DNA from: a virus
Lineage: Duplodnaviria; Caudoviricetes
Strand: one strand, 5' to 3'
IMG/VR virus record: IMGVR_UViG_3300044633_001982
Length of the DNA stretch: 64,000 nucleotides
Shown here: piece by piece, positions 1 to 64,000 of the stretch
How the letters are laid out: each line of letters starts with the position of its first letter
How positions within the stretch are numbered: position 1 is the stretch's first letter
Made by a program: the position numbers and the translations under genes
The notes under the pieces: model-generated
The model's input: the letters and a program-made list of their open reading frames with translations, nothing else
What the model was told of the DNA's origin: nothing
Databases searched by the model: none

Positions 1-1
1 A

Positions 2-541
2 ATAACTGTTTCAAGTTATCAAAAAATTGATAATGGTAATACTTTTACATTTTATTATAATGATGATTTAAATGTTGGTGATTTTTTAGATGGTGCATTT
101 TGTGAGTGGAATGATTTTGAACAAAAAGAAAGAGAAATTTCTGAAATTTATCACAAATTTGTTTTAAATAGAAGTATATTAATAGATGATAATGCGACAA
201 TCGCGTCACAAATTAATCCAAAAGGTTATTATTATAAACCACATTATAAATTCACTCTTAGAGTTTTTTCTGACTATATTGAGACTGCTCCAATAACTGA
301 AAATGTTGTTGATATTCCTGATTACGCGTTTTATTCGCAATCAGAACAAGAGTATCGTTGGAGAGATTTGTATCCTTATGGGTATATTGACGCTAATAAT
401 GTTGGAGTTGATAATCCGTTTACAAATAATAGTCATTATATACATAATAATTTTCTATTTAAAATTTTACCTGAGGGGTCAAACATTGCAAACAATAACA
501 TAAACTTTATTAACCAACCAATATCGGATGATTGTGAATAA
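2..541 (+). CDS. 5'-truncated virion structural protein (C-terminal part); missed by the ORF track
   Basis: Frame 2 is open from the window edge to TAA at 539-541 (ITVSSYQKIDNGNTF...QPISDDCE*). It overlaps the next ATG at 528, like the other coupled structural genes. Confidence 0.8.
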   Translation: MTVSSYQKIDNGNTFTFYYNDDLNVGDFLDGAFCEWNDFEQKEREISEIYHKFVLNRSILIDDNATIASQINPKGYYYKPHYKFTLRVFSDYIETAPITENVVDIPDYAFYSQSEQEYRWRDLYPYGYIDANNVGVDNPFTNNSHYIHNNFLFKILPEGSNIANNNINFINQPISDDCE

Positions 542-1319
542 TTTTAAAATATTACAAAATACAAATAATGAATATAAATTAGTATTTCCTGTCGAAACAG
601 ACAATACTTATTTAGGTTTAGATATGGGGGTTGAAGTTATTCAAGATGAGGTAGTTAATGAAATAATTGGAACTCCTAAAAATTATGAAATTGCAAGGTT
701 TGAATTTAAACCACCATCTATTGTATATACCGCATCTAGTGTTAATTTTAAATTTAATTTTTATGGAGGACCATCAGATGGATGGGTTCTAAGTTACTCA
801 CCAATATTTGAATACCAACAGATTTATTATAATACAAATTCATTTTCAAATTCTTTCTATAAATTAGATTTTTATGATTCTCGTGAAAAAAAGAAACAAA
901 AAATAATTTTTACATTAATAATACCCACACAACAAGGTGAAATAGTTTCAGAACAGATATTCCCAAGTTGGTACGCTAATGATGGGTTTGTTAATTTAAA
1001 GACACCATATTTAAAATTAGATTATTTAAAAGATAAAGAAGGTTATTTTATTTATTTTTTGTCAGACCCGACACTATTAAACATAAATGAATTTTATGTA
1101 AGTTTTAAATTTTTTGATGGGACTAAAGGACAATTTAAAAGTTTTTTAACAATTAATCCAACGACATTTACTAATAATAATTTTAATCCTGATGAGTATT
1201 CTTTTTTAAAAGTTGTTTTAGATTACTCGGATTATACGTATCAATATTTTGATAATAATAATAATGCAATAGGTACAGTAACTTCGCCAATAAATCTTTA
1301 TGAATATGTTAACCCATAA
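528..1319 (+). CDS. Hypothetical virion structural (tail/baseplate region) protein
   Basis: 263-aa ORF, translationally coupled in the structural operon; aromatic- and Asn-rich. Confidence 0.6.
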   Translation: MIVNNFKILQNTNNEYKLVFPVETDNTYLGLDMGVEVIQDEVVNEIIGTPKNYEIARFEFKPPSIVYTASSVNFKFNFYGGPSDGWVLSYSPIFEYQQIYYNTNSFSNSFYKLDFYDSREKKKQKIIFTLIIPTQQGEIVSEQIFPSWYANDGFVNLKTPYLKLDYLKDKEGYFIYFLSDPTLLNINEFYVSFKFFDGTKGQFKSFLTINPTTFTNNNFNPDEYSFLKVVLDYSDYTYQYFDNNNNAIGTVTSPINLYEYVNP

Positions 1320-2419
1320 TGGAAACTCAATATTATAGATATAAAATTTCACCTGAAGTTATTACCGGAGATGTTAGAACAGTTATTGTTGATAACGTAT
1401 CTTATGGTGTAATATCGGGCATGACTGAAATTTTAAGTGGTGGTACAAACGGAAACTCGTTGTTAACAGATTTAAGTTTACCGATTTCATTATTTCAAAC
1501 AGGTATTGATTACGGATATTATGATGGGTTTGATGGTGATTTATTACAAAAGGATGTCGTTACTAATTTTTTATTTACACAAACAGATGGGTCATATGCG
1601 GTGGAATTCTTTAACACATCTGAAATGAGTCAGAAAAAATTATTATCAGAATCGACATATAAAGTAGATTGGGGTGATGGTTCACCATTACAAACTATTT
1701 CTGTTGTTGCTCCAACACCTGTTTCGCATACCTATCTTTCAGTACCTTATACATATACTATTAAATTAATACAAAAAAATCCGTGGGGTATAATTGAAGT
1801 TGAAAAAAAAGTAAATGTCCCGTATGAATTAATACCTAATGATAACCCTTACGGTGAGGTGACATTTACCCCCCAAGGAGGCTCATGGTCCAACATTCCC
1901 GTCAGTTATAATTTTATTTTTAATGGTGATGCTGAAAATACAATTTCACAACAAGTAAGTTCAAATTATATTTCAGTACCATTTTATGTTACTGCAAGTA
2001 CAAAATCACAACTTTCAGAATTATCTCTTTATGGACCTCAAAAATACGTAGTTAATCAACCAATATATTCAGGTGTTGGAATTAATTCAATTTACAAAGG
2101 AGTTATTTTTGGAATTGACCCTAATGGTACATACACTGGGTATACAATTAATAATATTGATTACTATGATTTTAATGATGGTACAACAATATTGTATGTA
2201 CAAAGTAGGGGATTAACATCTGAAATGTTAATTCAATCGGCAATTACTAAAAATGAGTATCTTTTAGGAGTAATTAATCAGCCGGAAATCTACTCAAATG
2301 TATTTATTGAAAGAGGGAAAGATTCGGGTATTGAAAAAACACAAAGATTAGGTGAGGTACAGAATATGGGTGATTTGATTAAATACGGATATAAATTCTT
2401 CAAAATTAAAAAATATTAA
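1319..2419 (+). CDS. Structural protein with PKD-like domain
   Basis: YKVDWGDGSP...SHTY...YTIKL is a PKD-type signature; operon context. Confidence 0.6.
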   Translation: METQYYRYKISPEVITGDVRTVIVDNVSYGVISGMTEILSGGTNGNSLLTDLSLPISLFQTGIDYGYYDGFDGDLLQKDVVTNFLFTQTDGSYAVEFFNTSEMSQKKLLSESTYKVDWGDGSPLQTISVVAPTPVSHTYLSVPYTYTIKLIQKNPWGIIEVEKKVNVPYELIPNDNPYGEVTFTPQGGSWSNIPVSYNFIFNGDAENTISQQVSSNYISVPFYVTASTKSQLSELSLYGPQKYVVNQPIYSGVGINSIYKGVIFGIDPNGTYTGYTINNIDYYDFNDGTTILYVQSRGLTSEMLIQSAITKNEYLLGVINQPEIYSNVFIERGKDSGIEKTQRLGEVQNMGDLIKYGYKFFKIKKY

Positions 2420-2421
2420 TT

Positions 2422-3330
2422 ATGGCAATAGGTTCATACGGTACAATTAGACCATCAGATGTTTCACCCGCGGATGTTGAAATAATACTTCATTATACCC
2501 CATCAAGAGACTATACTGAAAATTTTGTATTAAAAAAACTTGATGCGTCTACTTTATTAACTCCGTATTTTAATAACAATAACACAGGTGGAAATCCTAA
2601 TGTTGAAATTTTAGGCGGGTTATATAATTTAAAGTTACCATCAAATGAATTTAATAAATTAGGTATTTATACATTATATTTAAGACCTGTTCAAATTAGA
2701 ACTGAAATAAGTGATTGTGGTGTTTTATCTTCATTACCAAATGTTAAAGGTATAGTAATTGACATTTCAAATGTACCAAGTCAATATCGTAACAAATTTG
2801 TCACACAAGGTTTAGTTGGATTTAGGGTTGAGTACTTAAATACCGATGGGTCAAAAGTACCTAATTTCTTCAGGTACATAACTTCAAGTTTTTATTGTGA
2901 ACCTGTTACACAAAATTTAACAACAACACAACAAAAAGTTGTTAGATATCGATACGTTGATAACGCATCTAATTTGATTTTCTGTACGTTAACTCCATCA
3001 TCGGCTCCGACAAATAAACCAAATGCGACTCCATATATTGGGGTACCTGGTCAAGATATTATAATTACAAATACATTTTTTAATCCTATTACTTTAGATG
3101 TTGAAATAGTTGAACACGATGCCTCAACACTGGCCTTAGCGTTATACGGTAATCAGACTAAATCAATGGATGACGGTATTTACACTATTTACGACTCAAG
3201 TAATAACATATATAAACAATATAACTTATACGAAATTAGAGACCAATTTAACGAACTTCTTTATGAGGTTAGACAAGACAGAGATGGTAACATTGATTTC
3301 AGTAAAAGTTACGATAATATAATCGCTTAA
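2422..3330 (+). CDS. Hypothetical virion structural protein
   Basis: 302-aa ORF coupled to both neighbours in the structural operon. Confidence 0.55.
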   Translation: MAIGSYGTIRPSDVSPADVEIILHYTPSRDYTENFVLKKLDASTLLTPYFNNNNTGGNPNVEILGGLYNLKLPSNEFNKLGIYTLYLRPVQIRTEISDCGVLSSLPNVKGIVIDISNVPSQYRNKFVTQGLVGFRVEYLNTDGSKVPNFFRYITSSFYCEPVTQNLTTTQQKVVRYRYVDNASNLIFCTLTPSSAPTNKPNATPYIGVPGQDIIITNTFFNPITLDVEIVEHDASTLALALYGNQTKSMDDGIYTIYDSSNNIYKQYNLYEIRDQFNELLYEVRQDRDGNIDFSKSYDNIIA

Positions 3331-6300
3331 TGGCTGTTACTAAGTATACATGTCCACCCCAAACCGCCGCTGGTTCTGGAACTTTCTCCAACAATTTGGT
3401 GGGGTTCCAATTAGTGCAAGGTGGAGGGTTTACTCAAGGTAATTTTGAGTTTACGACTTCAGTAACTGAAAAGTCTAATAGAACTTTTGAGACTGGAGTA
3501 TTTTCAAATCCAATTTCGTTAGAGAGTTTAAATACAACAATTGAACAAAGTAGGTCAATCCTATCAAATAATTTTCAAGTTTTTCCAAATATAGATTTAA
3601 GTGAAGTTACTAGTTTTACGTTATATGGACCTCTTAATAAAAGACTTTCTTCTTCTGTTGAGCACATTGTAAATTATTTTCCTGCGGCTTTAGAGATAAG
3701 TAAAAATAGACCTGATTTTACAAGTGGGGTTACTGCAAATAATATAATATTTGACCCTAATGATAATGTGACAGAATTTGAGATTGATATTGAATCAATA
3801 TCAAATCCATTTAATATTGACTTTACTACTAATGCGACTGTTAATTTATCATCTCGAGAGATTAAAGTATCGGATTTAAGAAATTTAACAGTTGAGTATC
3901 CTAATTACATTTTAGTTATAAACGGGGAAAATTATCCAATTAATAATATAACTCCATCAAGTAATTTAACTGCGGGAACTTTAACCGTGTTTGTTGAAGG
4001 TAATCCATTTGATAACAATCCAATCAGTTATGATTATTTAATTATAAGACCAAATGATGATGTTGTTAATAGAGTATTTAATTTAGAATTAGACTATGTT
4101 GATAAATTTATTTTAGATAGGTCAACAACCCCAATATACACTTCTCAATTTACAGTACCTTTAGAAAGTGATAATGGTACTGTGTATAATTCTACAGATA
4201 AAGTTACATGGCCATTATTTGGGGAATGGAATTTAGATATTTTAACTGATTCTTTCACGGTTTATTTAGAAAAGTTAAATGAAATTGCTGAAAATTTTGA
4301 TAGCTACAAAACTAATTTAATTGCTAGATTCTTAGTTACCGATTCACTTGTAGAGTTTGATACCCAAGACCAAAAAGTTGATAAAGTTTTAAAAATTTAT
4401 GGTAGAAGTTTTGATGAAACAAGAGTTTTCATTGATGCTTTGGCCAACATGACATCTGTTAATTATAATATTGGTAATGATATACCATCACAGTTGTTAA
4501 AAAATTTGGCTCAAACTTTAGGGTGGAATACGGATATTTCACCTATAACTAATGACAATTTTTTAGATTCTTTATTTACAACAAATCCAACACCATTGTT
4601 TGATGGTATAAGTTCTAATCCTACTCCCGATGAATTAAATTATCAATATTTTAGAAATTTGATAATGAACTCAGCTTATCTATTTAAGTCAAAGGGTACA
4701 AGAAAATCTATTGAAAGTTTATTAAGATTAATCGGGGCTCCTGACGCAGTTGTTGAATTTAACGAGACTGTTTACGTAGCTGACCAAAAAATTAATATAA
4801 ATGAGTTTAATCAAAGGTACGAATTAATCGCAGGAGGTTCATACATACAACAATCAGTTGTTTTAGACTCTTCAACAACTTATTCAATACAAGGTAATAT
4901 ATACACCGCCTTTACAATAACAAATACTGTTATTGAAACTGATACTACAAGAAATGATTACCCTGTGGACAGTCAAGGTTATCCATCAATGGTAGAACCT
5001 AGTGAAAGTTATTATTTTCAAATAGGTGCGGGGTGGTTTGAATCTACACCTGTTCATAGAAGTTCGGAAATTATAAACTATACTACAAGTGTTTTTACAG
5101 GACAAAATTTTAATGTACAAACTCAATTATCTCCATTCACTTATGGGTTACCATATTTGCAAAGATATGAAAATTTACCTTATTTAAATCTTGGATTTGG
5201 TTTACAGAAAACTAAAGACAATAGAAAAAGTTGGGTATCTACAGATACTAGTCGACAAAATTCTGACGCTGGATTTAATTCAGATTATTATGTTGGAGAT
5301 GATAGATTGGTTATTAATGTTAAAAATGTTGATTTATATTTAAACCCCGCACAAGGATTGTTATACGACGTTTGGTATATTTCCCAAACTTCAAATTATC
5401 CAATACCAAGTACCGGATTACCTAATTTTTCTTCCGCAAACTTATTAAATGGATTTAATCTTGGTGACTGTAATTATAGTGCGGGTACTGGAGTTAACGG
5501 TTTAGTTTATTGTGGGTTTGAATTTGACAGAACAGTAATCAATCCTAAACCTCAAAAAAAGACATTTTTTGAATTTGCTCAAGATTTTATAAAGAATATG
5601 ATAAATGTTAGAGATAGATTATTTATCTCTGATGGTAAAACAGGAGGATATCCTAAATTACAATCTATATTTTGGCAATACTTACTATCTAATGAAACCG
5701 TTAATATACCAACAAATCAATTCACGTATGAAAAATTAATTGAATATGTTGAAGGGTTAGGGGACTATTGGATTAGATTAGTGGAACAAATGGTTCCCGC
5801 AACAACGATTTGGAATACTGGTGTTAAATTAGAAAATTCAGTATTTCATAGACAAAAATACGTATACCGAAGACAACAAGGATGTGAGATTATACCAATA
5901 CCGTGTGAAACTTGTAATGCTACGGGACCATTGTTTTCTTATGATTGTAATTACGAAACAATTAGTTGTTCAATATATCCATGGAGTAATGGATTAACTT
6001 CAGTACCTTCATTTGCGGATGTATTGTATCAGACATTAAATAATTATTTAAGTCAAATTGGATTGACATTTAATGATTGTGATTTAAATAGTTTATATAG
6101 TACGTGGTATGTTGATATAAATGTAGGAGGAAATCAATTAATCCAACAATCATTTTTTGATGGGTATGGATTAAATAATAGTGATTCATTCCCAACACAA
6201 AGTCAATGGGTAAGTGCTTTACAGACTTATTTACCACAACTTAATAATTATAATTTAAATTATTATATAAGTAATTCTATTTTGTATGTACAGAATTTGG

Positions 6301-6374
6301 ATTGTGGGCAAGATTTTTTAAACCAAACGTTTAATTTAAACGTGGGTATAAACTTTTCATTAGCATGTAATTAA
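3330..6374 (+). CDS. Baseplate wedge-like protein
   Basis: 1014 aa; LFKSKGTRKSIESLLRLIG resembles the KGT motif of P2 gpI-like baseplate wedge proteins. Confidence 0.55.
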   Translation: MAVTKYTCPPQTAAGSGTFSNNLVGFQLVQGGGFTQGNFEFTTSVTEKSNRTFETGVFSNPISLESLNTTIEQSRSILSNNFQVFPNIDLSEVTSFTLYGPLNKRLSSSVEHIVNYFPAALEISKNRPDFTSGVTANNIIFDPNDNVTEFEIDIESISNPFNIDFTTNATVNLSSREIKVSDLRNLTVEYPNYILVINGENYPINNITPSSNLTAGTLTVFVEGNPFDNNPISYDYLIIRPNDDVVNRVFNLELDYVDKFILDRSTTPIYTSQFTVPLESDNGTVYNSTDKVTWPLFGEWNLDILTDSFTVYLEKLNEIAENFDSYKTNLIARFLVTDSLVEFDTQDQKVDKVLKIYGRSFDETRVFIDALANMTSVNYNIGNDIPSQLLKNLAQTLGWNTDISPITNDNFLDSLFTTNPTPLFDGISSNPTPDELNYQYFRNLIMNSAYLFKSKGTRKSIESLLRLIGAPDAVVEFNETVYVADQKININEFNQRYELIAGGSYIQQSVVLDSSTTYSIQGNIYTAFTITNTVIETDTTRNDYPVDSQGYPSMVEPSESYYFQIGAGWFESTPVHRSSEIINYTTSVFTGQNFNVQTQLSPFTYGLPYLQRYENLPYLNLGFGLQKTKDNRKSWVSTDTSRQNSDAGFNSDYYVGDDRLVINVKNVDLYLNPAQGLLYDVWYISQTSNYPIPSTGLPNFSSANLLNGFNLGDCNYSAGTGVNGLVYCGFEFDRTVINPKPQKKTFFEFAQDFIKNMINVRDRLFISDGKTGGYPKLQSIFWQYLLSNETVNIPTNQFTYEKLIEYVEGLGDYWIRLVEQMVPATTIWNTGVKLENSVFHRQKYVYRRQQGCEIIPIPCETCNATGPLFSYDCNYETISCSIYPWSNGLTSVPSFADVLYQTLNNYLSQIGLTFNDCDLNSLYSTWYVDINVGGNQLIQQSFFDGYGLNNSDSFPTQSQWVSALQTYLPQLNNYNLNYYISNSILYVQNLDCGQDFLNQTFNLNVGINFSLACN

Positions 6375-8581
6375 TGGCGATAACGTTAAATTATGAATTA
6401 CAAATCACAGGTGACTGTCAAAGCAATTCATCAGGTGCGGTTGGACTTACAATTTTTGGAGGTACCCCTAATTATACTATAACATGGTTATCACCTGCAT
6501 TATCACCAATTGTATTGGTTGGTAGTGCAACTACGATAACTTCATTATCAGGAGGGTCTTATAGTTTTTATGTAAGTGACCAATCAATTCCGGTAAATAA
6601 CACAACTAACATTAATTTTTATATTAACACAGGATGTTGTGTTTCAATAGATGTTCAAGATACTACATGTAATTTACCTAATGGTTCATTAACGGCCACT
6701 ACCGCTTACGCTCCTTCGTATGGTACAGTTTATTTATATCGAGAAGGTGTGTATGTTACAAGTGCTCTAACTACTGTTGTGACTCAAGAGGCACCTCCAC
6801 CCTTATATTCAAATCCTCAAGTTTCAACTTCGGCATTTTTTGATGGGTTATCTGCCGGAACATATCAGGTAACACTTTTTGATTATGGTGGATGTCAGTG
6901 TTCAAGTCAAACTTGTATTATAAGAAATTCTTCAGAGTTTGATTTTGGGTTACTTGTTGCGAATGCTTCATCATGTAATAATGGATACGGAAAACTTACT
7001 ATTACTGGTAATACAGGACAACCTCCATTTTTGTACGAATGGTCGTCAAATGTACCGAACGCAAGTATTACTGCAACTACTGTTAGTGGATTGTCCGCGG
7101 GTAGTTATAGTGTGATAGTTACGGACTCAACTGGATGTCAAGTAACTAAATCCGCAATAATTAATACAGTACCGCCTTTAGGGTTAAATTTTTATACATC
7201 CACACAAGCATCTTGTCTCTCAAATGATGGTACTGTGACATTAAATATTTCAGGAGGTACTCCTCCGTATTATTACATACTATCAAATGGTGACTCGGCA
7301 ATAAGTTATTCTACGACGTATACTTTTTCAGGCTTAGCTGCTAACACATATACAGTACAAATAGTTGATTTGGCTCTTTGTAATTTTTCACAAGATATAC
7401 AAGTCCCAATGGAGGGTAATTTTAATGTGATATCTGTTGTTACAAACAATGTGACATGTACATCATATGGTTCATTATCAGTTAATTTAATAGGTAACTC
7501 ACCATTTACATATACATTAGAGGATAGTAATGGTATTTCAAATACTGTTATTACACAAGTAAACAATTATCAGTTTACAAATTTAACTGCCGATACATAC
7601 ACGTTAACTATTTCTGATTATTTAGGAAGTTGTGAATACACCGATACCTACACTATTGAACAATCAAATGACTTTATAATTAATGTTAGTTCAATTGATA
7701 CTACTTGTAATTCTGATAACGGATTTATAACGGTTGATATCACACCAATAAATTCTACAACTTTTACATATGAGTTAGTGGGTATTGAAAGTTATGGACC
7801 GACAAATGACACTTCATATACTTTTAGTTCACTTACAACTGGAGTCTATTCAATTGTTGTTACGGATGAAAGTGGATGTACACAAACGGCAACAAGCGTT
7901 TTAACAAATCAATCTGAAGTTAATTTTGATTTGTATTCGACAGGATGTGGTACAGGTGCTCAAGGTACTGCAAGTGCAATTATAAATTCAGGAATCCCAC
8001 CATTTGATTTTTATTGGAGCGCAAGTACTATCGATGGGTTTATCTCTATTGGTACTCAGGAAGGCATTTATTTAACAGGATTAACTAGTGATTTATATAG
8101 TTTAACTTTAACAGATAATAATGGTTGTGTTTTAACTAAAACAGTCTCAGTAAGTTGTGGTAGTTTAGTTAGTTCTTCTTATCAAGTTTTTAACATTTGT
8201 CAACAGACTTTTACCGAAACCTCAAATCAAAAAAGAGGAATAATACAAATGTATAATGAAGGATACTTAGATTTGACTAATGGGTCAAATTGTATTTTAA
8301 ATTATGCCAATTTTATTGTTGAGGTGACATTGGGTTCTCAAGTGTATGCCACCCAATTTTATACATCTAATTCTTTAACTAATGCTCCGACTGACGATTT
8401 ATTTATAAGTGCAATACAATCATCATTAAACGGTGCTTATGGTGTAGGGAATGTTATTATTGATTCTTCTATGAACATTGTCGTAATATCTTCAGATTGT
8501 AATTTAAGTTATGATATATTACAAGACTTAAACATAACTATTGATTTAAAAATAGAATACGACATTGATTGTCAATCATAA
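6374..8581 (+). CDS. SprB-repeat, Cys-rich virion appendage protein
   Basis: Repeated Ig-like units GGTP(P/N)Y...W/Y...L..G.Y.V.VTD..GC, typical of SprB repeats. Confidence 0.7.
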   Translation: MAITLNYELQITGDCQSNSSGAVGLTIFGGTPNYTITWLSPALSPIVLVGSATTITSLSGGSYSFYVSDQSIPVNNTTNINFYINTGCCVSIDVQDTTCNLPNGSLTATTAYAPSYGTVYLYREGVYVTSALTTVVTQEAPPPLYSNPQVSTSAFFDGLSAGTYQVTLFDYGGCQCSSQTCIIRNSSEFDFGLLVANASSCNNGYGKLTITGNTGQPPFLYEWSSNVPNASITATTVSGLSAGSYSVIVTDSTGCQVTKSAIINTVPPLGLNFYTSTQASCLSNDGTVTLNISGGTPPYYYILSNGDSAISYSTTYTFSGLAANTYTVQIVDLALCNFSQDIQVPMEGNFNVISVVTNNVTCTSYGSLSVNLIGNSPFTYTLEDSNGISNTVITQVNNYQFTNLTADTYTLTISDYLGSCEYTDTYTIEQSNDFIINVSSIDTTCNSDNGFITVDITPINSTTFTYELVGIESYGPTNDTSYTFSSLTTGVYSIVVTDESGCTQTATSVLTNQSEVNFDLYSTGCGTGAQGTASAIINSGIPPFDFYWSASTIDGFISIGTQEGIYLTGLTSDLYSLTLTDNNGCVLTKTVSVSCGSLVSSSYQVFNICQQTFTETSNQKRGIIQMYNEGYLDLTNGSNCILNYANFIVEVTLGSQVYATQFYTSNSLTNAPTDDLFISAIQSSLNGAYGVGNVIIDSSMNIVVISSDCNLSYDILQDLNITIDLKIEYDIDCQS

Positions 8582-8584
8582 TAG

Positions 8585-9682
8585 ATGTGTCTTATAACTT
8601 TAAATAACATAACAGGAGTACCTCCATACACAGTGGAGGTCTGTGATTATTTTAAAGTTAATTGTCAAACCATTGCGTACTACGATTCTTACATACCTCC
8701 ACAGTTAGTATTATCAGTACCTGCACCATATAATACTGCTCCGGTAGTTGTGGTAAGGGTTTATGATGCGAATGGATGTATTAGTGAAAGTAGTCTAAGT
8801 ATGTTTACCCCAACACCTACCAATACAAATACTCCAACTGTTACCCCAACACCTACAATTACACCAACTAACCAAACCCCTACCCCAACACCAACTAATA
8901 CCCCAACACCAAGTATTACATCAACTAAAACTCCTACACCAACTATTACTCCTACTGCTTTAACACCAACTCCTACGTCAACCCCGACACCAACTCCTCA
9001 AACTCCAACACCGACTCCGACTAACACCCCTACTGTGACCATTACTCCGACTGTGACTAAAACAAAAACTCCAACAACAACAAATACTCCTAGTGTTACT
9101 CCGTCACTATCTCCGTTACCACCAACTAAAGCGTTCTTATTCATTGAACCTCAAAGTGGTAGTACGGATATTGGACAATGGATGTACGATAACTCACAGA
9201 CATTCTATGGATTTACAAATAGTACTGCTCCTGCACTTAATCAAAATAAATTTAATCAACAATTAAACATTTATGTCGATTTCTCAGGATGGACATCAGG
9301 ATTGTTCCCATCAATCATAAATCAGGATGTTCCACAAACAACTGGTGGAAATGATTCATTTGGTAATGCTATTGTTGCATATAATTTCAAAACAACTAAA
9401 GTCGATAAAAACACTGTTTCAGGTAAAGCGTGGTACACATGGATGATTCCAACAGGAATGACTAATGGATTATACCAAACTAAAATTGATTATAGTACAT
9501 CAAGTCCATCTATGCCACCAACAACTGTAAATACTGAACCAACAATATATTCTTATTATTTTACTTACAGTGGAACTACAATACCTCAAACGACATATAG
9601 GGTTTATACAACTTACCCATCAACAAACTTTAATTTATTGAATACTTCCGATATATATTTTAAAGGAAATACAGTAAGTTAA
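8585..9682 (+). CDS. Decoration/fibre protein: N-terminal docking domain + Pro/Thr stalk + C-terminal domain
   Basis: About 100 aa of (PT)n repeats; N-terminus similar to ORFs 17760 and 29403..29627. Confidence 0.65.
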
Positions 9683-9690
9683 TAATTATA
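9683..9690 (+). promoter_or_regulatory. Putative late promoter motif variant TAATTATA
   Basis: Ends 4 nt before the ATG at 9695; one mismatch to the recurrent TATTTATA. Confidence 0.4.
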
Positions 9691-9694
9691 GTAT

Positions 9695-12600
9695 ATGTCT
9701 ACATTCCCATATAAAAACCCAATAAGTTCAGAACAATTAAATGGAGTACAATCTGTTGAAAGGTCCGAAACATTTGGAACAAATTTTTCAGTACTTGGAG
9801 TTGGTGGGTACATGGAGGTATTTAATCTTACTGATTTAGTATATACAATACCATCTGCAACATTTGGACCAATTGAGTATAGTGGTAATACCATACCAAT
9901 ACAATTTACAAAGGGGACTGGTGCGGTATTTTCACCTGATGTACTAACACTTAATTCTGATAATATATCTTCGGGAAGAAAAAGGTTGGGTATGTTGGCT
10001 TACGTCTATGAAGACGACCAAGTGTACCAATTCAGAATTGATAATTACGAATCATTATGGTCTGCGGTAACTGCAACTACTGCAATTACATTTTATGATT
10101 TTGGAACCACAATTAATAATACGACTGTTGCAAGTCAAAACTTCATTAACGCTTGGACGGCATCGACTATTGAAGGTGTTGGAGGCGCAACACACGCTAC
10201 CGCTATTTGGAAAAAATACGGTTCAACTGGAAGTACCTCATCCGCAAGTACTTTATATATTACAGGTACAGGAATTAATTCCACAATAAGATGTGGGGTT
10301 AATAATACGGCTGCGGGTGATTTTGGAGGTGCTCTTGCGGGTTCAGGTAATACCGCTTCAGGTAATTATTCATTTGTTGGTGGAGGACAAGGTAACACCT
10401 CAAGTAATTATTTTTCAACAATCGGAGGAGGAGGTTTTCATACATCAAGTGGATTTTATTCAACCGTAGGTGGTGGACGTTGTAATACATCAAGTTCCTA
10501 TAACTCAACCGTAAGTGGGGGATATTGTAACACCTCAAGTAGTAAATACTCAACTGTTGGTGGTGGATATAAAAACAACTCAAGTAGTAAATACTCAACC
10601 GTAGGTGGTGGAGTTGGTAATACTGCAAGTGGTTACAACTCAACCGTAGGTGGTGGAGTTGGTAATACCGCAAGTAGTTATAACTCAACCGTAAGTGGGG
10701 GATATCAAAACACCTCAAGTAGTAAATACTCAACCGTAAGTGGGGGATATCAAAACACCGCAAGTGGTAATAACTCAACTGTAGGTGGAGGACAAGGTAA
10801 CACCGCAAGTTCTTATTACTCAACCGTAGGTGGAGGACAAGGTAACACCTCAAGTAGTGAATACTCAACTGTTGGTGGTGGTAAATGTAATATAGTTACT
10901 GGTAAAGGTGTGTGCTCCTCAATTTTAGGGGGTAACTATAATAGTGTTGAATCACAGGCTTCCTCAATTTTAGGAGGATTAGGTAATATTGTTAAATCTT
11001 ATGCTGGTAACATTAATGGTGGAGTCTCTAATATTATTGGTAAGGGTATAACGTATTCAAATCTATATTGTACGAATTCTGGTTATAATAGAGTATATCT
11101 TAGTGGGGATGTTACAGCGTTATACCCTAATGGTGACACTGTCCAATTTTTTAATAATTATGATGGTAATTTAATTAAAGGTGATATTACTAATTCATCA
11201 TATAGTGGGGGGTATACTTGTTTGGATTTATCAGTGAATACTGGGTCAAATGTATATAGTACTCCAATTATTAATCTTAATAACGTAGGTATCTATGGAT
11301 GTTTCAATACCATCAATGGAGGGTATGTAAATAGTATTAGTTCTCAATATTACGCAACAATTGGAGGGGGGCATACAAATTGCGCAACAGGAAATGGGTC
11401 GACAATAGGTGGAGGTGAAGATAATGAGTCAATTGGGCCGGTATCAACCATAGGTGGAGGAAATGGTAACACTACAAATGGAAATGGGTCGACAATAGGT
11501 GGAGGGAGTGTTAACACTGCAAATTGTTTTTGGTCGACAATAGGTGGAGGAAATAGTAACACTGCAACTTGCGATTATTCAATAGTAGGTGGTGGGTATA
11601 AAAATACCTCAAGTGGTTGTTACTCTTCTGTATTAGGAGGTTTAATAAATTGTGCTTCAGGTAACTCATCCATAATTGGGGGTGGTAAGTGTAATTGGGC
11701 TAATGGAGGGTGTGCGACCGTAAGTGGGGGGTATAAAAACTATTCAAACGGACCTTCTTCATTTATTGGAGGGGGACAATTAAATACCGGAACATCTGTT
11801 AATAGTGTTATCGCAGGTGGACAAGTAAACTGTGTCACAGGTAGCTCAGGAACTATTGGTGGTGGTTATAAAAATATTTCGTATGGTGACTTTAGTACTA
11901 TTAGTGGTGGTTATTTTAACTGTGCGGTAGGAGGATGTTCATCAATTTTAGGTGGTTATAAAAACAATTCTTGTGGAACTCATAGTGCGGTTGTTGGAGG
12001 TACTGGTAATAATGCTGTTGGAACTTGTTCATTTATTGGAGGAGGAAGTTCAAACTCAGCAACAGGACTAACCTCAACAATTGGTGGGGGTATTAATAAC
12101 TGTGCTTATGGAGCTTGTTCATCTGTTCTTGGCGGAAAATGTAATACTTCATCAGGAATATATTCAACCATATCAGGAGGGTATAGAAACTTTTCTTGTG
12201 GTTCTTATAGCTCAGTAGTTGGTGGTAGATTTAATACCTCGTCAGGAATTTACTCAACCATATCAGGGGGATACCGAAATATTGTATCAGGTTGTACTTC
12301 GTTTATTGGTGGTGGTACTTTAAACTGTTCTTGTGGAAATCAGTCATCAATACTTAACGGACAGTCAAATATTATCACTCCTTCATTTGCGAATGTTACA
12401 ATATTAAATGGTTCCTCAAATACGGGTAATACAAGTAATAGTGTAATTTTAGCGGGATGTTCAAACATTCTATCAGGAGCAAGTTCAAAATTTGCGTATA
12501 CAATTATTGGTAATGGATGTTTAAATAGGGTTTTAGGTGATACATCAAATATTTTAAACGGATTTAATAATTTAGTAAGTTCCCTTGGAACGTTTACAAC

Positions 12601-15600
12601 AATCCTAAATGGATGTTGTAATTCCGCATGTTCTATTTCATCAACTATTAGTGGAGGGTATAAAAACACAACAAGTGGGTCATATAGTTTTATAGGGGGT
12701 GGTAGGAACAATACCACTAGTAATATCTATGGTTCAATTATTAATGGTACCGGAAATACCTCATCGTCTGTTTCATCATTAATTGGTAACGGTATTGGTA
12801 ATACTGTCTCATCAAGATATGGTAGTGTAATTAATGGTATATGTAATTTATCACAAGGAGCTTCTTTTAACACCATCACTAATGGATGTTTGAATAACAT
12901 ATGTGGTAAAACCTCTTGTTTTTCAAGTATTATTAATGGTAGTGGTAATACAATTAATACGTCAACATACTCATTTATAGGTAATGGTAGTGGTAATACA
13001 TTATCAGCAAACACAACAGGGTCATTCATTTCTAATGGTTATAACAATATTGTTTCGGGGTGTAGCTCTTATATAGGTAATGGTAACTCTAATACTATAA
13101 GTGGTAATTATTCCGCAATTATTAATGCCGGTAAAGGATTTACCTATGGGGGAAGTATTATATGTGGTTCACACTCAACAATAATAAGTAATAATGGAAA
13201 CGTTGGTAAATGTGGGGGATGGATTTGTGGGGACTCAAATTTAATCGGTAATTCAACATCATCTTGTATTTGGCGTAATACTTTTTCATTACAAATGAAC
13301 ACCAATTGCTCTCAAATTATTGATGGTAATGATAAAGGATGTTCTTATAATCAAATTATTGGAGGTACTAATAGTTTTGTTTGTGGTAGTTACGCGACCA
13401 CTGTTATTAATGGATTTGGACATCAGATTAATAATGTGACTTACGGTTTTGTTGGTAATGGTAGTCATGTTATGGGAGGTCATAATAATGTTACAACGTC
13501 GGGTTATACATCAATAATAAATGGAAATAGTAATATTATTTGTTTTTCATCTCATTCGTTTATTGGTGGAGGGACATCAAACAGAATATGTGGGGCAGCT
13601 AAAAATTTGACAGGTGTTTGGTCATTTATTGGTAGTGGTTTTGGTAACGGAACTTGTGGAGGTACACCTGATTGGAACAATTTAGTATTTTCACCATCAG
13701 GTGCTGTAACTCAATCATCAGGAACTTTTTCATTTATTGGAAATGGATTTCAAAATAATACGACAGGAAGCGGGTCAACGGTTGTTAACGGTTATTGTAA
13801 TTATAACAATGCTGATTGGTCATTTGTGGGTAATGGTAGTGGTAATACATTAAATGCGTGTTACTCAACTGTTGTTAATGGAATTGGTAACTGTATTTGT
13901 AATTTAGCATATTACGGCTCAATACTTGTTGGAAGTGGTAATACTAATAGTGGTTGTTATTCTACTATTGTAAGTGGTAATAGAAATAATATAGTTTCAA
14001 GACCATCTTCATTTATTGGTGGTGGGTGTTGTAATATTATAAGTGCTAACGTTTCTACATTTTTAATTACTGTTGTTGGAGGATGTTGTAATATTGGTTC
14101 AGGAGGTAATTCATTTATAGGTGCTGGAAGTTGTAACTCTAATAGTGGTGGGACATCATTTATTGGTGCGGGAGCTTGTAACACAGTATCATCAAGCTAT
14201 TCTTCAATTGTTGGTGGAAGAGGGAATACTATTAATACTGGTTCTTATTCATCTATTTTAGGTGGGATTTCAAATACTGTTTCTGGAGGTTATAGTGCGG
14301 TTTTAGGAGGATGTGGTAACACCTCAAGTAGTAAATATTCAACTATTGGCGGGGGATGTTTGAATACTAATTCAAGTGTTGCAGGATTTATAGGTGGTGG
14401 TCTTAGAAACTCAGGACTTACAGGTAATTATGTTACTGTAGTTGGAGGTGAATTAAATTGTACAATAGGTGCTTGGTCATTTATTGGTGGAGGACAATGT
14501 AATAGAAGTTGTTGTTCTTATTCTTTTATTGGTGGAGGACAATGTAATGTTATTTCAGGACAAAGTACGACAATTGGTGGAGGGTTTAAAAATTCTGCGT
14601 GTTGTGACTTTGCGTTTTTAGGAGGGGGGTATCAAGGGATATCAAATGGGTGTTATTCAGTATTAGGAGGAGGTTTAAATAATATTTCTTGTTTATTCTC
14701 AACATCTGTTTTAGGAGGTGCTAATAATTCTGGTCATACTTCATACTCATTTATTGGTGGTGGTATTTGTAATGCGGTTACTTCAGGTAGTGATTGTTCA
14801 GTAATTAATGGTGGATTCTGTAATAGGATATCTAATTTAAATTCATTTGTTGGTGGAGGAGGGTGTAATTCGGTTACAGGTCAATTTAGTGGTATTGTTG
14901 GAGGTAGTGGAAATACTGTGTCGTCTAATTTTTCATTCGCTGCTGGATGTGGATTAACCGCTTCTGTGGCATGTACATTCTATTCTAATAATTTTTGTGG
15001 AACCACTTCAGTTAACTCTCCAAGTTTTAGCGGTTCTGTTGGTACTATTTCAGGAACAAAAGGAAGTATAACTATAAGCGGTAGTTCCGTAGGAGCGTTA
15101 ACCACATTTTGTGGAAGTGGAACAGTCGGAGGCGCTAGTTACATAGATTTTATTAGAGTTACCAATAACTCAGGAGGTGCAACAAACCCAAATAAAACTT
15201 TTAGAGTGAATGGTACAGGAGGACTTGAAGTCGTTAACAGCACTTATGGTACAATTATACTCTCACTTACGGATGCCGGAGTATTAAGTACACCAGGAGG
15301 TGGAACATCCGATTTAAGAAGAAAAATAAATGTTCAGTATATTAATGATGAAATCACACCACATATTTTAAATCTAAAACCTGTTAAATTTGAATATAAA
15401 GATTATAGTGGTACAACAAGACACGGTTTTGTAGCACAAGATGTACTTATTGCATACCCTGAATTAGTGCTTGGCGATGGTGAAAAAGAAGACGGAACAT
15501 ACGGACTAGATTATGATGGTATTTTATCTCTAACAGTTAAATCATTACAAGAAACAATATTAAGAGTTGAAAAACTTGAAAAAGAAATTGAATTACTTAA

Positions 15601-15619
15601 AAATTCATCTTCACAATAA
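9695..15619 (+). CDS. Giant tail fibre/spike with Gly/Ser/Asn/Cys beta-solenoid repeats and C-terminal Peptidase S74 intramolecular chaperone
   Basis: 1974 aa; ~15-aa repeats GGGxxNxxSxxYSTV. C-terminal SDLRRKINV...LKPVKFEYK...GFVAQD...DY plus coiled coil is the S74 signature (Ser codon at 15308). Confidence 0.85.
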   Translation: MSTFPYKNPISSEQLNGVQSVERSETFGTNFSVLGVGGYMEVFNLTDLVYTIPSATFGPIEYSGNTIPIQFTKGTGAVFSPDVLTLNSDNISSGRKRLGMLAYVYEDDQVYQFRIDNYESLWSAVTATTAITFYDFGTTINNTTVASQNFINAWTASTIEGVGGATHATAIWKKYGSTGSTSSASTLYITGTGINSTIRCGVNNTAAGDFGGALAGSGNTASGNYSFVGGGQGNTSSNYFSTIGGGGFHTSSGFYSTVGGGRCNTSSSYNSTVSGGYCNTSSSKYSTVGGGYKNNSSSKYSTVGGGVGNTASGYNSTVGGGVGNTASSYNSTVSGGYQNTSSSKYSTVSGGYQNTASGNNSTVGGGQGNTASSYYSTVGGGQGNTSSSEYSTVGGGKCNIVTGKGVCSSILGGNYNSVESQASSILGGLGNIVKSYAGNINGGVSNIIGKGITYSNLYCTNSGYNRVYLSGDVTALYPNGDTVQFFNNYDGNLIKGDITNSSYSGGYTCLDLSVNTGSNVYSTPIINLNNVGIYGCFNTINGGYVNSISSQYYATIGGGHTNCATGNGSTIGGGEDNESIGPVSTIGGGNGNTTNGNGSTIGGGSVNTANCFWSTIGGGNSNTATCDYSIVGGGYKNTSSGCYSSVLGGLINCASGNSSIIGGGKCNWANGGCATVSGGYKNYSNGPSSFIGGGQLNTGTSVNSVIAGGQVNCVTGSSGTIGGGYKNISYGDFSTISGGYFNCAVGGCSSILGGYKNNSCGTHSAVVGGTGNNAVGTCSFIGGGSSNSATGLTSTIGGGINNCAYGACSSVLGGKCNTSSGIYSTISGGYRNFSCGSYSSVVGGRFNTSSGIYSTISGGYRNIVSGCTSFIGGGTLNCSCGNQSSILNGQSNIITPSFANVTILNGSSNTGNTSNSVILAGCSNILSGASSKFAYTIIGNGCLNRVLGDTSNILNGFNNLVSSLGTFTTILNGCCNSACSISSTISGGYKNTTSGSYSFIGGGRNNTTSNIYGSIINGTGNTSSSVSSLIGNGIGNTVSSRYGSVINGICNLSQGASFNTITNGCLNNICGKTSCFSSIINGSGNTINTSTYSFIGNGSGNTLSANTTGSFISNGYNNIVSGCSSYIGNGNSNTISGNYSAIINAGKGFTYGGSIICGSHSTIISNNGNVGKCGGWICGDSNLIGNSTSSCIWRNTFSLQMNTNCSQIIDGNDKGCSYNQIIGGTNSFVCGSYATTVINGFGHQINNVTYGFVGNGSHVMGGHNNVTTSGYTSIINGNSNIICFSSHSFIGGGTSNRICGAAKNLTGVWSFIGSGFGNGTCGGTPDWNNLVFSPSGAVTQSSGTFSFIGNGFQNNTTGSGSTVVNGYCNYNNADWSFVGNGSGNTLNACYSTVVNGIGNCICNLAYYGSILVGSGNTNSGCYSTIVSGNRNNIVSRPSSFIGGGCCNIISANVSTFLITVVGGCCNIGSGGNSFIGAGSCNSNSGGTSFIGAGACNTVSSSYSSIVGGRGNTINTGSYSSILGGISNTVSGGYSAVLGGCGNTSSSKYSTIGGGCLNTNSSVAGFIGGGLRNSGLTGNYVTVVGGELNCTIGAWSFIGGGQCNRSCCSYSFIGGGQCNVISGQSTTIGGGFKNSACCDFAFLGGGYQGISNGCYSVLGGGLNNISCLFSTSVLGGANNSGHTSYSFIGGGICNAVTSGSDCSVINGGFCNRISNLNSFVGGGGCNSVTGQFSGIVGGSGNTVSSNFSFAAGCGLTASVACTFYSNNFCGTTSVNSPSFSGSVGTISGTKGSITISGSSVGALTTFCGSGTVGGASYIDFIRVTNNSGGATNPNKTFRVNGTGGLEVVNSTYGTIILSLTDAGVLSTPGGGTSDLRRKINVQYINDEITPHILNLKPVKFEYKDYSGTTRHGFVAQDVLIAYPELVLGDGEKEDGTYGLDYDGILSLTVKSLQETILRVEKLEKEIELLKNSSSQ
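10376..10880 (+). repeat. 45-bp (15-codon) near-identical tandem repeat array within the fibre gene
   Basis: For example caaggtaac recurs at 10793 and 10838; units share tcaaccgta(g/a)gtgg...aa(c/t)acc(t/g)caagt. Confidence 0.85.
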
Positions 15620-15638
15620 CTAATACATATTTTATATT
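15610..15638 (+). promoter_or_regulatory. Sigma70-like promoter TTCACA-N17-TATATT for the GT/SET/sulfotransferase cassette
   Basis: Exact 17-nt spacing; overlaps the fibre stop codon and lies 18 nt before the ATG at 15657. Confidence 0.5.
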
Positions 15639-15656
15639 TTAATCAAAGCTTTGATT

Positions 15657-16547
15657 ATGAATATAATTTTCCAAATTAATGGTGGTATAGGTAAATGTAT
15701 TTTGGCAACCGCAGTTACCGAAGTAATTAAAAAAAAATACCCAAATTCTAAACTTATTGTTGTCTCAGGATATCCTGATGTTTTCTTAAACAATCCACAT
15801 GTTGACCGAGCGTTTAATTTTGGTGAACATTCTTATTTTTATTCTGACTATATTGAAGATAAAGAATTCAAACTTTTGGCTCATGACCCATACCTTGAAA
15901 CTAACCATATTAATAAAACAGAACATTTAATTGAAACTTGGTGTAAACTATTTGATTTAGAATATAATGGTGAACAACCAAACATATATCTAACTGAGAG
16001 AGAGATTAATTTCTTTTCAAGAAAATACACAACTGATAAACCAATCATGGTTATTCAAACTAATGGAGGGGTTGAACAAAATTTGAAATACTCTTGGGCT
16101 CGTGACATTCCATTCCATATTGTTGAAAGTGTGATTGAAAAATTTAAATATGGTTACACTATTTTTCACCTGAAAAGAGAAGACCAACCATCTTTCGCTA
16201 ATACAATCCCTGTCACTGATACTTTTAGGTCAGTTGCAACTTTAATTGCGATAAGTAATAAAAGATTTTTTATGGATAGTTTTGGTCAACATGTTGCGGG
16301 AGCTCTAAAATTAGAATCCACAGTTTTGTGGATTGTTAACTCACCAAAAGTATTTGGATATGAAACAAATAAAAATATTGTTTCAAACCAATTCACAAAA
16401 AAACCAGAATTAAAAATGTCATATTTAAACAAGTTTAACATAATGGGAGAACCTTTGGAATTCCCATATAATGATGAGTTTGAAATGTTTGACATTGAGA
16501 ACATATTAAATTCTTTAAGTAACAATGAACATCCCGATACCAAATAA
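15657..16547 (+). CDS. GT9 (heptosyltransferase)-fold glycosyltransferase-like protein, copy A
   Basis: N-terminal GGIGK.....KYPNSKL.V...P.VF.NNP.VD and C-terminal DSFGQHVAGAL (GT9-like DS...H.A.A). ATG at 15657 preferred over TTG at 15651. Confidence 0.7.
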   Translation: MNIIFQINGGIGKCILATAVTEVIKKKYPNSKLIVVSGYPDVFLNNPHVDRAFNFGEHSYFYSDYIEDKEFKLLAHDPYLETNHINKTEHLIETWCKLFDLEYNGEQPNIYLTEREINFFSRKYTTDKPIMVIQTNGGVEQNLKYSWARDIPFHIVESVIEKFKYGYTIFHLKREDQPSFANTIPVTDTFRSVATLIAISNKRFFMDSFGQHVAGALKLESTVLWIVNSPKVFGYETNKNIVSNQFTKKPELKMSYLNKFNIMGEPLEFPYNDEFEMFDIENILNSLSNNEHPDTK

Positions 16548-16911
16548 AATTGAAGTGAAATCGTCCCCAATTCACGGATTTGGGGTTTTCGCGATTGAAA
16601 AAATATTAAAAGATGAAATAATTGAAACCTGTTATTCAATTTTTTTCAAAACAGATTTAGGGTCAAACGATGATATATTACTAAAATATCGTTTCTCATA
16701 TCCTTGTGGGGCATCTCCAATAAAGTACGCAATACCTCTTGGGTATGGGTGTATTTACAATCATAGTGATGATAATAATGCAACATGGACATGTGATTCA
16801 GATAATGGAATGTATTATTTTATTGCGGTTAAAGATATTGAGCCAGGTGAAGAAATTTGTACATCATATGGAAAAAAAGAATATTGGGAATCAGTAAAAA
16901 AAATATATTAA
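16525..16911 (+). CDS. SET-domain protein-lysine methyltransferase
   Basis: SPIHGFGVFA, YNHSDDNNA and DIEPGEEICTSYG are the SET motifs. Confidence 0.9.
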   Translation: MNIPIPNKIEVKSSPIHGFGVFAIEKILKDEIIETCYSIFFKTDLGSNDDILLKYRFSYPCGASPIKYAIPLGYGCIYNHSDDNNATWTCDSDNGMYYFIAVKDIEPGEEICTSYGKKEYWESVKKIY

Positions 16912-16913
16912 AA

Positions 16914-17738
16914 ATGGAAAGATTATTTTTTCAGAGTTCACTACCACGAGCAGGTAGTACTCTACTACAAAACATTTTAGCTCAAAACCCTGACATATAC
17001 GCAACACCAACAAGTGGTGTTTTAGAGTTAGTGTACGCGGCTAGAGCAAACTATAGTAATTCACCTGAATTCAAAGCTCAGGACCCTGAACTTATGAAAA
17101 ACGCATTTTTATCTTTTTGTAAAGAGGGGTTAACTGGTTTTTATGAAAGTATTACTGATAAAAAATATGTGGTTGATAAAAGTAGAGGATGGGGTGTCCA
17201 TTATGGATTTTTACAACAAATTGTTGATAAACCAAAAGTTGTTTGTATGGTGAGAGACCTTAGAGATATCTATACCTCTATGGAAAAAAACTTTAGAAAA
17301 AATCAGCACAAAGATTTTGGGATTGTAAATCATTCGGATTTGAAAGGAACATCAACACCTAAAAGAATAGACATATGGGCAAACTCACAACCTGTTGGTA
17401 TGGCGATTGAAAGACTACAAGAAATTTTCAGACAAGGTATTAATGAAAATATGATGTTTGTTAAGTATGAGGATTTATGTTTGTATCCCGATTTAATCAT
17501 GAGAAAAATTTATGAATATTTTGAAATACCTTATTTTGAACATGATTTTGAAAACATTGAACAAATAACAAAAGAAGATGATGAAGTGTATGGTATTTTT
17601 GGGGACCATAAGATAAAAAAGACTTTAGAGTTATTACCATCGGATGCTCAAAAAATTTTAGGTTCAGATATTTGTGATTGGATTTATAATAATTATGGGT
17701 GGTATAACGAGATTTTTAAGTACCCTAAAAATATGTAG
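16914..17738 (+). CDS. PAPS-dependent sulfotransferase (Sulfotransfer_3-like), copy A
   Basis: 5'-PSB loop SLPRAGSTLL and 3'-PB motif VRDLRDIYTS; ATG at 16914 is the likely start. Confidence 0.88.
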   Translation: MERLFFQSSLPRAGSTLLQNILAQNPDIYATPTSGVLELVYAARANYSNSPEFKAQDPELMKNAFLSFCKEGLTGFYESITDKKYVVDKSRGWGVHYGFLQQIVDKPKVVCMVRDLRDIYTSMEKNFRKNQHKDFGIVNHSDLKGTSTPKRIDIWANSQPVGMAIERLQEIFRQGINENMMFVKYEDLCLYPDLIMRKIYEYFEIPYFEHDFENIEQITKEDDEVYGIFGDHKIKKTLELLPSDAQKILGSDICDWIYNNYGWYNEIFKYPKNM

Positions 17739-17746
17739 TTTATTGG

Positions 17747-17754
17747 TATTTATA
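17747..17754 (+). promoter_or_regulatory. Putative late promoter motif TATTTATA
   Basis: 5 nt before the ATG at 17760. Confidence 0.5.
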
Positions 17755-17759
17755 TTTGA

Positions 17760-20129
17760 ATGAGTTGCTACATAACAATCCCAAATATAAGCGGTACCCC
17801 ACCCTATCAGATAACTGTTTGCGATAATAACAATAATAATTGTTTTCTTGCGGCATATGAGTTATCATATGTACCTCCAACAATATATGTTGATGTCCCA
17901 TCCGATTGGTCAGGTTTACCATTTGTGATTGTTTCAGTACAAAGTTCAGAAGGTTGTGAAGAAATTCAATTTGTACCTACCACACCTACACCAACACCTA
18001 CCCCAACTGCCACTTCTGTAGGGCCGACACCGACACCAACAATTACACCAAGTATTACTCCATCTATAACACCTACTAAATCAGTACCTGTACCTCCATA
18101 TTTCCAAGTTCAAAATATTAATGGAGCGAACCCTCAGTCAATAACTTTAAACGCTAAATTAAATAGTAAATTTACGGTAGATTTTGGAGATGGGACAGCT
18201 CCGTTAAATTATTCAATTACTAACCCTTCTTACACTGGCGCTACAAATTTAGTCGCATTAAGTAAAAGTTATGTACCTTCAGATTATATTACAACAATAT
18301 ATGATTTAAGATATGGTTCACCTACTTTTCCAAATTCCGCTGACGGTTTAAGGGATATATATGTTGATAAAATATCTAAAATTTTTGTGAATGATTATAC
18401 CTTTACTGCATTTACTAGTTTAGACGGAATATATATCACTAATTCTACTGTCGATACTTTTAAATTTGCATTGACAAACGCCTTTGATGTTTTTACTTAT
18501 CAATACAACTCGGCAACTACTTTTGATTTTGAAATATTAAATCCAACATCTATTACTCAGTTACAGAATGTTTATTATCGTTATAATAATTTTACTTCGG
18601 CGACTATTAATTATTCGGGATATACTACAACTTCACGACCCGCATCACTTGTTATCACAAATAACTCGAGTTTGACAAATCTTAACTTTGCCCCACCTCA
18701 AAGCGGAGGTGTTATTTACATATATGATAATGGACAATTAAGTGATATTAATTTTATAAAACCATTAAGTTCAAGCACTACGGTTTCAAGGATTGACTTA
18801 CATGCAAATCGTTTTACAGGGTGGACAACAAATTTCCCAACACAAGTTTCCAGAATTGATATGGAACAACAACAGGGAGGGTTTAGTTTAGGTGTAAACT
18901 CATTTAGATATTTCTCACCTGATTTGTCAAATAATACAGGTTTGACACAATTAAATTTATATACCAATAGTTTAACAAGTATTACTGAAACTATATCAGG
19001 TTGCACATCATTGACCAATTTAAGAGTTGATAGAAACCAATTAAATACACTACCACCTATACTTCCGAATTCTATCACTGACCTAACCGCTCATAGTAAT
19101 TATTTTACAGGGTATACTTCTAATTTCCCAACGTCCATGAATTACTTTAATATTAATAAAGGGACTGGGAACCCTTCATTACCTACTTGGAATGTTGAAA
19201 TTACGGGAGCGACAAATTTACAAACATTTTTGGCTAACTCTGTTGGACTAACTGCGTGGACTAAAAATTTCCCAACGTCAATAGTTACTATAGATTTTAG
19301 TGAAAATAGTCTCACCTCATTCCTTAATTCAATTTCAGGAAACACAAGTTTAGTTACACTATCTCTTAATAATAATAATTTAACTTCAATCCCCCCAATT
19401 TTTCCTAACTCCATTCAAACATTAGAATTACAAAATAATGATTTAACGGGTTATACTAGTAATATTCCAACATCTTTAGTGACCTTCTCAATCGAAAATC
19501 AATTTGTGATTGGTAACTATATACCTGAATGGTCTCAAGAATTGACAGGTTCTACAAATTTGAATTCTTTTGATATAAGTAGAGTTGGATTAACTGGATG
19601 GACTAAGACCTTCCCGTCTTCAATACGAACAATCGATTTTAATAATAATAATCTTACTAATATTAATTTTGGATTAATGACAGGGGCGACTAATATTAAT
19701 TTAGGTGTTAATTTGACTTTAAGTGCTGCGACTAATTTAAGTGCGGTTACAAATTTAGTAACTCTGTCTTTGAACTCAACTGGTTTTAAAGATTCGTCAG
19801 ATTTTATACAAGGAAATTTTCCTAAAACTCTGAAAAATTTTAATATCACTCTTTCTACTAATTTATCAGGATGGACTAATTCTTTTTCGGCTCTGACAGG
19901 GTTTACTTACGGATATTTCTATAGGACAGATTTAAAAACGGCTGCGGTAGATTTCTTACTTGAGGATTTTTATAAATTGGCGACCGCTAATACATTAACA
20001 AATAAAACTTTATTATTTACTGGAACGTCAATCCCACAACCTGAATCCCCGACAGGTGGTTTATCTAACCCATATTATTTGGCCCTAAAAAATTCCCCAT
20101 ACAATTGGACTGTAACTGTAAAACCATAA
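17760..20129 (+). CDS. Decoration/fibre protein: docking domain + PT stalk + PKD-like + leucine-rich repeats
   Basis: LxxLxLxxNxL repeats (LTQLNLYTNSL, LVTLSLNNNNL); VDFGDG; internal 113-aa duplication. Confidence 0.75.
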   Translation: MSCYITIPNISGTPPYQITVCDNNNNNCFLAAYELSYVPPTIYVDVPSDWSGLPFVIVSVQSSEGCEEIQFVPTTPTPTPTPTATSVGPTPTPTITPSITPSITPTKSVPVPPYFQVQNINGANPQSITLNAKLNSKFTVDFGDGTAPLNYSITNPSYTGATNLVALSKSYVPSDYITTIYDLRYGSPTFPNSADGLRDIYVDKISKIFVNDYTFTAFTSLDGIYITNSTVDTFKFALTNAFDVFTYQYNSATTFDFEILNPTSITQLQNVYYRYNNFTSATINYSGYTTTSRPASLVITNNSSLTNLNFAPPQSGGVIYIYDNGQLSDINFIKPLSSSTTVSRIDLHANRFTGWTTNFPTQVSRIDMEQQQGGFSLGVNSFRYFSPDLSNNTGLTQLNLYTNSLTSITETISGCTSLTNLRVDRNQLNTLPPILPNSITDLTAHSNYFTGYTSNFPTSMNYFNINKGTGNPSLPTWNVEITGATNLQTFLANSVGLTAWTKNFPTSIVTIDFSENSLTSFLNSISGNTSLVTLSLNNNNLTSIPPIFPNSIQTLELQNNDLTGYTSNIPTSLVTFSIENQFVIGNYIPEWSQELTGSTNLNSFDISRVGLTGWTKTFPSSIRTIDFNNNNLTNINFGLMTGATNINLGVNLTLSAATNLSAVTNLVTLSLNSTGFKDSSDFIQGNFPKTLKNFNITLSTNLSGWTNSFSALTGFTYGYFYRTDLKTAAVDFLLEDFYKLATANTLTNKTLLFTGTSIPQPESPTGGLSNPYYLALKNSPYNWTVTVKP

Positions 20130-20161
20130 TGGATTTATTTTTCATAAAACTTATTTAGTAT

Positions 20162-20168
20162 TATTTAT
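20162..20168 (+). promoter_or_regulatory. Putative late promoter motif TATTTAT
   Basis: 13 nt before the ATG at 20182. Confidence 0.4.
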
Positions 20169-20181
20169 TATATAGAAAATT

Positions 20182-22155
20182 ATGTTTGTACCACCATATA
20201 ATTATTTAGTTGTTAGTTGTTGTGACGGAGCTCAATATATCATCAACATGCCAAGTGGAGGACAGGTTGGTGAGATGTGGTATATTAATACTGTTGAAGG
20301 ACCAAGTTTTTGTTTTGTAATTGAAAATTTAATAGGTCCATCATCTTCAGGTTATGATTATGGTGCGGATACTGCGGAAATAGTTTTAAATGGACTTAAT
20401 AATTGTTCCGAAGCTCCTGGATTTTGTTGTGCAACATCCCCAACCCCAACACCTACGGTTACAAGAACTCCTACTTTAACCCCTACCAAAACAAAAACTC
20501 CAACACCAACAAAAACAAAAACTCCAACACCAACAAGAACGGCTACCCCAACTAAAAGTATGGGATTTACACCGACCCCAACTGTTACAAGAACTCCAAC
20601 TGTCACACCTACAATGTCGGTCACTCCGACAATAACACCAACTGTTTCAGTATCTAGAACTCCATATCCTGAAATAACCGCAAGTTTACGTATTACAGGT
20701 AGAAATGAATGTGATATTATTACCATTTATCCAATGGAGGTACAATGTCAGACAGTTCAAGAACCAAGTACCTCAACATCAAGTGACGGTATATTATCTT
20801 TATTTATAACAGGAGGTACACCACCATATACAATACAGTGGTCTAATGGTCAAACTTCACAAACTTTAAATAATGTTAGTTATGGATTTTATACTGCGGT
20901 GGTTACAGATTATTACGGAGATTTCTCATCCACAACTACTTGTGGATTTTATGCTCCGACACCTACACCGACCACTACTCCTACCACTACGCCAACTATG
21001 ACTCCATCAAGAAGTGTGGGAAGTAATCCTGTAATTCCAAATCTATGTATGTCATTTACATACTGTGAACAGTCATATTTGATTACATTTATTAATAATG
21101 GAACATACAATTCTCATTACTCTTGGATTTCTGAAGATGGACAATATTTCATATTACATAATGGTAGTTATTGGGAATTCATTGGATTAGTAATGTGTGG
21201 TAGCCAAACTCCTCAATTAAGGACAACAACAACGTCATCGATACCTAATAATGGTTGGACATTCTTAGGTGCTGGAAATACAGTAAATGGACCAGTTATA
21301 GTAACTGAGGGTACTTGTTCGTCTCAACCATTGGCATTGACATATACGGCTAACGGTGCGTGTACTAACAATGGAAGTATTTTATCAACTGCGAACGGAG
21401 GTTCTTCACCGTATACATATTCAATTGATAACATTACTTATCAAAATTCTCCATTATTTAATAATTTGGTATCAGGAAATTACACGTTGTATGTTATGGA
21501 TAATAACAGTAATACATCTAATGTTGGTGTAACAGTACCACAAATTGCAAATCAAAATTATGTTATAAGTGTTAATTTTGTTGGTAACCCAACAGGGAAC
21601 TACACAACTACAAATTGGACATCTAATCCATCTTCGATATATACTACAACTATTACAAATGGTAGATTAGCACAAATTACAATCACTCCATCATTACCTA
21701 GCGGTGTTATTGTTGAATTTGATTTAAGTTTTACAAGTCAAATAACCCAATCACCTCAATATAATTCTTCAGACTATTATAATTGGGGAACAAGTAATTC
21801 AGTTGAAAAAAATTCAATATTACAGACACCTGTGGTACAACCTCAGAGTATTACTAATTTCCCATTAGCGGGATGTAAAGGAGCCCTATCAGGTAAAACA
21901 ATTGTATTAGATGTTGATATGTATAATGGTCTACAAATGATTAGTACCGATACATACGATTTATCATTCAATCATTCAATACTAATAGGTAATAAACCAA
22001 ATGGTGTATTTCCTTGTAATAAAAAGTATGAATACTTATTGAAATACCAATTAAGAAACATAAAACTTTATAACGCACCTTGTTCAACAGTATCGATAGG
22101 TAATGACATAGTTCAAGTTTCAGTTAATTTAGGTCAACAATTTTTTGGAGGGTAA
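20182..22155 (+). CDS. Decoration/fibre protein with Cys-rich module, PT stalks and SprB repeats
   Basis: TGGTPPYTIQWSNGQTSQTLNNVSYGFYTAVVTD is a classic SprB repeat; long TPTP tracts. Confidence 0.7.
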   Translation: MFVPPYNYLVVSCCDGAQYIINMPSGGQVGEMWYINTVEGPSFCFVIENLIGPSSSGYDYGADTAEIVLNGLNNCSEAPGFCCATSPTPTPTVTRTPTLTPTKTKTPTPTKTKTPTPTRTATPTKSMGFTPTPTVTRTPTVTPTMSVTPTITPTVSVSRTPYPEITASLRITGRNECDIITIYPMEVQCQTVQEPSTSTSSDGILSLFITGGTPPYTIQWSNGQTSQTLNNVSYGFYTAVVTDYYGDFSSTTTCGFYAPTPTPTTTPTTTPTMTPSRSVGSNPVIPNLCMSFTYCEQSYLITFINNGTYNSHYSWISEDGQYFILHNGSYWEFIGLVMCGSQTPQLRTTTTSSIPNNGWTFLGAGNTVNGPVIVTEGTCSSQPLALTYTANGACTNNGSILSTANGGSSPYTYSIDNITYQNSPLFNNLVSGNYTLYVMDNNSNTSNVGVTVPQIANQNYVISVNFVGNPTGNYTTTNWTSNPSSIYTTTITNGRLAQITITPSLPSGVIVEFDLSFTSQITQSPQYNSSDYYNWGTSNSVEKNSILQTPVVQPQSITNFPLAGCKGALSGKTIVLDVDMYNGLQMISTDTYDLSFNHSILIGNKPNGVFPCNKKYEYLLKYQLRNIKLYNAPCSTVSIGNDIVQVSVNLGQQFFGG

Positions 22156-22184
22156 TAAAATTTAGATTTTGATAATTATTATAT

Positions 22185-24368
22185 ATGGGTTATATTTTAC
22201 AAAATACATCAGGTTTAATTTCAACTAGAATTACAGATGTTGGGAGAAGAAAGATATCGCAAGGTAGTTTAAATATACAGTATTTCCAAGTAGGGGATAG
22301 TGAGGTATCTTATACCGGTGTTACAAATTCAGTGTCAACCACTTCAAAAATTTTGATGCCACCATATAATGCTCAAAATAATACAGGGTTCCCTCAATCT
22401 ACTAAAAATTATATTAAATACCCATATTACATGCAAGGTACCTCAGGTAACACATATGGTATACCTTACATGGAATCTGAATATGTATCAATATATAATA
22501 CTGCGGAACCTAGAGGGTTTTTTTCTGGAGACTCAACATGTTGGTATGTACAACCTTGTTCAGCGTATACTATTAATAGCGAGTTTGATACTGATACAAC
22601 ACTACTTGACGGTGGTATATTAGTAGAAGCTTCCTCAAATCCATTGGCGTGTGATACTACTGCAAATGGAACTATTGAGATTGGTGATTTAATAACAATT
22701 TTTTATAATCAAACGGACCTTTGTTCATGTTATCAATCTTGTTACCCTACTCTAACATATCGAGTTACTTATTATGATTCAGGTAGCAATTTAATTGGTT
22801 TAGATAGACCTTGTGTTAATTTTACAAATATTACAACTACTGCAAATTCTAGATTAATGGTATACCCTTCAGGTATGACTGAGTTATATGATACAATAAC
22901 TCCGGCTGGACATTGGAATGATGATGTTGTTAATTATGAATCACTATGTTATACTGACCAAATTTCTTCACTTATATGGAATATGAATATAATATGGTCT
23001 GAAAGTATTGCGGGATTAAATAATGCAATATACCAAGATTATAATTATTATAATTCAAAAGACTATATTGGGACTAAAGAATATTTAGGTTACATGTCTT
23101 CTTTAGGACAATCAGCAACTACTGATGTTTATTATTATAATTCGTATAATGAAAAAATAATAGTGACACCTGAAGAACAAAAATCTATCGCGGTAATACA
23201 TTTCACTAATCAATCTATTAATAATTTTTACGGTGAAAAATTTGCGGTTGAGGAATACGACGTGAATAATCCAGGTGAAACGGGACAAGCTAGAAATTTT
23301 AAATTACATATACCTACAGTAATGTGGCATAAGGGTACTAATTGTTGTTCAGGTGAAACGTTTTATATTGACCCACCTGTAAATGGTGGAGGATTTATGG
23401 AACAAGGATTACTATTATCGTCAAAAAATTCAGATATGAATAACCCTGGTATTAGATATTATACTTTATGGGATAATCATTCAACATCTACAGGTTTACC
23501 TAGCAGAATTGGTAAAGTATTCCCTGATGACCAATTGGTTGTAATTGATGACCCTGAAATAATTGCGATACTATCATATAAATCGAATAGGAATTGGACG
23601 TTACCTGCTCCAAAATTAACATTAACTGCTCCTAATATATGTAATGGGGATATAAATAGTGACGGAGTATTAAGTGCGGAGACAGAAACATTATGGGTGT
23701 CATATGGATTCTATAATAATTCAACTTTCACTAGTTCATTACATTGTCAATATTACCAACAAATTATAGGACCAACAAGTGGATGTACTAATTATTCTAT
23801 GGATGTTTCATTAATTTTTGGTAATGAATTTGGATGTATGAACACTGACGGGATTGTTGGTTTCGTTGCCGAGGAATTTTATGTGATTGCTCAGAAAGTT
23901 ACTACTGGAGATAGACCGAATCCAAATTTATGGAAAGAAATTGATTTTACTGACCAATTAAGTGGATATACAGTTAACGGGTATATCACACCTCAAGGAC
24001 TAACGGCTAGTACATTTACAATTACATCTACTTTATATGATAACGCACCAACACATGACATGGGTAGTGTTCTTTACTTACCGACTGTTGGAAGTACAGG
24101 GGAATTAAATTTTGGAGATGAATATTATTTTTATGGAAATATTGAAACAGATATCCAAGCTACAATATACGAAATGAAATATAGGATTAATTTACCTTCG
24201 GGTATGTTTATGAATAGTAGTAATCCATCTTGGAATAATTCATTAACTCCATATTTTAATGAAATCGGTCTTTACGATTCTGAGAATGACCTTATTTTTA
24301 TATCAAAAATGCAAAGACCCACTCAAAGAAGTGGTATACAGCAGATAATGATTAAATACGATTTTTAA
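22185..24368 (+). CDS. Baseplate/tail-fibre attachment (collar-like) protein
   Basis: N-terminal ITDVGRRKISQG...FQVGDSE and C-terminal EIGLYDSENDLIFISK resemble tail-collar/fibre-attachment motifs. Confidence 0.5.
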   Translation: MGYILQNTSGLISTRITDVGRRKISQGSLNIQYFQVGDSEVSYTGVTNSVSTTSKILMPPYNAQNNTGFPQSTKNYIKYPYYMQGTSGNTYGIPYMESEYVSIYNTAEPRGFFSGDSTCWYVQPCSAYTINSEFDTDTTLLDGGILVEASSNPLACDTTANGTIEIGDLITIFYNQTDLCSCYQSCYPTLTYRVTYYDSGSNLIGLDRPCVNFTNITTTANSRLMVYPSGMTELYDTITPAGHWNDDVVNYESLCYTDQISSLIWNMNIIWSESIAGLNNAIYQDYNYYNSKDYIGTKEYLGYMSSLGQSATTDVYYYNSYNEKIIVTPEEQKSIAVIHFTNQSINNFYGEKFAVEEYDVNNPGETGQARNFKLHIPTVMWHKGTNCCSGETFYIDPPVNGGGFMEQGLLLSSKNSDMNNPGIRYYTLWDNHSTSTGLPSRIGKVFPDDQLVVIDDPEIIAILSYKSNRNWTLPAPKLTLTAPNICNGDINSDGVLSAETETLWVSYGFYNNSTFTSSLHCQYYQQIIGPTSGCTNYSMDVSLIFGNEFGCMNTDGIVGFVAEEFYVIAQKVTTGDRPNPNLWKEIDFTDQLSGYTVNGYITPQGLTASTFTITSTLYDNAPTHDMGSVLYLPTVGSTGELNFGDEYYFYGNIETDIQATIYEMKYRINLPSGMFMNSSNPSWNNSLTPYFNEIGLYDSENDLIFISKMQRPTQRSGIQQIMIKYDF

Positions 24369-24961
24369 TGTCAAAAAAAGAACTTAAAAACAATCCTAAA
24401 ATATTAGGATTAGATGTGTCTACCAAAACAATAGGTTGGGCACTTTTTGATTTACAAACTAAAGAGTTATTGGAATTAACTCATATTTCCCCACAACCAA
24501 AACCAAAATCTGAGGATAAAATAGAAGAGCTTTTAAAAAAATCTGATTTATTTAAAATAAAATTAGAACAATATAAAAACTTAGGTATTGTTAAAGTTGT
24601 TATTGAGGAACCATTACTTAATTCTAATAATGTTTACACAATTGGTACTTTATTACGATATAATACTTTAATTACTAAAGAGGTTTATGATGTGTTAGGT
24701 ATAGTACCTGAATACATATCTACATATAACTCTAGAAAAAACGCATTTCCTGAATTGGTTAAAGAAAATGATAAAGGTAAATTTGTTTTATTTGGTGGGT
24801 ATCCGAAAGACATCGATAAGAAACAAGTTATTTGGGAATTAGTTGCGAAACGTGAACCACAAATAACTTGGTTATATACTCGAAACAATACTTTAAAGAA
24901 AGAGAACTTTGATATGACAGATGCATATACTGTTGTTTTAAGTTATTTTAATTCAAAATAA
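24368..24961 (+). CDS. ruvC: RuvC-like Holliday junction resolvase
   Basis: ILGLDVST.TIGWA, VIEEP and DMTDAY give the RNase H-fold acidic catalytic set. Confidence 0.75.
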   Translation: MSKKELKNNPKILGLDVSTKTIGWALFDLQTKELLELTHISPQPKPKSEDKIEELLKKSDLFKIKLEQYKNLGIVKVVIEEPLLNSNNVYTIGTLLRYNTLITKEVYDVLGIVPEYISTYNSRKNAFPELVKENDKGKFVLFGGYPKDIDKKQVIWELVAKREPQITWLYTRNNTLKKENFDMTDAYTVVLSYFNSK

Positions 24962-24980
24962 AAAAACATTAATAAATTTT

Positions 24981-25006
24981 AAAGGGTCCAATAGGACCCT
25001 TTTTTT
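24981..25006. terminator. Rho-independent terminator between convergent genes
   Basis: AAAGGGTCC-AATA-GGACCCTTT hairpin followed by a T-run; lies between the stops at 24961 (+) and 25036 (-). Confidence 0.85.
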
Positions 25007-25035
25007 ATTTAATGTGTTGTGTAAACTACGATTTA

Positions 25036-28000
25036 TTATGTCGATGGAGGACAGTTTGGTGTGTCAGATATATTCGATGCTACCCCAAAATAGTTACCTG
25101 TGTGTACAATATCTGCAGGATAGTTAGGGCTCCAACCTGGAATTACATTTATAAATGTTACTTTCTTACCTTGTGAAGGCGAAGTTGGTTGAGATGTGAA
25201 TCCTTGACCTAATGATACATTTGGAACTGGTTGTGTTTGTATTACTATAATTGGACTTAGTGGATAACTTCTACAAACTCTATAAATATACGTGTAAGCT
25301 TGTAATGATGGAGTTGGTGTTAATGTTGAGGATGGAGTTGGTGTTGGAGTATACGTTGGAGTCGGTGAAGGACTAATACCTGGTGTACAGAATACACAAT
25401 TTAATAAATCAACAGATGCCACTGAAGTTAGTGAATGTGTTGGTGCGGTACTAACAACATCAACATAGGTTACACAGTAACTAATATTATTAATATAAAC
25501 TGATACTACTGCTCCAATTGGGACTTCACCTAAACTACCTGTAACATAAAATATTTGGTCAGAATTACAATCTACTAATTTTTTAGAGATTGGACATAAC
25601 AAAAATTGTTCAAACGAGTTATAAGTAACAGTACCGGCAATTGGTACGTCAAACGGTAGTGGTGTCGGTGTTGGTGTTTTTGTTGGAGTTGGTGAGGTAG
25701 ATATAGTTATTGTTGTTGCGGAAACGTCAACTGATTTACCTGAACAATATTGTGTGGGTGTTGGAGTAGACGTAGGTGTTGAAGTTACCGTAGGTGTTAA
25801 TGTGGGTGTTGGAGTCAATCCTGGGTAAGACCCACTACCATCAACGGAACACTCAAACTGTGCTTCAAACCAAAAATCAGAACATGTAATATCGGATGGT
25901 GTTGGTGTTGGTGTTACAAGACCTATATATAATATGTCATCACATAAGTCAGGACATTTATTAAAACAAGGACTCTTACCTTCTAATACACATGGACCAT
26001 CTAAAGTTTGTGATAAACACCATCTTGTAGTCCCTGTATTATAATAAATTACATTTAGACTTGATGAGTTCCAATAATAAGATTGTCCATTCCATTCACT
26101 TATTAAATTATAAACTCCATCATATTGTGAATACGATGGGTCGTTAGTGTATACAGTATAAACTTGTAATGGACATGTGGTATATGTTGTTGGAGTAATT
26201 GTAGGTGTGATTGAAGGGGTTACAGTTTTTGTTGGTGTTGGTGTTGGTGTATTAAAAGATACACTTGTTCTTGTAACTGTTGGTGTTGGGTTATTTGTTG
26301 GTGTAATTGAAGGTGTGACAGTGTTTGTTGGTGTTAAAGTTAAAGTTGCGGTTGGTGTCTTTGTTGGGGTAGATGTTTTAGCCGGTGTCTTTGTTGGGGT
26401 GTTTGATGGGGTAATTGTTGGAGTTACTGCAACTGCGGTTGTTGTAAATACTTTTGAAGGAGATGCGGTACCTCCTCCTGTACAAGTAATTAATGTGTAT
26501 AAATATAATGGACCTGTCAAATATCCTGACGCGGCTATTGTCACTGACGGACCACACCCAAAGGTACTTGATGAATATGTTATATCATCAAAAGAATAAT
26601 ATAAAGTAACAATGTTACAATTACCTGTAGTAGTCTCCCAAGTTACATAAAATTGGTCACCACCTAAATAAACTGCTGATAATATGTTTGGTGAAGTACA
26701 AACTTGTGATTTAGTTGGGGTAATGGTTCTTGTTGGTGTTGATGTTGGTTTTATTGATTTCGAGGTTGTACTTGGTGTTGGTGTTGGAGTCTTTGTTTTT
26801 GTTGGTGTTGGAGTCTTTGTTTTTGTTGGTGTATTTGTTGGGGTTGGTGTAGATGTTGCTTGAGCTAAATTTGATGTATGTGTTGGTGTTGGAGTTTTTG
26901 TTTTAGTTGGTGTAATCGTTGGTGTTGGGGATGCGGGTATTGGTGCGGGGGCAGGTGATGGATTACCTTGAACATTACTTAATGATACTGTATTACAAAT
27001 AATTAATGATGCAGCTCCTTGATTGTATACGCTAGTGCCTCCTGCAGGGGTTAATACCCAAGACCCTGAATTATATGTTAATTGTAATACTTGGCCTAAA
27101 CTATTGCCTCGATAAAGATAAATATTACCCGCCTTAATACCGATTCCATAAATGTCGTTATACCCTAAACTACCAACATTTATTTCAACTTCAATAGTCC
27201 CTGAGTTGTCTGAACTATATTGACGAACTAAATACGCTACAGGTCCTCCCCCTGTTTGATATTCTGTTGTAATATATTTACCATTTGTCAATTTTAAAAT
27301 ATCTCCATTTAAGTAGGATATTCCTGTACCGTCACCTAATGGAAATAATTCAGTTATTGTTGCGGGATTTGGTAATAAATTAACTTGATATAAAATACCA
27401 TTTGATTCTGTTATTATTAAATTATCATTTAATGAATCTAACCCTGCGCCTAAATAAAAAGGGTTACCATTATATGTTAATGTTCTCGAATCGACAAATT
27501 GTAATGTTTGTTTATTATATCTTGAGATGACATGGTTAAGGTAACTGAAAAAATAATTATCAGATACTGCCAAATCAGGACCTTGATTTGTACCACCAAC
27601 CAATTGACCAACTAATGTTGTTGTATTTGTGATTGGATTGTTAATGTAAATGTTTTTTCCTGCATTAACATAAATTGGACAAGAGTCAGTTCCTGATGTA
27701 GGAGTAGGAGTTGGAGTTTTAGTCGGAGTCTTAGTCGGAGTCTTAGTCGGAGTCTTAGTCGGAGTCTTAGTCGGAGTCTTAGTTACTGTAGGTGTAGGTG
27801 TTGGTGTAACACATGTAATACCTTCAGATGACAAACAGGTTGCACAATCATTCGCTCCGTATTTTGTTATTGTAGTTGAAGCGACTGTTGGAGGACCATA
27901 AAGAGGTAACGTTCCATTGAATACTGTTGAGAATGAAATAAGAACAAAACAACTTGTAATTTCAGTTCCTAATGACAAATTTTTAATTGACATATGAACT

Positions 28001-29403
28001 GTCATCCCAACTGATGGAACCACACTTTGACCTACCCAATTTACGCCTGTCACTTGGTAATTAATACCTGAACAACATTCTTGTAATATATAATAAGCGT
28101 TTTTATTAACCGACGTTGAAGATGGTGTAGGTGTTGGAGTTTGAGTAGGACCTGGAGTTGGTGTAACAGGGTTACTAATTAAGTAATTTAATGTTATTGT
28201 GTTACAACCAGGACTTGAAGAACCTGCTCCTGATATTGATTGACCATTTATTAGGTCGTATAAGAAAATAACTTGGAAACTTGAACCATTATAAATTAAT
28301 CTATATACTGAATAATTGTTTACTAAAAATAAACTATTACCTTGAGTTGCGATACCCTCAACTTGAGTCAATCCCAAAGTTGTTAAATTTACCGAATTTT
28401 GTAAATTACCCGAAACATCATATTCATTTAAGTACTTAACACCTGTGTTACTTGTTACAGACATTATATACGTGTTTGATGAAGTTTTAATTAAATCACC
28501 TGTGATTGAATAACCTGTTGGTAATTGAAATAATAATGTGTTGGATGCTGTTGAAGTGCTTACATTTAATTCATAAATTGAATTACTTGAATTACAAATC
28601 AACACATTATTACTAATACTTGCTAAACCTCTACCTAACGTAATTGTTGTTGTAATAGTGTTAACAAGTGTTAATGTTGTCTTATTATATCGGTATATTG
28701 TATTACCTAAGTTTGAAGTATATAGATAACTTGATGAAACTGCGACATCGTTTGAAGATAACGCAGGTGTTAGAGTTCCTAAAAGATTATATGTATTTGC
28801 GCTAGGATTAAGTGTCATAATCCTATCCGCGTTAGCGTCTATTAAATAAATTGTACAATCAACAAATCCGTTAGTTGGAGTGATTGTTGGTGTGGGTGTT
28901 TTGGTAGGTGTTTTGGTAGGTGTTTTGGTAGGTGTTTTGGTAGGGGTCTTAGTAGGTGTAACTGATGGAGTTTTTGTTTTTGTTGGGGTATGAGTTTTTG
29001 TTGGTGTCGGAGTTTTTGTTTTTGTTGGTGTAGGTGTCGGAGTGGTGGCAGCTCCACCGGAATCTTCGCAAATTAGAAACTCCGATTTACAAACAGTACA
29101 GCTAGCACAACTATTAGTTAAACTTGCACACGGTCCATAACCACCACTACCTACAAACCCAGACCAAGTGTATGTTGAAAGAGATGGATTAGGTCCTGGA
29201 AGTGAGGATACAATTATTCCACAATCACCTGATGTGAAACCTGAACTTACAATTATATATACTTCACCTGTTTGAACAGTTATAGTATCACCTAAGTAAT
29301 TAGTATAGTCAGGAATACCGCTAGGGGCGTAAAGAACATACTGAGTTTGAGATACACCGTTACAACATCTATTTACTTTATAATAACCTGGTAATAAAGC
29401 CAT
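25036..29403 (-). CDS. Large modular decoration/fibre protein: Cys-rich modules, two beta-propeller-like domains, many Pro/Thr stalks
   Basis: 1455 aa; two similar blade-repeat regions (D.AVS..Y; GDL/ILK; GI..G.N.YL) separated by (TKTP)n tracts. Confidence 0.7.
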   Translation of the reverse strand: MALLPGYYKVNRCCNGVSQTQYVLYAPSGIPDYTNYLGDTITVQTGEVYIIVSSGFTSGDCGIIVSSLPGPNPSLSTYTWSGFVGSGGYGPCASLTNSCASCTVCKSEFLICEDSGGAATTPTPTPTKTKTPTPTKTHTPTKTKTPSVTPTKTPTKTPTKTPTKTPTKTPTPTITPTNGFVDCTIYLIDANADRIMTLNPSANTYNLLGTLTPALSSNDVAVSSSYLYTSNLGNTIYRYNKTTLTLVNTITTTITLGRGLASISNNVLICNSSNSIYELNVSTSTASNTLLFQLPTGYSITGDLIKTSSNTYIMSVTSNTGVKYLNEYDVSGNLQNSVNLTTLGLTQVEGIATQGNSLFLVNNYSVYRLIYNGSSFQVIFLYDLINGQSISGAGSSSPGCNTITLNYLISNPVTPTPGPTQTPTPTPSSTSVNKNAYYILQECCSGINYQVTGVNWVGQSVVPSVGMTVHMSIKNLSLGTEITSCFVLISFSTVFNGTLPLYGPPTVASTTITKYGANDCATCLSSEGITCVTPTPTPTVTKTPTKTPTKTPTKTPTKTPTKTPTPTPTSGTDSCPIYVNAGKNIYINNPITNTTTLVGQLVGGTNQGPDLAVSDNYFFSYLNHVISRYNKQTLQFVDSRTLTYNGNPFYLGAGLDSLNDNLIITESNGILYQVNLLPNPATITELFPLGDGTGISYLNGDILKLTNGKYITTEYQTGGGPVAYLVRQYSSDNSGTIEVEINVGSLGYNDIYGIGIKAGNIYLYRGNSLGQVLQLTYNSGSWVLTPAGGTSVYNQGAASLIICNTVSLSNVQGNPSPAPAPIPASPTPTITPTKTKTPTPTHTSNLAQATSTPTPTNTPTKTKTPTPTKTKTPTPTPSTTSKSIKPTSTPTRTITPTKSQVCTSPNILSAVYLGGDQFYVTWETTTGNCNIVTLYYSFDDITYSSSTFGCGPSVTIAASGYLTGPLYLYTLITCTGGGTASPSKVFTTTAVAVTPTITPSNTPTKTPAKTSTPTKTPTATLTLTPTNTVTPSITPTNNPTPTVTRTSVSFNTPTPTPTKTVTPSITPTITPTTYTTCPLQVYTVYTNDPSYSQYDGVYNLISEWNGQSYYWNSSSLNVIYYNTGTTRWCLSQTLDGPCVLEGKSPCFNKCPDLCDDILYIGLVTPTPTPSDITCSDFWFEAQFECSVDGSGSYPGLTPTPTLTPTVTSTPTSTPTPTQYCSGKSVDVSATTITISTSPTPTKTPTPTPLPFDVPIAGTVTYNSFEQFLLCPISKKLVDCNSDQIFYVTGSLGEVPIGAVVSVYINNISYCVTYVDVVSTAPTHSLTSVASVDLLNCVFCTPGISPSPTPTYTPTPTPSSTLTPTPSLQAYTYIYRVCRSYPLSPIIVIQTQPVPNVSLGQGFTSQPTSPSQGKKVTFINVIPGWSPNYPADIVHTGNYFGVASNISDTPNCPPST
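26777..26831. repeat. 24-bp direct repeat x2 (8-residue Pro/Thr/Lys unit)
   Basis: gttggtgttggagtctttgttttt at 26777 and 26801. Confidence 0.8.
27721..27780. repeat. Perfect 12-bp tandem repeat x5 encoding (TKTP)n
   Basis: agtcggagtctt five times. Confidence 0.95.
28895..28942. repeat. Perfect 12-bp tandem repeat x4 encoding (TKTP)n
   Basis: ggtgttttggta four times. Confidence 0.95.
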
Positions 29404-29627
29404 TAACTTACATTAAAATTATTAATTATCACACACCCATAAACATCAATTAATTTAATAATATAATTACTTTGAGTATCAAATGGTTGTGGTATTATAA
29501 AATTATATGGTAATTGAGAATCGGTAATTTGATTAATATAAATGCAAGTTGTTTGTGAAGTGTCACAAAGATATACATCATACGGAGTTGACCCCGTTAT
29601 ATTATTAACCGTAACTTGAACTGCCAT
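29403..29627 (-). CDS. Stand-alone docking domain protein (74 aa)
   Basis: NITGSTPYDVYLCD....CIY...D.YGC aligns with the N-termini of ORFs 8585 and 17760. Confidence 0.75.
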   Translation of the reverse strand: MAVQVTVNNITGSTPYDVYLCDTSQTTCIYINQITDSQLPYNFIIPQPFDTQSNYIIKLIDVYGCVIINNFNVS

Positions 29628-29636
29628 AACTTTTAA

Positions 29637-29643
29637 ATAAATA
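29637..29643 (-). promoter_or_regulatory. Putative late promoter motif TATTTAT
   Basis: 9 nt upstream of the minus-strand ATG at 29627. Confidence 0.45.
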
Positions 29644-29668
29644 TAGAAGTAACAAAAAGTTTGTGTAG

Positions 29669-29699
29669 TTTGATTTAAATAACTTTTTTATTATATTTT
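29669..29699 (+). promoter_or_regulatory. Bacteroidota-type promoter TTTG-N19-TATATTTT (1 mismatch) for the primase operon
   Basis: Matches -33 TTTG / -7 TAnnTTTG except the last base. Confidence 0.45.
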
Positions 29700-29704
29700 A
29701 TGGT

Positions 29705-30601
29705 ATGGACGAAAATGAAGTATTGGTGGATATGATGAGAGACCTTTTTGGGAAAGAAAAACATTTCTATTCTTCAAAAGGACAAATTTCATTTAATTGT
29801 CCTTATTGTGATGATGGGAAAAATAAAGGTAATTTAGAAATTAATATTAATGAACACGTCTACAAATGTTGGGCATGTTCTGAAACAAATGGAACTCATG
29901 GAGTGCTAGGAAAATTAATTGACATATTTGGTACCAAAAGACAAAGAAAGATTTACGACCTATTTAAACCTGAAGACCAAAAAGTAAAAGAAAAGTTTAT
30001 TCCAAAATTACAACTACCCAAAGAATTTACATCATTTAAAGATATTAATCCACTACATATTCCTCACAAAGAAGCTCTAAAGTATATAAAATCAAGAGGT
30101 ATAACGGACCAAATGATTGAAAAATATAATATTGGATTTGCTTCAGAAGGAGAGTATATGGGGAGGGTTATTGTACCATCATATGATAAAGAAGGTGAGT
30201 TAAACTACTTTGTTTCAAGAGCTTGGTTTAAGACAAAAAATAAATATAAAAATCCTGAAGCTCCAAAAGAAGTGATAATTTTTAATGAAAGATTAATTGA
30301 TTGGGATAAAACAATTTATTTATGTGAAGGTGTTTTCGACGGATTCTTTGTTCCAAATCCTGTAATACTTTTAGGTAAAGTTTTAAGTGAAAAGTTATTT
30401 GAGACAATCTATGACAATGCAAAATCAGATGTGATTATTTGTTTGGACGCTGACGCATGGAAAGACGCCCAAAAATTATACAACCAATTAAATGGTGGAA
30501 AGTTAAGAGGTAGAGTTAAAGTTTTAAAACTACCAAAAGATTCAGATGTTGCCGAATTAAGAGGTAAGATTGATGATTATTATTATGAAATGAAATATTA
30601 A
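29705..30601 (+). CDS. dnaG: DNA primase (zinc-binding domain + TOPRIM)
   Basis: CPYC...CWAC zinc finger; LCEGVFDG and LDADA TOPRIM motifs. Confidence 0.88.
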   Translation: MDENEVLVDMMRDLFGKEKHFYSSKGQISFNCPYCDDGKNKGNLEININEHVYKCWACSETNGTHGVLGKLIDIFGTKRQRKIYDLFKPEDQKVKEKFIPKLQLPKEFTSFKDINPLHIPHKEALKYIKSRGITDQMIEKYNIGFASEGEYMGRVIVPSYDKEGELNYFVSRAWFKTKNKYKNPEAPKEVIIFNERLIDWDKTIYLCEGVFDGFFVPNPVILLGKVLSEKLFETIYDNAKSDVIICLDADAWKDAQKLYNQLNGGKLRGRVKVLKLPKDSDVAELRGKIDDYYYEMKY

Positions 30602-30602
30602 A

Positions 30603-31457
30603 ATGGATTTAAAAAATGTTGCTCTTGAGATTAGAGAGATTTTAGAAGAAAAAAGAAATGAATTAGAGTTAACTTTTATTGAAGATACTCACACTTATTT
30701 TATGAAAGATGTTGATGGGGAAGTTAAAAGTTCTTTCCCGTCAGTATCAAAAGTACTAAAAAAGTTTTACCCTGAGTTCCCGACTGATGAAGCCGCGGAA
30801 AAAAAATCAAAAGGGGACCCTGTAGTTAAACAACAACTTATTGAGGAATGGGCGGCTGCGGGAGATTACTCAACAAATATGGGTAGTCGAGTACACTATA
30901 TCTTGGAAAAGAAATTAATTGAAAAACATGGCGATTATAAAGAAGTAAGACAACCTGTTTTTGATTGTGATTTTACTCAAATATTAAAAGGGGATAGTAT
31001 GATATCCGCTGGGTCAAAATATCTTAAACTTATGGAAGGTAGAGATGTTGTCTTATTAGATACTGAGATGGTATTGGGGCATCCTGAACTTGGTTACACA
31101 GGACAACCTGATAAAATTTGGTTAGTGGTTAATAAGAAAGGTGATGAATTTGGATTACTAATAACCGACTGGAAAACAAATAAACCTAAAAACTTTGTTG
31201 CTAATAATTTCACAAAGTCAATGTATAGTCCGTTTCAGAAGTATCCAAATACTGCATTAGGACATTATTATGTTCAGCTACCACTTTATGGTAAATTATT
31301 GTTAAAAATGTTAGAGGGGACAAAATATGAAAACATTAGGTTATATGGATGTATTGTCGTATTATTGCGTGAGGATTCAGAATATGAAGAATATCGTGTT
31401 CCACAAGATGTAATTGATACCGTTCTTAATATGAACGTAAAAGATTATTTAAATTGA
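30603..31457 (+). CDS. PD-(D/E)XK exonuclease (Cas4/RecB-like)
   Basis: GSRVHYILE, GQPD.I, DWKT, Y.VQL.LY motifs. Confidence 0.85.
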   Translation: MDLKNVALEIREILEEKRNELELTFIEDTHTYFMKDVDGEVKSSFPSVSKVLKKFYPEFPTDEAAEKKSKGDPVVKQQLIEEWAAAGDYSTNMGSRVHYILEKKLIEKHGDYKEVRQPVFDCDFTQILKGDSMISAGSKYLKLMEGRDVVLLDTEMVLGHPELGYTGQPDKIWLVVNKKGDEFGLLITDWKTNKPKNFVANNFTKSMYSPFQKYPNTALGHYYVQLPLYGKLLLKMLEGTKYENIRLYGCIVVLLREDSEYEEYRVPQDVIDTVLNMNVKDYLN

Positions 31458-31482
31458 CAATAAACTTAAAAAGTTATATATT
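31454..31482 (+). promoter_or_regulatory. Sigma70-like promoter TTGACA-N17-TATATT
   Basis: Consensus -35 with exact 17-nt spacing; 8 nt before the ATG at 31491. Confidence 0.65.
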
Positions 31483-31490
31483 TAAACACT

Positions 31491-31709
31491 ATGATTAAAC
31501 TAACATTTTACACAAAAAACAAACAAGTTACCGTTGATTTTGGTGACCTACATCACGAAAGTTACGAGAACGTACCAACAGTTCAGGTAAGAGAAGGATA
31601 CTATGAAGTTATGAAACGAATTGATAATATTATGGTTCCTTCAGGTTACTCATCAATTCCGGTACTCAGAGTACCAATTTCACAAACAATAATGTTTATC
31701 GAAGAATAA
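31491..31709 (+). CDS. Hypothetical protein
   Basis: 72-aa ORF with an upstream promoter. Confidence 0.65.
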   Translation: MIKLTFYTKNKQVTVDFGDLHHESYENVPTVQVREGYYEVMKRIDNIMVPSGYSSIPVLRVPISQTIMFIEE

Positions 31710-31710
31710 T

Positions 31711-31794
31711 ATGATTACATTTGGAATTATCTCAATTGCAATATCAGTGTATGTTGCTTACGATATTATAAAAACTGTTAAAAATAATAAATAA
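31711..31794 (+). CDS. 27-aa single-TM micropeptide (not in ORF track)
   Basis: MITFGIISIAISVYVAYDIIKTVKNNK* exactly fills the gap between 31709 and 31795. Confidence 0.6.
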   Translation: MITFGIISIAISVYVAYDIIKTVKNNK

Positions 31795-32028
31795 ATGGAT
31801 TTAGAAAAACCAAGAATTAATTTAAGAGAAATGAACTTTGTTAAATGTGACGAGTGTGACTTTGACCAGTTCAAAGAAGTTACTTATTTAAAATTAGTCC
31901 CAAAACTAATGACAGGGTCGCCTAATGACACAATCGTACCTTTTCCAACTTACGCTTGTCTGAAGTGTGGACATATTAATGAGGAATTAAATCCTTTCAC
32001 ACAAGACTCACCTAAACTTGACTTATGA
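31795..32028 (+). CDS. Zinc-ribbon protein
   Basis: CDEC...CLKCGH. Confidence 0.75.
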   Translation: MDLEKPRINLREMNFVKCDECDFDQFKEVTYLKLVPKLMTGSPNDTIVPFPTYACLKCGHINEELNPFTQDSPKLDL

Positions 32029-32804
32029 TAAAAAAAATAATTCATTTCAGTGATTTACACATTCGTTTATTTAAAGACCACGACTTGTATAAGAGAATTT
32101 TACAAGATGCCTTCAAACAGTGGAGAGATATTGCTCCTGACCGTATTGTCTTTACTGGAGATTTAGTACATTCTAAAAATCAAATGACGCCTGAGCTTGT
32201 TGAATTTATTGCTTGGGTATTGACAGAATGTTCAAAAATTACTAAGACAATTTTAATACCTGGTAACCATGACTTCCTTGAAAATAATATGGAAAGATTG
32301 GACGCCTTAACTCCAGTGGTGGATTCACTACAAAATGAAATGGTGGTCTATTATAAAAATAGAGGTGTTTACCCTGACCAAAATATTGATTGGTGTGTGT
32401 ACTCACTTATGGACCATAATATTCCACCTGAGATTGAAAAATCAGACCGAGTTAAGATTGGATTGTTCCATGGTCCTGTACAAGGATTAACAACCAATTT
32501 AGGATTTAAATTTGAAGATGGATTTGAATCTTCAAAATTTGATGGATGTGATTTGGTATTTTGTGGTGACATCCATAAGAGACAAATCTTTGATATACCT
32601 GGTGGAAAGAAAGCTTATATGATTGGTTCAACCATTGTACAAAACTATGGTGAAACTATTACAAAACATGGGTATGGAATTTATGATGTTGAAAAGGATG
32701 AATATGTTACTGTTGACTTACATAACCCAAAACCATTTATTGCTTTTAGAATAAACTCATACGAAGATATTGAAAATGGAAAAGAAAAACTCGTTAACTA
32801 TTGA
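32025..32804 (+). CDS. sbcD: Mre11/SbcD-like metallophosphoesterase nuclease (short; nuclease domain only)
   Basis: HFSDLH, FTGDLVH, PGNHD, FHG, GDIH motifs. Confidence 0.88.
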   Translation: MIKKIIHFSDLHIRLFKDHDLYKRILQDAFKQWRDIAPDRIVFTGDLVHSKNQMTPELVEFIAWVLTECSKITKTILIPGNHDFLENNMERLDALTPVVDSLQNEMVVYYKNRGVYPDQNIDWCVYSLMDHNIPPEIEKSDRVKIGLFHGPVQGLTTNLGFKFEDGFESSKFDGCDLVFCGDIHKRQIFDIPGGKKAYMIGSTIVQNYGETITKHGYGIYDVEKDEYVTVDLHNPKPFIAFRINSYEDIENGKEKLVNY

Positions 32805-33228
32805 GTTAAGTAGATTAGACTCTGAGGATATTAATTTATTTTGTAAATTAAATGAAATAAATGATGTAAATGGATTTATTACATTATGTTTGAGAAAAGG
32901 GTATTATATTGAAAAATATGGATTATTAAATCAAGGTAACCTACCTGATGTAATTGAAAGAGAATTTGAAAGAGAAATAAAAGTCGAGGATACTTCAAAG
33001 ATTGAAGAACTTGAAAATCAAATTTATATACTTAAAGGTAAACTTGAAAACCAAAAAGAAATTGAGTGTTTAAAACTTCAAGAAACACTCATGGAACTTA
33101 ATAGACAACTTGGAGATAAAAATGAAACAATAAAAGAATTAAGAAGTAAGGTTAATGACCTTGAAAATTTGACAAAAACTTCTTATGCTTTTTATATGAA
33201 AAATTCAAACTTAACAAATAAATTATAA
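32776..33228 (+). CDS. Coiled-coil hypothetical protein
   Basis: Heptad-rich C-terminal half; ATG at 32776. Confidence 0.6.
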   Translation: MEKKNSLTIELSRLDSEDINLFCKLNEINDVNGFITLCLRKGYYIEKYGLLNQGNLPDVIEREFEREIKVEDTSKIEELENQIYILKGKLENQKEIECLKLQETLMELNRQLGDKNETIKELRSKVNDLENLTKTSYAFYMKNSNLTNKL

Positions 33229-33232
33229 TATT

Positions 33233-33583
33233 ATGACAGCATTTATTGTATGGGCAATATTAGCCTACGGATTTAGCACAATAATGGTATATGGTACCAT
33301 TTTTAAAGGAATGAGAAATTTCATAAAAGAATATGGGGAATCTGATTTGATTATGTCTGATACATCTAAATTCATATCTGGTATTTTATCATGTATGATG
33401 TGTTGTTCTACATGGATTGGGTTTTTCTTAGGTTTATTTATTTATTCCCCTACCCACGAATTATTCCAATTAAACTCATATTTCTCTTGGTTTTTTGACG
33501 GATTATTGGCTTCAGGGTCAGTATGGGGAATAAATGGATTTATTGAATGGTTCGAAGAAAATAGACCAAGTAAAATTAAATAA
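33233..33583 (+). CDS. Membrane protein, DUF1360-like
   Basis: Three hydrophobic segments; LSCMMCCSTW resembles the DUF1360 CxxCxSxW motif. Confidence 0.6.
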   Translation: MTAFIVWAILAYGFSTIMVYGTIFKGMRNFIKEYGESDLIMSDTSKFISGILSCMMCCSTWIGFFLGLFIYSPTHELFQLNSYFSWFFDGLLASGSVWGINGFIEWFEENRPSKIK

Positions 33584-33599
33584 CTAAAAACAAATATAT

Positions 33600-33785
33600 A
33601 TGCCAAAATCAAGATTAAGACCAAACCACAAACAGAAAGTTGCGGCTTGGAAAATGAAAGTAGAACACGCTAAAAGACGTTATCAAAGAATGATGAACGA
33701 AGCGATGATGGAACAAATTGAAAAAATTAGAGAGGCTCAATCAGGAACCACTGAGAACAATGAACCTGTTCAGCAAACCGTTTAA
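33600..33785 (+). CDS. Small basic hypothetical protein
   Basis: 61 aa, Arg/Lys-rich N-terminus, A-rich leader. Confidence 0.6.
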   Translation: MPKSRLRPNHKQKVAAWKMKVEHAKRRYQRMMNEAMMEQIEKIREAQSGTTENNEPVQQTV

Positions 33786-33801
33786 TTTAGAGAGAGTAAG
33801 G

Positions 33802-36129
33802 ATGATTAAAGATTTGGATTTTAATAAGTTTGAAAACCCATATGTACAAGTCGTATGGGAGGATGCTCCCGAAAATTTCACACAAGAAAAGTTAAAGAAT
33901 GTGAAACATTACTTCCAAAAGAAGTATAACACAACTAGTGTAAATGTTATTACAAAACTTAAAAAGAGTGAAGAAGTTCAGGACAATGTTGACGTGTCAT
34001 TCAATATTATGGATGAAAACTTCCAACATGAACTTATGAAATCCATTCTTGAATCTAAAGGACAAGTAAATCTTTATGAAGATATTCTAAAAATTGACTC
34101 AGCAGTTAACAACAAAATGATTGCTGAACAAGAAGAGGTTGGGACATTCAAGAAGTGGTTTATTAAGAAAATTGAGTTTTCAAATTTTTTATCTTACGGT
34201 GAAAATCAAACCCTTAACTTTGAAAAGTTAGGGGGTATCACTGTAATTGAATCAGACCCACCTAACTTTGGAGGTAAGACTGTTCTATCTGTTGATTTAT
34301 TGTTATTTTTATTCTTTAATACTACGACCAAGACAAACAAGGCTGAGGAAGTATTCAATAGGTACTCAGATAAAGATAAAGTATCTGTTCGTGGTGAGAT
34401 TGTAATTGATGGTGAGGATTACATTATTGTTCGAGAACTTGAACGTAAAAAATCAAAGGCAGGTGAATGGAATGTTAAAACTGAATTAGATTTCTTTAAG
34501 AAATATCCTGATGGTTCATTAGTTAAGTTTACTGGAGAACAAAGACGAGAAACTGAAAATTTCATCAAAACATCTATTGGAAGTTATGATGACTTCTTAA
34601 TGACTATTTTAACTACAGGTACTAACCTTGAAGATTTACTTGAGGCTAAACCAACGGCAAGAGGACAAGTTTTATCAAGATTTTTAGGATTAGATTTCTT
34701 AAAAAGAAAAGAAGAAACTGGTAAAGAAATTTATTCAGTATTTTCTAAGTCTATGATTTCAAATATCTACAACACTGAATCATTAAAAACTCAGAATGAG
34801 GAGTTAGTCATTACCAATGAAACTATTAAAAATACAATTAAGGAAAATCAAACTAAGATTGTTGATGTTAATGGACGTATTGATAAAGGTCAGGAGTATC
34901 GTGACAATTTATTAAAATCAAAAGTTGTTGTTGAAAAAGAACTTACTCTAATGAACCCTGACCAAACTCAAAAAGAGATTGATGGGTTTGAAAATCAGAT
35001 TAAACAAAACATTTTATTGAGAGATTCAATTAAGATTGTTGAACCTTCAGAGTTTTATACTGAAAGTGAACACGACAAGATTAAAGAAGAATATCAAAAG
35101 GCTTATAAGCAAAAAGTTGAGGTTGATACGAACATTTCAGGAATTGAAAAGTTAAAAAGTTCTGTGAGTGGTGGAATCAAATGTGAACACTGTGGAATTG
35201 AATTAATGAACGCGGCAATCACACAATCTAGAATCGCAGAACTTGACGGACTTATCATGCAAAAAACCGAAATACAAGGGCTAATGCAGGAATTGTCCGA
35301 CAAAGAACAGGGGTTTGTTAAACTTAAAAAAGACTTTGATGAGTATGAAAAAAATAAACTTGTTTATGAAAAATACCAAGCTACAATAGAAACATTCCAA
35401 ACTAAAAAAGAAACTTTGGAGTCAAAACTATCAAGGTACTCTGAGATGCAAGACGTTATTAAGTCAAATGAGCAAATCGAGAGCCAAATCATAAAGGCAA
35501 ATTTAAGGTTGGAAGAATTAAAAAGAGAATTGGAACAGATACAAAAAAGTATCTCCAATTCAGAGTTCCAAATTAAACAAAACGAGGAGAAAATTGACGG
35601 TAATTTAAAGACAATTGTTAAAATTGCTGAGGAACAAGAAAAAGAAATGAAGTATAAATTGTACTTGGAATTGTTCGGTAAGAATGGTATTGCTAAGAGA
35701 ATTATGAAGAGCATGATGCCACTTATCAATTCAGAGTTACAACGATTATTACAGGACTCTTGTTATTTCAGATTAGAAATTCGTATTAGTGAAAAGAATG
35801 AGGTTGAGTTTTGGATGATTGATAACAATACCCAAGTTGAAAAACTTATGACAACAGGTTCAGGGTATGAGAAAACCATTGCATCACTCGCTCTAAGAGC
35901 GGTACTTGCCAAAGTATGTTCATTACCAAAACCAAACATTACAGTATTTGACGAGGTGTTCGGAAAGATTTCCAACGACAACTTGGAAATGGTATATGAG
36001 TTCTTTATTAAGATTAAAGAGTACTTTGAAAACATTTTAGTAATTACACACAACCCAATGATTTCAAATTGGGCGGATAATGTAATCAAAATTTCAAAAA
36101 CAGACAATATCTCCAAAGTTTCACAATAA
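33802..36129 (+). CDS. sbcC: Rad50/SbcC-like SMC ATPase with ~118-aa N-terminal extension
   Basis: IEFSNFLSYG, Walker A NFGGKT, CEHCG zinc hook, signature variant GSGYE, Walker B FDEVFG, H-loop ITHN. Start uncertain (33760/33802). Confidence 0.9.
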   Translation: MIKDLDFNKFENPYVQVVWEDAPENFTQEKLKNVKHYFQKKYNTTSVNVITKLKKSEEVQDNVDVSFNIMDENFQHELMKSILESKGQVNLYEDILKIDSAVNNKMIAEQEEVGTFKKWFIKKIEFSNFLSYGENQTLNFEKLGGITVIESDPPNFGGKTVLSVDLLLFLFFNTTTKTNKAEEVFNRYSDKDKVSVRGEIVIDGEDYIIVRELERKKSKAGEWNVKTELDFFKKYPDGSLVKFTGEQRRETENFIKTSIGSYDDFLMTILTTGTNLEDLLEAKPTARGQVLSRFLGLDFLKRKEETGKEIYSVFSKSMISNIYNTESLKTQNEELVITNETIKNTIKENQTKIVDVNGRIDKGQEYRDNLLKSKVVVEKELTLMNPDQTQKEIDGFENQIKQNILLRDSIKIVEPSEFYTESEHDKIKEEYQKAYKQKVEVDTNISGIEKLKSSVSGGIKCEHCGIELMNAAITQSRIAELDGLIMQKTEIQGLMQELSDKEQGFVKLKKDFDEYEKNKLVYEKYQATIETFQTKKETLESKLSRYSEMQDVIKSNEQIESQIIKANLRLEELKRELEQIQKSISNSEFQIKQNEEKIDGNLKTIVKIAEEQEKEMKYKLYLELFGKNGIAKRIMKSMMPLINSELQRLLQDSCYFRLEIRISEKNEVEFWMIDNNTQVEKLMTTGSGYEKTIASLALRAVLAKVCSLPKPNITVFDEVFGKISNDNLEMVYEFFIKIKEYFENILVITHNPMISNWADNVIKISKTDNISKVSQ

Positions 36130-36132
36130 TTC

Positions 36133-36164
36133 TTTGGGGATATTGTTTTTTCATCGTATATTTG
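36133..36164 (+). promoter_or_regulatory. Bacteroidota primary-sigma promoter TTTG-N20-TATATTTG
   Basis: Perfect match to -33 TTTG / -7 TAnnTTTG, upstream of 36178 and the sigma gene. Confidence 0.75.
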
Positions 36165-36177
36165 TAGAAATAAAATT

Positions 36178-36699
36178 ATGGAATATATACTTTTTGCTTT
36201 TGGGGATTACAAGGAAACTGAGCCTCACATTAAATTAATAATTGATTGTGTCTCACAAATATCTAAAAAAGACGTAAGGTACCAATATGGAGACGCTGGG
36301 ATAATAGTTAACTTTGAAACTTCATTGGATACTGATGGAATTAGTAAATTTTTTGAAGAATCAATAACTAAATTGACCGCAATGTTTTTTGTTTTTCCTG
36401 TAAATGATAATATGATTCTTTCTATGGATGAGGACATTCATAGTCATTTATTTGGTGAAACTGACAAAAAGTCAGACAATAAAGTCACAAATTTTACAAT
36501 TGATATGACTGACATACCTAAGTTTGGGGATAGTGATATCAGTGATTCTATGGAAAAACTGTTTAGTGTATTATTTAAACCACAGACAATACCTGTTGAA
36601 GTACCTACTTTGGACCAATTATTGGACAAGATAAATGAATCAGGTATTGACTCATTAACTGAAAACGAAATCAAATTATTAAATGAATACTCAAAATAA
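36178..36699 (+). CDS. Hypothetical protein with C-terminal DUF6576-like helix pair
   Basis: LDQLLDKINESGIDSLTENEIKLL matches the Bacteroidota LDKI...G..SLT..E...L motif. Confidence 0.6.
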   Translation: MEYILFAFGDYKETEPHIKLIIDCVSQISKKDVRYQYGDAGIIVNFETSLDTDGISKFFEESITKLTAMFFVFPVNDNMILSMDEDIHSHLFGETDKKSDNKVTNFTIDMTDIPKFGDSDISDSMEKLFSVLFKPQTIPVEVPTLDQLLDKINESGIDSLTENEIKLLNEYSK

Positions 36700-36706
36700 A
36701 TTAAAC

Positions 36707-37507
36707 ATGATAAATAAACAATCTGTAATTCCAATTAATCAAGACGAAGTTAGTTTTTACTTAAAAGACATTAGGAAAATTAAAGTGATGACACCTGAAA
36801 GAGAAAGGGAGTTATCAAAAATAATGCAATCTGAAAACATTTCAGAAAAACAAAAAGAGTCAATTAAGAAGGAAATTTTAGAAGGTAATTTACGTTTTGT
36901 CATTACAGTTGCAAAACAGTACCAAAATCAAGGAGTTGATTTTCCTGATTTGGTTGCGGAAGGTAATATTGGATTGATGAAAGCTCTGAATAATTTTGAT
37001 TGGTCTAAAAATTTAAGATTTATTTCTTACGCAGTTTGGTGGGTTAGACAATCAATTCTACAGTCTCTTAACGAACATTCACGAACTATTCGTATACCCG
37101 TTAACGTTGTTCAAGACCTACATAAAGAAAAAAAGAGAGTTGAAAAAACTGACGGTAGAATGGAGGATAAATTCGCCAACTTACCATACACTATTAACTT
37201 AGAGACTCAAATCAATGAAGAGGGGGATACTTTAATTGATTTGATTGAGAATAAGGATTCTATGAGACCTGACGAAGTATTCAATACTTCACAACAATTA
37301 CGAGATGGTTTAGTTAATATACTAAACATATTAGATGAAAGAGAAAAACAAATTGTTGAGGACTATTATGGAATTTCAGGTACACCTAGAACATTAGAGG
37401 ATATCGGTTCAGATTTCAATCTAACTAAAGAAAGAGTTAGACAGATTAAAGAAAAGGCTCTACGTAAGTTACGTAATGAGAGTTCATCGTTGTTCGATTA
37501 TATCTGA
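36707..37507 (+). CDS. rpoD: RNA polymerase sigma-70 factor resembling the Bacteroidota primary sigma (no region 1.1)
   Basis: NLRFVITVAKQYQNQG...EGNIGL...FISYAVWWVRQSI; region 4 TLEDIG..FNLTKERVRQIKEKALRKL. Confidence 0.92.
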   Translation: MINKQSVIPINQDEVSFYLKDIRKIKVMTPERERELSKIMQSENISEKQKESIKKEILEGNLRFVITVAKQYQNQGVDFPDLVAEGNIGLMKALNNFDWSKNLRFISYAVWWVRQSILQSLNEHSRTIRIPVNVVQDLHKEKKRVEKTDGRMEDKFANLPYTINLETQINEEGDTLIDLIENKDSMRPDEVFNTSQQLRDGLVNILNILDEREKQIVEDYYGISGTPRTLEDIGSDFNLTKERVRQIKEKALRKLRNESSSLFDYI

Positions 37508-37526
37508 TGAAGTATTTATTGTTTAT

Positions 37527-37534
37527 TATTTATA
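37527..37534 (+). promoter_or_regulatory. Putative late promoter motif TATTTATA (second copy TATTTAT at 37513)
   Basis: Upstream of the lipoprotein/membrane/amidase cluster. Confidence 0.5.
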
Positions 37535-37556
37535 TTTAAATTTTAAAAAAAAAGTT

Positions 37557-37835
37557 ATGGACAAAATTAAAAATTATCTTCCGATTACGACTTTTGTTTT
37601 AGTATTCTTAATTTTCATTAAAGGATGTGGAACAGGAAGTCAGGTTAAATCAACACAAAAAGATGTTGAAATTTTAAAAACTAAAGTAGATTCACTATCC
37701 AATATTTTGGTAACACAAGATGAGATGGTTAAGTTAATTAAAGAAACTCCAAATTGGAAAACTTTAGAGATTGAAGAATTATCTGACAAAAACAATGTGC
37801 CAATAAATCATTATAAGAATGAATTAGAAAAATGA
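37557..37835 (+). CDS. Lipoprotein with coiled coil (spanin-like candidate)
   Basis: Hydrophobic signal and lipobox-like FIKGC; ATG at 37557. Confidence 0.55.
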   Translation: MDKIKNYLPITTFVLVFLIFIKGCGTGSQVKSTQKDVEILKTKVDSLSNILVTQDEMVKLIKETPNWKTLEIEELSDKNNVPINHYKNELEK

Positions 37836-38698
37836 AAAATTGGTTAACTAAAAATCTAAAAAACATTATCGTAACTGCTTTTGTTATACCGATTTTACTT
37901 GTTGCCTTTGTTTCTATTTCCCATGTAACTTCTTTTTACGGGTTATCGAATCCATTTACTTGGGCAATTTATTTGTCTGTTGGTATTGAAATTGCTGCAT
38001 TGTCAGCACTTGCGGCTGTCTCTGTTAATATGGGTAGGTTTGTTTACTTACCCTTTTTTATTGTGACTCTAATACAAATGTTAGGTAACATATTTTTTTC
38101 ATTCACTTATATTGACGAAACAGGGCAATCGTTTAAAGATTGGATTGATATGACTGGAGGATTATTTGAGACTATGGGTGTTGAAAGAAACGATTTAAAT
38201 TCACATAAAACAATTTTATCTTTTTTGACCGGTGGATTATTACCAATAATATCTTTAACTTTCGCACATATGTTGGTTAAATTTAGTGAAAAAAATCAGT
38301 CAGTAGTTGAAGAAGTTAATGATAAAGTGGAGTTAACTACCGAGGATGCCCGTAAGATAATGGAGGAGAAAATTAAACAAGAAGAAGAAATAAGATATAA
38401 ACCAACAGAAGAGGACTTACAAAAATTAGAAAAGGTTATTAATGTTATTCATCACGAACCTGAAGAAGTATCCACAGAACCTATTAGACCATCTGATGAG
38501 GAGTTAGATAAGTTGCAAGATTTATTGAACCAAAAATATATGGGGCATATTGAAAATTCTACAACTACTGAAGATACTGAAACAATCTTGAATAATGATG
38601 AGAATAAAGAAATTACTTTGGAGGAAAACACAATAAACGATTCCTTAAATCCGCCAAGGTCTTTGAGATATGTCAACGATAGAATTTACGGTAGATAA
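37832..38698 (+). CDS. Multi-pass membrane protein (holin/spanin partner candidate)
   Basis: About four TM helices followed by an acidic soluble tail; sits between the lipoprotein and the amidase. Confidence 0.55.
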   Translation: MKNWLTKNLKNIIVTAFVIPILLVAFVSISHVTSFYGLSNPFTWAIYLSVGIEIAALSALAAVSVNMGRFVYLPFFIVTLIQMLGNIFFSFTYIDETGQSFKDWIDMTGGLFETMGVERNDLNSHKTILSFLTGGLLPIISLTFAHMLVKFSEKNQSVVEEVNDKVELTTEDARKIMEEKIKQEEEIRYKPTEEDLQKLEKVINVIHHEPEEVSTEPIRPSDEELDKLQDLLNQKYMGHIENSTTTEDTETILNNDENKEITLEENTINDSLNPPRSLRYVNDRIYGR

Positions 38699-39287
38699 GT
38701 ATGGTGTTTTCAAATCTCTTGGTACACACGATAAAAAGAACATAATATTATGTTCAACTAATAGGGATATTACAAATTATTTAATTAGTTTAAAATATCG
38801 GTATTTAAAAGAATACTCTAAAATCCCTCACTATATTATTACAAAAACCGGCACAGTGTTACAATTATTGAATAACACTGATGTCGGTTATTTTTTTCAA
38901 AACCCTGAAATAGATAATGAGAGTATTGTTGTTTGTTTAGAAAATTTAGGATGGTTTGAAAAAGAAGTACAAAATAATGGTTTCAAAGACTGCTTTGGTA
39001 ATATTTATAAAGAAGTAGAAGTTTTTGAAAAAAAATGGAGAGATAAACTTTATTGGGACGTTTTTACTGAACAACAAAAAAATGTTATTTATCCACTATT
39101 AGATAAAATTTGTACTGAAAATAACATAAAAAAAAGGTTTATTGGACATAATACTAAAGTAAAAGGGTTCAGTAAGTTTGAAGGTGTACTGATAAGAAGT
39201 AATATTAATCAGAGATATTTGGACTTAAACCCATCTTTTGATTGTGAATATTTAACAAAAAAATTTGATAATGATGAATTCATATAA
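38670..39287 (+). CDS. N-acetylmuramoyl-L-alanine amidase-like (Amidase_2) protein
   Basis: IPHYIITKTG.V.QL, SIVVCLEN, FTEQQ, IGHN, DLNPSF; the first Zn-ligand His appears replaced (IILCST). Confidence 0.7.
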   Translation: MSTIEFTVDKYGVFKSLGTHDKKNIILCSTNRDITNYLISLKYRYLKEYSKIPHYIITKTGTVLQLLNNTDVGYFFQNPEIDNESIVVCLENLGWFEKEVQNNGFKDCFGNIYKEVEVFEKKWRDKLYWDVFTEQQKNVIYPLLDKICTENNIKKRFIGHNTKVKGFSKFEGVLIRSNINQRYLDLNPSFDCEYLTKKFDNDEFI

Positions 39288-39876
39288 TGACATTAAAGAC
39301 CATTTAGCCAAAGTAAGACAGGCTCTTAGCTCTAATCAACAAAACATTAAAGAAAATAAAGATATTAAAAATCTCTATGTTATTAAAGAGGATTTTGAGG
39401 CGACAGGGGATATCACTAAGAAATACGATTTGGGTAAAACTATTGAAGATGAAATTGATGTGGACATTGATAGAGAAATCCCAAAAGATGAATACGACCA
39501 AGCTTATAGAATATCTGGAGGGGTATTAATCATTTACGGAAATAAAAAGTCTGATACCGAACTTACTAGTGAAGAGAAAACAGTATTTCAAGAAACTATG
39601 GATGAATTTGTAAGTGAAGTTTCTGATTTAACAAATTTTGGTCCATTACAAATATATTCAAATAATGTTGAGTGGTCAGGTAAAATTGTTGATTTTGATA
39701 TGACATTTAAATTTAGAATAGGTGAAAGTAACGGATTGTACATTACAGGGGACACATTACAGGTTGATGATAACTTTTTAAACACTATCACAAAATTACA
39801 AACCTATTACGAGAAATTTAAATCTAAGTGGGCTAAAGTGATAGCATCAAGAAAAAAGACAAGTGTAAAAAAGTAA
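39265..39876 (+). CDS. Hypothetical protein (head-associated candidate)
   Basis: 203-aa ORF; start uncertain among three Met codons. Confidence 0.6.
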   Translation: MIMMNSYNDIKDHLAKVRQALSSNQQNIKENKDIKNLYVIKEDFEATGDITKKYDLGKTIEDEIDVDIDREIPKDEYDQAYRISGGVLIIYGNKKSDTELTSEEKTVFQETMDEFVSEVSDLTNFGPLQIYSNNVEWSGKIVDFDMTFKFRIGESNGLYITGDTLQVDDNFLNTITKLQTYYEKFKSKWAKVIASRKKTSVKK

Positions 39877-39882
39877 TTAATT

Positions 39883-40128
39883 ATGGCTCTATCCCAAAGT
39901 GAAAAAAAAGAAATTGAAACTCTTGTAAAAAAAGAGATTAAAGACTTTTTAAATTCAAACACTCTTAGGCAGTTTGAAGATAAAATGTTAGATATGGTTG
40001 CTAAAGATTTAAAAAGAGGAAAACTAGAATCTGAGACCAAAGAAATTGTAATAAAAATATTCAAAGAGTTTTACCAATTGATGTGGACACAAAGGTCAAT
40101 GTGGGAACCAAGACTAAGAAGTGCTTAA
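39883..40128 (+). CDS. Hypothetical helical protein
   Basis: 81-aa ORF in operon. Confidence 0.6.
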   Translation: MALSQSEKKEIETLVKKEIKDFLNSNTLRQFEDKMLDMVAKDLKRGKLESETKEIVIKIFKEFYQLMWTQRSMWEPRLRSA

Positions 40129-40133
40129 AAAAA

Positions 40134-40997
40134 ATGGAAAACAAAATCGCAAGTAATTTTAAAAGTGAGTTAAACAAACAATTTGCAGCGGCTTCTGCCC
40201 AAAACTCCGATTTGAACTCAATTGAAGGTGTTAAAACTAAATCTGATTTCATCAGTTCAATAAAAGAGAAGAAAGGTGAAACTAATGAAAAATGGTCTGA
40301 GAAGTACAAAAAAAGTATAGACTGTAACAACCCTAAAGGTTTTAGTCAAAAAGCTCATTGCCAAGGTAAGAAAAAGAAAAGTGAGAATAAAGAGGCGGCA
40401 TCTTCAGGAGGTGCAGGTGCTTTTGTTACCGCACTGTCAGGTAAAGTACAAGAAAATATTACTGAAGCTGAAAGAACTATTATGGCTAAATTAAGAGACT
40501 TATCTAAAAAGTACGCTAAAGAAAAAAATGACTCACCATCGAAAGAACAAATAGAAAAAATTTATCAAGATTTAAAAAAACAATTTAACAAAGGTGTTAA
40601 TGTTGAAAAAGAACATAAATCTGCGGACCCTAAACTCATAACCTTAGACCACTTATCAGAGGACCCAAAGTATTATGATAAGTTAGAAAAGGTTGAAGCT
40701 AAAGAGGCGACTAGTTCATTTTCTTCAGGTTCATATGAAACACCATCATTTTTAGCAAAATCCATGAGTCCAAAAAAGTGGAGAGGTAGAAGTAAAACAC
40801 AGATTCCTGGAGGTAAATTTGTTGAGGTTAAAAAAAAATGTAAGAAATTTCCTTACTGTAATCAAGGAGATATTAATGCGCTTACTTTAACTGAAAATAG
40901 TACAATAAAAAATATTATTAAAAAATTGGCAAAAGAATTTGGAGTTAACGAGTCAATTATAAAAAAAATTATAATTAGAGAATACTCTAAAAACTAA
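40134..40997 (+). CDS. Basic, probably head-associated protein with DUF5661-like motif
   Basis: EKEH...ITLDHLSEDPKYYDKL (DUF5661-like) and KWSEKYKKSIDCNNPKGFSQKAHC motif; ATG at 40134. Confidence 0.55.
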   Translation: MENKIASNFKSELNKQFAAASAQNSDLNSIEGVKTKSDFISSIKEKKGETNEKWSEKYKKSIDCNNPKGFSQKAHCQGKKKKSENKEAASSGGAGAFVTALSGKVQENITEAERTIMAKLRDLSKKYAKEKNDSPSKEQIEKIYQDLKKQFNKGVNVEKEHKSADPKLITLDHLSEDPKYYDKLEKVEAKEATSSFSSGSYETPSFLAKSMSPKKWRGRSKTQIPGGKFVEVKKKCKKFPYCNQGDINALTLTENSTIKNIIKKLAKEFGVNESIIKKIIIREYSKN

Positions 40998-41014
40998 AAA
41001 GCTAATTATTGTGG

Positions 41015-41022
41015 TATTTATA
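41015..41022 (+). promoter_or_regulatory. Putative late promoter motif TATTTATA
   Basis: 4 nt before the ATG at 41027. Confidence 0.55.
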
Positions 41023-41026
41023 TAGT

Positions 41027-42505
41027 ATGAATAAGAAAACTATCATAGATAAAATTTTGAATGAGTCAATCGATGACAAAATTAATGAATTGACATCAAG
41101 ACTTGAAGAAAAAATTAATATTTTAGAAGTTGATGCTTATGATTTAGAATATGAACAGACATATGTTTTTGATAGTGTTAATGGAAAACCTAAAAGAGTA
41201 ATTTTTAAAGGTAGAGGTAGAAAAGGTAGGAGTGATTCTGAAACCCAAACTTATCATTTTGAAGATGATAGAGGTAACGATATAATGTTATCAAAAAAAG
41301 GAGTGTTGAATAAAATAAAAAATGTAGATAAAGAAATGAAAAAAGAAAATGACGAGTTTACCGAGGGTAATGCTTTCACAAAAAAATTGAAAGATACCAA
41401 AAAAGGTGGTGAATTTAAAATTGGAAATAAAACTTATGTTGACAAATCAGAATTAGAAGAAAAACTATATGGTGGTCAAAAAAAGTTAGACAAAAATAAC
41501 AATAATAAAATTGACTCTGAGGATTTTAAAATGTTAAGAAAGCATAATAAATCTGAAATTGAAGAGTTAGGTGGTATGGATGATGTACACCCAAGATTTG
41601 GAAAGAAAAATTTTGGAAAAATGAGTTATGATGAGATAATTGGTCTTTTAACTCAAAAATTGGAAGATGATGAGGATGAAAGTGGGACGAAAACCAATAA
41701 TAGTGACCGTTTGGAAGAAGCTAAAAAATTTATTCAGAAAGCGGTAAATAAAATGGGAAAGAAAGGTACCTCAGGTGCTAAAAATGAGTCAATTATGTAT
41801 AAATTAGCATTAACTGAAAACACAACAATGGATTTAACTGAAGATGAGTTGATTGATATGATTGAGGAATTAGTTATTGAAGCGAAAGAAAATGAAAAGT
41901 TTTCAGGTAAGGCTAAAGGTACAGTTGAATATGAAAGAATTTCAAAATTGAATAAGAAAGAAAATAGTGACGCGTTAAAAGACGTAGATAAAAAAATGAG
42001 AGAATATCTCAAAGATGGTTCAAAGGGACAGTACAATACAAACCCTAAATTTTTTCCAAAAAATAACGGACAATTGGCTAAAATGGATAAAAAGGCTTAT
42101 ATCCCTTCCGATGCGGTTAATGATTATGTGGACAATTTAACGGCTGCGGCACTTGAAAACATTGATTATGATGGAATAAATCCTGACGAGAAATGGGTAA
42201 CTGATAATATTGAAGGTTCTTCAAGAACTGGTAACAATCCAGGATGGGCGAACACAGGAGAATCCGATGTTAACAAAAAAAGAAATAAGATTAGAAAAGA
42301 TAATTTGTTATCTAAAATTAAAAGAAAGGCTTATAATAAATCCGCTCAACCAATTGTTAAAGATTCTTCAGGTGAACAAACGGATAAGGCAAGTAAATTA
42401 ATGATGAAGTTAGAGTCAACTTTTGAAAAAGAACAAAATAATTTAATTAGTGAAGAGTTCAGTAAAATTATGAACCTTATGAGTTACAATAAAAAAACTC
42501 AATAA
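41027..42505 (+). CDS. Probable prohead core/internal head protein
   Basis: Charged, many (I/L)xE sites, EF-hand-like LDKNNNNKIDSEDF; ATG at 41027. Confidence 0.5.
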   Translation: MNKKTIIDKILNESIDDKINELTSRLEEKINILEVDAYDLEYEQTYVFDSVNGKPKRVIFKGRGRKGRSDSETQTYHFEDDRGNDIMLSKKGVLNKIKNVDKEMKKENDEFTEGNAFTKKLKDTKKGGEFKIGNKTYVDKSELEEKLYGGQKKLDKNNNNKIDSEDFKMLRKHNKSEIEELGGMDDVHPRFGKKNFGKMSYDEIIGLLTQKLEDDEDESGTKTNNSDRLEEAKKFIQKAVNKMGKKGTSGAKNESIMYKLALTENTTMDLTEDELIDMIEELVIEAKENEKFSGKAKGTVEYERISKLNKKENSDALKDVDKKMREYLKDGSKGQYNTNPKFFPKNNGQLAKMDKKAYIPSDAVNDYVDNLTAAALENIDYDGINPDEKWVTDNIEGSSRTGNNPGWANTGESDVNKKRNKIRKDNLLSKIKRKAYNKSAQPIVKDSSGEQTDKASKLMMKLESTFEKEQNNLISEEFSKIMNLMSYNKKTQ

Positions 42506-42550
42506 CATACACGATTTATTAAATCTTATTATATTCTCCATAGTATCCCT

Positions 42551-43030
42551 ATGGAGAATTTTTTTAACTACATATCAAAACCAGTTACTGAAGACGAGTT
42601 TAGTCTTTGGTATGAATCTAATAATATAATTTTTGAAAGGCTCGAAGTCTATCAGGATTTTGTTGTTTCATTAGTCCTTATGATTATGGATACGTACTTA
42701 GGGGATGATGGAGATGAGAACGCAGAAACTAAAATTAGGTTAACCAAAGATGAAAAAGACGACCATTTTGAATGGTGTTGGAATAAAGTGGTTAATAACT
42801 TCTCAAAGGAAAACATCATGATAGAACAAGATGGAGAACACAAGGTATTCCTTAAAGACTTCATATTTGAAATCTATTACGAACAAAAAAATAAATACAT
42901 CAAAGATTCAATGATTAAGTTTTTTCAAGATGTATTTAAACTTGGAACGGTAATAACTAAATCCGACTTAGATTTAATAACAACAATTTATAAAACATTT
43001 AATCGAAGTACTAAATTTAGATTTACATAA
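42551..43030 (+). CDS. Hypothetical protein
   Basis: 159-aa ORF. Confidence 0.65.
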   Translation: MENFFNYISKPVTEDEFSLWYESNNIIFERLEVYQDFVVSLVLMIMDTYLGDDGDENAETKIRLTKDEKDDHFEWCWNKVVNNFSKENIMIEQDGEHKVFLKDFIFEIYYEQKNKYIKDSMIKFFQDVFKLGTVITKSDLDLITTIYKTFNRSTKFRFT

Positions 43031-43066
43031 ACAAAAAAAATAGTATTTTTTTAAAAAAATAAACTT

Positions 43067-43246
43067 ATGGAAACAACTATTGAAAAAATCAAAGCTTTAA
43101 CAGAGTCTCTTTCAGGTGATGTCACTAAATTCAATAACGGGAATAATAGTGCTGGGACTAGAGCTAGAAAAACATCACAAGAATTAAAATCATTATTACA
43201 AACTTTAAGAGGTGAAATTCTTGAAAAAAGAAAAGAAGAAAAATAA
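43067..43246 (+). CDS. Histone H1-like Hc1-family nucleoid protein (59 aa; not in ORF track)
   Basis: METTIEKIKALTESLSGDVTKFNNGNNSAGTRARKTSQELKSLLQTLRGEILEKRKEEK; GN.SAGTRARK...EL..LL...R is the Hc1 core motif. Confidence 0.82.
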   Translation: METTIEKIKALTESLSGDVTKFNNGNNSAGTRARKTSQELKSLLQTLRGEILEKRKEEK

Positions 43247-43248
43247 TA

Positions 43249-43431
43249 ATGGATTTTAATATTTTGTATAAGTTCTTTTGGGTATTTTCACTCTTGTATA
43301 GTGGAACGTTTTTAATACGATTTATATTTTCGATTTTTAAAACAGTTCCTGAAAAAATACAAGTGGGTTATTGGGAAAGAATTTTTCTTTACATTAATAT
43401 TTCTTACTTTATAACTTATTTAATAAAATGA
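43249..43431 (+). CDS. Small two-TM membrane protein
   Basis: 60 aa, two hydrophobic segments. Confidence 0.6.
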   Translation: MDFNILYKFFWVFSLLYSGTFLIRFIFSIFKTVPEKIQVGYWERIFLYINISYFITYLIK

Positions 43432-43871
43432 AAATGTTTGATTACTTAAAAAAAATTGGACCTTATTTCTTTCAGTTAAGAAAATTGGAAGACTATTTGG
43501 TTTTTGATGTTTTATTTCCTAGTTCTTGGAAATTACCCAAAAGATTTATACAAGAAGATAAATTTATTAATAATGGTGAAACTGATAAAGAAGAATTATC
43601 ATTATCATTTATTACTGATTTTACCGAAAGTGGGGTTGATTTAATGTACCAAAATATTATTGGTATTATTAATTTTAATATTGAAAGAGAGGAAAAAGAA
43701 AGATTACTTGATGAAAAAATTGGTGAATTAAAAAAATTGTTTGATTCACAAAAATTAGAAAACTTAAAAGAATTAAAGTTTGACATTAACCAATTTAAAG
43801 AACCTGTAAATGAAACACTCAAACGTGGAAACAGAACTAAATCTACTTCAGAAATCACAACTGAAGAATGA
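43428..43871 (+). CDS. Hypothetical protein
   Basis: 147 aa, ATGA overlap with the upstream gene. Confidence 0.65.
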   Translation: MKMFDYLKKIGPYFFQLRKLEDYLVFDVLFPSSWKLPKRFIQEDKFINNGETDKEELSLSFITDFTESGVDLMYQNIIGIINFNIEREEKERLLDEKIGELKKLFDSQKLENLKELKFDINQFKEPVNETLKRGNRTKSTSEITTEE

Positions 43872-43995
43872 GTTAGATATTGAAAATTATAAAAGTAGTT
43901 TAATACAAGAGATTAAAACTCTAAAAAAAGAAGATATAGTTAAAACAGAGAAACTTACATTATGGAGGAGAATCAAGATAATATTGGGTTTGTAG
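43810..43995 (+). CDS. Small hypothetical protein
   Basis: 61 aa; overlaps both neighbours. Confidence 0.5.
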   Translation: MKHSNVETELNLLQKSQLKNELDIENYKSSLIQEIKTLKKEDIVKTEKLTLWRRIKIILGL

Positions 43996-44183
43996 AGAAA
44001 TTAGCACTTATTGCGGATGCTTGTGAAAGTCTAATACCGGTACAATCCAATATATTATTTGAGTTAAATGATGAGAATTATAAAAAAGTTTGTAAAGAAG
44101 TCGGATTTAACAAAGAAGATTCTGAATTAAAAGTAGATGTTGGAATGACTTCTTTTATTTTTATTCGCGAGGGTGAGTTGTAG
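43962..44183 (+). CDS. Small hypothetical protein
   Basis: 73 aa; start uncertain. Confidence 0.5.
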   Translation: MEENQDNIGFVEKLALIADACESLIPVQSNILFELNDENYKKVCKEVGFNKEDSELKVDVGMTSFIFIREGEL

Positions 44184-44790
44184 TTTTCCTATACAACATC
44201 TTTTTATTAAACCCATAATCTTCTAATAATTTATAAAGATATTTTCTCTGCTCAATTGAAAAATCTATAGAAATCAGGTACGGTTTCTTTTTTTCATTTG
44301 AAAGTATATTAATTATTCTTTCACTGTCATCTTCATTTTTTAATGAAAATAGTTCAATCAATTCATTATTTTGAATAATAATTTTGTTATTAAGTTTTGA
44401 AATTAAACTTATCTCTTTTTTATTTATTATTGAGTTGTAAAACTCATCATATGATATCTTTTTATTTCTTTTGATATCAAATAAAAAATCTTCATTTAAA
44501 TAATCATTTAGTTTAATGATTTCGAAATCTGATGATGTGATTGATACATTTCGACCAAACTTGTCCGTGAAGAAAAATTTACTATTTAAATTTAAATCTT
44601 CAAAAATCAAACCAATCATATAAGAACACCGTTTACCATTTTCAAATTCTTTATTAAATTTAATAAGTGAATTTTTATTTAACAAATCACTAAAATAAGA
44701 TAATGCTCGTTGTTTAGTTACAAAACTTTTGACAACCTTCTTTTTCTTATTATTTTTAAAAATAACTACTTTGAATTTTTTTTGATTCAT
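44161..44790 (-). CDS. Basic hypothetical protein
   Basis: 209 aa; TATTTAT motif on the minus strand at 44800-44806. Confidence 0.65.
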   Translation of the reverse strand: MNQKKFKVVIFKNNKKKKVVKSFVTKQRALSYFSDLLNKNSLIKFNKEFENGKRCSYMIGLIFEDLNLNSKFFFTDKFGRNVSITSSDFEIIKLNDYLNEDFLFDIKRNKKISYDEFYNSIINKKEISLISKLNNKIIIQNNELIELFSLKNEDDSERIINILSNEKKKPYLISIDFSIEQRKYLYKLLEDYGFNKKMLYRKTTTHPRE

Positions 44791-44830
44791 ATGTAAAGAA
44801 TAAATATTAATTTCAAATTTTGAACATAAT

Positions 44831-45760
44831 ATGGAGAATTATTATAATGTTTTAGGAGTTTCAGAAAATTCCACACAAGAAGATATTAAAAAGGCTTATA
44901 AAAAATTAGCAGTACAACACCATCCTGATAAAGGTGGGAATGAGGAAACATTTAAAAAAATTTCCGAAGCGTATGAGACCTTAGGTGACTCTGAAAAAAA
45001 ACAACAGTATGATTCACAGAGAAACAATCCATTTGGTGGTGGAGGGGATGGTTTTGACCCATTCAGTATGTTTTCAAATATGTTTAATAACATGGGGGGA
45101 GCTCAAAGAAAAAATCCCGATAAAATTGTTAATTTAAAAGTTGGTATTTTTGAGGCGTATAAAGGTGGAAGAAAAAAAGTTAACTATATGAGACATGACA
45201 AATGTGATGTTTGTTATGGTACTGGTGGGGACAAAGAAAACTGTAAATCGTGTCAGGGACAAGGGTTTTTCATACAGAGAGTTGGGAATGGATTTTTCCA
45301 AACTGTACATAAAACTACTTGTCAGGCTTGTAACGGTAAAGGTTTTAAATACACTAAGGCTTGTTATTCTTGTAATGGTAATACAACTATGGTAAAAATG
45401 CAAAACATCGATATTGAGTTACCAAGTGGAGTTGATGACGGTACTTTCTTTAAATCACATGGAGGTGGTGACTATGCTAATGGTTCATACGGTGATTTAT
45501 TATTTAAAGTTGAGGTTGTCCCTGAAAATAACTTCGAGAAAATAGGACCTGATTTAGTTTATAACTATGATTTTACTATCGAAAATCTTAACGATGATAA
45601 AATTACCATTCCACATCCTAACGGAAATTTACAAATTGATTTTCCGATTGATTTAGAAACAAAAAAACCTTTACGGGTTAAAGGTAAAGGTTTTTACAGA
45701 GAAGTTAGTGACTTGTATATAAAATTTAATTTTAAATACAAAAAATTAAAAGAAGGATAA
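44831..45760 (+). CDS. dnaJ: DnaJ (Hsp40) co-chaperone, full type I architecture
   Basis: J-domain with HPD, G/F-rich linker, four CxxCxG motifs, C-terminal substrate-binding domain. Confidence 0.93.
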
Positions 45761-45889
45761 AATCCATTTTGTACATTCAACACAACCCCATATAAACATG
45801 GATAAACTGAATAATTGAAACATTATTAACCATGGTTTATAATCGTTGATTTTTGCACATGCTTTACATTTTGGAGTATTTTGTATCAT
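45746..45889 (-). CDS. 47-aa membrane micropeptide with two CxxC motifs (not in ORF track)
   Basis: [47 protein letters not shown]; TATTTAT motif on the minus strand at 45933-45939. Confidence 0.5.
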
Positions 45890-45940
45890 AACTTATTATT
45901 TTTAATTTAATAATAAAAAGTTTAATTAAATAATAAATAT

Positions 45941-46336
45941 TTAATTCTTAGCTTCGGGGACCACTAAGTACATCCAAGCGTAATCGTTATATTCTATTAT
46001 CATAAATAACACTCCTGTAATTTCAGAAGGTCCCATATAGAAGTTACAACTATTCCCACTAGAATCTTGCATTCGGTATTGGGCAACATTATCTTGTTCT
46101 GCAAGTTTACCAACAACATAATAATCTTGTTGAGATTTACTAAAAATAGTAACTTTGGAATCCGTAAGTTTAATTAGAATGTCACAATCATTTATTGTTC
46201 CGTTCCATACAATTTCATTTGTACTAAAGTCACGGTAACCAATATTAAATGTTCGGGCTCTCGCGTACTCAATGTCTTGAGAGAAATAGGGTAAAGAAAA
46301 AAGAAAGAAAAGAATTGATAAGATAAAGTTTTTCAT
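45941..46336 (-). CDS. Exported (signal-peptide) protein
   Basis: MKNFILSILFFLFSLPYFS|Q: Sec signal with Gln at +1 (Bacteroidota Q-rule). Confidence 0.7.
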   Translation of the reverse strand: MKNFILSILFFLFSLPYFSQDIEYARARTFNIGYRDFSTNEIVWNGTINDCDILIKLTDSKVTIFSKSQQDYYVVGKLAEQDNVAQYRMQDSSGNSCNFYMGPSEITGVLFMIIEYNDYAWMYLVVPEAKN

Positions 46337-46352
46337 TTGATTATATTTTTTA

Positions 46353-46383
46353 CAAATATAATAAAAAAAATTAATTTACCAAA
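46353..46383 (-). promoter_or_regulatory. Bacteroidota primary-sigma promoter TTTG-N19-TATATTTG
   Basis: Perfect match upstream of the exported-protein gene. Confidence 0.7.
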
Positions 46384-47249
46384 CTAATCAATTTATTAAT
46401 ATCAAACATTTCGTCAATAGACATATAAGGACATTCATGATTTGGACCTTCAAATGAATAGTCAAAAAGATATGAGTCAATTAACTTAACTGTATCAGTT
46501 GGTAACTTTGGTGATATATTATTATGTATACTATATCCAAAATTATTTGGTGATGTTCCTACCCATATAACATTAGATTTAAGATTTAGAGCTGCCGCAG
46601 CATGTTGTAAACATGAGTCAATTAACACCCTTTTGTCTGATGATAAAATGATTAAACATAAATCAACTGCGGACAATTCATAATCAATAACTTCGGCATT
46701 TGGAAGTTGTCTTGATGATTTTTTACAAATTTGAATTATATGGTGTGTTTCACTAAATTTATTAGCAATTGATGATGACACATCAAATGGGATATCTCTG
46801 GTCCATGAATAAGATTGATTTGAATTAAACGCGCCCCCATTTGTTTGAATGAGTAATATTGGTTTTTCTCTTTGCCATTTAGACAATGAACGTTTTTGAG
46901 AAATATTTAAACTAATACTTGGTGTTTGATTGGTATACTCAATCCCGAGTAAGTCACACCAATTTTCAATTAGATGTGATTTTTTAAGTATATGATTTGT
47001 TTGATAATATGGTTCTTGTCGAAAGATTATTGTGTCTTTATCTTTAATATAATCATCATAAAAATATTGAGTGGTACCTAATTTGTATACTCTATAAACT
47101 GAAGAATGGTTTAAGAATACTTCAGGGTATGAGGCGACTACTACAATTTTTCTGTCTTCGTATTTCTCTTTTAATGATGTTAATAGAGACGTGGCGGCAA
47201 TGTTTTTACCCAATCCTCCCTGTATGTGCCAAACAATATATTTTTCCAT
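46371..47249 (-). CDS. GT9-fold glycosyltransferase-like protein, copy B
   Basis: GGLGK, DSCLQHAAAAL; shares long motifs with 15657..16547 (YPxVFLN, TNHIxKxxHLIExWC, IQTNGG, YSWxRDIP). ATG at 47249. Confidence 0.7.
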   Translation of the reverse strand: MEKYIVWHIQGGLGKNIAATSLLTSLKEKYEDRKIVVVASYPEVFLNHSSVYRVYKLGTTQYFYDDYIKDKDTIIFRQEPYYQTNHILKKSHLIENWCDLLGIEYTNQTPSISLNISQKRSLSKWQREKPILLIQTNGGAFNSNQSYSWTRDIPFDVSSSIANKFSETHHIIQICKKSSRQLPNAEVIDYELSAVDLCLIILSSDKRVLIDSCLQHAAAALNLKSNVIWVGTSPNNFGYSIHNNISPKLPTDTVKLIDSYLFDYSFEGPNHECPYMSIDEMFDINKLISLVN

Positions 47250-47250
47250 A

Positions 47251-47694
47251 TTAATTTTTAGAACCAATTCTTATAAATTTATACCATACTCTTTCGTGGA
47301 AGAAATAAACAATTGGTTTAAGTAACAATTCTCCCACACCTAATAACGATGATAACTCAATTGATGCCCCCAATGAGTACGCAACTCCTACGGTAATTAA
47401 AGTACCTAAAATTCTGTAAGATATTGTTTTTAAAATATGTCTGGTTAATACCGATTCTTGTTTAACTGTTGTTATATATGCTACAGTGTTTTTAATCTCA
47501 CAGTGACCCTCACAACTGATATGCCATTTATATTCGTTTAATTCAGGTATCCAGTCTTTAGTAGTATAAGTGTGACCATCAACAACAATATCAGAAACTA
47601 AAATTTCAGAACCATTCTCAATCAATCTCCATCTATCACATTCATTAGTTGAGTGAGTGTTAAATCTTATTTGAAATGTTTTAATTTTTTTCAT
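47251..47694 (-). CDS. Small beta-domain fused to DUF2061-like membrane domain
   Basis: C-terminal KTISYRILGT...ELLLKPIVYFFHERVW matches the DUF2061 pattern. Confidence 0.7.
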   Translation of the reverse strand: MKKIKTFQIRFNTHSTNECDRWRLIENGSEILVSDIVVDGHTYTTKDWIPELNEYKWHISCEGHCEIKNTVAYITTVKQESVLTRHILKTISYRILGTLITVGVAYSLGASIELSSLLGVGELLLKPIVYFFHERVWYKFIRIGSKN

Positions 47695-48089
47695 AGTTTA
47701 CCTTCCAATTTCATTTGTTCTCTTATTTTAGTTGCAGAAATATCGTGTATTTCTTGAGGGGGAATTCTTTCAATAATATCATACCCAACACCTCTACCAA
47801 ATTCTATTGAACATATATCAGGTATTACCATCACTTTAACTCTATCACTCAATTCAGAATAGTGTGACTCAATATTACTCTTAACTTCTTGAGCGGTGAA
47901 TGGATTTTTTTCATCAGGTTCAATGTCTCTGATACAAATCAATACATTCTTACCTTCATCCATCGCTTGTTTAAATAACTCTTGGTGTCCTTTATGTAGT
48001 GGTTGCCATCTACCGACAAACATTGCAAATTGTCCATCTTTTGGTTTCAAAGATGACTGAACGTGAACTTTTTTATCCCAGTTACTCAT
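47691..48089 (-). CDS. HIGH-motif nucleotidyltransferase (cytidylyltransferase-like); candidate minimal ATP sulfurylase
   Basis: GRWQPLHKGH and ISATKIRE motifs; overlaps cysC. Confidence 0.75.
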   Translation of the reverse strand: MSNWDKKVHVQSSLKPKDGQFAMFVGRWQPLHKGHQELFKQAMDEGKNVLICIRDIEPDEKNPFTAQEVKSNIESHYSELSDRVKVMVIPDICSIEFGRGVGYDIIERIPPQEIHDISATKIREQMKLEGKL

Positions 48090-48514
48090 TTTTTATTAAA
48101 AGGTATTAAATCAAGACATTCGTCTATAGTTTTATTTGTTGTGTCAATATCAATAAAGTTTTCAGTTGGTTGTTCATACTCCTTAACAAAGTTTTGTTCT
48201 CTACCTCTGATTTCACTTGTGTGAACATAGATTTCACAAACTTCATTAGTTTCTTTTAATGAGTCCCTCATTCTTTTATAAGGAGCAACAACAGAAATTA
48301 CAACTGTAAATCCCTTGTGGTCTAAAAAACGAGCCAAATCAACAACAGATTGGATATTTTTAATTCTACCTTCAGGTGAATAATCAAAGTTTTGAAATAA
48401 CTCCCTCAAACCATCTCCATCAACATTAATACAATTATCTGAACACTTCTCAATTAAAGCATTCGCCAATGTTGTTTTTCCTGAGCCAGGTTGACCTGTG
48501 AACCAATAAATCAT
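48086..48514 (-). CDS. cysC: Adenylyl-sulfate (APS) kinase
   Basis: WFTGQPGSGKTT, VDGD.LR, DYSPEGRIKN, VISVVAPY. Confidence 0.88.
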   Translation of the reverse strand: MIYWFTGQPGSGKTTLANALIEKCSDNCINVDGDGLRELFQNFDYSPEGRIKNIQSVVDLARFLDHKGFTVVISVVAPYKRMRDSLKETNEVCEIYVHTSEIRGREQNFVKEYEQPTENFIDIDTTNKTIDECLDLIPFNKK

Positions 48515-48768
48515 AGTTGTGTATAAGTTTTACCTGATTGAATCGTATCGTTTATTTCCGTTAATTGAGTTTCAGTTAATGCTGACATAAACCAATCTTT
48601 ACTTTTCATAACTTCTAAATGTTTGTAATTTCTCTCGACTGTAGTTTTTTTAACTTCAATTTTTTCTGTTGGTAATTTAGAACCATCAATAATTCCATTT
48701 ATTAGTGTCACCGAATTAAAGGCTGAATTAATTGATTTAGTTGGGTTTGGTATTTCATCGTTTTCCAT
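48511..48768 (-). CDS. Small fibre-associated (assembly chaperone-like) protein
   Basis: SVTLIN.II...VERNYKHLEVM..KDW...I..GK.Y resembles, from memory, a small family found next to phage tail fibre genes; unverified. Confidence 0.45.
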   Translation of the reverse strand: MENDEIPNPTKSINSAFNSVTLINGIIDGSKLPTEKIEVKKTTVERNYKHLEVMKSKDWFMSALTETQLTEINDTIQSGKTYTQL

Positions 48769-48773
48769 AAAGC

Positions 48774-49589
48774 TTATTTATAATTAAATTTATTGAAGAA
48801 CCAATTATAGTGTTCGTATAATCTATTACTATTATCAGCACCTAATATTTCGTTATAATCTTCTTTTGGTTGAGATAATGTATTTTTTATTGAGTGGTCA
48901 CCAAAAATTCCGTGTATGACATCATTTTCAATAGTTAACTGCTCAATATTATTAAAGTCGTGTTGATAAAAAGGTATCTCCAAATAATCGTAAATCCGTT
49001 TTAACTCTTTATCAGGATTTGATGTTAGGTCTTCAAATCTAACAAAAAGAATATCTTTGTCATATCCTTGGTGAATTGACTCAAATAACCATTCTAATGA
49101 TGGACCAATTGGGGGAGATATTGAAAAATGGTCAACTCTTGATGTTGTTGTCATATTTTTTAATTCATTGACATTTACTAATAGAGGGTCTTTATGTGAA
49201 TTTTTTCTATAGTTTTTTTCCATTGAAGAGAAAATTGCCCTTAGGTCCCTAACCATACAAATAATTTTAGGTGTCCCGTAAAACCACTTTAAGAAATGAT
49301 AGTTACCTATCCACGCTCTACTCTTATCAATAACATAGGGTCTATCAGTTATGTTATCGAAAAAACCCGTTAAACCTTTTTCACAAAAACTTTTTAATCC
49401 CTCTCTCATTTCATCAGGATTTTGTGCTTTAAATGCGTCACCTGTTGTATATATGGTTCTAGCTTGTAAAAGTAGCTCAATCACTCCTGAAGTTGGTGTT
49501 GAATAAATTTCAGGATTTTGCATTAATATGTTTTGAATTAATGTTGACCCTGCTCTTGGTAATGATGCGTTAAAAAATATTTTCTTCAT
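48774..49589 (-). CDS. PAPS-dependent sulfotransferase, copy B
   Basis: SLPRAGSTL and VRDLRAIFSS; clearly paralogous to 16914..17738 (TPTSGV, FKAQ.P, EGLTGF, DKSR.W, GIFGDH). Confidence 0.88.
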   Translation of the reverse strand: MKKIFFNASLPRAGSTLIQNILMQNPEIYSTPTSGVIELLLQARTIYTTGDAFKAQNPDEMREGLKSFCEKGLTGFFDNITDRPYVIDKSRAWIGNYHFLKWFYGTPKIICMVRDLRAIFSSMEKNYRKNSHKDPLLVNVNELKNMTTTSRVDHFSISPPIGPSLEWLFESIHQGYDKDILFVRFEDLTSNPDKELKRIYDYLEIPFYQHDFNNIEQLTIENDVIHGIFGDHSIKNTLSQPKEDYNEILGADNSNRLYEHYNWFFNKFNYK

Positions 49590-49595
49590 AGGTTA

Positions 49596-49624
49596 ATATT
49601 AACCCACAAAACTAAAAATGTCAA
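49596..49624 (-). promoter_or_regulatory. Sigma70-like promoter TTGACA-N17-TAATAT for the sulfation cassette
   Basis: Exact consensus -35 and 17-nt spacer, between the fibre stop (49627) and the sulfotransferase ATG (49589). Confidence 0.65.
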
Positions 49625-49626
49625 AG

Positions 49627-52600
49627 TTAAGCTAATAAAACTTTGTAAGAATTTCCGTTAATTCTTATTTCCCAAGTCCTTGAGGAACTGCACGACTCAG
49701 TTGTTATAGTACCAATAGGAATTGAGGAACTACCTACAACAAATTGATTATTTCCAGTTGCCGTAGCATAACCACCAAGAATAATTGAATAATTATAATT
49801 TCCTGAATTTGTATTATTACCAATTGCAATATTTCGGTACCCTGAGGTGTTTTGATATAATGATTTATATCCAAGTGCAATATTTGATTGTCCATAGTTA
49901 GAAAATAAAACACAATAGCCCAATCCAATATTATGAGAACCACCATTACTTCCATACATTGATTTAAGACCTAAAAGAATATTATAACTACCACCGCAAG
50001 ACGTTCTTCCAAAACTATAATATCCAATAGCAATGTTGTGATTTCCAACAGGTACTGGACCAGTATAACCAATTGATTTAGTCCCTATTGCAATGTTATT
50101 ATTACCTCCATTAGCCCTATATAGAGCACCACTACCTATTGCAACATTTTCACTGCCATATACATTAAAAGTGAGAGTATTATGTCCTAAACTCACATTT
50201 AAATTTCCATAATAGTTGCAAGATTGAGATTCTTGCCCTATCGCAATATTACCTGAAAATTTTGAGTAATTTGTTGTGTAGTACGGCGCTCCTGAGTTTG
50301 TTGTACCACCATATAGGGAATTCAATCCGATTGCAATATTTGATAGTCTACTTTCACCACCAACCCAATCATGTAATGTATTGGGCCCAATTGCTATATT
50401 ATCAGATTTTTTGTCCGATTTACGAAGTGATTGATAACCTATCGCAATATTTCTAACCCCATCAGTATTATAACATAACGCCTGATTACCAATTGCAATG
50501 TTGTCTCTACCTGTACTTGTATAGTATAATGAGTTATATCCTAATGAAATATTGTTACTACCTGTTGTAATTTCTCCACCTGAATTTCTACCTAACGCAA
50601 TGTTGTGTACACCTGTAGTATTACTATATAAAGAACTTCTACCTATTGCAATATTATAATTACCCGTAAAATTGTTGGCCATTGTACCTCTACCTAACGC
50701 AACATTACCACAACCTTGGTTGGAATAACATCCTGAATTACTCATCAAAGCTCTTCTACCAATTGCAATATTTTCACAACCATTATTATTATTTAACATT
50801 GAACACCTACCAATTGCAACGTTAAAATCAGGTTTTGGTCCTTGTGCTCCTGTATTGTAATACAATGCCGCCTGACCAATTGCAATGTTATGGTCTGAAG
50901 CCGAAGTATTGTTTCTTAAAGAATCATATCCGATTCCAATATTACCAATACCACTTGTTAAACAATTCGAGTTTTGTCTTATAGCATTAGTCCCAATTGC
51001 AATATTCTTGGAACCGTTGGGATTACAATACAATGATGTAACACCTAAGGAAATATTATCATCACCTGCACATTTATTTTTTTGACTTTTGAAACCCAAT
51101 GCAATGTTACGAGAAAAACTAATTGAACATCCGTAACCATATAACGCATAATCACCTATACCGATATTACAATAACCTGTAGACAACTTTTTTAAAGAAT
51201 TAGTACCTATCCCAATATTACGAGAAATACTAGTCCCCTCACGTAATGATTTATCACCAATTGCAATATTTCCAAACATACATTGAGAGATATTATAAAG
51301 AGAAGAACTCCCCATAGATATGTTATTATTCCCACATGCTTGGTACATATTTTTATATCCAATGGATATATTGTAATTCAGGCCATAACATACTGATTGA
51401 GAACTGGACATAGATTTATGACCTAAGGATATGTTAAAATCACCTATGGTTTTACTTCTTAAAGACTTATACCCAATTGATGTATTACCTTGTCCAAGAT
51501 TACTTGTTTGTGACTGTTGTCCTATCGCAATGTTATTCCCTCCAGGAGCCACTCCACTAAATGCAACACCACCAATTGATATATTAGTACATACGTTAAA
51601 ATTACCTCTACCAACACGAACACCATTCACATTCAACGTTGGTGAGGTTGCGGCACCATCAAATGTTAACAATGATTCTGCAACTGCGCCTCCACTACCA
51701 TCAGATGTTAAAACCTGATTGTTTGAACCTGGCACCGTGAACTGAGGTGACCCACTAAAAACTAATGTATTTGTTGACGCTGAAGTAATTGATATATTAA
51801 CACCACTAAAATTTATAAAAGTTCCAGTATTTGCGGAGAATTGTGTGGTACCACTAATTCTTACAGATTGAAATGATGATGGTAAGTTTTGATATGTGGT
51901 TGCAGATATTGTAGTTGCAGTTAATCCTTGTAGTGAAGTATTTCCTGTTACGGTTAAGTTGCCATTAATAGTTCCACCACTTTTATCAAATTTATTACTT
52001 ATATCGGTTTGAATTGTTTGAATTATTGAACATCCGCTTAATGTACCACAAGTCAAAGCCGAATTGTCTGAAAATGGTGTTATTCCATAAGAATAATGTT
52101 GGGTACCTTCAGTGACTAAAGTTATTGAATGTGATTGATTACTAGTATTCGTTGCTCTTACTTTTACAACAATTCTGTCAGTTGTATTTATTGATGAACC
52201 CGAATAATATCCGTCCGTTAATTGCATTGATGGATTTGGGGAATTTGTAGTTACTGGAGCCGGGTCAGTTGTAACAAGTAGAGTTTCGGTTCCCCCTGTG
52301 GTTCTTAAATAAACCTCACAGAATATATCAAAAGATGCGTTACTATTTTGTTTGAAAGAATGAAGATAAAAGCTCCAATATCCTGCAGGTATTAGAGATG
52401 CGTTTGGATATCCAGTTGGTGTTTGAAATGAGGTAATCGTACTAGTTACTCCATTGTTAATTGTAACAGCCGTTATTTGTTGTGAATTTGTTGTTCCACT
52501 TGGACTAAATTCTCTATATGGTGGTTGTGAGTTTGATAAATTTAAATAATATACTTGACCTCCAGGTCCTCCTATTGGAAGTCCAGTAACCGTAAAAGTT

Positions 52601-53010
52601 CCTCCTGTATTATTTAAAAAGGTAATTTCTCCATTTGTATAAGTTCCTCCTGTAACATAAACATCGGTTGGTAAATTCTGATAAGTTGTTGCTGAAATTG
52701 TGTTAGCAGTTAGTCCACTTTGGAATATAGTCCCCCCCGATACAGTTCCACCACTTAACGGAAGATATACACCTGTTGTTCCTCCAGCAGGACCCCAATT
52801 GGCGTTACCTGAAGCATCACAAGTTAATACATAACCATTTTGTTCAGTTCCATTAGAATACGTAAATCCACTATTTATAGTAAGTCCCGATAAAAAGATT
52901 GGATTAACAGGAATGGCTCCACCGATACGATAAACAATACCTGTTGATAAGTCAGATTGTAAGACGTAATTATAAGAATCTTTAATTAATTGGTTTTTAA
53001 TATCGGCCAT
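49627..53010 (-). CDS. Tail fibre with NxAIG (YadA-head-like) beta-solenoid repeats, Cys-rich
   Basis: 1127 aa; YLPLSGGT and FDKSGGTINGNL fibre motifs; about 30 N(I/V)(A/S/G)(I/L)G repeats; C-terminal WEIRINGNSYKVLLA; no S74 chaperone. Confidence 0.82.
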   Translation of the reverse strand: MADIKNQLIKDSYNYVLQSDLSTGIVYRIGGAIPVNPIFLSGLTINSGFTYSNGTEQNGYVLTCDASGNANWGPAGGTTGVYLPLSGGTVSGGTIFQSGLTANTISATTYQNLPTDVYVTGGTYTNGEITFLNNTGGTFTVTGLPIGGPGGQVYYLNLSNSQPPYREFSPSGTTNSQQITAVTINNGVTSTITSFQTPTGYPNASLIPAGYWSFYLHSFKQNSNASFDIFCEVYLRTTGGTETLLVTTDPAPVTTNSPNPSMQLTDGYYSGSSINTTDRIVVKVRATNTSNQSHSITLVTEGTQHYSYGITPFSDNSALTCGTLSGCSIIQTIQTDISNKFDKSGGTINGNLTVTGNTSLQGLTATTISATTYQNLPSSFQSVRISGTTQFSANTGTFINFSGVNISITSASTNTLVFSGSPQFTVPGSNNQVLTSDGSGGAVAESLLTFDGAATSPTLNVNGVRVGRGNFNVCTNISIGGVAFSGVAPGGNNIAIGQQSQTSNLGQGNTSIGYKSLRSKTIGDFNISLGHKSMSSSQSVCYGLNYNISIGYKNMYQACGNNNISMGSSSLYNISQCMFGNIAIGDKSLREGTSISRNIGIGTNSLKKLSTGYCNIGIGDYALYGYGCSISFSRNIALGFKSQKNKCAGDDNISLGVTSLYCNPNGSKNIAIGTNAIRQNSNCLTSGIGNIGIGYDSLRNNTSASDHNIAIGQAALYYNTGAQGPKPDFNVAIGRCSMLNNNNGCENIAIGRRALMSNSGCYSNQGCGNVALGRGTMANNFTGNYNIAIGRSSLYSNTTGVHNIALGRNSGGEITTGSNNISLGYNSLYYTSTGRDNIAIGNQALCYNTDGVRNIAIGYQSLRKSDKKSDNIAIGPNTLHDWVGGESRLSNIAIGLNSLYGGTTNSGAPYYTTNYSKFSGNIAIGQESQSCNYYGNLNVSLGHNTLTFNVYGSENVAIGSGALYRANGGNNNIAIGTKSIGYTGPVPVGNHNIAIGYYSFGRTSCGGSYNILLGLKSMYGSNGGSHNIGLGYCVLFSNYGQSNIALGYKSLYQNTSGYRNIAIGNNTNSGNYNYSIILGGYATATGNNQFVVGSSSIPIGTITTESCSSSRTWEIRINGNSYKVLLA

Positions 53011-53034
53011 GCTTTAATTTTACAAATTTTAAGT

Positions 53035-53046
53035 TATTTATAAATA
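53035..53046. promoter_or_regulatory. Palindromic bidirectional late-promoter motif TATTTATAAATA
   Basis: Overlapping TATTTATA on both strands between divergent genes 53010 (-) and 53049 (+). Confidence 0.55.
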
Positions 53047-53048
53047 GT

Positions 53049-53387
53049 ATGGCAACTGTTTGTTATAAATGGAGTGACGCACCTTTTGCGTGGATTGATA
53101 CCCCTTTTACATGGGTGGAAGGGTGTATTATTGAAAAAATATTAGATGTAGTTAGTGCCGGTAGGGACAATTACAAAAAAACTAAAGAAAGAATAAAAGA
53201 ATTAACAGACGATGAAAAGGAAATTTTAATAAAACTTTTTGTCAGATTAGAAGTTGATGAGATAGAGTTTGAAAAAAGAGTTAATAAAAATAAAAATACA
53301 AAAGTTAAAATAAAACTTAAAGATATTGAAGTTGCAATGGCTCAAGAAAAATTTATAAAAGTCAATGTTAAAATTAATGAAGATTGA
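53049..53387 (+). CDS. Hypothetical protein
   Basis: 112 aa; late motif upstream. Confidence 0.6.
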   Translation: MATVCYKWSDAPFAWIDTPFTWVEGCIIEKILDVVSAGRDNYKKTKERIKELTDDEKEILIKLFVRLEVDEIEFEKRVNKNKNTKVKIKLKDIEVAMAQEKFIKVNVKINED

Positions 53388-53389
53388 TA

Positions 53390-53397
53390 TATTTATA
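53390..53397 (+). promoter_or_regulatory. Putative late promoter motif TATTTATA
   Basis: 4 nt before the ATG at 53402. Confidence 0.55.
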
Positions 53398-53401
53398 AGA
53401 T

Positions 53402-53863
53402 ATGGGATACAATTTATATACAGACAAACCAAATAAATTCAATTGTAATATTGAAATTGAAGGTACTTCCTTATCTAAGTCTAAAGTTAGATTAGTTGTT
53501 GAAACAAATGACATGTCATACATGTTTAATGGTAGTATCGAAAATAATGGAGTTTGTGAAGTTAACATCCCAAAAACAAAACACTTTTTACCTGAAGGTA
53601 CAAAAGGTAATATGAGACTTGAAGTTATTGCTGATGATGTTTATTTTGAGCCATGGTCCTCAGACTTCAACGTTAAAACAAACAAAAAAGTGAATGTTAC
53701 GGTTTCAGAACAAGTTGAAGAAAAACCAAAATTAAAAGTTCAAGTATTTGAACAAGAAGAAGAAAAAAATGTTAAACCCGTTGTCGAGACAAAACAACCT
53801 GTTAAGAAATTCAAAAAACAGTTAACAAAAGAGGACCTTCTTAAAAAATTGATGTCACTTTAA
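53402..53863 (+). CDS. Hypothetical beta-rich (Ig-like) structural protein
   Basis: Alternating beta-strand pattern; charged tail. Confidence 0.55.
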   Translation: MGYNLYTDKPNKFNCNIEIEGTSLSKSKVRLVVETNDMSYMFNGSIENNGVCEVNIPKTKHFLPEGTKGNMRLEVIADDVYFEPWSSDFNVKTNKKVNVTVSEQVEEKPKLKVQVFEQEEEKNVKPVVETKQPVKKFKKQLTKEDLLKKLMSL

Positions 53864-53871
53864 TTCTAAAG

Positions 53872-53900
53872 TTGATATTTCTAATATTTAATGTTATATT
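53872..53900 (+). promoter_or_regulatory. Sigma70-like promoter TTGATA-N17-TATATT
   Basis: Upstream of the MTase ATG at 53916. Confidence 0.55.
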
Positions 53901-53915
53901 TTTACCAAAAAAATT

Positions 53916-54755
53916 ATGCTATCATATATTGGAGGTAAGAGTAAAATTGGTAAATGGATTGTTCCGTTTTACCCAAAAGATATGGAAACATATGTGGAGA
54001 CTTTTGGAGGGATGTTTTGGTGTTTCTTTAATATGGACTTAAAACAATTTCCAAATCTTAAACGAGTTGTTTATAACGACTTTAATCCACTTAATTACAA
54101 TTTGTTTATGTGTCTTCAAAATCCCGAAGTTCTTTTATCTGCGGTGAATAGAATTCCCTGTCAGGAAAAAGGAGAGGAAGTGACCCCACCAATTTACAAA
54201 GAACAGTTTCAGGATTTTCAAAAAGAAATATTTGGGGAGGGATTTGCAATTAATTACCCTGACTATGATATCGCTGCTAAGTACGCTTATGTTTTAACTC
54301 AGGTATTCAGTGGTTCAAAACCAGAAACAAGTTCATTTATTGATTTAAAAGGTAAATACAAATCAAAATATCTTACATTCAGAGATAAATTATCTAAACC
54401 TGAATGGGTTGAGCATTTTAATAAAATAAGTCATTTCAGATTAGGTGACTTTGAAAATGTTATTAAAGAATTTGATAGTCCTACTACATATTTTTATCTT
54501 GACCCTCCATATTGGAAAACTGAAAATTATTACTCAAACCATGATTTTGATAGAGATGACCATGAGCGTCTTGCGAATTCTTTAAAAAATATACAAGGAA
54601 AATTTTCACTATCGTATTATGATTTTGAACTATTACACACTTGGTTTCCTGAAAGTCAATATAAATGGGAGAAAAAAGAATTTGCTAAGGCAGCCGCTGC
54701 TAAAAAAGGAAAATCACAAAATATGGGTGAGGAATTGTTAATTATGAATTATTGA
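53916..54755 (+). CDS. D12-class (Dam-like) N6-adenine DNA methyltransferase
   Basis: YIGGKS, YVETFGG, YNDFN, YLDPPY; target site unknown. Confidence 0.9.
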   Translation: MLSYIGGKSKIGKWIVPFYPKDMETYVETFGGMFWCFFNMDLKQFPNLKRVVYNDFNPLNYNLFMCLQNPEVLLSAVNRIPCQEKGEEVTPPIYKEQFQDFQKEIFGEGFAINYPDYDIAAKYAYVLTQVFSGSKPETSSFIDLKGKYKSKYLTFRDKLSKPEWVEHFNKISHFRLGDFENVIKEFDSPTTYFYLDPPYWKTENYYSNHDFDRDDHERLANSLKNIQGKFSLSYYDFELLHTWFPESQYKWEKKEFAKAAAAKKGKSQNMGEELLIMNY

Positions 54756-54757
54756 TA

Positions 54758-54764
54758 TATTTAT
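54758..54764 (+). promoter_or_regulatory. Putative late promoter motif TATTTAT
   Basis: 16 nt before the ATG at 54781. Confidence 0.45.
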
Positions 54765-54780
54765 TGTAAAAACTCAAAAG

Positions 54781-56142
54781 ATGAAATTTACAAATTTATT
54801 AAAGTCGCTTATTGTCGAAAATTCAAGATTTAAGCTACTATATGACAAACTTGTTCAAAAAACTGAAAAAGATAAGAAGGAAGGTAAGAAAATTCCGTTT
54901 GAAATATTAAAAGCATTGATATTTGCTGACCCAGATACTAAAATACCAAGAGGTATGGAAGGTGATATTGACACATTAACTCCTGAACAAATGGATAATG
55001 TGAAGGTTGGTAAATACACACAGTGGTTATTGAAAAGTTTTATCGCTCCAACATCTGCAACTATTACTGCTGAAGTTGGTACTCCTGAGTATAAAAAACA
55101 ATTGAAAAATTTCAGAGATTTGTTTTTGGAGGATTTATATAAGACAACAACTGACCTCAAAAAATTTGAAAAATATAAAGGTAGATTACCTGAAGATTCA
55201 AGAGATATTAATAAGTTAACTCCTGAAACTTTATTTAACTTAGTTAAAGATTTTTCTTTAGAAAAAGTTAAAGCTAGTAAAGAAGAGAAAAAACAAGCTG
55301 CTACGACATATTCACATCCTGGTGGTGACATTGTATTTAAAGGTCCTAATTGGACTGTCATTAAAATTGAAAGACAGGATAAATTAGGTAAAGATGCTGC
55401 ATGTTTCTATGGTGGACAACATGAGTATGATAAAGGTGAATCAAGATGGTGTACATCATCACCTGGGTTGACTTATTTTGAAAGATATATTAAGGATGGT
55501 CCTTTATATGTAATTTTACCTAATGATGCTGAACAACGTGGACAAGTTTCACAATTACCTGTCGATAGATATCAATTCCATTTCCCATCTAATCAGTTTA
55601 TGGATAGACATGACCACAACCAAGATTTAGTAAAATTATTGAGTCCTGGTGGTAAACTTGCAGAGATTGCTGATTATTTAAAACCTGAATTTGCAAAAGG
55701 ATTTAAAACTCAGGGAGGTAAAAAGGTTGAAATTAATATTCCTGATAGTTCAGCAGGTAAGTTTATTGCGATTTACGGACCTAAAGAACTTTTTGATAAC
55801 TTACCTGACGATGTTGAACATTTATTGATTCAAAATAGAAGTGATAGAAATTTAGGATGGAAATCTGACGTTTTAATGGGTATTGGAAGATTTAACAATT
55901 TGGAGGCGTTAATGTTGAAAAATTGTGTAGACGAAGTTCCTGAAACTTTATGTAATTGTAACCAACTTACTTTATTAGCGTTACCTAATAACCCTAATTT
56001 AAAGAGTATTCCGGCATGTGTTGGAGATTTTGAAAACTTGGCTTTCATTAACTTAAAAGACAGTAACAAAAACGTACATATTCCTGAAGAGTTGAAATCA
56101 AAACTTGACGACCAAGGTGATGGTTTTTATTACATTATGTAA
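54781..56142 (+). CDS. Protein with WCT-motif domain and C-terminal leucine-rich repeats; possible internal head protein
   Basis: SRWCTSS...YF..Y...GPLY; LEALMLKN, LTLLALPNN, LAFINLKD LRR units; N-terminal LLKSLIVE. Confidence 0.65.
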   Translation: MKFTNLLKSLIVENSRFKLLYDKLVQKTEKDKKEGKKIPFEILKALIFADPDTKIPRGMEGDIDTLTPEQMDNVKVGKYTQWLLKSFIAPTSATITAEVGTPEYKKQLKNFRDLFLEDLYKTTTDLKKFEKYKGRLPEDSRDINKLTPETLFNLVKDFSLEKVKASKEEKKQAATTYSHPGGDIVFKGPNWTVIKIERQDKLGKDAACFYGGQHEYDKGESRWCTSSPGLTYFERYIKDGPLYVILPNDAEQRGQVSQLPVDRYQFHFPSNQFMDRHDHNQDLVKLLSPGGKLAEIADYLKPEFAKGFKTQGGKKVEINIPDSSAGKFIAIYGPKELFDNLPDDVEHLLIQNRSDRNLGWKSDVLMGIGRFNNLEALMLKNCVDEVPETLCNCNQLTLLALPNNPNLKSIPACVGDFENLAFINLKDSNKNVHIPEELKSKLDDQGDGFYYIM

Positions 56143-56164
56143 TTAGAATTTGAAAAAAAATTCT

Positions 56165-56172
56165 TATATTTG
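56165..56172 (+). promoter_or_regulatory. Bacteroidota -7 element TATATTTG
   Basis: Upstream of 56191; the -33 element is not at ideal spacing. Confidence 0.45.
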
Positions 56173-56190
56173 TTGTTTAAATTTTAGATT

Positions 56191-56481
56191 ATGAATAATG
56201 TAGAAGCTGAAATATATTTAAACAACCTTTTAGGATTCTTTGAAAAAAATCCTAATGACCTTATTGACCTTATCGGTGAAATGAATAAGGATGCTTTCTA
56301 CAAAAAATTAAGAGAAAAAGTTTACGAAAACGCTGAAAAGGGTGAGGAAATACAACTCACCCAAAAACAGCTTATTGATATTGTAGTTGGTATGTACGAC
56401 GAAATGACTAAAAAGGGTGAAAAGATAGAAGTATTAGTCCCTGTTATTAAAACAAATTACGGAATTATTTGGTTGAATTAG
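56191..56481 (+). CDS. Hypothetical protein
   Basis: 96 aa. Confidence 0.65.
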   Translation: MNNVEAEIYLNNLLGFFEKNPNDLIDLIGEMNKDAFYKKLREKVYENAEKGEEIQLTQKQLIDIVVGMYDEMTKKGEKIEVLVPVIKTNYGIIWLN

Positions 56482-56499
56482 AATTTTGATGTATCTTTG
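56468..56499 (+). promoter_or_regulatory. Bacteroidota primary-sigma promoter TTTG-N20-TATCTTTG
   Basis: Perfect match upstream of the DUF932 gene. Confidence 0.7.
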
Positions 56500-56524
56500 T
56501 ACTCATAATTAAACACCAAATAAT

Positions 56525-57274
56525 ATGATAAACATAGAGTCACTTCAAGAAAACGTACCTTCACTTTTCCAAACAGAAAAACTTTCAAAATTATCTGACC
56601 GTTATGTAATGGTTCCCACTATTGATGTGGTAGATAAATTTATCCAAAATGGTTGGCAAGTTAGTTCGGCAAAACAAGTTGGTAAGACCGCCTATGGTAA
56701 ACACCAAATTCGTCTTCGTAACTCAGATTTACCACAAGTAGGTGACTCATTATTAGAGGCGGTAATCACTAACTCACACAATGGTACATCAGCTCTTCAA
56801 ATTGGAGCCGGACTACACAGATTGGTATGTTCTAATGGTCTTACAGTTCCTGTATCGACATTCGGAGATATGAAACAAACTCACTTAAATTTGAGTATGA
56901 GTGATGTTGAGATGATTACTGAGCAGTTCGTGTTAAACACTCCAAAAATTCAAAAGTCAGTAAATCGTATGATGGAAGTGACTATGGATACTGACAGAAA
57001 GATTGACTTTGTATCGAAGGCTGTTGGAATTCGTTGGAAGAACACTGAAGACATTTCATCTTTGACTTTGGAGACAATCATTGACCCACTTCGTGACGGA
57101 GACCGAGAAGACAACTTATGGAACACCTTCAACGTTGTTCAAGAGAAGTTAATTCGTGGTGGATTCATCAAACAACAAGGTCGTAACGTTAGAACAGTAA
57201 AGGGAATCCAATCCTTAAATATGGACAACTTAATTAACACCAAACTTTGGGAACTTGCTGAAACATATTGCTAA
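56525..57274 (+). CDS. DUF932/DUF945-family protein
   Basis: NSHNGTSAL...GL.RLVCSNGL...H and NLWNTFNVVQEKL motifs. Confidence 0.85.
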   Translation: MINIESLQENVPSLFQTEKLSKLSDRYVMVPTIDVVDKFIQNGWQVSSAKQVGKTAYGKHQIRLRNSDLPQVGDSLLEAVITNSHNGTSALQIGAGLHRLVCSNGLTVPVSTFGDMKQTHLNLSMSDVEMITEQFVLNTPKIQKSVNRMMEVTMDTDRKIDFVSKAVGIRWKNTEDISSLTLETIIDPLRDGDREDNLWNTFNVVQEKLIRGGFIKQQGRNVRTVKGIQSLNMDNLINTKLWELAETYC

Positions 57275-58959
57275 TGGAGAACTTATTCAAACTCATCAAT
57301 GAAAAACATTATGTCGGTTATTATCTCCCCTACAATTCGGTAGGGGAGGTTGCCGATAGTATTCTTTTAGAACCATTTGGTTTGAAAGATAGGTATCACG
57401 CCAAAGAATCCTTTGATGGTAAGCATTATGTTTATACATTTGATAAATCTGTAAATGGTGATAAAGAAGAGTTTGAAAAAAACTATGGTAACCCTCTTTG
57501 TGAGGTAACTGTATATAGAAGTACTTTTGTTGTTGAGGAGAATGAGGATAAGATTTGCTTAAAAGTATTTTACTGTGGTAAACACAGAAAGGTTGGGGAA
57601 GTATTTTTTAGAAAAAGTACTAAACTAAATTACATCACATTTAATAAAAAAACCAATATTTTTACTGTAGGTAAAAACACTGAATACCATAAAAAAAGAG
57701 GTAAGGGTAAGGGTAGTGTCGTTAGAAGAAACTCATTTCCGGTGTCATTAACTACGGATGGTTATCATTCTTTTATGAATGGGATTAAGGACTCTGAAAC
57801 ATATGGTTTGGATGTTATTGAAGGTATTAATGTATTTTTGTCTAAACTTGGGGCTGAAAGAATTTTAAACTATAGTAAGTTACCTATGTCTTTATTTGGA
57901 TGTTTATTAGACAAACAAGGGGTTAAGAAACCTGACAATTGGAGAGGGTATTACGAGGTGTTTCCAAAACCAACTAAAAAAGACTATCAGAAAAATGGGT
58001 TTAAGATGATTGATACTTATATGAAATTACATAATGTAAGTTCAGAGAAAATTAAAAAAGTATTACATAAAGTCCAAAACCCTTGTTTCAAAAGTATTAA
58101 GAGTTTGATACACATATTCGGTAAAGATTTTATTTTACAAAGACCTGAAGAAGAGTTATGTATTATCTTTAATGTCAAAGGTGATGAGTCTCCATTTCAA
58201 CCTGCGGTGTATCATTTTGAAAATTTTGGTAAAAGGGATATGATTAATTGTTATCTTACTTACTTATTATGTAAGAAAGACCCTAATTCGTCCATTCATA
58301 CTTTTTACGACCACATAAGATTTTTTGACACCATATCAAGATATGAACCGATTAAATGGATGTCTAAAACATTAAAAGAATTAATCACTGAACATAGTGT
58401 TTGGTCGGACAAAGTTGACTTCTATACCAAAGGAAAATATTCAAGAGAGTATTCCAATGAATTTGTTGAACAAGTTTCAAAACCAATTATAACAAAAGAT
58501 GGTATGGTATTTAACCCTGTTGTTTTACAAAGTAGTGAAGAGTATGTTAATGAATCAGTACATCAGTCTAATTGTGTAAGAACTTATCAAGATAGACCTT
58601 CATCATTAATTATATCACTTCGTAAGGAAGATGGTGAGAGAGCATCAATCGAATACAGACCTTCAATCAGTAAGTTTGGTATGAATGAAAATCAACCAGT
58701 CCATTTTAAACGAGTTCAGACACTTGGAAGGTTTAATAATGTGTTAGATGATACTTGGCATGGTGCAATTTTTGATTTAGATGTTAGGTTAAAAACCGTG
58801 ACTTTGAAAAAGTGGGGGAATCCTATTGCTAAGTTTATAAGTGGTGGTGGGACGAAAGAATATGACTTTATCTTTGATAAAGATGGAATATTGTCATGGA
58901 ATAATCTTCACAAAGACGAAACAATGGATTATCTTCCATTTTATGAAATTGACTTTTGA
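57274..58959 (+). CDS. PcfJ-like domain protein
   Basis: C-terminal ESVHQSNCVRTY...SLR...ASIEY...QTLGRFN; start at 57274. Confidence 0.7.
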   Translation: MENLFKLINEKHYVGYYLPYNSVGEVADSILLEPFGLKDRYHAKESFDGKHYVYTFDKSVNGDKEEFEKNYGNPLCEVTVYRSTFVVEENEDKICLKVFYCGKHRKVGEVFFRKSTKLNYITFNKKTNIFTVGKNTEYHKKRGKGKGSVVRRNSFPVSLTTDGYHSFMNGIKDSETYGLDVIEGINVFLSKLGAERILNYSKLPMSLFGCLLDKQGVKKPDNWRGYYEVFPKPTKKDYQKNGFKMIDTYMKLHNVSSEKIKKVLHKVQNPCFKSIKSLIHIFGKDFILQRPEEELCIIFNVKGDESPFQPAVYHFENFGKRDMINCYLTYLLCKKDPNSSIHTFYDHIRFFDTISRYEPIKWMSKTLKELITEHSVWSDKVDFYTKGKYSREYSNEFVEQVSKPIITKDGMVFNPVVLQSSEEYVNESVHQSNCVRTYQDRPSSLIISLRKEDGERASIEYRPSISKFGMNENQPVHFKRVQTLGRFNNVLDDTWHGAIFDLDVRLKTVTLKKWGNPIAKFISGGGTKEYDFIFDKDGILSWNNLHKDETMDYLPFYEIDF

Positions 58960-59269
58960 TTTTAAATTTGAGGATATTGTAGATAAGATAGATAGCACTC
59001 TATCAAGAATTCAAATTTTGGATAATAAGATAAGTCCTGACTACATTTTAAAAAATGCTAAGGATTATGAAATTTTATTTATAAATTCTAAATTTTCTGA
59101 TAGTAAAGAAATTATTTATGATGAAATCTTCAAACTTAAAAATGGATTGATTTTGTATTTATCAAGAGAACAAGAGACCCCAATTTTTAAATTAAAGGTC
59201 TATTATGATATCGAAAAAATAAACGAACTAAAAATGTTTTTAAGTACATTAAAATTATGGAAAGAATAA
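58943..59269 (+). CDS. Hypothetical protein
   Basis: ATG at 58943 preferred over the track start at 58841. Confidence 0.55.
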   Translation: MKLTFDFKFEDIVDKIDSTLSRIQILDNKISPDYILKNAKDYEILFINSKFSDSKEIIYDEIFKLKNGLILYLSREQETPIFKLKVYYDIEKINELKMFLSTLKLWKE

Positions 59270-59559
59270 GCTCACAAGAAGTAAAAAGTAAGATTGATAA
59301 TAAAGAATCTTTTATTTTAAAAATGTCCGCAAGTTGGTGTGGACCATGTAGACAACTAACTGAAGAAATTAACAAGTCTGGAGTATCAGTACCTGTTTAC
59401 GAATTTGACGTAGAATCCGATGTTAACTTCTCAAGGGAAATGAATGTTAGAAGTGTACCTGTAATGAAATTCTTCAAAAATGGAATTGATTCAGCTACTA
59501 CGGTAGGTTTAAAACCAGCAAGTGAAATAAAACTTATGTCAGAACAATATATACTATGA
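59257..59559 (+). CDS. trxA: Thioredoxin
   Basis: WCGPC, VRSVP, FKNG. Confidence 0.92.
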   Translation: MERISSQEVKSKIDNKESFILKMSASWCGPCRQLTEEINKSGVSVPVYEFDVESDVNFSREMNVRSVPVMKFFKNGIDSATTVGLKPASEIKLMSEQYIL

Positions 59560-59846
59560 TTAAAAAAAGAAAACCACTTAAAGTTTTGATTGTTTATTCT
59601 ATGGAAGGATGCCCATGGTGTATAAAATTTAAAGAGTTATTAACAAAACATAGAATCAAATTTAAAGAAAGAGATATTCATAAATTTAAAGATGAGTACG
59701 ATTTATTTGTAGAAGCGACTCAAAATGATTTTGTTCCAGCATTTATGATTTTAGATGTTGCATCTGAAAAAGGTGATTTTTTCGCACCTGAGAGAGATTT
59801 CCAAGATTTAGATGAAGCTTTAAAGATTGTTAAAGAAAATTTGTAG
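59556..59846 (+). CDS. Glutaredoxin-like protein
   Basis: YSMEGCPWC, FVPAF. Confidence 0.8.
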   Translation: MIKKRKPLKVLIVYSMEGCPWCIKFKELLTKHRIKFKERDIHKFKDEYDLFVEATQNDFVPAFMILDVASEKGDFFAPERDFQDLDEALKIVKENL

Positions 59847-59854
59847 TATATTTG
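59847..59854 (+). promoter_or_regulatory. Bacteroidota -7 element TATATTTG
   Basis: 4 nt before the ATG at 59859. Confidence 0.45.
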
Positions 59855-59858
59855 TTAC

Positions 59859-60386
59859 ATGAAAGAATTAGTTTTTAAAAAGAAAGGGGTGGTTCACACC
59901 CCTTTGACTTACTGGCAAATTGATAAACGATACACAATTGCGATTTATCAGGGAGGTAGAGGAGCTAGACCTGACCTTGACTTTATTGTAAAATATAAAG
60001 AAGAGGGTAAACGGTTACGTACTCCATCACATACTCATTGGATTGTAGATTTGATTGCAAAGGCTCAATACGATAAGGGAAGAGTTAAATCATATGTTGA
60101 AGATATGATTAAAATGTATGATGAGTGTGAACCTTTTAATAGTGAGGAAGAACGAAACAATTATAAGTTACAATGTCCTACAAAATTTTGGATGAATCAC
60201 ATTATGATTGAGGATAAAGGATATTATCCACTACAGGTATTAACTACCTTTATTGAGTTATTTTCTAAATGTGAAAAACAAACACCAGGGGCTTTCATGT
60301 TTAGAAACTTATTGGTTTTGGTTAAAGAGTATTGTGAAGGTAAAAAAGACTTTTACCAGATAGTAGGTTACTCTAAACGAGTTTAA
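59859..60386 (+). CDS. Hypothetical protein (moron-like)
   Basis: 175 aa, own promoter element, RLRTPSHTHW motif; no family recognised. Confidence 0.7.
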   Translation: MKELVFKKKGVVHTPLTYWQIDKRYTIAIYQGGRGARPDLDFIVKYKEEGKRLRTPSHTHWIVDLIAKAQYDKGRVKSYVEDMIKMYDECEPFNSEEERNNYKLQCPTKFWMNHIMIEDKGYYPLQVLTTFIELFSKCEKQTPGAFMFRNLLVLVKEYCEGKKDFYQIVGYSKRV

Positions 60387-61000
60387 AATAAATTTAACAA
60401 TAACCTACTTTCATCTAACAATACATCAATTGGACCATCGTAGTTATCTTTTAGGATTGACAATAGTTTTTCTGATGTATAATAACTATCAGATTTTATT
60501 GATGTAATTTCAAAATCTGTTTTAGTTAGTTTACAAGTTAACTCGACCCAACTAAATTTAAAATACGGTTGAGATTTACAAGATATTTCTTTCAGATGAT
60601 TATAAGTTTGTTTAAGGTAATTTTCAGAGTAACCGTGAGGGAATTTTGAAGATACTGAAATACTTAATTCTGAATTGATTTGAGGGACTTCTTTAGTGGA
60701 ATATGAGATTACCTCATCTTCAAAATCTTTTTCATCACAACTATATGATATTACATCAATCGTACTAATATATTTTAAATATGGGTATTTGTTTTTAACC
60801 GACTCAACAAACTCAGAAGATATTTTGTTGGGAGATATTACTTCAGAACTTTCAGTAAACCCTTTAATTACCATAAAGTTCTCAACATCAACTACTGATA
60901 ATCTTGTTTTATGTGTGTTATTCTCACTGATTAAATTACATAGATAATCGGCAAAATCGTTAACTAAATTTTGGCGAACTGATACTTCCATTTTTTCCAT
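60383..61000 (-). CDS. Degenerate, truncated S-adenosylmethionine synthetase (MetK)-like protein
   Basis: VNDFADYLCNLI...TRLSVVDVENFMVIKGFT loosely parallels the MetK N-domain (DQISD...RVA.E....V.GEIT); no intact GHPDK or GGGAFSGKD. TATTTATA on the minus strand at 61029-61036. Confidence 0.4.
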   Translation of the reverse strand: MEKMEVSVRQNLVNDFADYLCNLISENNTHKTRLSVVDVENFMVIKGFTESSEVISPNKISSEFVESVKNKYPYLKYISTIDVISYSCDEKDFEDEVISYSTKEVPQINSELSISVSSKFPHGYSENYLKQTYNHLKEISCKSQPYFKFSWVELTCKLTKTDFEITSIKSDSYYTSEKLLSILKDNYDGPIDVLLDESRLLLNLF

Positions 61001-61057
61001 GTTAAAATTTAGTAGGAAAAAAAATGACTATAAATAGTAAATTGATTTTTACAATTA

Positions 61058-62383
61058 TTAAAAGTAATCTCCGATATTTCCGTTAACACAACTATCAACT
61101 TTCCTATGGTCGGGATATTCGTCTAATCTTGGAACTCTCAATAAATCACGACCACCATCATCAATTAAATCTGAATATAATCTTTCGTAACTACCAAAAT
61201 ATATGATTGTATCGCAATAAGTACCATTACAATCTTTGTTATCGTTTAACCATTCTGAAACAACATTATATATACAGTTTGTTGCTTTGTATCTTGTTCC
61301 GTAAAATGTTCTTGATACTTTATTACCATCTTTATCGAAAGATTGTTTTTTGTATGAATAGTCATCTATTTCACCATTATCAATTACAGAACCAATTAGT
61401 TCCCCCATTAAACTTTTATACCATTCTTCAGTTAATACTCCTTCATAACAACCCTGGTATAAACTATATAAATCACTTCTAACATCATATAATTCTTTAT
61501 TGATTAGATATTCAATGGTATCATCGTCACCAAGTACTCGAGAAATAACATCATCGGTTAACTCAACGTCATTACGACCTTGTTCCCGAGCAATTTCTTT
61601 AAGTAATTCGGTGTCGGTACCTATTGTTTTCATATCTCTAAGTTCTAATACAATTCTTTCATTAACCAATTGTTTATTTTCATTTTTTAATTCAGTATAT
61701 ACGTCCCTATAAACATCATCAGTCACATCCCAAAAATTCATATCATGTTCACCTTGTAAAATACTTTCAATCGTATCTCTACTCATTTCACTGCGATAAC
61801 CTGTTTCAAAGAAACCTGAAAGTTCCGCAGGGGATGTGTCAAAATAATAATCGTTACCAATTTTTGTAACATCTGAAATAAATTTATCAACTATTGTCCA
61901 AACAAATGAACTATCGTTTTCATAGAATAAATAAAATAATTGATTTTGGTAATCATCCCAATCACTTGAAAAAGGGTCAATGTAACCAAGAAGATTGTTT
62001 TTTGTTAATAAATTAAAAAATTTATCTATACCACCTATTGCATTTTCAATAAAATCAACATCGATGTCCCCATTTTGAAATTTATTAAGGATTCTAAGTA
62101 ATTTTTCTTGAACTTTATTTAATTTAAGTTCTTCTTGTTCTTCTTCATTTAATTTTTTATTGTGTATTAAATTACCGCTATCAATAATTTCATAATTAAC
62201 ACAATCTTCATTAAAATTGACTACATCTAAAATTGGGTGGGTAACATATATTTTACTATTTCTAATTAGACAAACTTTTGTTGGAAACCCTATTAAGTCT
62301 TTCATGTGTTTCCAGCAATGAAATTCAGGGTCTTCATTTATGAACCCTTTGATGTAAATTGTATCACCCATTTTTAATTCCAT
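61058..62383 (-). CDS. Acidic hypothetical protein
   Basis: 441 aa, Asp/Glu-rich; late motif at 62387-62394. Confidence 0.7.
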   Translation of the reverse strand: MELKMGDTIYIKGFINEDPEFHCWKHMKDLIGFPTKVCLIRNSKIYVTHPILDVVNFNEDCVNYEIIDSGNLIHNKKLNEEEQEELKLNKVQEKLLRILNKFQNGDIDVDFIENAIGGIDKFFNLLTKNNLLGYIDPFSSDWDDYQNQLFYLFYENDSSFVWTIVDKFISDVTKIGNDYYFDTSPAELSGFFETGYRSEMSRDTIESILQGEHDMNFWDVTDDVYRDVYTELKNENKQLVNERIVLELRDMKTIGTDTELLKEIAREQGRNDVELTDDVISRVLGDDDTIEYLINKELYDVRSDLYSLYQGCYEGVLTEEWYKSLMGELIGSVIDNGEIDDYSYKKQSFDKDGNKVSRTFYGTRYKATNCIYNVVSEWLNDNKDCNGTYCDTIIYFGSYERLYSDLIDDGGRDLLRVPRLDEYPDHRKVDSCVNGNIGDYF

Positions 62384-62386
62384 AGT

Positions 62387-62394
62387 TATAAATA
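62387..62394 (-). promoter_or_regulatory. Putative late promoter motif TATTTATA
   Basis: 3 nt upstream of the minus-strand ATG at 62383. Confidence 0.55.
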
Positions 62395-62396
62395 TT

Positions 62397-62422
62397 AAAA
62401 AAGGGAGAATATTCTCCCTTTT
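62397..62422. terminator. Perfect palindromic hairpin/terminator
   Basis: AAAAGGGAGAAT|ATTCTCCCTTTT (62399-62422) with a U-tract on the minus strand, downstream of the micro-ORFs. Confidence 0.8.
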
Positions 62423-62451
62423 AAATTCTTTAATTAATAGATTTGGATTGA

Positions 62452-62502
62452 TTATTTACCACAACCACATCCACCACCGTTATTACCACCACCGTTTTTC
62501 AT
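62452..62502 (-). CDS. 16-aa Gly/Cys micropeptide MKNGGGNNGGGCGCGK (not in ORF track)
   Basis: Clean ORF with codon-like GGT usage in an AT-rich gap; TATTTATA at 62531-62538 upstream; terminator downstream. Confidence 0.6.
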   Translation of the reverse strand: MKNGGGNNGGGCGCGK

Positions 62503-62540
62503 AGTATTATTTTTTTAAAAGTTTATTATCTATAAATATT

Positions 62541-62675
62541 TTATTGCTGTTTGTTTTTATAAAATTTTTCAATAGTTTTTTTTACTGCATTTTGTACACT
62601 TTCATTTTGTTGTTGAACTTGTTGAATTTTAACCTGTTGTTCAGGATTTTGTTTGTTTTTACAGCCACAGCCCAT
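62541..62675 (-). CDS. 44-aa micropeptide MGCGCKNKQNPEQQ...KTIEKFYKNKQQ (not in ORF track)
   Basis: Clean ORF; A-rich leader; TATTTATA at 62706-62713 upstream. Confidence 0.7.
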   Translation of the reverse strand: MGCGCKNKQNPEQQVKIQQVQQQNESVQNAVKKTIEKFYKNKQQ

Positions 62676-62757
62676 ATTTTTATTTTTTTTAGATTTATTC
62701 TTTTTTATAAATATTATTAATTGAAATATTAAAAGGAAATAGTTATTAATTTAACAG

Positions 62758-62764
62758 TATTTAT
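62758..62764 (+). promoter_or_regulatory. Putative late promoter motif TATTTAT
   Basis: 5 nt before the ATG at 62770. Confidence 0.5.
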
Positions 62765-62769
62765 TTAAT

Positions 62770-64000: not shown

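Follow-up and report, generated by a model that had tools for sequence, protein, structure and literature searches.

The window analysed here, a stretch of 64,000 nt from a lake jumbo phage with a genome of roughly 290 kb, carries two separate fibre-modification cassettes, A and B. The host of the phage is probably a member of the Bacteroidota. Gene identities, folds, paralogy, conserved synteny and nested occurrence were all observed, and their best reading, to which we gave about even chances, is glyco-sulfation of the virion fibres. The cytoplasmic GT9-fold glycosyltransferase (GT) of each cassette would add a sugar to the adjoining Ser/Thr-rich beta-repeat fibre, the presumed acceptor. A PAPS-dependent sulfotransferase resembling the protein-tyrosine sulfotransferases (TPSTs) would next sulfate the added sugar or fibre tyrosines. 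The donor would come from one shared module, located here in cassette B, in which a short APS kinase together with a DUF2061 protein, its usual partner in cells, would convert APS to PAPS, and an NMNAT-like adenylyltransferase of 132 aa may form the APS from sulfate and ATP.

The original prediction had treated positions 9695-53010 as a single unit. This was not the case, since about 30 kb of unrelated genes, for replication, a sigma factor, lysis and DnaJ, lies between the cassettes. The two giant open reading frames (ORFs) on which it was built were present. Fibre A (9695..15619, plus strand; 1974 aa) is made of Gly/Ser/Asn/Cys-rich repeats of about 14-15 residues each and ends in a C-terminal Peptidase_S74 intramolecular chaperone domain. 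Fibre B (49627..53010, minus strand; 1127 aa) has NIAIG-type repeats, and matched gp48 of Pelagibacter phage HTVC112P, which is annotated as a tail fibre (32% identity over 519 aa, E 5e-52). They had been called a duplicated fibre, which was wrong: BLASTP between them gave an E value of 1.4, and their sequences place them in different repeat classes. The description as Cys/Gly-rich held for fibre A (Gly 18.7%, Ser 15.5% and Cys 3.9%, or 77 Cys); fibre B has only 2.0% Cys.

A promoter had also been expected after each fibre. Promoter-like hexamers were found at both places, TTCACA-N17-TATATT at 15610-15638 (read by eye) and TTGACA-N17-TAATAT at 49624-49596 on the minus strand. Yet a promoter scan gave 39 sites against 42.8 expected from shuffled sequence, and thus no excess.

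A near-identical phage was present in at least 20 lake metagenomes. This, together with a GT family of more than 2000 members, suggested that the system is common in nature. None of the RNA runs contained the locus. No match was obtained with 25 kb of the window against cultured phages (megablast) or with the structural genes at 1-9682 in PHROGs, and tblastn with a 1014-aa structural protein gave no phage match.

Two conserved cassette types, each bound to its own fibre class, were found, and were kept in 136 distinct loci. The order of genes is fibre, GT, (SET), sulfotransferase, APS kinase, nucleotidyltransferase and DUF2061 in type A, and fibre, sulfotransferase, p85, APS kinase, nucleotidyltransferase, DUF2061 and GT in type B. 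Neighbourhoods were counted in a GT-centred survey of related phages, as the original prediction had proposed, in the 66 distinct loci whose flanks reached 6 kb or more in both directions. Among these loci, which are not independent events because their synteny is partly inherited, a fibre-like ORF was no more than 6 kb from the GT in 58, and upstream on the same strand in 50. In most relatives, the GT was preceded by a FibA-like ORF. Enzymes of the A type accompanied fibres of the A type, and the same held for the B type. In three complete relatives (290-304 kb), with only 1-5 fibre-like ORFs, all four cassettes directly followed such an ORF. The synteny strongly supported the claim that dedicated modifying enzymes accompany each fibre.

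Both sulfotransferases matched PF13469, with scores above the Pfam cut-offs. Sulfotransferase A (16857..17738, plus strand; 5e-18) probably starts at the ATG at 16914, which gives 274 aa, and its homologues are 272-274 aa long. Sulfotransferase B (48774..49589, minus strand; 8e-18) was 51% identical to it (E 1e-106), as expected of the predicted paralogue pair. Between GT-A and sulfotransferase A lies the predicted SET-domain methyltransferase (16525..16911, plus strand; 128 aa), which matched PF00856 at 1.1e-13 over all profile positions (1-105 of 105). Among the surveyed GT-A loci, it was found only in the closest relatives (L004-L006); a SET gene also followed the GT in L002/L003 and on the contig of P0005.

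The sulfotransferase was closest to the protein-tyrosine sulfotransferases in both sequence and fold. By sequence, its nearest PDB match was TPST1/2 (3.6e-5); by fold, the top 11 matches were TPSTs (TMq 0.50-0.68), followed by the sulfotransferase domains of CurM and olefin synthase. The PAPS-binding motifs 5'-PSB (PRxGS/TT) and 3'-PB (RDxR...S) were present. R12, S15, T16, R114 and S122, which aligned with the TPST1 motifs, were invariant in 27 sulfotransferase sequences. The catalytic residues of TPST are Glu99 and Lys158. K89, the equivalent of Lys158, was also invariant in the 27 sequences; at the position of Glu99 the alignment gave Thr, with an invariant Glu five residues downstream. The scarcity of acidic residues in the fibres (D+E about 3-4%), unlike classical TPST sites, counted against the fibre as acceptor.

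The CurM and olefin-synthase matches bear on another candidate target: a small molecule, a glycolipid, or the Pro/Thr-rich appendage proteins whose genes lie downstream of cassette A. Thr/Pro-rich structural genes indeed follow cassette A, both here and in the relative locus L004. However, the enzymes adjoin repeat fibres and not the PT-rich genes, and PT-rich neighbours are absent from the type-B cassettes, as from the loci of G001, the prophage and the pelagiphage. Nor were genes seen for the biosynthesis of a small-molecule acceptor. We considered a target of this kind unlikely.

The two GT-like proteins were likewise a paralogue pair, as predicted (40% identity, E 8e-71). GT-A (15651..16547, plus strand) probably starts at the ATG at 15657 and has no Pfam match; GT-B (46371..47267, minus strand) is the final gene of the conserved type-B cassettes. 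More than 2184 homologues of GT-A were found. Its AF2 model (pLDDT 85, pTM 0.85) showed a GT-B fold with two Rossmann-like domains. The best Foldseek matches of the model were GT9 enzymes (3tov, 5.7e-12; 1psw, 2.2e-11; WaaC, 1e-8), with WaaF and TibC included, and the prediction of a GT9 fold was thus borne out. By sequence, the GT was not matched by the GT9 family HMM (PF01075) in Pfam or NCBIfam.

The GT-family sequence profile gave no match among PDB sequences, so the comparison of catalytic residues relied on position and on weak hhalign alignments with WaaF (E 0.011) and WaaC (E 0.16), in which a DSxxxHxAAAL motif was aligned. In WaaC, Asp13 in the N-terminal loop is the general base. At the beta1-alpha1 position, where WaaC has Gly-Asp, the phage family has an invariant G-G-x-G-K loop with Lys at residue 15, matched by position only. 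On this positional reading, GT activity and the acceptor chemistry are uncertain.

The top structural matches of the GT, the LPS heptosyltransferases WaaF and WaaC, counted against the fibre as acceptor and pointed to a rival explanation. Here, the GT and sulfotransferase would alter an envelope glycan of the host (LPS core or capsule) on the cytoplasmic side of the membrane. The glycan would be the receptor of the adjoining fibre, and its masking would block superinfection or spare the progeny from trapping on debris. Co-evolution of fibre and enzymes would then arise from both tracking the same receptor. We held this possible but somewhat doubtful. It was favored by the weak NCBIfam match of the sulfotransferases to NoeE, the Nod-factor sulfotransferase, and by one relative's contig, on which GlcNAc-transferase, HtrL and GT2-like genes extend the cassette. 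The closeness of the sulfotransferase to TPSTs argued against it, as did the invariant Lys in place of the LPS-type catalytic Asp (again by position).

The distribution of the fibre-GT pair bore on the same question. It was also found in Flavipsychrobacter prophages, where the fibre stands on one side of the copy and the ImmA/serine-recombinase end on the other. This integrase end is a typical site of lysogenic-conversion genes, and the conversion genes of P22 type are similarly placed; this favored receptor masking over fibre modification. However, most carriers are large and apparently lytic, with the cassette within the structural module in L004. An FkbM methyltransferase, either fused to the GT or following it, takes the place of the sulfotransferase in the prophage relatives; this fits capping of a sugar installed by the GT.

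The pair was further found, as gp48-gp49, in the cultured 32-kb Pelagibacter podophage HTVC112P, in which the stop and start of the two genes touch. The host of this phage belongs to another phylum. Envelope glycans should differ between the hosts of Bacteroidota and SAR11 phages, whereas the fibre repeats are shared. This made the fibre a likelier candidate than a host glycan for the conserved acceptor. Together with the TPST-like sulfotransferase, the pelagiphage pair is consistent with the original proposal that the virion may carry sulfated glycans or residues. No genes of the nucleotide-heptose pathway were noticed in the window, which counted against modification of the fibre.

Cassette B adds an APS kinase, a nucleotidyltransferase and a DUF2061 protein, all located where they had been predicted and matched in Pfam. 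The APS kinase (48086..48514, minus strand; 142 aa) matched PF01583 at 1.2e-18, with 68 bits against a cut-off of 21.1 and coverage of profile positions 4-111 of 152. Compared with PDB entries 7yq0 and 8a8h, it kept the P-loop GxxGxGKTT and the DGDGLR, S.E.R and SVVAPY motifs, which include the DGD and APS-binding motifs. About 28 residues of the lid region of 7yq0 were missing, and the score against the TIGR00455 equivalog (77.6) was below the cut-off of 138.7.

The nucleotidyltransferase (47691..48089, minus strand; 132 aa) has an HxGH motif and matched CTP_transf_like (PF01467, 5e-8). Against the ATP-sulfurylase family PF01747 it scored 17 bits (cut-off 24.3), through the HxGH motif only, and it is shorter than the ATP-sulfurylase domain of about 212 positions. 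Its best PDB and NCBIfam matches were NMNATs, with the motifs GRxQPxHxGH and ISxTxIR present. These NMNAT scores were at most 39 bits against cut-offs of at least 127, only residues 21-90 were aligned, and the NMNATs are longer by about 40 aa. It may be a sulfate adenylyltransferase. Complex prediction of the kinase with this protein, run without controls, gave a score of 0.00, which counted neither for nor against an interaction. That it serves the GT, like the adenylyltransferase domain of HldE, was considered and judged less likely, since it never occurred without the APS kinase while the GT often occurred without it.

The DUF2061 protein (47251..47694, minus strand; 147 aa) matched PF09834 at 7e-15 (55.6 bits, cut-off 23.1). 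It has a Cys/His-containing N-terminal half followed by two hydrophobic helices. In cellular Bacteroidota, DUF2061 was fused to a full-length APS kinase (L163, L173) or adjacent to one (L167, L168), and in cellular genomes it also adjoined CysQ or CysN. A literature search on DUF2061 returned incidental mentions only. The protein looks membrane-embedded and would also suit lipid-linked glycans as target, which counted in favor of receptor masking and against the fibre.

Two small ORFs complete the region, both without a Pfam family. p85 (48511..48768, minus strand; 85 aa) is a conserved member of type-B cassettes. A signal-peptide-like ORF (45941..46336, minus strand; 131 aa), also without an NCBIfam family, lies directly downstream of GT-B, and its membership in the cassette is uncertain.

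The occurrence of these genes was nested. In the GT-centred loci, the sulfotransferase was more frequent than the APS kinase, and the kinase more frequent than the nucleotidyltransferase. The nucleotidyltransferase was found without the kinase in none of the 66 loci, and the kinase without a sulfotransferase within 6 kb in one. In G001, which retains the sulfotransferase and GT, the kinase and its partners have been lost, as a 22-codon remnant shows. The two genomes with two cassettes (that of the window and G004) each have a single trio of kinase, nucleotidyltransferase and DUF2061. Neither a PAPS_reduct-domain gene (cysH/cysD type) nor an ATP-sulfurylase family gene was found in the three complete relatives.

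The proposal that the phage makes its own PAPS was therefore supported for the APS kinase step, by the single trio per genome, the absence of a PAPS_reduct gene from the complete relatives and the DUF2061-kinase fusions. This support did not extend to the sulfurylase step, where the protein of 132 aa is NMNAT-like and below the ATP-sulfurylase cut-off.

These results also bear on the view that phage cysC is an ordinary auxiliary metabolic gene (AMG), which would boost assimilatory sulfate reduction by the host for cysteine during infection. The cysC of larger-genome freshwater phages has been read in this way, with no mention of sulfotransferases (PMC10914622). It is probably the same kind of gene, from the same habitat and likewise from large lake phages. 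The difference is that cysC here lies inside cassettes of sulfotransferase, GT and fibre genes, in which its occurrence is nested, while the complete relatives lack cysH. The assimilatory reading was rejected on the nested occurrence and the absent PAPS_reduct and ATP-sulfurylase genes. The G001 remnant also argued against it, and we regarded it as very improbable.

The arrangement resembles several known systems. Aah and TibC add heptose to the repeats of AIDA-I and TibA, respectively, TibC being a protein heptosyltransferase with iron-cluster and dodecamer features. As in the phage, the gene for a GT9-fold enzyme stands beside that for a long Gly/Ser-rich beta-repeat surface protein. TibC, which was among the structural matches of the GT, is also cytoplasmic and without a signal peptide. 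The phage GT differs in having no detectable sequence similarity to these enzymes and in the invariant Lys of its N-terminal loop. Its presumed substrate is a fibre, and the phage cassettes add a sulfotransferase and a PAPS module.

In nodPQ-nodH (Nod-factor sulfation) and raxPQ-raxST (tyrosine sulfation of RaxX), a sulfotransferase has its own APS kinase or sulfate-activation genes, which serve a specific product and not assimilation (PMC4646787, PMC4216712). The phage sulfotransferase is itself TPST/RaxST-like (PF13469). The present genes differ in being phage-encoded, with a lid-less kinase of 142 aa accompanied by DUF2061, the small NMNAT-like candidate in place of CysDN or Sat, and a virion fibre as presumed acceptor.

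Mycobacteriophages glycosylate their virion proteins with GTs encoded beside structural genes (Freeman et al. 2023, PMC10527164, cited in PMC12619734). There, the GT families and host phylum are different, the targets are the C-termini of capsid and tail-tube proteins and not repeat fibres, and neither sulfation nor a donor-supply module is known. Paired GT/sulfotransferase fibre cassettes with a PAPS module have not been described before, and no report of phage-virion sulfation was found in the literature searched.

In its fullest form, the proposal is that a divergent GT9 enzyme O-glycosylates the fibres of a lineage of jumbo phages widespread in fresh water, and that these fibres are then sulfated with phage PAPS, supplied by a minimal NMNAT-derived sulfurylase and a lid-less APS kinase with DUF2061. 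We considered this complete version distinctly doubtful. If true, the virion would be the first of a bacteriophage to be sulfated, and a function would be assigned for the first time to DUF2061, which gains a testable role as a partner of APS kinase. It also nominates a very small candidate ATP sulfurylase. Viral cysC in these large lake phages looks like donor supply for sulfotransfer and not like an AMG of assimilatory sulfur metabolism. A sulfated, glycosylated fibre would bear on host recognition and evasion of host defences, and on how strongly it sticks to sulfated or charged polymers in lake water.

ORF calls and domain searches placed all the genes named in the original prediction in the window. 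Fibre A (9695–15619) contained 77 Cys, 18.7% Gly and 15.5% Ser, and ended in a C-terminal Peptidase_S74 chaperone domain. Fibre B (49627–53010) was made of NIAIG-type repeats and was 32% identical over 519 residues to gp48, the annotated tail fibre of Pelagibacter phage HTVC112P. In that phage (L176, 2734–5885), gp48 has repeats of the fibre B type and an S74-like C-terminus, and the GT9-like gp49 abuts it.

Fibres A and B were not homologous to each other, so that their description as a duplicated fibre was wrong. The cassettes that follow them (A and B), set apart by about 30 kb of unrelated genes, did contain the expected paralogue pairs: the two sulfotransferases (STs) were 51% identical and the two GT9-fold glycosyltransferase-like (GT) proteins 40%. 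A promoter after each fibre was not supported. Hexamer-like sites lay in both short gaps, but only at the frequency expected by chance in AT-rich DNA. The site TTGACA-N17-TAATAT (49596–49624, minus strand), which ends 6 nt ahead of the ST B ATG, was statistically indistinguishable from background; if used, it would give a near-leaderless mRNA for ST B.

The 293-aa ORF listed for ST A, with a TTG start at 16857, was probably over-extended, homologues being 272–274 aa long; an ATG at 16914 comes 2 nt after the stop of the SET gene. At the end of cassette B, a 131-aa ORF (45941–46336, minus strand) had a signal-peptide-like N-terminus and no family match in Pfam or NCBIfam.

The neighbourhood survey took GT as its centre and brought together 136 distinct loci of IMG/VR and MAG origin; it therefore speaks only for STs accompanied by a GT. 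Two arrangements were conserved. In type A, the order was a fibre A-like ORF, GT, (SET), ST, APS kinase (APSK), a nucleotidyltransferase (NTase) and DUF2061, usually one directly after another (offsets of about +10, +825, +1270 and +1650 nt past the end of GT). In type B, it was a fibre B-like ORF, ST, p85 (an 85-aa ORF), APSK, NTase, DUF2061 and GT. Neighbourhood statistics came from 66 loci, those flanked by 6 kb or more on both sides. The predicted co-occurrence held: a fibre-like ORF lay within 6 kb in 58 of them, and upstream on the same strand in 50. Three complete genomes carried only 1–5 fibre-like ORFs each, and all four of their cassettes directly followed one.

APSK, NTase and DUF2061 formed a trio within these arrangements. 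The closest relative (L004, GT 92% identical) had the trio in cassette A. The window's cassette A lacked it, with 21 nt from ST to the next gene, and its trio lay in cassette B exactly as in the relative G003 (APSK 93% and NTase 97% identical). Another relative had adjoining cassettes of both types, yet a single APSK. A further one, G001 (the contig that includes loci L002 and L006), kept GT, SET and ST, and its APSK was reduced to a 22-codon remnant. The remnant (216650–216715), directly after ST, was 91% identical to residues 1–22. It records a recent loss of the module for PAPS, the sulfate donor, with GT, SET and ST retained.

Among the 66 loci, NTase never occurred without APSK, APSK occurred without NTase in five and without a nearby ST in one, and ST occurred without APSK in 11. 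In this GT-centred survey, nesting of this kind is what a chain of dependencies would give, with the trio serving ST.

APSK retained the P-loop, DGD and APS-binding motifs and lacked about 28 lid residues, a short form that was conserved. In freshwater phages, cysC has been interpreted as assimilatory (PMC10914622). The complete relatives contained no gene with a PAPS_reduct domain (cysH or cysD type) and none of the ATP-sulfurylase family. This placed APSK outside any assimilatory pathway, and made a plain auxiliary role in host sulfur assimilation very improbable.

The 132-aa NTase was NMNAT-like, with the motifs GRWQPLHKGH and ISATKIR, and did not reach the Pfam threshold for the ATP-sulfurylase family. 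Purely from its position, translational coupling and nestedness, we propose it as a candidate sulfate adenylyltransferase; APS from the host could just as well feed the phage APSK.

Of the 151 Bacteroidota genomes sampled, eight encoded DUF2061; its linkage to APSK was followed in these and one MAG. It was fused to full-length APSK at L163:1444–2466 (340 aa, preceded by a CysN-like GTPase) and L173:1477–2331 (284 aa). It lay directly beside APSK at L167:1477–2536 (CysQ, two DUF2061, APSK) and L168:882–1743 (PAPS_reduct, OsmC, DUF2061, APSK). These cellular loci speak independently for DUF2061 as a partner of APS kinase and give a clue to the function of an uncharacterised Pfam family.

The SET gene was accessory and confined to the closest relatives. 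The window encodes a 59-aa Hc1 histone H1-like protein (43067–43246, plus strand; PF07432, 1.1e-19), and a syntenic gene is present in the relative L002. Chlamydial SET proteins have been reported to methylate Hc1. By analogy, SET may act on this DNA-binding protein and not on the fibre. The Hc1-like protein may itself condense phage DNA.

The GT-like protein had no match in a Pfam search. Its structural model was confident (pLDDT 85), and the closest solved structures found by Foldseek were GT9 enzymes: 3tov, WaaF, WaaC and the protein heptosyltransferase TibC. Aah also has the GT9 fold, and both TibC and Aah add heptose to serines within the Gly/Ser beta-helix repeats of a protein encoded by the adjoining gene. 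At loci in MAGs of Bacteroidota, Flavipsychrobacter among them, an FkbM-family methyltransferase (PF05050) was fused to or followed the GT9-like protein, replacing the ST of the jumbo phages (L112:10004–11641, L095:4409–6034, L097:10007–11632 and L107:10963–11664). This substitution in prophage relatives suggested that the ST or methyltransferase caps a sugar installed by GT. At one Flavipsychrobacter MAG locus, an arylsulfotransferase (ASST, PF05935, 7e-13; L113:6054–7661) lay about 2 kb downstream of the GT9-like gene; enzymes of this type are PAPS-independent.

We favour the fibre as the acceptor, at about an even chance. GT would install the sugar and ST, or the methyltransferase in prophages, would then cap it. 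Enzyme type went with fibre type, and the fibre–GT pair was retained in Flavipsychrobacter prophages and in the 32-kb SAR11 podophage HTVC112P. Across Bacteroidota and SAR11 phages, the fibre repeats are common to both, whereas the host envelopes are unlike. The GT9 fold includes TibC, and ST was nearest to tyrosylprotein sulfotransferases by sequence and by fold (11 top structural matches). Against the fibre stood the few acidic residues near its tyrosines, and an invariant Lys of the GT family that, in a comparison by position, corresponds to WaaC Asp13. Modification of a host receptor glycan, masking the receptor, is possible but distinctly less probable. It agrees with the very best GT9 matches being LPS heptosyltransferases, with the predicted membrane embedding of DUF2061, with a prophage copy at the integrase end, and with a cassette that in one relative runs on into further GT genes. 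Other targets are unlikely, and a small share of the probability is assigned to none of these readings.

The host is likely a member of the Bacteroidota, because GT homologues (41–58% identity) turned up in Bacteroidota MAGs, including those of Flavipsychrobacter and Chitinophagaceae, one at a prophage end within a 1.02-Mb contig. SprB repeats (PF13573), typical of gliding-motility adhesins in Bacteroidota, occurred in two structural proteins (6374–8581 and 20182–22155), which fits such a host. The window, part of a large phage genome, had a low GC content (about 31%) and encoded primase, exonuclease, SbcCD, a sigma factor, amidase, DnaJ, Dam methylase and thioredoxin; complete relatives were 290–304 kb. 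Megablast, and tblastn of a structural protein, found no near relative among cultured phages. By description, the phage resembles the 'moraphage', a recently described freshwater jumbo lineage whose hosts are Bacteroidota and which encodes DnaJ/DnaK and, in its core, several GTs (PMC12619734).

None of the enzymatic elements is without precedent: a dedicated PAPS supply is known from nodPQH and raxPQ-raxST, protein glycosylation by GT9 enzymes from Aah and TibC, and virion glycosylation from mycobacteriophages. In the literature searched, we came across no phage cassette joining a fibre, a GT9-like enzyme, a tyrosylprotein sulfotransferase-like ST and a PAPS module, and the combination is apparently undescribed. 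At least 20 lake-water metagenomes contained DNA near-identical to the window; the fibre–GT–ST–PAPS system is widespread in lakes.

What the first reader, a model, noticed from the sequence alone, without database searches (positions are those of the whole stretch)
15610..17738. Cassette A: GT9-like + SET methyltransferase + sulfotransferase wedged between virion genes, with its own early-type promoter
Seen: three enzymes interrupt an otherwise purely structural operon. A TTCACA-N17-TATATT element overlaps the fibre stop, mirroring TTGACA-N17-TAATAT at the end of the second fibre. Inference: the modifying enzymes are expressed before their late-expressed substrates, and glycosyl, methyl and sulfate transfer act on the same virion component.
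Basis: partly seen in the sequence, partly recalled or inferred. Interest (0 to 1): 0.8.

Follow-up and report, generated by a model that had tools for sequence, protein, structure and literature searches.

The report
Phage fibre-modification enzyme cassette
A large lake phage carries three soluble enzymes (a sugar-transferase, a protein-lysine methyltransferase and a sulfate-transferase) welded to the repeat-rich outer part of a giant tail-fibre gene; they most likely decorate that fibre chemically, which would be the first sulfated phage particle, but the proposed private "early promoter" is no better than chance in this phage.

Summary
The three enzymes are real. 15657-16547 is a GT9-fold glycosyltransferase, 16525-16911 a minimal SET methyltransferase with its catalytic motifs intact, and 16914-17738 a PAPS-type sulfotransferase closest to tyrosylprotein sulfotransferases and NoeE. 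They follow a 1974-aa fibre made of about 100 fifteen-residue Gly/Ser/Thr/Asn/Tyr repeats.

- In a close relative, exactly window 10226-17738 (fibre repeats plus all three genes) is replaced by 311 bp.
- Among fibres sharing the same N-terminal anchor, repeat-rich ones carry the cassette and repeat-free ones do not.
- The window holds a second, paralogous fibre + GT9 + sulfotransferase + APS-kinase set.
- Relatives add a true Aah/TibC-type protein O-heptosyltransferase.

The promoter claim fails here. TTCACA-N17-TATATT exists, but such sites are at chance frequency. The host is Bacteroidota, which uses another consensus, and no terminator separates the fibre from the cassette. However, 14 of 50 relatives have a canonical Bacteroidota promoter at that spot.

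SET is a late addition, found in 7 of 49 loci. Acceptor, donor sugar and timing are unproven. Other reports of this scan cover the same stretch and cassette B.

The parts
9695..15619 (+). Fibre A, 1974 aa. It has an N-terminal ~175-aa anchor and about 100 copies of the 15-aa repeat [IV]GGGxxNT[SA]S[GS]xYST. Composition is G 18.7%, S+T 25%, N 11%, Y 4.8%, C 3.9%, with 72 NxS/T sequons. The C-terminal Peptidase_S74 domain (residues 1872-1926) is an intramolecular chaperone.
10226..17738 (+). Exchangeable module: the distal, repeat-rich part of fibre A plus GT, SET and ST. In relative L069 exactly this stretch is replaced by 311 bp, and homology resumes at 17739, the first base after the ST stop.
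15610..15638 (+). TTCACA-N17-TATATT sigma-70-like element overlapping the fibre stop. It contains TATATTTT (15633-15640), a 7 of 8 match to the Bacteroidota -7 box TAnnTTTG, but has no TTTG -33 box. Kept only in the closest relative, L001.
15657..16547 (+). GT9-fold (GT-B) glycosyltransferase-like protein, 296 aa, soluble. It keeps the C-terminal DSFxQHxAxAL nucleotide-sugar motif. Lys13 stands where GT9 and BAHT enzymes have the catalytic Asp.
16525..16911 (+). Minimal SET-domain methyltransferase, 128 aa. The GxG, NHS and catalytic Tyr motifs are kept. The nearest solved structure is PBCV-1 vSET.
16914..17738 (+). PAPS-dependent sulfotransferase, 274 aa. The 5'-PSB motif PRAGST and the 3'-PB motif VRDLRD..S are invariant in the family.
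49627..53010 (-). Fibre B, 1127 aa, with NIAIG-type (YadA-head-like) repeats. It is followed by the paralogous cassette B.
46371..49589 (-). Cassette B, with these genes:
- sulfotransferase 2 (48774-49589, 51% identical to ST)
- APS kinase (48086-48514)
- small NMNAT-like adenylyltransferase (47691-48089)
- DUF2061 protein (47251-47694)
- GT9-like 2 (46371-47267, 39.5% identical to GT)
It supplies PAPS for both cassettes. In relative L001/L146 the APSK-NT-DUF2061 genes lie directly after ST of cassette A.
49596..49624 (-). TTGACA-N17-TAATAT element in the 37-nt gap between the fibre B stop and the sulfotransferase 2 start.
24981..25002 (.). Bidirectional terminator hairpin (9 pairs). It is the clearest terminator-like site downstream of fibre A and ends the 528-24961 gene array; only weaker terminator-like hairpins (5-8 pairs) lie in between, inside coding sequence.

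Best explanation
Cassette A is a fibre-accessory post-translational modification module of an uncultured jumbo phage from lake water, probably of Bacteroidota.

Proposed mechanism:
- The three soluble enzymes are made in the infected cell's cytoplasm, most simply from the same late transcript as fibre A.
- They act on the roughly 100 fifteen-residue beta-roll repeats of that fibre.
- The GT9-fold enzyme puts a sugar on repeat Ser/Thr. This parallels the Aah/TibC heptosyltransferases, which glycosylate the repeats of the neighbouring adhesin gene.
- The sulfotransferase then uses PAPS, supplied by the phage's own APS kinase and adenylyltransferase in cassette B. It sulfates either that sugar (NoeE-like) or the conserved repeat Tyr (TPST-like).
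- In this clade only, the SET enzyme methylates repeat Lys.

Shown:
- the enzyme folds and cofactor motifs;
- the strict GT-ST pairing;
- the co-inheritance of repeats and cassette;
- the duplication of the whole arrangement;
- the PAPS-supply genes.

Inferred:
- the acceptor, the donor sugar and the order of steps;
- the benefit, which may be an anionic glycan coat that tunes adsorption, solubility or protease resistance.
For: (1) Enzyme identities.

(2) Natural swap. In L069 the neighbours are 80-86% identical in DNA and the fibre's first 175 aa are 91% identical. Window 10226-17738 is replaced there by 311 bp, with breakpoints inside the fibre gene and at the ST stop.

(3) Anchor survey of 69 loci, counting complete fibres with at least 5 kb downstream:
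- Repeat-rich fibres carry ST, APS kinase and GT downstream in L146, L119, L120, L121 and the window.
- Ten distinct repeat-free fibres have none.
- There is one exception, L135.

(4) Among 68 loci found through GT, made non-redundant:
- ST follows GT in 50 of 53.
- APS kinase is present in 39 of 49.
- Fibre A-like repeats are adjacent in 39 of 48. In four of these the fibre has moved to the opposite strand.

(5) A second paralogous fibre + ST + GT9 set lies in the same window.

(6) Eighteen relatives carry a methyltransferase + GT4 + BAHT fusion in the cassette. L017:5702-9196 scores 247.8 bits on TIGR04414 hepto_Aah_TibC, above the cutoff of 200. TibC and Aah heptosylate Ser in adhesin repeats (PMC4358343).

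(7) Members of the GT family are fused to FkbM methyltransferase or GT25 domains, which are glycan-building partners.

(8) In 74 MAG loci, mostly Bacteroidota, the same GT family has a fibre A-like repeat ORF upstream in 39 and an ST nearby in 24.

(9) Precedents exist: phage-encoded virion glycosylation (Freeman 2023, cited in PMC12619734) and tail-protein methylation needed for infectivity (PMC13445384).
Against: - No direct evidence shows that any virion protein is modified.
- The synteny loci are relatives with inherited gene order, so the counts are not independent events. The swap and anchor data amount to perhaps 3-5 independent events.
- L071 has an 824-aa fibre A-like fibre followed directly by the next structural gene, with no cassette on its 50-kb contig fragment.
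- The GT model is closer to the LPS heptosyltransferases WaaF/WaaC (1e-11) than to BAHTs (1e-6 to 1e-8). It lacks the BAHT N-terminal domain and fails TIGR04414.
- The GT9/BAHT catalytic Asp appears to be Lys.
- The fibre repeats lack the acidic context of known TPST sites: D+E is 2.9%.
- SET is clade-restricted, and its nearest characterised relative methylates histones, not structural proteins.
Confidence: 0.55

Rival explanations
1. Host-envelope remodelling. The GT9-fold enzyme and the sulfotransferase act on the infected cell's LPS core, capsule or another glycolipid. This could block superinfection or stop progeny from sticking to debris. The position next to the fibre gene would only reflect the usual hot spot for accessory genes.
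For: - The best structural matches of GT are the LPS heptosyltransferases WaaF and WaaC.
- NoeE, a glycolipid (Nod factor) sulfotransferase, matches ST as well as the TPSTs do.
- Family members are fused to the 'LPS biosynthesis' GT25 domain.
Against: - The cassette co-varies with the fibre's repeat region rather than with the phage backbone.
- Each of the two fibres has its own paralogous set.
- BAHT-type protein glycosyltransferases sit in relatives' cassettes.
- The cassette lies inside a late structural array with no terminator before it.
Confidence: 0.12
2. Mixed bag. GT and ST form a functional pair, on the fibre or on a glycan. SET is an unrelated later insertion that methylates a host or phage non-structural protein (nucleoid, ribosomal or regulatory), as vSET does with histone H3.
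For: - SET lies between GT and ST in only 7 of 49 non-redundant loci, all in the closest clade.
- Its nearest solved relative is PBCV-1 vSET, at 8e-13.
- The homologue in L080 (45% identical) sits among IMPDH/GMP-reductase, MGS-like and sigma-factor genes.
Against: - SET is translationally coupled on both sides: a 23-nt overlap with GT and a 2-nt gap to ST.
- It is lost together with the fibre repeats in L069.
- An independent homologue in L079 (47% identical) again sits with a sulfotransferase (PF03567), a 2OG-Fe(II) oxygenase, a GT25 and a PfkB sugar kinase. That is another protein/glycan modification cluster.
- The fibre repeats carry Lys at fixed positions, such as GGYKN and SSKYST.
Confidence: 0.2
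3. The cassette has its own host-sigma (early or constitutive) promoter in this genome, so the enzymes accumulate before the fibre is made.
For: - 14 of 50 distinct relatives have a canonical Bacteroidota TTTG-N17-22-TAnnTTTG promoter 14-23 nt before the GT start, against 0.24 expected.
- The window keeps a 7 of 8 match to the -7 box (TATATTTT, 15633-15640). The same variant stands before the primase gene at 29705.
- The element is conserved in L001 although its flanks have diverged.
Against: - The E. coli-type match is at chance frequency.
- There is no TTTG -33 box.
- The gap is 37 nt, with no terminator.
- No RNA data could be obtained.
Confidence: 0.25

Closest known systems
Bacterial autotransporter heptosyltransferases (BAHT: Aah/AIDA-I, TibC/TibA; TIGR04414; PDB 4rap/4rb4; PMC4358343)
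   Same: - Both are cytoplasmic GT9-fold enzymes encoded next to the gene of a long beta-solenoid adhesin built of short Gly/Ser/Thr/Asn-rich repeats, which they hyper-glycosylate on Ser.
- Relatives of this cassette contain a true family member.
- The window's GT model matches TibC, Aah and BimC.
   Different: - The window's GT has 296 aa and lacks the BAHT N-terminal iron-finger/oligomerisation part.
- It fails TIGR04414.
- It is about 12% identical to BAHTs.
- It seems to have Lys in place of the catalytic Asp110.
- The substrate would be a phage fibre, not a secreted autotransporter.
- The added sulfotransferase and SET have no BAHT counterpart.
LPS core heptosyltransferases WaaC/WaaF (CAZy GT9; PF01075; PDB 2h1h, 1psw)
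   Same: - The fold match is the best of all (E 1e-11, TM 0.6-0.7).
- The C-terminal DSGxxH-AAAL nucleotide-sugar motif is shared.
   Different: - There is no Pfam GT9 hit.
- The catalytic Asp13 position is occupied by a nearly invariant Lys.
- The genomic context is a fibre gene plus a sulfotransferase, not an LPS core operon.
Phage-encoded virion glycosylation in mycobacteriophages (Freeman et al. 2023, PMC10527164, as cited in PMC12619734)
   Same: Phage glycosyltransferase genes lie beside structural genes, and their products glycosylate the phage's own virion proteins in the cytoplasm.
   Different: - There the enzymes are GT-A/GT2-type and act on the C-termini of capsid and tail-tube subunits.
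- Here a GT9-fold enzyme sits beside a repeat fibre, coupled to sulfation with a phage-encoded PAPS supply and, in this clade, to a SET methyltransferase.
Tyrosylprotein sulfotransferases (TPST1/2; PDB 5wrj, 3ap3) and the Nod-factor sulfotransferase NoeE
   Same: - These are the nearest sequence and fold relatives of ST: TPST1 8e-10 with the family profile, Foldseek 5e-9, and NoeE 2.8e-8.
- The PAPS 5'-PSB and 3'-PB motifs are kept.
   Different: - TM is only about 0.55.
- The TPST catalytic Glu is not matched in the alignment.
- The candidate Tyr sites have no acidic flanks.
- The NCBIfam NoeE model scores 20.7 bits against a cutoff of 500.
Chlorovirus PBCV-1 vSET (A612L; PDB 1n3j)
   Same: Both are virus-encoded minimal SET domains of about 120 aa with GxG, NHS and C-terminal Tyr motifs. 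The sequence match is E 8e-13 over the whole length.
   Different: - vSET methylates host histone H3K27 in a eukaryote.
- Here the host is a bacterium, and the gene is wedged, translationally coupled, between a glycosyltransferase and a sulfotransferase behind a fibre gene.

Membership tests
CAZy GT9 / Pfam PF01075 heptosyltransferases | GT-B two-Rossmann fold most similar to WaaC/WaaF | tested here: met
   The AF2 model has pLDDT 96.4. The top 30 or so PDB hits are all GT9 (3tov, 1psw, 2h1h, 4rap), and the Swiss-Prot AFDB hits are heptosyltransferases 1-4.
CAZy GT9 / Pfam PF01075 heptosyltransferases | Family HMM above the gathering score | tested here: not met
   P0002 has no Pfam hit even at E=10. 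Only a distant fused homologue, P0234, passes (22.9 bits against 22).
CAZy GT9 / Pfam PF01075 heptosyltransferases | C-terminal D-S/T-G-x-x-H-x-A-A-A-L nucleotide-sugar binding motif | tested here: met
   The family profile aligns DSFxQHAAAAL with DSGLMHVAAAL of WaaF 1psw, at E 0.05. D207, S208, Q211 and H212 are invariant or nearly so.
CAZy GT9 / Pfam PF01075 heptosyltransferases | Catalytic Asp in the N-terminal G-D loop (WaaC Asp13, TibC Asp110) | tested here: not met
   hhalign puts GGIGK of the family on SLGD of the BAHT domain of L017, and K13 is at least 90% conserved. This is tentative, because the alignment probability is 36%. The WaaC numbering is from memory; TibC D110 is from PMC4358343.
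CAZy GT9 / Pfam PF01075 heptosyltransferases | ADP-heptose as donor | not testable with these tools
No donor could be inferred.
BAHT (TIGR04414 hepto_Aah_TibC) | Family HMM above cutoff and the extra N-terminal domain (about 100 aa) | tested here: not met
   P0002 has no NCBIfam hit. Fold hits align to BAHT residues from about 93-130 onward only. By contrast, the relative L017:5702-9196 scores 247.8 bits against the cutoff of 200.
BAHT (TIGR04414 hepto_Aah_TibC) | Encoded next to a repeat-solenoid adhesin gene that is its substrate | tested here: inconclusive
   Adjacency and co-variation with the repeat fibre are shown. The substrate relation is not shown.
SET-domain protein lysine methyltransferases (PF00856) | HMM above cutoff; GxG SAM loop, NHS motif and catalytic Tyr | tested here: met
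   The score is 51.9 bits against a cutoff of 22.4. HGFGVF, YNHS and SYG align with the corresponding vSET motifs.
PAPS-dependent sulfotransferases (PF13469/PF00685) | HMM above cutoff; 5'-PSB (PxxGS/TT) and 3'-PB (RD..S) motifs | tested here: met
   The scores are 66.9 and 45.7 bits. P11, R12, G14, S15, T16 and R114, D115, S122 are invariant in 24 homologues.
Tyrosylprotein sulfotransferase (TPST) | Catalytic Glu after the 5'-PSB helix; Tyr acceptor in an acidic context | tested here: not met
   In the profile alignment the GEET of TPST1 faces TPTSG of the family. Fibre A has D+E of 2.9%. TPST remains the closest fold, so this bears on membership, not on a possible protein-Tyr activity.
Sigma-70-type or Bacteroidota sigma-A-type promoter in front of the cassette | Match better than chance, consensus appropriate to the host, conservation in relatives | tested here: inconclusive
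   The E. coli-type match is at chance level. The window has only TTCA-N19-TATATTTT. A canonical motif is present in 14 of 50 relatives against 0.24 expected.

The most novel reading that the evidence does not exclude
The phage makes a sulfated, glycosylated and lysine-methylated tail fibre. This would be the first sulfated virion component known in any phage, using phage-made PAPS. The enzyme set would be matched to each fibre's repeat type and exchanged together with it, like a receptor-binding tip with its chaperone. A sharper form: the sulfated glycan or sulfotyrosine coat mimics the sulfated polysaccharides that Bacteroidota capture with their surface glycan-binding proteins, so it would act as bait for adsorption.
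Probability: 0.3. Interest if true: 0.85.

Novelty: new variant of a known kind. Interest (0 to 1): 0.68.

Why it matters
Phage-encoded modification of the phage's own particle is known so far for glycosylation in a few groups. Sulfation of a phage particle has, as far as the searched literature shows, not been described. The searches for phage sulfotransferase papers returned nothing relevant.

Here the GT9 + sulfotransferase pair, usually with an APS kinase, recurs in more than 100 environmental loci. The GT and ST families count about 1,900 and 3,300 proteins respectively in public data. Each time the pair is tied to giant repeat fibres.

If the fibres are the target:
- Host recognition in abundant freshwater and marine Bacteroidota phages would depend on a chemical coat invisible in the gene sequence.
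- Receptor-binding modules would have to be thought of as 'fibre plus its modifying enzymes'.
- It would also provide a simple, soluble set of enzymes for glyco-sulfation of beta-solenoid proteins.

Tried and rejected
- DNA search of the cassette against isolated phages found no match. Only distant protein matches appeared, in cyanophages, Pelagibacter phages and single-cell marine viruses.
- No whole genome is held for the window.
- No tRNA genes were found.
- RNA evidence: no RNA holder was listed for the stretch. DNA holders are about 20 lake-water metagenomes. Read laying was not used, because contigs cannot show transcript starts.
- The first attempt to scan genome contigs with the 80-sequence alignment failed for lack of a conserved stretch. 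It was repeated with a 12-sequence alignment.
- I looked for the T4-type late promoter motif TATAAATA. There are 8 and 13 copies on the two strands, about what base composition predicts (my estimate is roughly 13 per strand). One lies before fibre B and none before fibre A or GT. I dropped this line.
- Complex prediction was not used. An enzyme with its substrate is outside what that test resolves.
- I considered whether the MAG loci prove a cellular (non-phage) association. The repeat protein on the 1.02-Mb Flavipsychrobacter contig has no signal peptide and looks fibre-like, so a prophage or tailocin cannot be excluded. It is not counted as independent cellular evidence.
- I considered DNA hypermodification as the target of GT. 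Nothing links the cassette to replication genes, and it co-varies with the fibre.

Full report
**What is there**

The window is part of an uncultured, AT-rich (about 31% GC) large phage.
- It is found in about 20 lake-water metagenomes.
- CheckV estimates for related contigs imply a genome of about 300 kb.
- Its primase is nearest to Flavobacterium myophages.
- Canonical Bacteroidota promoters (TTTG-N19-21-TAnnTTTG) stand before several non-structural genes, at 36133, 56468 and 46383(-).
- The phage encodes its own sigma factor and a DnaJ.

Genes 528-24961 form one tightly packed + strand array that ends at a bidirectional terminator, 24981-25002.

**The fibre**

The gene at 9695-15619 encodes a 1974-aa protein.
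- Its N-terminal ~175-aa domain is shared by many phages.
- About 100 copies of a 15-residue unit follow, [IV]GGGxxNT[SA]S[GS]xYST. This resembles the head repeats of trimeric adhesins; that resemblance is my reading of the motif, not a family hit.
- It ends in a C-terminal Peptidase_S74 intramolecular chaperone.

**The three enzymes**

All three are soluble, with no signal peptide or membrane segment visible.
- GT (15657-16547) has no Pfam, NCBIfam or PDB sequence hit on its own.
  - It belongs to a family of about 1,900 environmental proteins.
  - The family profile hits the DSGxxH-AAAL motif of WaaF.
  - Its AF2 model (pLDDT 96.4) matches only GT9 structures at the top: 3tov, WaaF, WaaC and TibC.
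  - The loop that carries the catalytic Asp in TibC (D110, PMC4358343) reads GGIGK here, with a nearly invariant Lys. So this is a GT9-fold enzyme with a non-canonical active-site loop.
  - Family members are fused to FkbM methyltransferase or GT25 domains.
- SET (16525-16911) is a full minimal SET domain with all catalytic motifs. Its closest solved relative is chlorovirus vSET.
- ST (16914-17738) is a PAPS sulfotransferase with invariant cofactor motifs.
  - It is closest in sequence and fold to tyrosylprotein sulfotransferases.
  - The carbohydrate sulfotransferase NoeE scores equally well among Swiss-Prot models.
  - The acceptor class is therefore open.

**Link to the fibre**

Five observations tie the cassette to the fibre.

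(a) Synteny in 68 viral loci found through GT (58 non-redundant):
- ST follows GT in 50 of 53.
- APS kinase is present in 39 of 49, and a small adenylyltransferase in 33 of 49.
- SET lies between GT and ST in only 7 of 49.
- A fibre A-like repeat gene lies next door in 39 of 48. In four loci it has moved to the opposite strand.

(b) A natural swap. In the close relative L069, homology runs up to window 10225 and resumes at 17739, the first base after the ST stop. The 7.5 kb in between, which holds the fibre repeats and all three enzymes, is replaced by 311 bp that end a 281-aa fibre.

(c) An anchor survey. Among 69 loci sharing the fibre's N-terminal anchor, repeat-rich fibres carry the ST / APS kinase / GT set downstream. 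Ten distinct repeat-free fibres do not, with one exception.

(d) Duplication. The window contains a second fibre (49627-53010, -) with a different repeat. It is followed by paralogues of ST (51% identical) and GT (39.5% identical), plus APS kinase, an adenylyltransferase and DUF2061. In relative L001/L146 those PAPS-supply genes sit directly after ST of cassette A. The two cassettes therefore form one system.

(e) A bona fide protein glycosyltransferase. Eighteen relatives carry a methyltransferase-GT4-BAHT fusion in the cassette, which passes the curated Aah/TibC model.

The same GT family also sits behind fibre A-like repeat ORFs in Bacteroidota and CPR MAG contigs. It is not clear whether those are prophages or cellular loci.

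One counter-example exists. L071 has a fibre A-like fibre with no cassette on its contig fragment.

**Promoter**

- TTCACA-N17-TATATT is present, but such sites occur at chance frequency: 102 against 97.5 +/- 10.
- It is not the host's consensus. It is kept only in the closest relative.
- It sits in a 37-nt gap, with no terminator between the fibre stop and the GT start.
- Read-through from the structural array is therefore the default reading.
- Nevertheless, 14 of 50 distinct relatives have a perfect Bacteroidota promoter 14-23 nt before GT, against 0.24 expected. The window retains a 7 of 8 match to the -7 box. An internal promoter is thus a family trait that may be weak or lost here.
- No RNA data were available.

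**SET**

- SET is a late addition to an older GT-ST(-APSK) module.
- Its tight coupling to both neighbours and its co-loss with the fibre repeats argue that it belongs to the module.
- An independent homologue in L079 sits with another sulfotransferase, a 2OG-Fe(II) oxygenase, a GT25 and a sugar kinase. This also argues for a role in a modification cluster.
- L080 shows a non-glyco context, so a separate target remains possible.

**Verdict**

- The fibre-modification reading is the best supported, but it rests on comparative evidence only (confidence 0.55).
- The specific promoter and timing claim is not supported for this genome.
- Virion glycosylation and adhesin heptosylation are known. A fibre-linked glyco-sulfation module with a phage PAPS supply and a SET enzyme is a new variant.
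- I found no paper describing it.
- Earlier notes of this scan cover cassette B and the duplicated arrangement on the same DNA.

Noticed in passing
window 47691-48514 (-): An APS kinase is followed by a 131-aa NMNAT-like adenylyltransferase with an HxGH motif; its best NCBIfam hits are NMN adenylyltransferases, far below cutoff. The pair follows ST in 33-39 of 49 related loci. This is unresolved here.
   Followed up: partly
L017:5702-9196 (also L018, L020, L027, L034, L038, L056 and others): An 1165-aa three-domain protein in relatives' cassettes: SAM methyltransferase + GT4 (Glycos_transf_1) + a true Aah/TibC-type O-heptosyltransferase domain (TIGR04414, 247.8 bits). This is a BAHT enzyme in a phage, next to a 1921-aa repeat fibre.
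   Followed up: partly
L079:5695-9076: In an unrelated viral contig, a SET homologue (47% identical) sits in a cluster of a PfkB sugar kinase, a Sulfotransfer_2, a 2OG-Fe(II) oxygenase (prolyl/lysyl-hydroxylase type), SET and a GT25. The set recalls collagen-type Lys hydroxylation and glycosylation.
   Followed up: no
window 8585-9682 and 17760-20129: The two genes that flank the fibre/cassette module start with a shared ~65-aa N-terminal domain (44% identical), followed by Thr/Pro-rich linkers. The downstream one carries leucine-rich repeats, and its best NCBIfam hit is the LRR part of SlrP. They look like interchangeable tips on a common anchor.
   Followed up: no
window 36133-36164, 56468-56499, 46383-46353 (-), near-match before 29705: Canonical Bacteroidota sigma-A promoters (TTTG-N19-21-TAnnTTTG) stand directly before non-structural genes. 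The full motif occurs 8 times in the window, against 3.6 +/- 1.7 in shuffles.
   Followed up: partly
L098-L134, L143, L147, L149-L152 (anchor survey loci): Many contigs end inside fibres that share the same N-terminal anchor but are even richer in Gly (25-31%) and Ser/Thr (40-50%), with open frames of up to more than 3,500 aa. Assemblies break in these repeats, so their downstream genes are mostly unseen. In L102 a BAHT-type gene follows on the opposite strand.
   Followed up: no
L154-L227 (MAG contigs): The GT family is common in Flavipsychrobacter/Chitinophagaceae MAGs, often with two or three copies per MAG and tandem GT-GT pairs. It also occurs in CPR MAGs (Paceibacterota, Parcubacteria, Saccharibacteria) with an ST on the opposite strand. 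These may be host candidates, mis-binned phage or prophage.
   Followed up: partly
window 44831-45760 and 53916-54755: The phage encodes a full-length DnaJ (J domain, CxxCxGxG domain and C-terminal domain) and a D12-class N6-adenine DNA methyltransferase. DnaJ/DnaK are described as hallmarks of the freshwater 'moraphage' lineage predicted to infect Flavobacteriia (PMC12619734).
   Followed up: no

Follow-up and report, generated by a model that had tools for sequence, protein, structure and literature searches.

In rhizobia and in Xanthomonas, a single sulfotransferase is provided with a dedicated supply of PAPS: NodP/NodQ serve NodH, and RaxP/RaxQ serve RaxST. Phage cysC and cysH genes, by comparison, are usually interpreted as assimilatory auxiliary metabolic genes (AMGs). 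The locus described here, cassette B, lies in a 64,000-nucleotide stretch of DNA (the window) from a freshwater jumbo phage, and resembles the NodPQ/NodH and RaxPQ/RaxST systems in encoding a putative private sulfate-activation pair with its sulfotransferase, apart from assimilation. Those systems are cellular and of the CysD/CysN-CysC type, whereas cassette B is phage-borne, carries a miniature nucleotidyltransferase (NT) and sits beside a fibre gene. The two-step chemistry proposed for NT and its neighboring kinase is that of the bifunctional ATP sulfurylase/APS kinase, or PAPS synthase (Aquifex 2gks, human PAPSS1 1x6v). Phage-encoded transferases that decorate virion proteins have been reported for mycobacteriophage virion glycosylation (Freeman et al. 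2023, as cited in PMC12619734); neither sulfation nor donor-synthesis genes of the cassette B kind are described there. In the literature searched, no report of virion sulfation was found for any phage, nor any description of an NT-kinase pair.

Cassette B comprises six coupled genes on the minus strand, following a fibre/spike gene. The features discussed below are:

49627-53010, minus strand: tail fibre/spike, 1127 aa (PHROG tail spike / virion structural protein matches, E 1e-56 to 1e-61)
49596-49624, minus strand: promoter-like hexamer pair TTGACA-17-TAATAT (consensus match only)
48774-49589, minus strand: PAPS-dependent sulfotransferase, 271 aa (PF13469, PF00685)
48511-48768, minus strand: 85-aa protein, function unknown (no family match; co-occurs with spike gene)
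48086-48514, minus strand: short-lid APS kinase, 142 aa (PF01583)
47691-48089, minus strand: HxGH nucleotidyltransferase (NT), 132 aa, candidate non-canonical ATP sulfurylase (PF01467)
47251-47694, minus strand: p77-like N-domain + DUF2061 fusion, 147 aa (PF09834)
46371-47267, minus strand: GT9-fold glycosyltransferase-like protein, 298 aa (AlphaFold model and Foldseek)
45941-46336, minus strand: 131-aa protein with N-terminal signal-peptide-like segment, 34 nt downstream of cassette B
15651-17738, plus strand: cassette A, GT9-like (15651-16547) and sulfotransferase (16857-17738) genes, paralogous to the cassette B pair

The genes and their order agree with the first-pass annotation, as do the overlapping starts and stops it had noted; by their coordinates, these are four-base overlaps at the 85-aa ORF/kinase, kinase/NT and NT/DUF2061 junctions. 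The arrangement is not due to chance, because the module recurs in 86 loci. Less can be said for the promoter it had listed: the hexamer consensus is present, within the 37 nt that separate the sulfotransferase gene from that of the spike, but matches of the TTGACA/TAATAT type are no commoner in the region than in shuffled sequence (41 found versus 44.1 +/- 7.6 expected), and TAGTTTTG is likewise not enriched. The description of the operon as embedded among fibre-assembly genes holds for the upstream spike and the fibre-linked 85-aa gene but is otherwise overstated, the remaining neighbors being DnaJ, a D12 DNA methyltransferase and DUF932. The transcription unit possibly ends with the gene for the 131-aa protein, although a homolog lies near the module in only one of the 86 loci and the link of this gene to cassette B is weak.

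Across these loci, the module genes occur in three gene orders. In 84 of the 86 loci the APS kinase gene is directly upstream of NT, and contig ends cut the remaining two; DUF2061 is downstream of NT in 67, and the sulfotransferase family is found in 49. In four loci (L017-L020), an unrelated sulfotransferase family, PF03567, takes the place of the sulfotransferase, and the kinase-NT-DUF2061 core is linked to two unrelated sulfotransferase families. Neither PF13469 nor PF03567 was detected in a 99%-complete phage record with a kinase-HAD-NT order (G176), which counts against a role in sulfation. Nevertheless, we consider it probable that cassette B functions as a phage-encoded module for sulfation, its activities being inferred without enzyme data; the operon very probably both produces PAPS, the activated sulfate donor, and consumes it, again in the absence of biochemistry.

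It is scarcely tenable that these genes instead form an AMG set that enhances assimilatory sulfate reduction and cysteine production in the infected host. This would be the customary reading of a phage cysC, but sulfotransferase and glycosyltransferase genes are tightly linked to the module, and the window contains no CysD, CysN, CysH, CysQ or Sat catalytic domain detectable by tblastn at E <= 0.01, bearing out the earlier observation that reductive cysH is missing. A close relative (G001; 293,850 bp, rated 100% complete) likewise has no PAPS_reduct-family gene (CysD/CysH) and no Sat. Together with the sulfotransferase-linked core and cellular CysC-NT-CysQ-Wzx-sulfotransferase loci described below, these observations support the first-pass inference of a PAPS donor line for sulfation rather than assimilation.

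Judged by its sequence, the 48086-48514 protein is a member of the APS kinase family, and its activity is inferred. It scores 68 bits against PF01583 (cut-off, 21.1), and its best solved relatives are the archaeal APS kinases 7yq0 and 8a8h; its 77.6 bits against TIGR00455 remain under the 138.7-bit cut-off because the match spans only positions 2-99. The P-loop GQPGSGKTT and VDGDGLR (DGDxxR motif) are present in the window protein, and the P-loop, DGDxxR and N.DYSxxGR..N are at least 90% conserved across 61 phage kinase homologs. The kinase stretch NFDYSPEGRIKN aligns with NLGFSPEDREEN of PAPSS1, and the APS-binding core N-x-x-[FY]-S..R..N is present. Two features count against the proposed activity: the lid (KGLYK...FTGID in the full form) is about 18 aa short relative to three canonical CysC kinases, and in the SxxSP[YF] motif, with family consensus SLVSPY (SxVxPY), the window copy reads ISVVAPY, in which Ala replaces the ISP serine.

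HldE, which follows a kinase-plus-nucleotidyltransferase logic, supplies GT9 enzymes, and the same logic could be read into an operon that combines a kinase, NT and a GT9-like gene. The pair would then activate a substrate other than sulfate, converting a sugar phosphate to the nucleotide sugar that the GT9-like enzyme would use or forming another 3'-phospho-adenylyl donor. This is very unlikely, given that the kinase carries the CysC APS-binding residues, that NT relatives occur fused to a bona fide CysC and alongside CysQ and sulfotransferases, and that 42 of the 86 loci have the kinase-NT core but no GT9-like gene.

NT is currently annotated just as "cytidyltransferase-like" (PF01467, 33.6 bits). 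The motifs GRWQPLHKGH, YGRxVGY and ISATKIR are near-invariant in 111 homologs, and the structure model (pLDDT 93.4) matches NMNAT (Z 9.9), PPAT (Z 9.8) and ATP sulfurylase 1v47 (Z 7.8 over 116 residues), with four other sulfurylases at Z 5.9-6.3 (all VIA-align). By sequence and fold, the nearest relatives of NT are archaeal NMNAT and PPAT, and NT is therefore not a member of the Sat family, which also counts against the sulfation reading; on the model, its likeness to Sat (HxxH as HKGH, Rossmann-like fold) is at the superfamily level only. Assignment as a Sat-type ATP sulfurylase was rejected, with PF01747 scoring 17 bits versus a 24.3-bit cut-off over the HxxH stretch only, hhalign against Sat aligning only the HxxH region at 2.5% probability, and a length of 132 aa that leaves no room for the N-terminal PUA-like domain. 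A PDB profile search returned no Sat at E <= 10, and the near-invariant GRxVGY (98-103) was not aligned to the Sat GRDHAG loop by hhalign. A CysD-type ATP sulfurylase was also excluded, with no PF01507 match for any cassette protein.

The best fold and sequence matches, archaeal-type NMN adenylyltransferase (NadM; 1f9a, 1m8k) and PPAT, have in common with NT the motifs GRxQPxHxGH (GRWQPLHKGH) and ISxTxxR (ISATKIR). Nevertheless, NT fails as a NadM (33 versus 181.2 bits for TIGR01527; 39 versus 127 bits for NF002243): the NMNAT profile match covers only its N-terminal two thirds and does not extend past position 81 of 121 into the family-specific half with YGRxVGY; a short loop with this motif replaces the substrate-binding half. 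The genomic context of NT is also different, consisting of APS kinase (in 84 of 86 loci, and in 33 of 40 cellular ones) and never of NAD or CoA genes.

Fusions join the two proteins in both orders, as is the case for Sat and CysC in PAPS synthase, whose sulfurylase shares the HxGH nucleotidyltransferase superfamily with NT (Z 6.2-7.8). Among 150 cluster representatives, 23 are APSK-NT, 11 are NT-APSK and one is NT-DUF2061; one NT (P0141) is fused to a full-length APS kinase (CysC) that passes TIGR00455 (188.9 versus 138.7 bits). NT differs from the PAPS synthase sulfurylase in its small size, its lack of a PUA-like domain, its sub-threshold PF01747 score and its proximity to NMNAT/PPAT, and the kinase differs in its lid. 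The operon had been called self-contained for PAPS synthesis; the claim depends on NT being an ATP sulfurylase, which is strongly inferred rather than demonstrated, there being no biochemistry.

The cellular relatives of NT bear directly on this inference. In cellular loci (Flavobacteriales, Acidobacteria, Saccharibacteria and archaea), APS kinase adjoins NT in 33 of 40, and CysD/CysN is found in none of the 40. Marine Flavobacteriales show the order CysC-NT-(DeoC-like)-CysQ-Wzx-3 sulfotransferases, in which NT occupies the CysDN position. The cellular genomes used were mostly incomplete MAGs; 17 of 20 NT-bearing ones lack both PF01507 (CysD/CysH) and PF01747 (Sat), including a 4.53-Mb record titled "chromosome: 1". 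Among APS-kinase-bearing Bacteroidota sampled, 52 of 53 have PF01507 or Sat, and the sole exception is an NT-bearing genome. A prediction that failed counts in the other direction: in two APS-kinase-bearing Bacteroidota without PF01507 (G058 and G090), the predicted NT is absent and Sat is present instead. A further link in favor is found in two Nitrospiraceae genomes, in which a CysH-like gene adjoins NT.

APS could also be supplied by host CysDN or Sat, with NT acting as an NMNAT-like enzyme or as a non-catalytic or regulatory partner of the kinase, a possibility to which its nearest solved relatives (NMNAT and PPAT), its failure to join the Sat family and the presence of a PAPS_reduct-family gene (CysD and/or CysH) in 72 of 151 sampled Bacteroidota lend some weight. 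We regard it as unlikely in light of the 17 cellular genomes that pair NT with APS kinase but have neither Sat nor CysD, the fusions in both orders, and an NMNAT match that ends before the YGRxVGY half and scores far under the family cut-off. Instead, the balance tips slightly toward NT, a NadM/PPAT-like protein of ~130 aa, being a third, unrecognized class of ATP sulfurylase that, with an often short-lid APS kinase, is the sole sulfate activator in many marine Flavobacteriales, Acidobacteria, marine group III archaea and hundreds of large phages, and that here feeds sulfation of a virion fibre glycan or protein. If so, one small gene would fill a pathway hole, as many genomes keep CysC, CysQ and sulfotransferases without a known APS source, and phage "cysC" would be re-read as donor supply for sulfation instead of sulfur assimilation. 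An additional use could lie in enzymatic sulfation, for which two proteins totaling about 270 aa would be a handy PAPS synthase.

The DUF2061 fusion matches PF09834 at residues 87-137 (55.6 bits versus a 23.1-bit cut-off), and its p77-like N-domain has a gene of its own (77 aa) in 25 related loci. The "membrane protein" label of DUF2061 is doubtful here because a Kyte-Doolittle scan found no 19-residue window >= 1.6. The CysC-CysD-CysN-CysQ operons of Bacteroidota have DUF2061 either next to CysC or fused to it. These DUF2061-CysC (fused)-CysD-CysN-CysQ operons (L087, L089) share DUF2061, an APS kinase and a sulfate-activating enzyme with cassette B, which differs in having NT for CysDN and DUF2061 fused to p77, not to the kinase. 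A small HAD phosphatase found in some phage relatives is a candidate for the CysQ role.

In the proposed mechanism, NT would adenylylate sulfate (ATP + sulfate -> APS + PPi), and the short-lid kinase, assigned by family with its activity inferred, would phosphorylate the APS 3'-OH to give PAPS, with DUF2061 (and p77) as a presumed accessory of the sulfate-activating pair. The Sulfotransfer_3 enzyme, in which PAPS-binding motifs are evident, would then move sulfate from PAPS to an unidentified acceptor, and the GT9-fold partner would most likely install the sugar that is later sulfated or modify the same substrate in parallel. The sulfotransferase scores 65.9 bits against PF13469 (cut-off, 27) and 45.6 bits against PF00685, and TPST1 is among its best solved relatives (E 3e-5). 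Its 5'-PSB loop (P11 R12 G14 S15 T16), K89 and 3'-PB residues R114/S122 are at least 95% conserved in 36 homologs; in the alignment with TPST1, PRAGST and RD..R....S are matched, K89 falls on a conserved TPST1 Lys, and the position of the TPST catalytic Glu corresponds to an invariant TPTSG.

The acceptor is not established. The likeliest substrate is a virion component, either a glycan or residue of the neighboring fibre or one carried by some other virion protein, because spike genes often precede the module; of the 86 loci, 13 have a spike homolog upstream of the cassette, and these are all those with a spike gene within the flanks. The spike itself is a candidate sulfate acceptor or merely a structural neighbor, and the fact that adjacency alone ties the sulfotransferase to the fibre counts against the virion reading. 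Its C-terminal ~650 aa consist of NIAIGxxSLYxNTxG repeats, which have no Pfam match and which we take to be reminiscent of YadA/Hep_Hag heads; tyrosines with acidic flanking residues are rare (10/65), which likewise weighs against the virion reading. The 85-aa protein, without any Pfam, PHROG or NCBIfam match, had been described as fibre-associated, a label that rests on synteny and nothing further: it is present in eight loci, all eight with a spike homolog, in a variable position (spike-s85-ST or spike-ST-s85).

The same PAPS could alternatively be directed at the host envelope (lipopolysaccharide, capsule or surface glycoprotein), for instance as a superinfection block or release aid. This remains a possible, if less favored, outcome: the sulfated polysaccharides that cellular NT loci serve are Wzx-dependent, the classical role of GT9 enzymes is that of LPS-core heptosyltransferases, a spike gene is within the flanks at only those 13 loci, and a signal-peptide protein follows cassette B. 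However, cassette B shows neither Wzx nor any other export gene, phage sulfotransferases have no BLASTP similarity to cellular ones, and the module recurs beside giant structural genes. If the sulfation reading holds, large freshwater phages (probably of Bacteroidota) would bring sulfation chemistry of their own, encoded next to the fibres, with likely consequences for adsorption, host range or virion protection.

The 298-aa protein has no Pfam match at E <= 0.01, including PF01075, but its AlphaFold model (pLDDT 82.7) predicts a GT-B fold most like that of GT9 heptosyltransferases. In Foldseek against the PDB, the best match is 3tov (E 1.6e-9, TM 0.62-0.64), followed by 1psw, WaaF, WaaC and TibC; the top 24 are all GT9, as are 31 of the top 33 (E 1.6e-9 to 2e-5). 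Family alignment makes ATG at 47249 the more likely predicted start over TTG at 47267. While the fold is common to GT9 heptosyltransferases, including the protein heptosyltransferase TibC, the phage protein differs from them in always being paired with a sulfotransferase, the latter occurring in all 44 of the 86 loci that have the GT9-like family. TibC modifies a repetitive surface protein, offering a possible analogy to the repeat-rich fibre of cassette B. The cassette A pair, about 38-39% (GT9-like) and 52% (sulfotransferase) identical to that of cassette B, has no PAPS module of its own, and the cassette B module probably also serves it; in five related loci (L006-L009 and L011), a cassette-A-type pair lies directly upstream of APSK-NT-DUF2061.

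Cassette B lies in a window that derives from a large phage of low GC content (about 30%), whose genes include those for tail fibres, other virion proteins, an SbcC-like nuclease, DnaJ and a D12 methyltransferase. The gene list of the first-pass annotation proved correct: six genes on the minus strand follow a fibre/spike gene after a spacer of 37 nt, with 4-base overlaps at three gene junctions, as follows.

49627-53010, minus strand: fibre/spike gene, 1127 aa (PHROG tail spike matches, 1e-56 to 1e-61)
48774-49589, minus strand: sulfotransferase (PF13469 and PF00685)
48511-48768, minus strand: 85-aa open reading frame
48086-48514, minus strand: APS-kinase-like protein
47691-48089, minus strand: 132-aa HxGH nucleotidyltransferase (NT)
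47251-47694, minus strand: 147-aa protein with DUF2061 at its C-terminus
46371-47267, minus strand: 298-aa protein without a Pfam match

A promoter had also been reported, and a consensus match is indeed present, but such matches are no commoner in the region than in shuffles; neither a sigma-70-like motif nor the Bacteroidota-like TAGTTTTG was enriched. The stated absence of cysH was upheld, and homologues of CysD, CysN, CysQ and Sat were likewise not found in the window. Cassette DNA was detected in at least 20 lake-water metagenome DNA runs and in none of the public RNA runs, and a blastn comparison with 50,697 deposited phage genomes gave no match. Downstream of the cassette a gene (45941-46336) encodes a 131-aa protein whose N-terminus resembles a signal peptide; a 96%-identical copy lies downstream of the kinase-NT-DUF2061 core in surveyed locus L010. 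A full DnaJ gene (J, zinc-finger and C-terminal domains) adjoins the cassette on the opposite strand (44831-45760).

The cassette very probably serves to supply PAPS. Its kinase carries the CysC P-loop, DGDxxR and the APS-binding N..[FY]S..R..N core, and its closest solved relatives are archaeal APS kinases; relative to canonical enzymes its lid lacks about 18 residues, a trait of the whole phage family. Among solved structures, sequence comparison relates the sulfotransferase to protein-tyrosine sulfotransferases alone (E 3e-5), and its PAPS-binding loops are at least 95% conserved among 36 homologues. For the 298-aa protein (model pLDDT 82.7), GT9 enzymes fill the first 24 places of the Foldseek ranking (3tov at 1.6e-9, followed by WaaF, WaaC and TibC), so that its earlier 'GT9-like' label holds at the level of fold.

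The NT, with motifs GRWQPLHKGH and ISATKIR, is likely to be an ATP sulfurylase, although its chemistry is inferred. By both sequence and fold, its model (pLDDT 93.4) is nearest to archaeal NMNAT (Z 9.9) and PPAT (Z 9.8); ATP sulfurylases also align over the whole model, but score lower, 1v47 reaching Z 7.8 and four others about 6. The protein falls below the Sat profile cut-off (17 versus 24.3 bits) and far under NMNAT family cut-offs, and hhalign against a Sat aligned the HxxH stretch alone. The NMNAT match ends two thirds of the way along, ahead of the half that is particular to this family and bears a near-invariant YGRxVGY loop. An equivalence of GRxVGY with GRDHAG was unsupported, as neither a PDB profile search nor hhalign against a Sat aligned the two. 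Complex prediction for kinase and NT scored 0.00, which speaks neither for nor against binding. Names given to relatives in the AlphaFold DB go no further than 'cytidyltransferase-like' or, for fusions, 'adenylyl-sulfate kinase'.

Close homologues of the NT number >7,500 at 90% clustering and 1,288 representatives at 50%, and among IMG/VR contigs 145 carry one, the longest being 373 kb. The neighbourhood survey called for by the first-pass annotation, conducted by tblastn over 86 phage loci, bore out the association: 84 loci have the kinase immediately ahead of the NT, and the two exceptions are cut by contig ends. DUF2061 follows the NT in 67 of the 86, the sulfotransferase family occurs in 49 and the GT9-like family in 44, every time with a sulfotransferase; three gene orders were seen. 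The 85-aa gene was present in eight loci, exclusively those with a spike gene, and four loci (L017-L020) have a sulfotransferase of the unrelated family PF03567 upstream of the kinase. A small HAD phosphatase (113-122 aa, e.g., L017 7658-7999 and L053 7623-7991), absent from the window, adjoins the NT in 27 phage loci and has weak PNKP 3′-phosphatase-like matches; by inference, it could be a PAP 3′-phosphatase or a pyrophosphatase, clearing PAP or PPi. Phage genome G176 (the L055 contig, 297,164 bp, 99% complete) has the order kinase-HAD-NT and no PF13469 or PF03567 sulfotransferase. A close relative of the window's phage, G001 (293,850 bp, CheckV 100%, NT 96-97% identical), has neither a PAPS_reduct-family gene nor Sat.

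Among 150 cluster representatives there were 23 kinase-NT fusions, 11 NT-kinase fusions and one NT-DUF2061 fusion. In P0141, an NT domain (54% identical) shares a polypeptide with a full-length kinase scoring 188.9 bits against the apsK equivalog-domain cut-off of 138.7. Other NT-domain fusions (P0227, P0270 and P0248) comprise two kinds of methyltransferase-NT and an NT-DHHA1; the last, P0248, was set aside as evidence because its phage contig has no kinase close by.

Species-representative genomes were scanned as well, yielding 40 cellular NT loci, from bacteria (Flavobacteriales, Nitrospiraceae, Saccharibacteria and Acidobacteria, including a 4.53-Mb record labelled 'chromosome: 1') and archaea (marine group III, Poseidoniia and thaumarchaeal). 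APS kinase adjoins the NT in 33 of these, CysQ, Wzx and sulfotransferases lie downstream in 12-13, and CysD/CysN adjoins it in none of the 40. The genes at the locus of one marine Flavobacteriales MAG run CysC (231.8 bits), NT, a DeoC-like gene, CysQ, Wzx and three sulfotransferases, and the NT therefore occupies exactly the place that CysDN takes in other operons. In some Flavobacteriales loci the gene between NT and CysQ (L086 8534-9235, 233 aa) is unrelated to the phage p77/DUF2061 protein, and its KASGGIKT motif is like that of deoxyribose-phosphate aldolase. An Acidobacteria locus has a full kinase, an NT and a weak sulfotransferase-like neighbour, and the kinase at a marine group III locus is of the short-lid form, as in the phage. 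In that archaeal group, L122 (4948-9609) has the short-lid kinase and NT between genes for SAH hydrolase, SAM synthetase and SHMT, which places the predicted activated-sulfate pair inside a methyl-cycle cluster.

DUF2061 was found in nine of 151 Bacteroidota genomes, and in four of these nine, sulfate-activation genes are no more than 1 kb away from it. It is fused to or abuts CysC (L087 3362-4216 and L089 3309-4170), in operons that run either DUF2061-CysC fusion, CysD, CysN, CysQ or DUF2061-CysC-CysD-CysN-CysQ. A hydropathy scan of DUF2061 found no clear transmembrane segment, so Pfam may be mistaken in labelling it a 'predicted membrane protein'; the role of DUF2061 and of the p77 domain fused to it in the window is inferred.

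The distribution of the NT is complementary to that of known ATP sulfurylases. At a threshold of 1e-5, 17 of 20 NT-bearing genomes, including the chromosome-level record, have neither PF01507 nor PF01747; Sat is present in the other three, two of them Nitrospiraceae. In these two Nitrospiraceae MAGs (L106, G161:C7:84709-85230, and L107, G159:C1:411965-412486) the NT adjoins a CysH-like reductase gene without an adjacent APS kinase, and the Sat of both genomes is a fusion. As a baseline, among 53 APS-kinase-bearing genomes of 151 sampled Bacteroidota, 49 have a PF01507 gene, three more have Sat, and the sole genome with neither bears the NT. A prediction that the NT would occur in G058 and G090, genomes with APS kinase and no PF01507, was wrong, as both carry Sat; this fits the rule that each APS kinase is accompanied by some sulfate-activating enzyme.

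Family assignments, motifs, folds, synteny, fusions and phyletic complementarity are thus established, and their most economical reading is non-orthologous displacement, with the NT a minimal ATP sulfurylase partnering APS kinase. The NT would adenylylate and the kinase would then 3′-phosphorylate, much as PPAT and dephospho-CoA kinase act in turn on their substrate. The pathway is already known in kind; the proposed step-1 enzyme and the phage and fibre setting depart from it in new ways. Neither the module, nor a function of DUF2061 or a role for it in sulfate activation, nor phage sulfation turned up in full-text literature searches. A 2025 paper on large aquatic/freshwater jumbo 'moraphages' reports predicted Bacteroidota hosts, DnaJ/DnaK and four core glycosyltransferase groups; words starting 'sulf' are absent from its text.

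All sulfate acceptors are inferred and much less certain than PAPS supply. Virion glycans or proteins are tentatively favoured, because the GT9 fold includes TibC, a cytoplasmic protein heptosyltransferase, and because the module recurs beside spikes and giant structural genes; modification of the host envelope instead remains a real rival. The C-terminal 650 aa of the fibre are NIAIGxxSLYxNTxG repeats of about 17 residues each, and the protein has 22 Cys, 22% Ser+Thr and only 3.7% Asp+Glu. TPST-like sites at the repeat tyrosines found little support: of 18 repeats, 7 have Tyr at that position, and few tyrosines have acidic neighbours. Judged by sequence, the fibre tyrosines do not resemble classical sites of tyrosine sulfation. 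The window also contains a second sulfotransferase/GT9 pair (15651-17738), paralogous to that of the cassette. Since a pair of this type sits directly upstream of the kinase-NT-DUF2061 core in five surveyed loci (L006-L009 and L011), one PAPS module plausibly serves both pairs.

Follow-up and report, generated by a model that had tools for sequence, protein, structure and literature searches.

Genes and motifs of the phage cassette

The window, a stretch of 64,000 nucleotides from an IMG/VR virus record, comes from a large phage, as judged by its other genes. Its minus strand carries a run of genes in the order sulfotransferase, 85-aa ORF, APS-kinase homologue (cysC), HxGH nucleotidyltransferase (hereafter NT), DUF2061 protein and 298-aa ORF. 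The genes of this run and the motifs of NT are the following:

48774-49589, minus strand: 271-aa PAPS-type sulfotransferase (PF13469, 65.9 bits; PF00685, 45.6 bits)
48511-48768, minus strand: 85-aa ORF between the sulfotransferase gene and cysC (no Pfam or PHROG match)
48086-48514, minus strand: APS-kinase homologue of 142 aa, in the short form that lacks the lid insert; shares ATGA with NT (PF01583, TIGR00455)
47691-48089, minus strand: 132-aa HxGH nucleotidyltransferase (NT), candidate ATP sulfurylase (PF01467, AF2 model, family alignment)
47985-48014, minus strand: GRWQPLHKGH, ATP-binding HxGH motif of NT, residues 26-35 (aligned to the NMN adenylyltransferase, NMNAT, of M. thermoautotrophicum)
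47925-47930, minus strand: R54-D55, family-specific conserved pair after strand 2 of NT (Gly-Ser at this place in the NMNAT; R54 in 82/83 loci)
47781-47798, minus strand: GRGVGY loop, signature of the NT family, residues 98-103 (family alignment, AF2 model)
47718-47741, minus strand: ISATKIRE, the superfamily ISxTxxR motif, which binds the beta and gamma phosphates, residues 117-124 (R123 invariant)
47251-47694, minus strand: 147-aa protein that has DUF2061 at its C-terminus and shares ATGA with NT (PF09834, 55.6 bits)
46371-47267, minus strand: 298-aa ORF, the final gene of the run (phrog_8954, function unknown; no Pfam match)

The initial annotation had described NT as a reading frame with an HxGH motif, a GRGVGY loop and an ISATKIRE segment, translationally coupled to cysC. 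The frame, which begins with ATG, and the three motifs, which we checked against the DNA, were all found in place, and the stop codon of cysC and the start codon of NT indeed share the ATGA at 48086-48089. The stop codon of NT and the start codon of the DUF2061 gene share another ATGA (47691-47694). The upstream gene was identified as an APS-kinase homologue by its matches to PF01583 (68 bits) and TIGR00455 (77.6 bits), and its best match in the PDB was the adenylyl-sulfate kinase 7yq0 (E 8e-18). Prediction of a complex between the APS kinase and NT returned a score of 0.00 ('no answer') and points neither way. A copy with 97% identity was present on a 185-kb IMG/VR contig, and a blastn comparison of the cassette with INPHARED phages gave no match. 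A second sulfotransferase cassette was noted in the window at 15610-17738.

NT matched 7536 database proteins of near-equal length at E≤1e-3, as well as 1288 clusters at 50% identity, and it is therefore not a chance ORF. The viral carriers of the family comprised at least 594 IMG/VR contigs and the cellular ones at least 555 genomes of the GTDB species set; for the search of cellular loci, a 14-row family alignment served as the query. The names given to family members in public databases are generic ('cytidyltransferase-like', 'hypothetical', 'phosphopantetheine adenylyltransferase'). We found no description of the family or of its proposed activity in the literature when searching for small or novel ATP sulfurylases and for fusions of a nucleotidyltransferase with APS kinase.

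Fold, conserved residues and placement in the superfamily

NT scored above the cut-offs of two general models of the cytidylyltransferase-like HxGH superfamily, PF01467 (33.6 bits, cut-off 21) and TIGR00125 (35.2, cut-off 27.7), and carries the superfamily motifs H32-K-G-H35 after strand 1 and I117-S-A-T-K-I-R123 near the C-terminus. The AlphaFold model, built with 67 diverse relatives, had a pLDDT of 94.6 and displayed a five-stranded Rossmann-like core with only 20 residues ahead of strand 1. The models of individual enzyme families were not matched at their cut-offs: NT reached 39 of 127 bits for NF002243 and 33 of 181.2 bits for TIGR01527 (both NadM-type NMNAT), 24.4 of 103.3 bits for TIGR01510 (PPAT) and 17 of 24.3 bits for PF01747 (Sat), the last over the 24 residues 29-52 only. 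CysD (TIGR02039) was absent among the NCBIfam and Pfam matches of NT.

The likeness of the GRxQPxHxGH motif to that of NMN adenylyltransferases, to which the initial annotation had drawn attention, was borne out: NadM NMNATs ranked first among the matches of NT in NCBIfam, among PDB sequences and in Foldseek. When the family profile was compared with the PDB, NadM NMNATs came first (E 2e-13, profile positions 10-80 only) and PPAT next, and Sat was absent among the best 60 matches. At the level of fold, PPAT and NadM NMNAT tied for the top place in VIA-align (Z ~10, rmsd ~3 Å, ~112 residues), the top match being the PPAT 5ts2 (Z 10.5, rmsd 3.0 Å, 113 residues). Most Foldseek alignments spanned just 73-80 residues at low rmsd, that is, the ATP-binding half. 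In the structural comparison of NT with Sat and NadM that had been proposed, NadM NMNAT and PPAT were matched at Z ~10; a Sat chain did not occur among the best 50 fold matches listed by VIA-align or among those listed by Foldseek, an absence that is compatible with structural similarity.

The NadM NMNATs (1F9A, 1EJ2, 2QJT), the nearest relatives of NT in sequence, have GRxQPxHxGH, an NPFT segment and ISxTxxR in common with it and resemble it in fold (VIA-align Z 9.8-10.1, rmsd ~3 Å, 110-112 residues). The sequence match, however, is confined to the N-terminal ~70 residues of NT (residues ~22-90). Within it, R27, H32 and H35 correspond to R11, H16 and H19 in the NMNAT of M. thermoautotrophicum, for which the titles of PDB entries record crystal structures of mutants at R11, H19 and R136. 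NT has neither the NMN-binding insert nor the C-terminal helices of NadM, and carries the GRxVGY loop instead. PPAT (CoaD), although it provides the top fold matches, is only ~18-20% identical to NT, which does not possess the pantetheine-binding half. Between strands 4 and 5, where NMNAT and PPAT carry acceptor-binding helices, NT has an irregular 15-residue loop containing GRxVGY, and its residues 90-104 are without regular secondary structure in the AlphaFold model.

In the family alignments, G26, R27, H35, P63, G98, G102 and R123 were invariant, and H32, G34, R54, N62, P90, R99, V101, Y103, I117, S118 and T120 nearly so; conservation of R99, V101 and Y103 was at least 90%. The catalytic and signature residues were identical in cysC-linked, apr-linked and lone copies. 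NT is thus a NadM/PPAT-like ATP-binding core joined to a new, very small acceptor side rich in Gly and Arg, in which we infer that the GRxVGY loop is the sulfate site.

Since only the ATP-binding half matches NMNAT and PPAT and the family-specific models fail, the core reads as NadM/PPAT-like and not as a cut-down Sat. The description of NT as a 'stripped catalytic domain' of Sat is therefore not supported, given the low PF01747 score, the absence of Sat among the best 60 PDB profile matches and the Z of ~10 for PPAT and NMNAT, and the family would be an independent invention. The word 'minimal' is apt with respect to Sat, of which NT has about one third of the size, but for the superfamily such a size is ordinary. 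TagD of B. subtilis has ~129 residues, and a length of ~130 residues is not unusually small among HxGH enzymes.

APS kinases, sulfotransferases and APS reductase as genomic partners

Natural fusions with CysC, the search for which had been suggested together with the original claim, were found in abundance: 37 of the 56 long family representatives contained an APS_kinase domain. In some of these proteins, the kinase is canonical and covers the full Pfam model (234.6 bits in P0155, 191.3 bits in P0160), and a single PHROG profile, phrog_10255, covers both the CysC and the NT halves. With custom HMMs, a cysC homologue was detected as a fusion partner or directly upstream of NT in 63 of 80 cellular loci, and the order was cysC then NT in 62 of these 63, L033 being the exception. 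In the viral loci, cysC lay within 5 kb of NT in 79/80 cases and was directly adjacent in 66 of the 77 loci that could be tested. Alignment of the partners, which are predicted APS kinases, distinguished three forms. The canonical one has a lid insert of 14 residues, which is missing from the short one found in the window, in phages and in many Marinimicrobia; the third, that of SAR11, is diverged and has NAD in place of the DGD motif.

In some phages, cysC and NT are separated by 0.4-1 kb, or NT is called as a protein of 278-431 aa (P0139, P0132, P0137, P0128; viral loci L101, L102, L107, L111, L113, L115, L117, L139, L147 and L155). A degenerate CysC was considered for the first 160-208 residues of the 'long' homologues of 278-326 aa, and this assignment was rejected at an hhalign probability below 1%. 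At least one long homologue has NUMOD3 homing-endonuclease motifs in its N-terminal part, which suggests mobile endonuclease insertions inside some phage cassettes.

Sulfotransferases are recurrent neighbours as well. A homologue was encoded within 5 kb of NT in 46/80 viral loci, and PF13469 was found in 26 of 35 diverse carrier genomes. Sulfotransferases adjoin the cellular fusions in L003-L005, and in L025 a sulfotransferase match was obtained for an 846-aa protein encoded 2 kb away from the fusion. Genes for capsule and polysaccharide (Wzi, Wzx, Wzz) occur near NT in Marinimicrobia and Flavobacteriales. The DUF2061 gene recurs as a third member of the phage cassettes, behind NT, and was found near NT in 61/80 viral loci; it adjoins the CysC-NT fusion in L001 (9031-9483) and was also seen in L006, L007 and L012, and the nodH-nodPQ sulfation locus of Mesorhizobium holds a DUF2061 gene as well. 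The DUF2061 protein of the window has an extra N-terminal domain of ~85 aa, and a Kyte-Doolittle scan of it revealed no strong transmembrane segment, while the Pfam label reads 'predicted membrane protein'. A literature search for the function of DUF2061 returned nothing relevant. A homologue of the 298-aa ORF was present within 5 kb of NT in 40/80 viral loci.

Two contigs from metagenome-assembled genomes (MAGs), one of Ignavibacteria (L007) and one of Flavobacteriaceae (L012), carry a near-identical full phage cassette (298-aa ORF, sulfotransferases, cysC, NT and DUF2061), and probably represent prophages, or else phage contigs that ended up in these MAGs through binning. Neighbours of ~590 aa in CPR, Marinimicrobia and Acidobacteriota loci were considered as SulP sulfate permeases, but turned out to be NUDIX-domain proteins, M1 peptidases or an ABC ATPase. 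In two of the CPR loci, from Nomurabacteria (L019:3362-5236) and Saccharibacteria (L024:5682-7460), a protein of ~600 aa with a C-terminal NUDIX domain directly precedes the CysC-NT fusion. This neighbour recalls NadM-Nudix fusions, but here it stands beside a PAPS module.

In part of SAR11, NT is found without cysC as the first gene of an operon NT-aprM-aprB-aprA-(116 aa)-tauE. In the single-cell genome AG-325-J13 (L065:7938-13095), the operon begins with NT and a 267-aa protein in which four hydrophobic segments were seen, followed by AprB, AprA, the 116-aa ORF and TauE, and the same arrangement was seen in L039, L041, L045, L055, L061, L077, L081, L083 and L085. In L053 and L055, cysC, NT, aprM and aprB form one run. 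In sulfur oxidisers, sat sits beside aprMBA, and this is the position occupied by NT in the SAR11 apr operon. Lineage-I aprBA, that of Pelagibacter included, is always preceded by the membrane gene aprM (PMC2211403). One Pelagibacter genome, HIMB1483 (L044:6503-10936), has a lone NT, no APS kinase and aprA elsewhere; there, NT is flanked by a Rieske oxygenase gene and by GFA, enoyl-CoA hydratase, CoA-binding and YeeE/YedE-like sulfur-transport genes.

The distribution of NT was then set against that of the known sulfurylases; many of the genomes that carry NT are incomplete assemblies from single cells or metagenomes. Among 35 diverse NT carriers, Sat (PF01747) was detected in two and CysD (TIGR02039) in three. 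Most SAR11 have been reported to be without ATP sulfurylase (PMC10356861), and of 121 Pelagibacteraceae genomes 71 had NT, 60 AprA and 5 Sat (PF01747). NT and AprA were found together in 59 of these genomes, NT only in 12, AprA only in 1 and neither in 49 (Fisher test, 4e-21, over 121 genomes whose relatedness makes them non-independent). In the single genome with AprA only, aprA lies ~2 kb from a contig end. No anticorrelation between Sat and NT was found in the 121 genomes, among which Sat is rare and four of the five Sat-positive ones also have NT. For Marinimicrobia, the profile was drawn at the level of one family, because a phylum-wide sample with only 3 carriers in 101 genomes was too small for the purpose. 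Among the 38 genomes of this family, NT was present in 20, APS kinase in 21, and Sat and CysD in none. All 20 genomes with NT had an adjacent APS kinase, and the one remaining kinase, which stands without NT, is truncated by the start of its contig.

Proposed reaction and alternative readings

APS kinase consumes APS, and APS reductase makes or consumes it, so that APS is the sole specific metabolite that the partners of NT have in common. On this ground, ATP:sulfate adenylyltransferase is the best reading of NT; it is also the simplest one, because carriers with ties to APS kinase and APS reductase are found without another means of interconverting sulfate and APS. We consider it likely that NT is a minimal ATP sulfurylase of a previously unrecognised family. 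The original proposal of a distinct small class of APS-forming sulfurylases is thus strongly supported by the fusions, the gene order, the link with APS reductase and the carriers without Sat or CysDN, though not as regards descent from Sat, and the activity itself is predicted from context.

In the mechanism that we propose, the NadM/PPAT-like HxGH Rossmann core would hold MgATP through R27, H32, H35 and S118/T120/R123, and the short Gly-rich loop G98-R99-G-V-G-Y103, aided by R54, would hold sulfate. Sulfate would attack the alpha-phosphate in line to give APS and PPi, and the coupled APS kinase would pull this unfavourable reaction forward to PAPS. In the phage, PAPS would then feed the sulfotransferases that it encodes, the target of sulfation probably being a glycan or the neighbouring fibre. 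NT would work forward in PAPS synthesis and in reverse in sulfite oxidation. A small anion as the acceptor would be in keeping with the exchange of a large acceptor pocket for a small Arg/Gly loop. The same chemistry is performed on the same superfamily scaffold by Sat.

The two sulfate-activating systems already described differ from NT in distinct ways. Sat has the same proposed reaction, belongs to the same broad HxGH/HxxH superfamily and is fused to APS kinase in PAPS synthase, but NT has no family-level homology to it and no PUA-like domain. The motifs of Sat are QxRNPxHxxH and GRDHAG, whereas NT carries HxGH (GRWQPLHKGH) and GRGVGY. CysD/CysN (NodP/NodQ) yields the same proposed product, APS, and resides in the same kind of neighbourhood, with cysC, a sulfotransferase and DUF2061 as in nodH-nodPQ. 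Its fold, a PAPS-reductase-like ATP pyrophosphatase combined with a GTPase, is unrelated to that of NT, the GTPase partner is absent here, and CysD is missing from nearly all NT carriers. In pathway logic, NT and its kinase have a parallel in PPAT and dephospho-CoA kinase, where the product of an HxGH adenylyltransferase is passed to a P-loop kinase acting on the adenosine 3'-OH; the kinase partner of NT, however, belongs to the APS-kinase family and not to CoaE.

Against the sulfurylase reading stand the nearest characterised enzymes, which by sequence and fold are NMN adenylyltransferases and PPAT, the few genomes in which NT coexists with Sat or CysD, and the capacity of AprBA, in SAR11, to provide cysC with APS by itself. 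We weighed three other readings. According to the first, which we regard as unlikely, NT activates some other small anion or phosphoester (to NMP-X), which the CysC-like kinase then phosphorylates at the 3' position, in the manner of the CDP-phosphoramidate 3'-phosphate of C. jejuni. Cj1415 from that organism is a CysC homologue, and the CysC-like partners in phages and SAR11 are short or diverged, without the lid insert. The C. jejuni pathway requires Cj1415 to Cj1418, and in it a nucleotidyltransferase (Cj1416, likened to NT by its description) activates a small tetrahedral anion before a 3'-kinase acts, as proposed for NT (PMC11800397). It uses CTP and phosphoramidate, however, together with a glutamine kinase and a hydrolase, and no gene of the glutamine-kinase or amidohydrolase type is present in the operon of the window. 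Moreover, some family members have a fully canonical APS kinase as fusion partner, canonical and short kinase partners go with identical signature residues in NT, aprMBA is an APS-specific operon, and the neighbouring sulfotransferases are of the PAPS type.

A second, quite improbable reading is that NT uses APS in another way, for example for the APS-dependent adenylylation of a different acceptor, or that it assists APS-handling enzymes in a regulatory or non-catalytic role, such as that of an APS/PAPS sensor. What the genomic contexts share is indeed APS and not sulfate as such, and the few genomes that have both NT and Sat or CysD would agree with such a role. However, the catalytic residues of an NTP-using superfamily are invariant or nearly so in the NT family, and carriers of cysC without AprBA, Sat and CysD, of which the Marinimicrobia family is an example, would be left with no APS to draw on. 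Finally, it is very improbable that NT is a NadM-type NMN (or NaMN) adenylyltransferase, a phage NAD-salvage auxiliary gene that merely happens to lie beside cysC: NadM proteins are its best matches, GRxQPxHxGH is their motif and phages do carry NMNATs (NT matches phrog_3462 weakly), but the scores are far under the NMNAT cut-offs, the NMN-binding half is replaced by the GRxVGY loop, and the genomic partners (APS-kinase fusions, the apr operon, sulfotransferases) are APS and not NAD enzymes and are left unexplained by NAD metabolism. All three alternatives account less well than a sulfurylase for the fusions with canonical kinases, the apr operon and the sulfotransferases.

To our knowledge, only two kinds of enzymes that activate sulfate are known, Sat and CysDN. 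We favour, with moderate confidence, the view that the NT family constitutes a third class of ATP sulfurylase with an evolutionary origin of its own, a single domain of ~115 residues derived from a NadM/PPAT-like core, which supplies APS for PAPS in large phages, Marinimicrobia, CPR bacteria and others and, working in reverse, is the 'missing Sat' of sulfite oxidation by SAR11 AprBA. The reaction and the superfamily are known; what would be new, if the sulfurylase reading, which we take to be probable, is right, is an independent and much smaller enzyme family. A third, tiny sulfate activator would alter the reading of sulfur metabolism from genomes, since the capacity to activate sulfate may exist in organisms that are at present scored as lacking it. 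It would close the gap in SAR11, the most abundant bacteria of the ocean, which have APS reductase but in most cases no ATP sulfurylase, and would make ATP-yielding sulfite oxidation directly testable there. It would likewise explain the orphan APS kinases and sulfotransferases of Marinimicrobia, CPR bacteria and others, and would mean that many large freshwater and marine phages have a complete private route from sulfate through PAPS to a sulfated product. A sulfurylase of 13-15 kDa could also serve in enzymatic PAPS regeneration.

The sole locus with the reversed gene order, an NT-CysC fusion in an Acidobacteriota MAG (L033:5120-8256), is divergently adjoined by a cysD homologue with a 415-aa ORF beside it. 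Two putative sulfate-activating systems therefore stand side by side in this locus, and NT would be redundant there.
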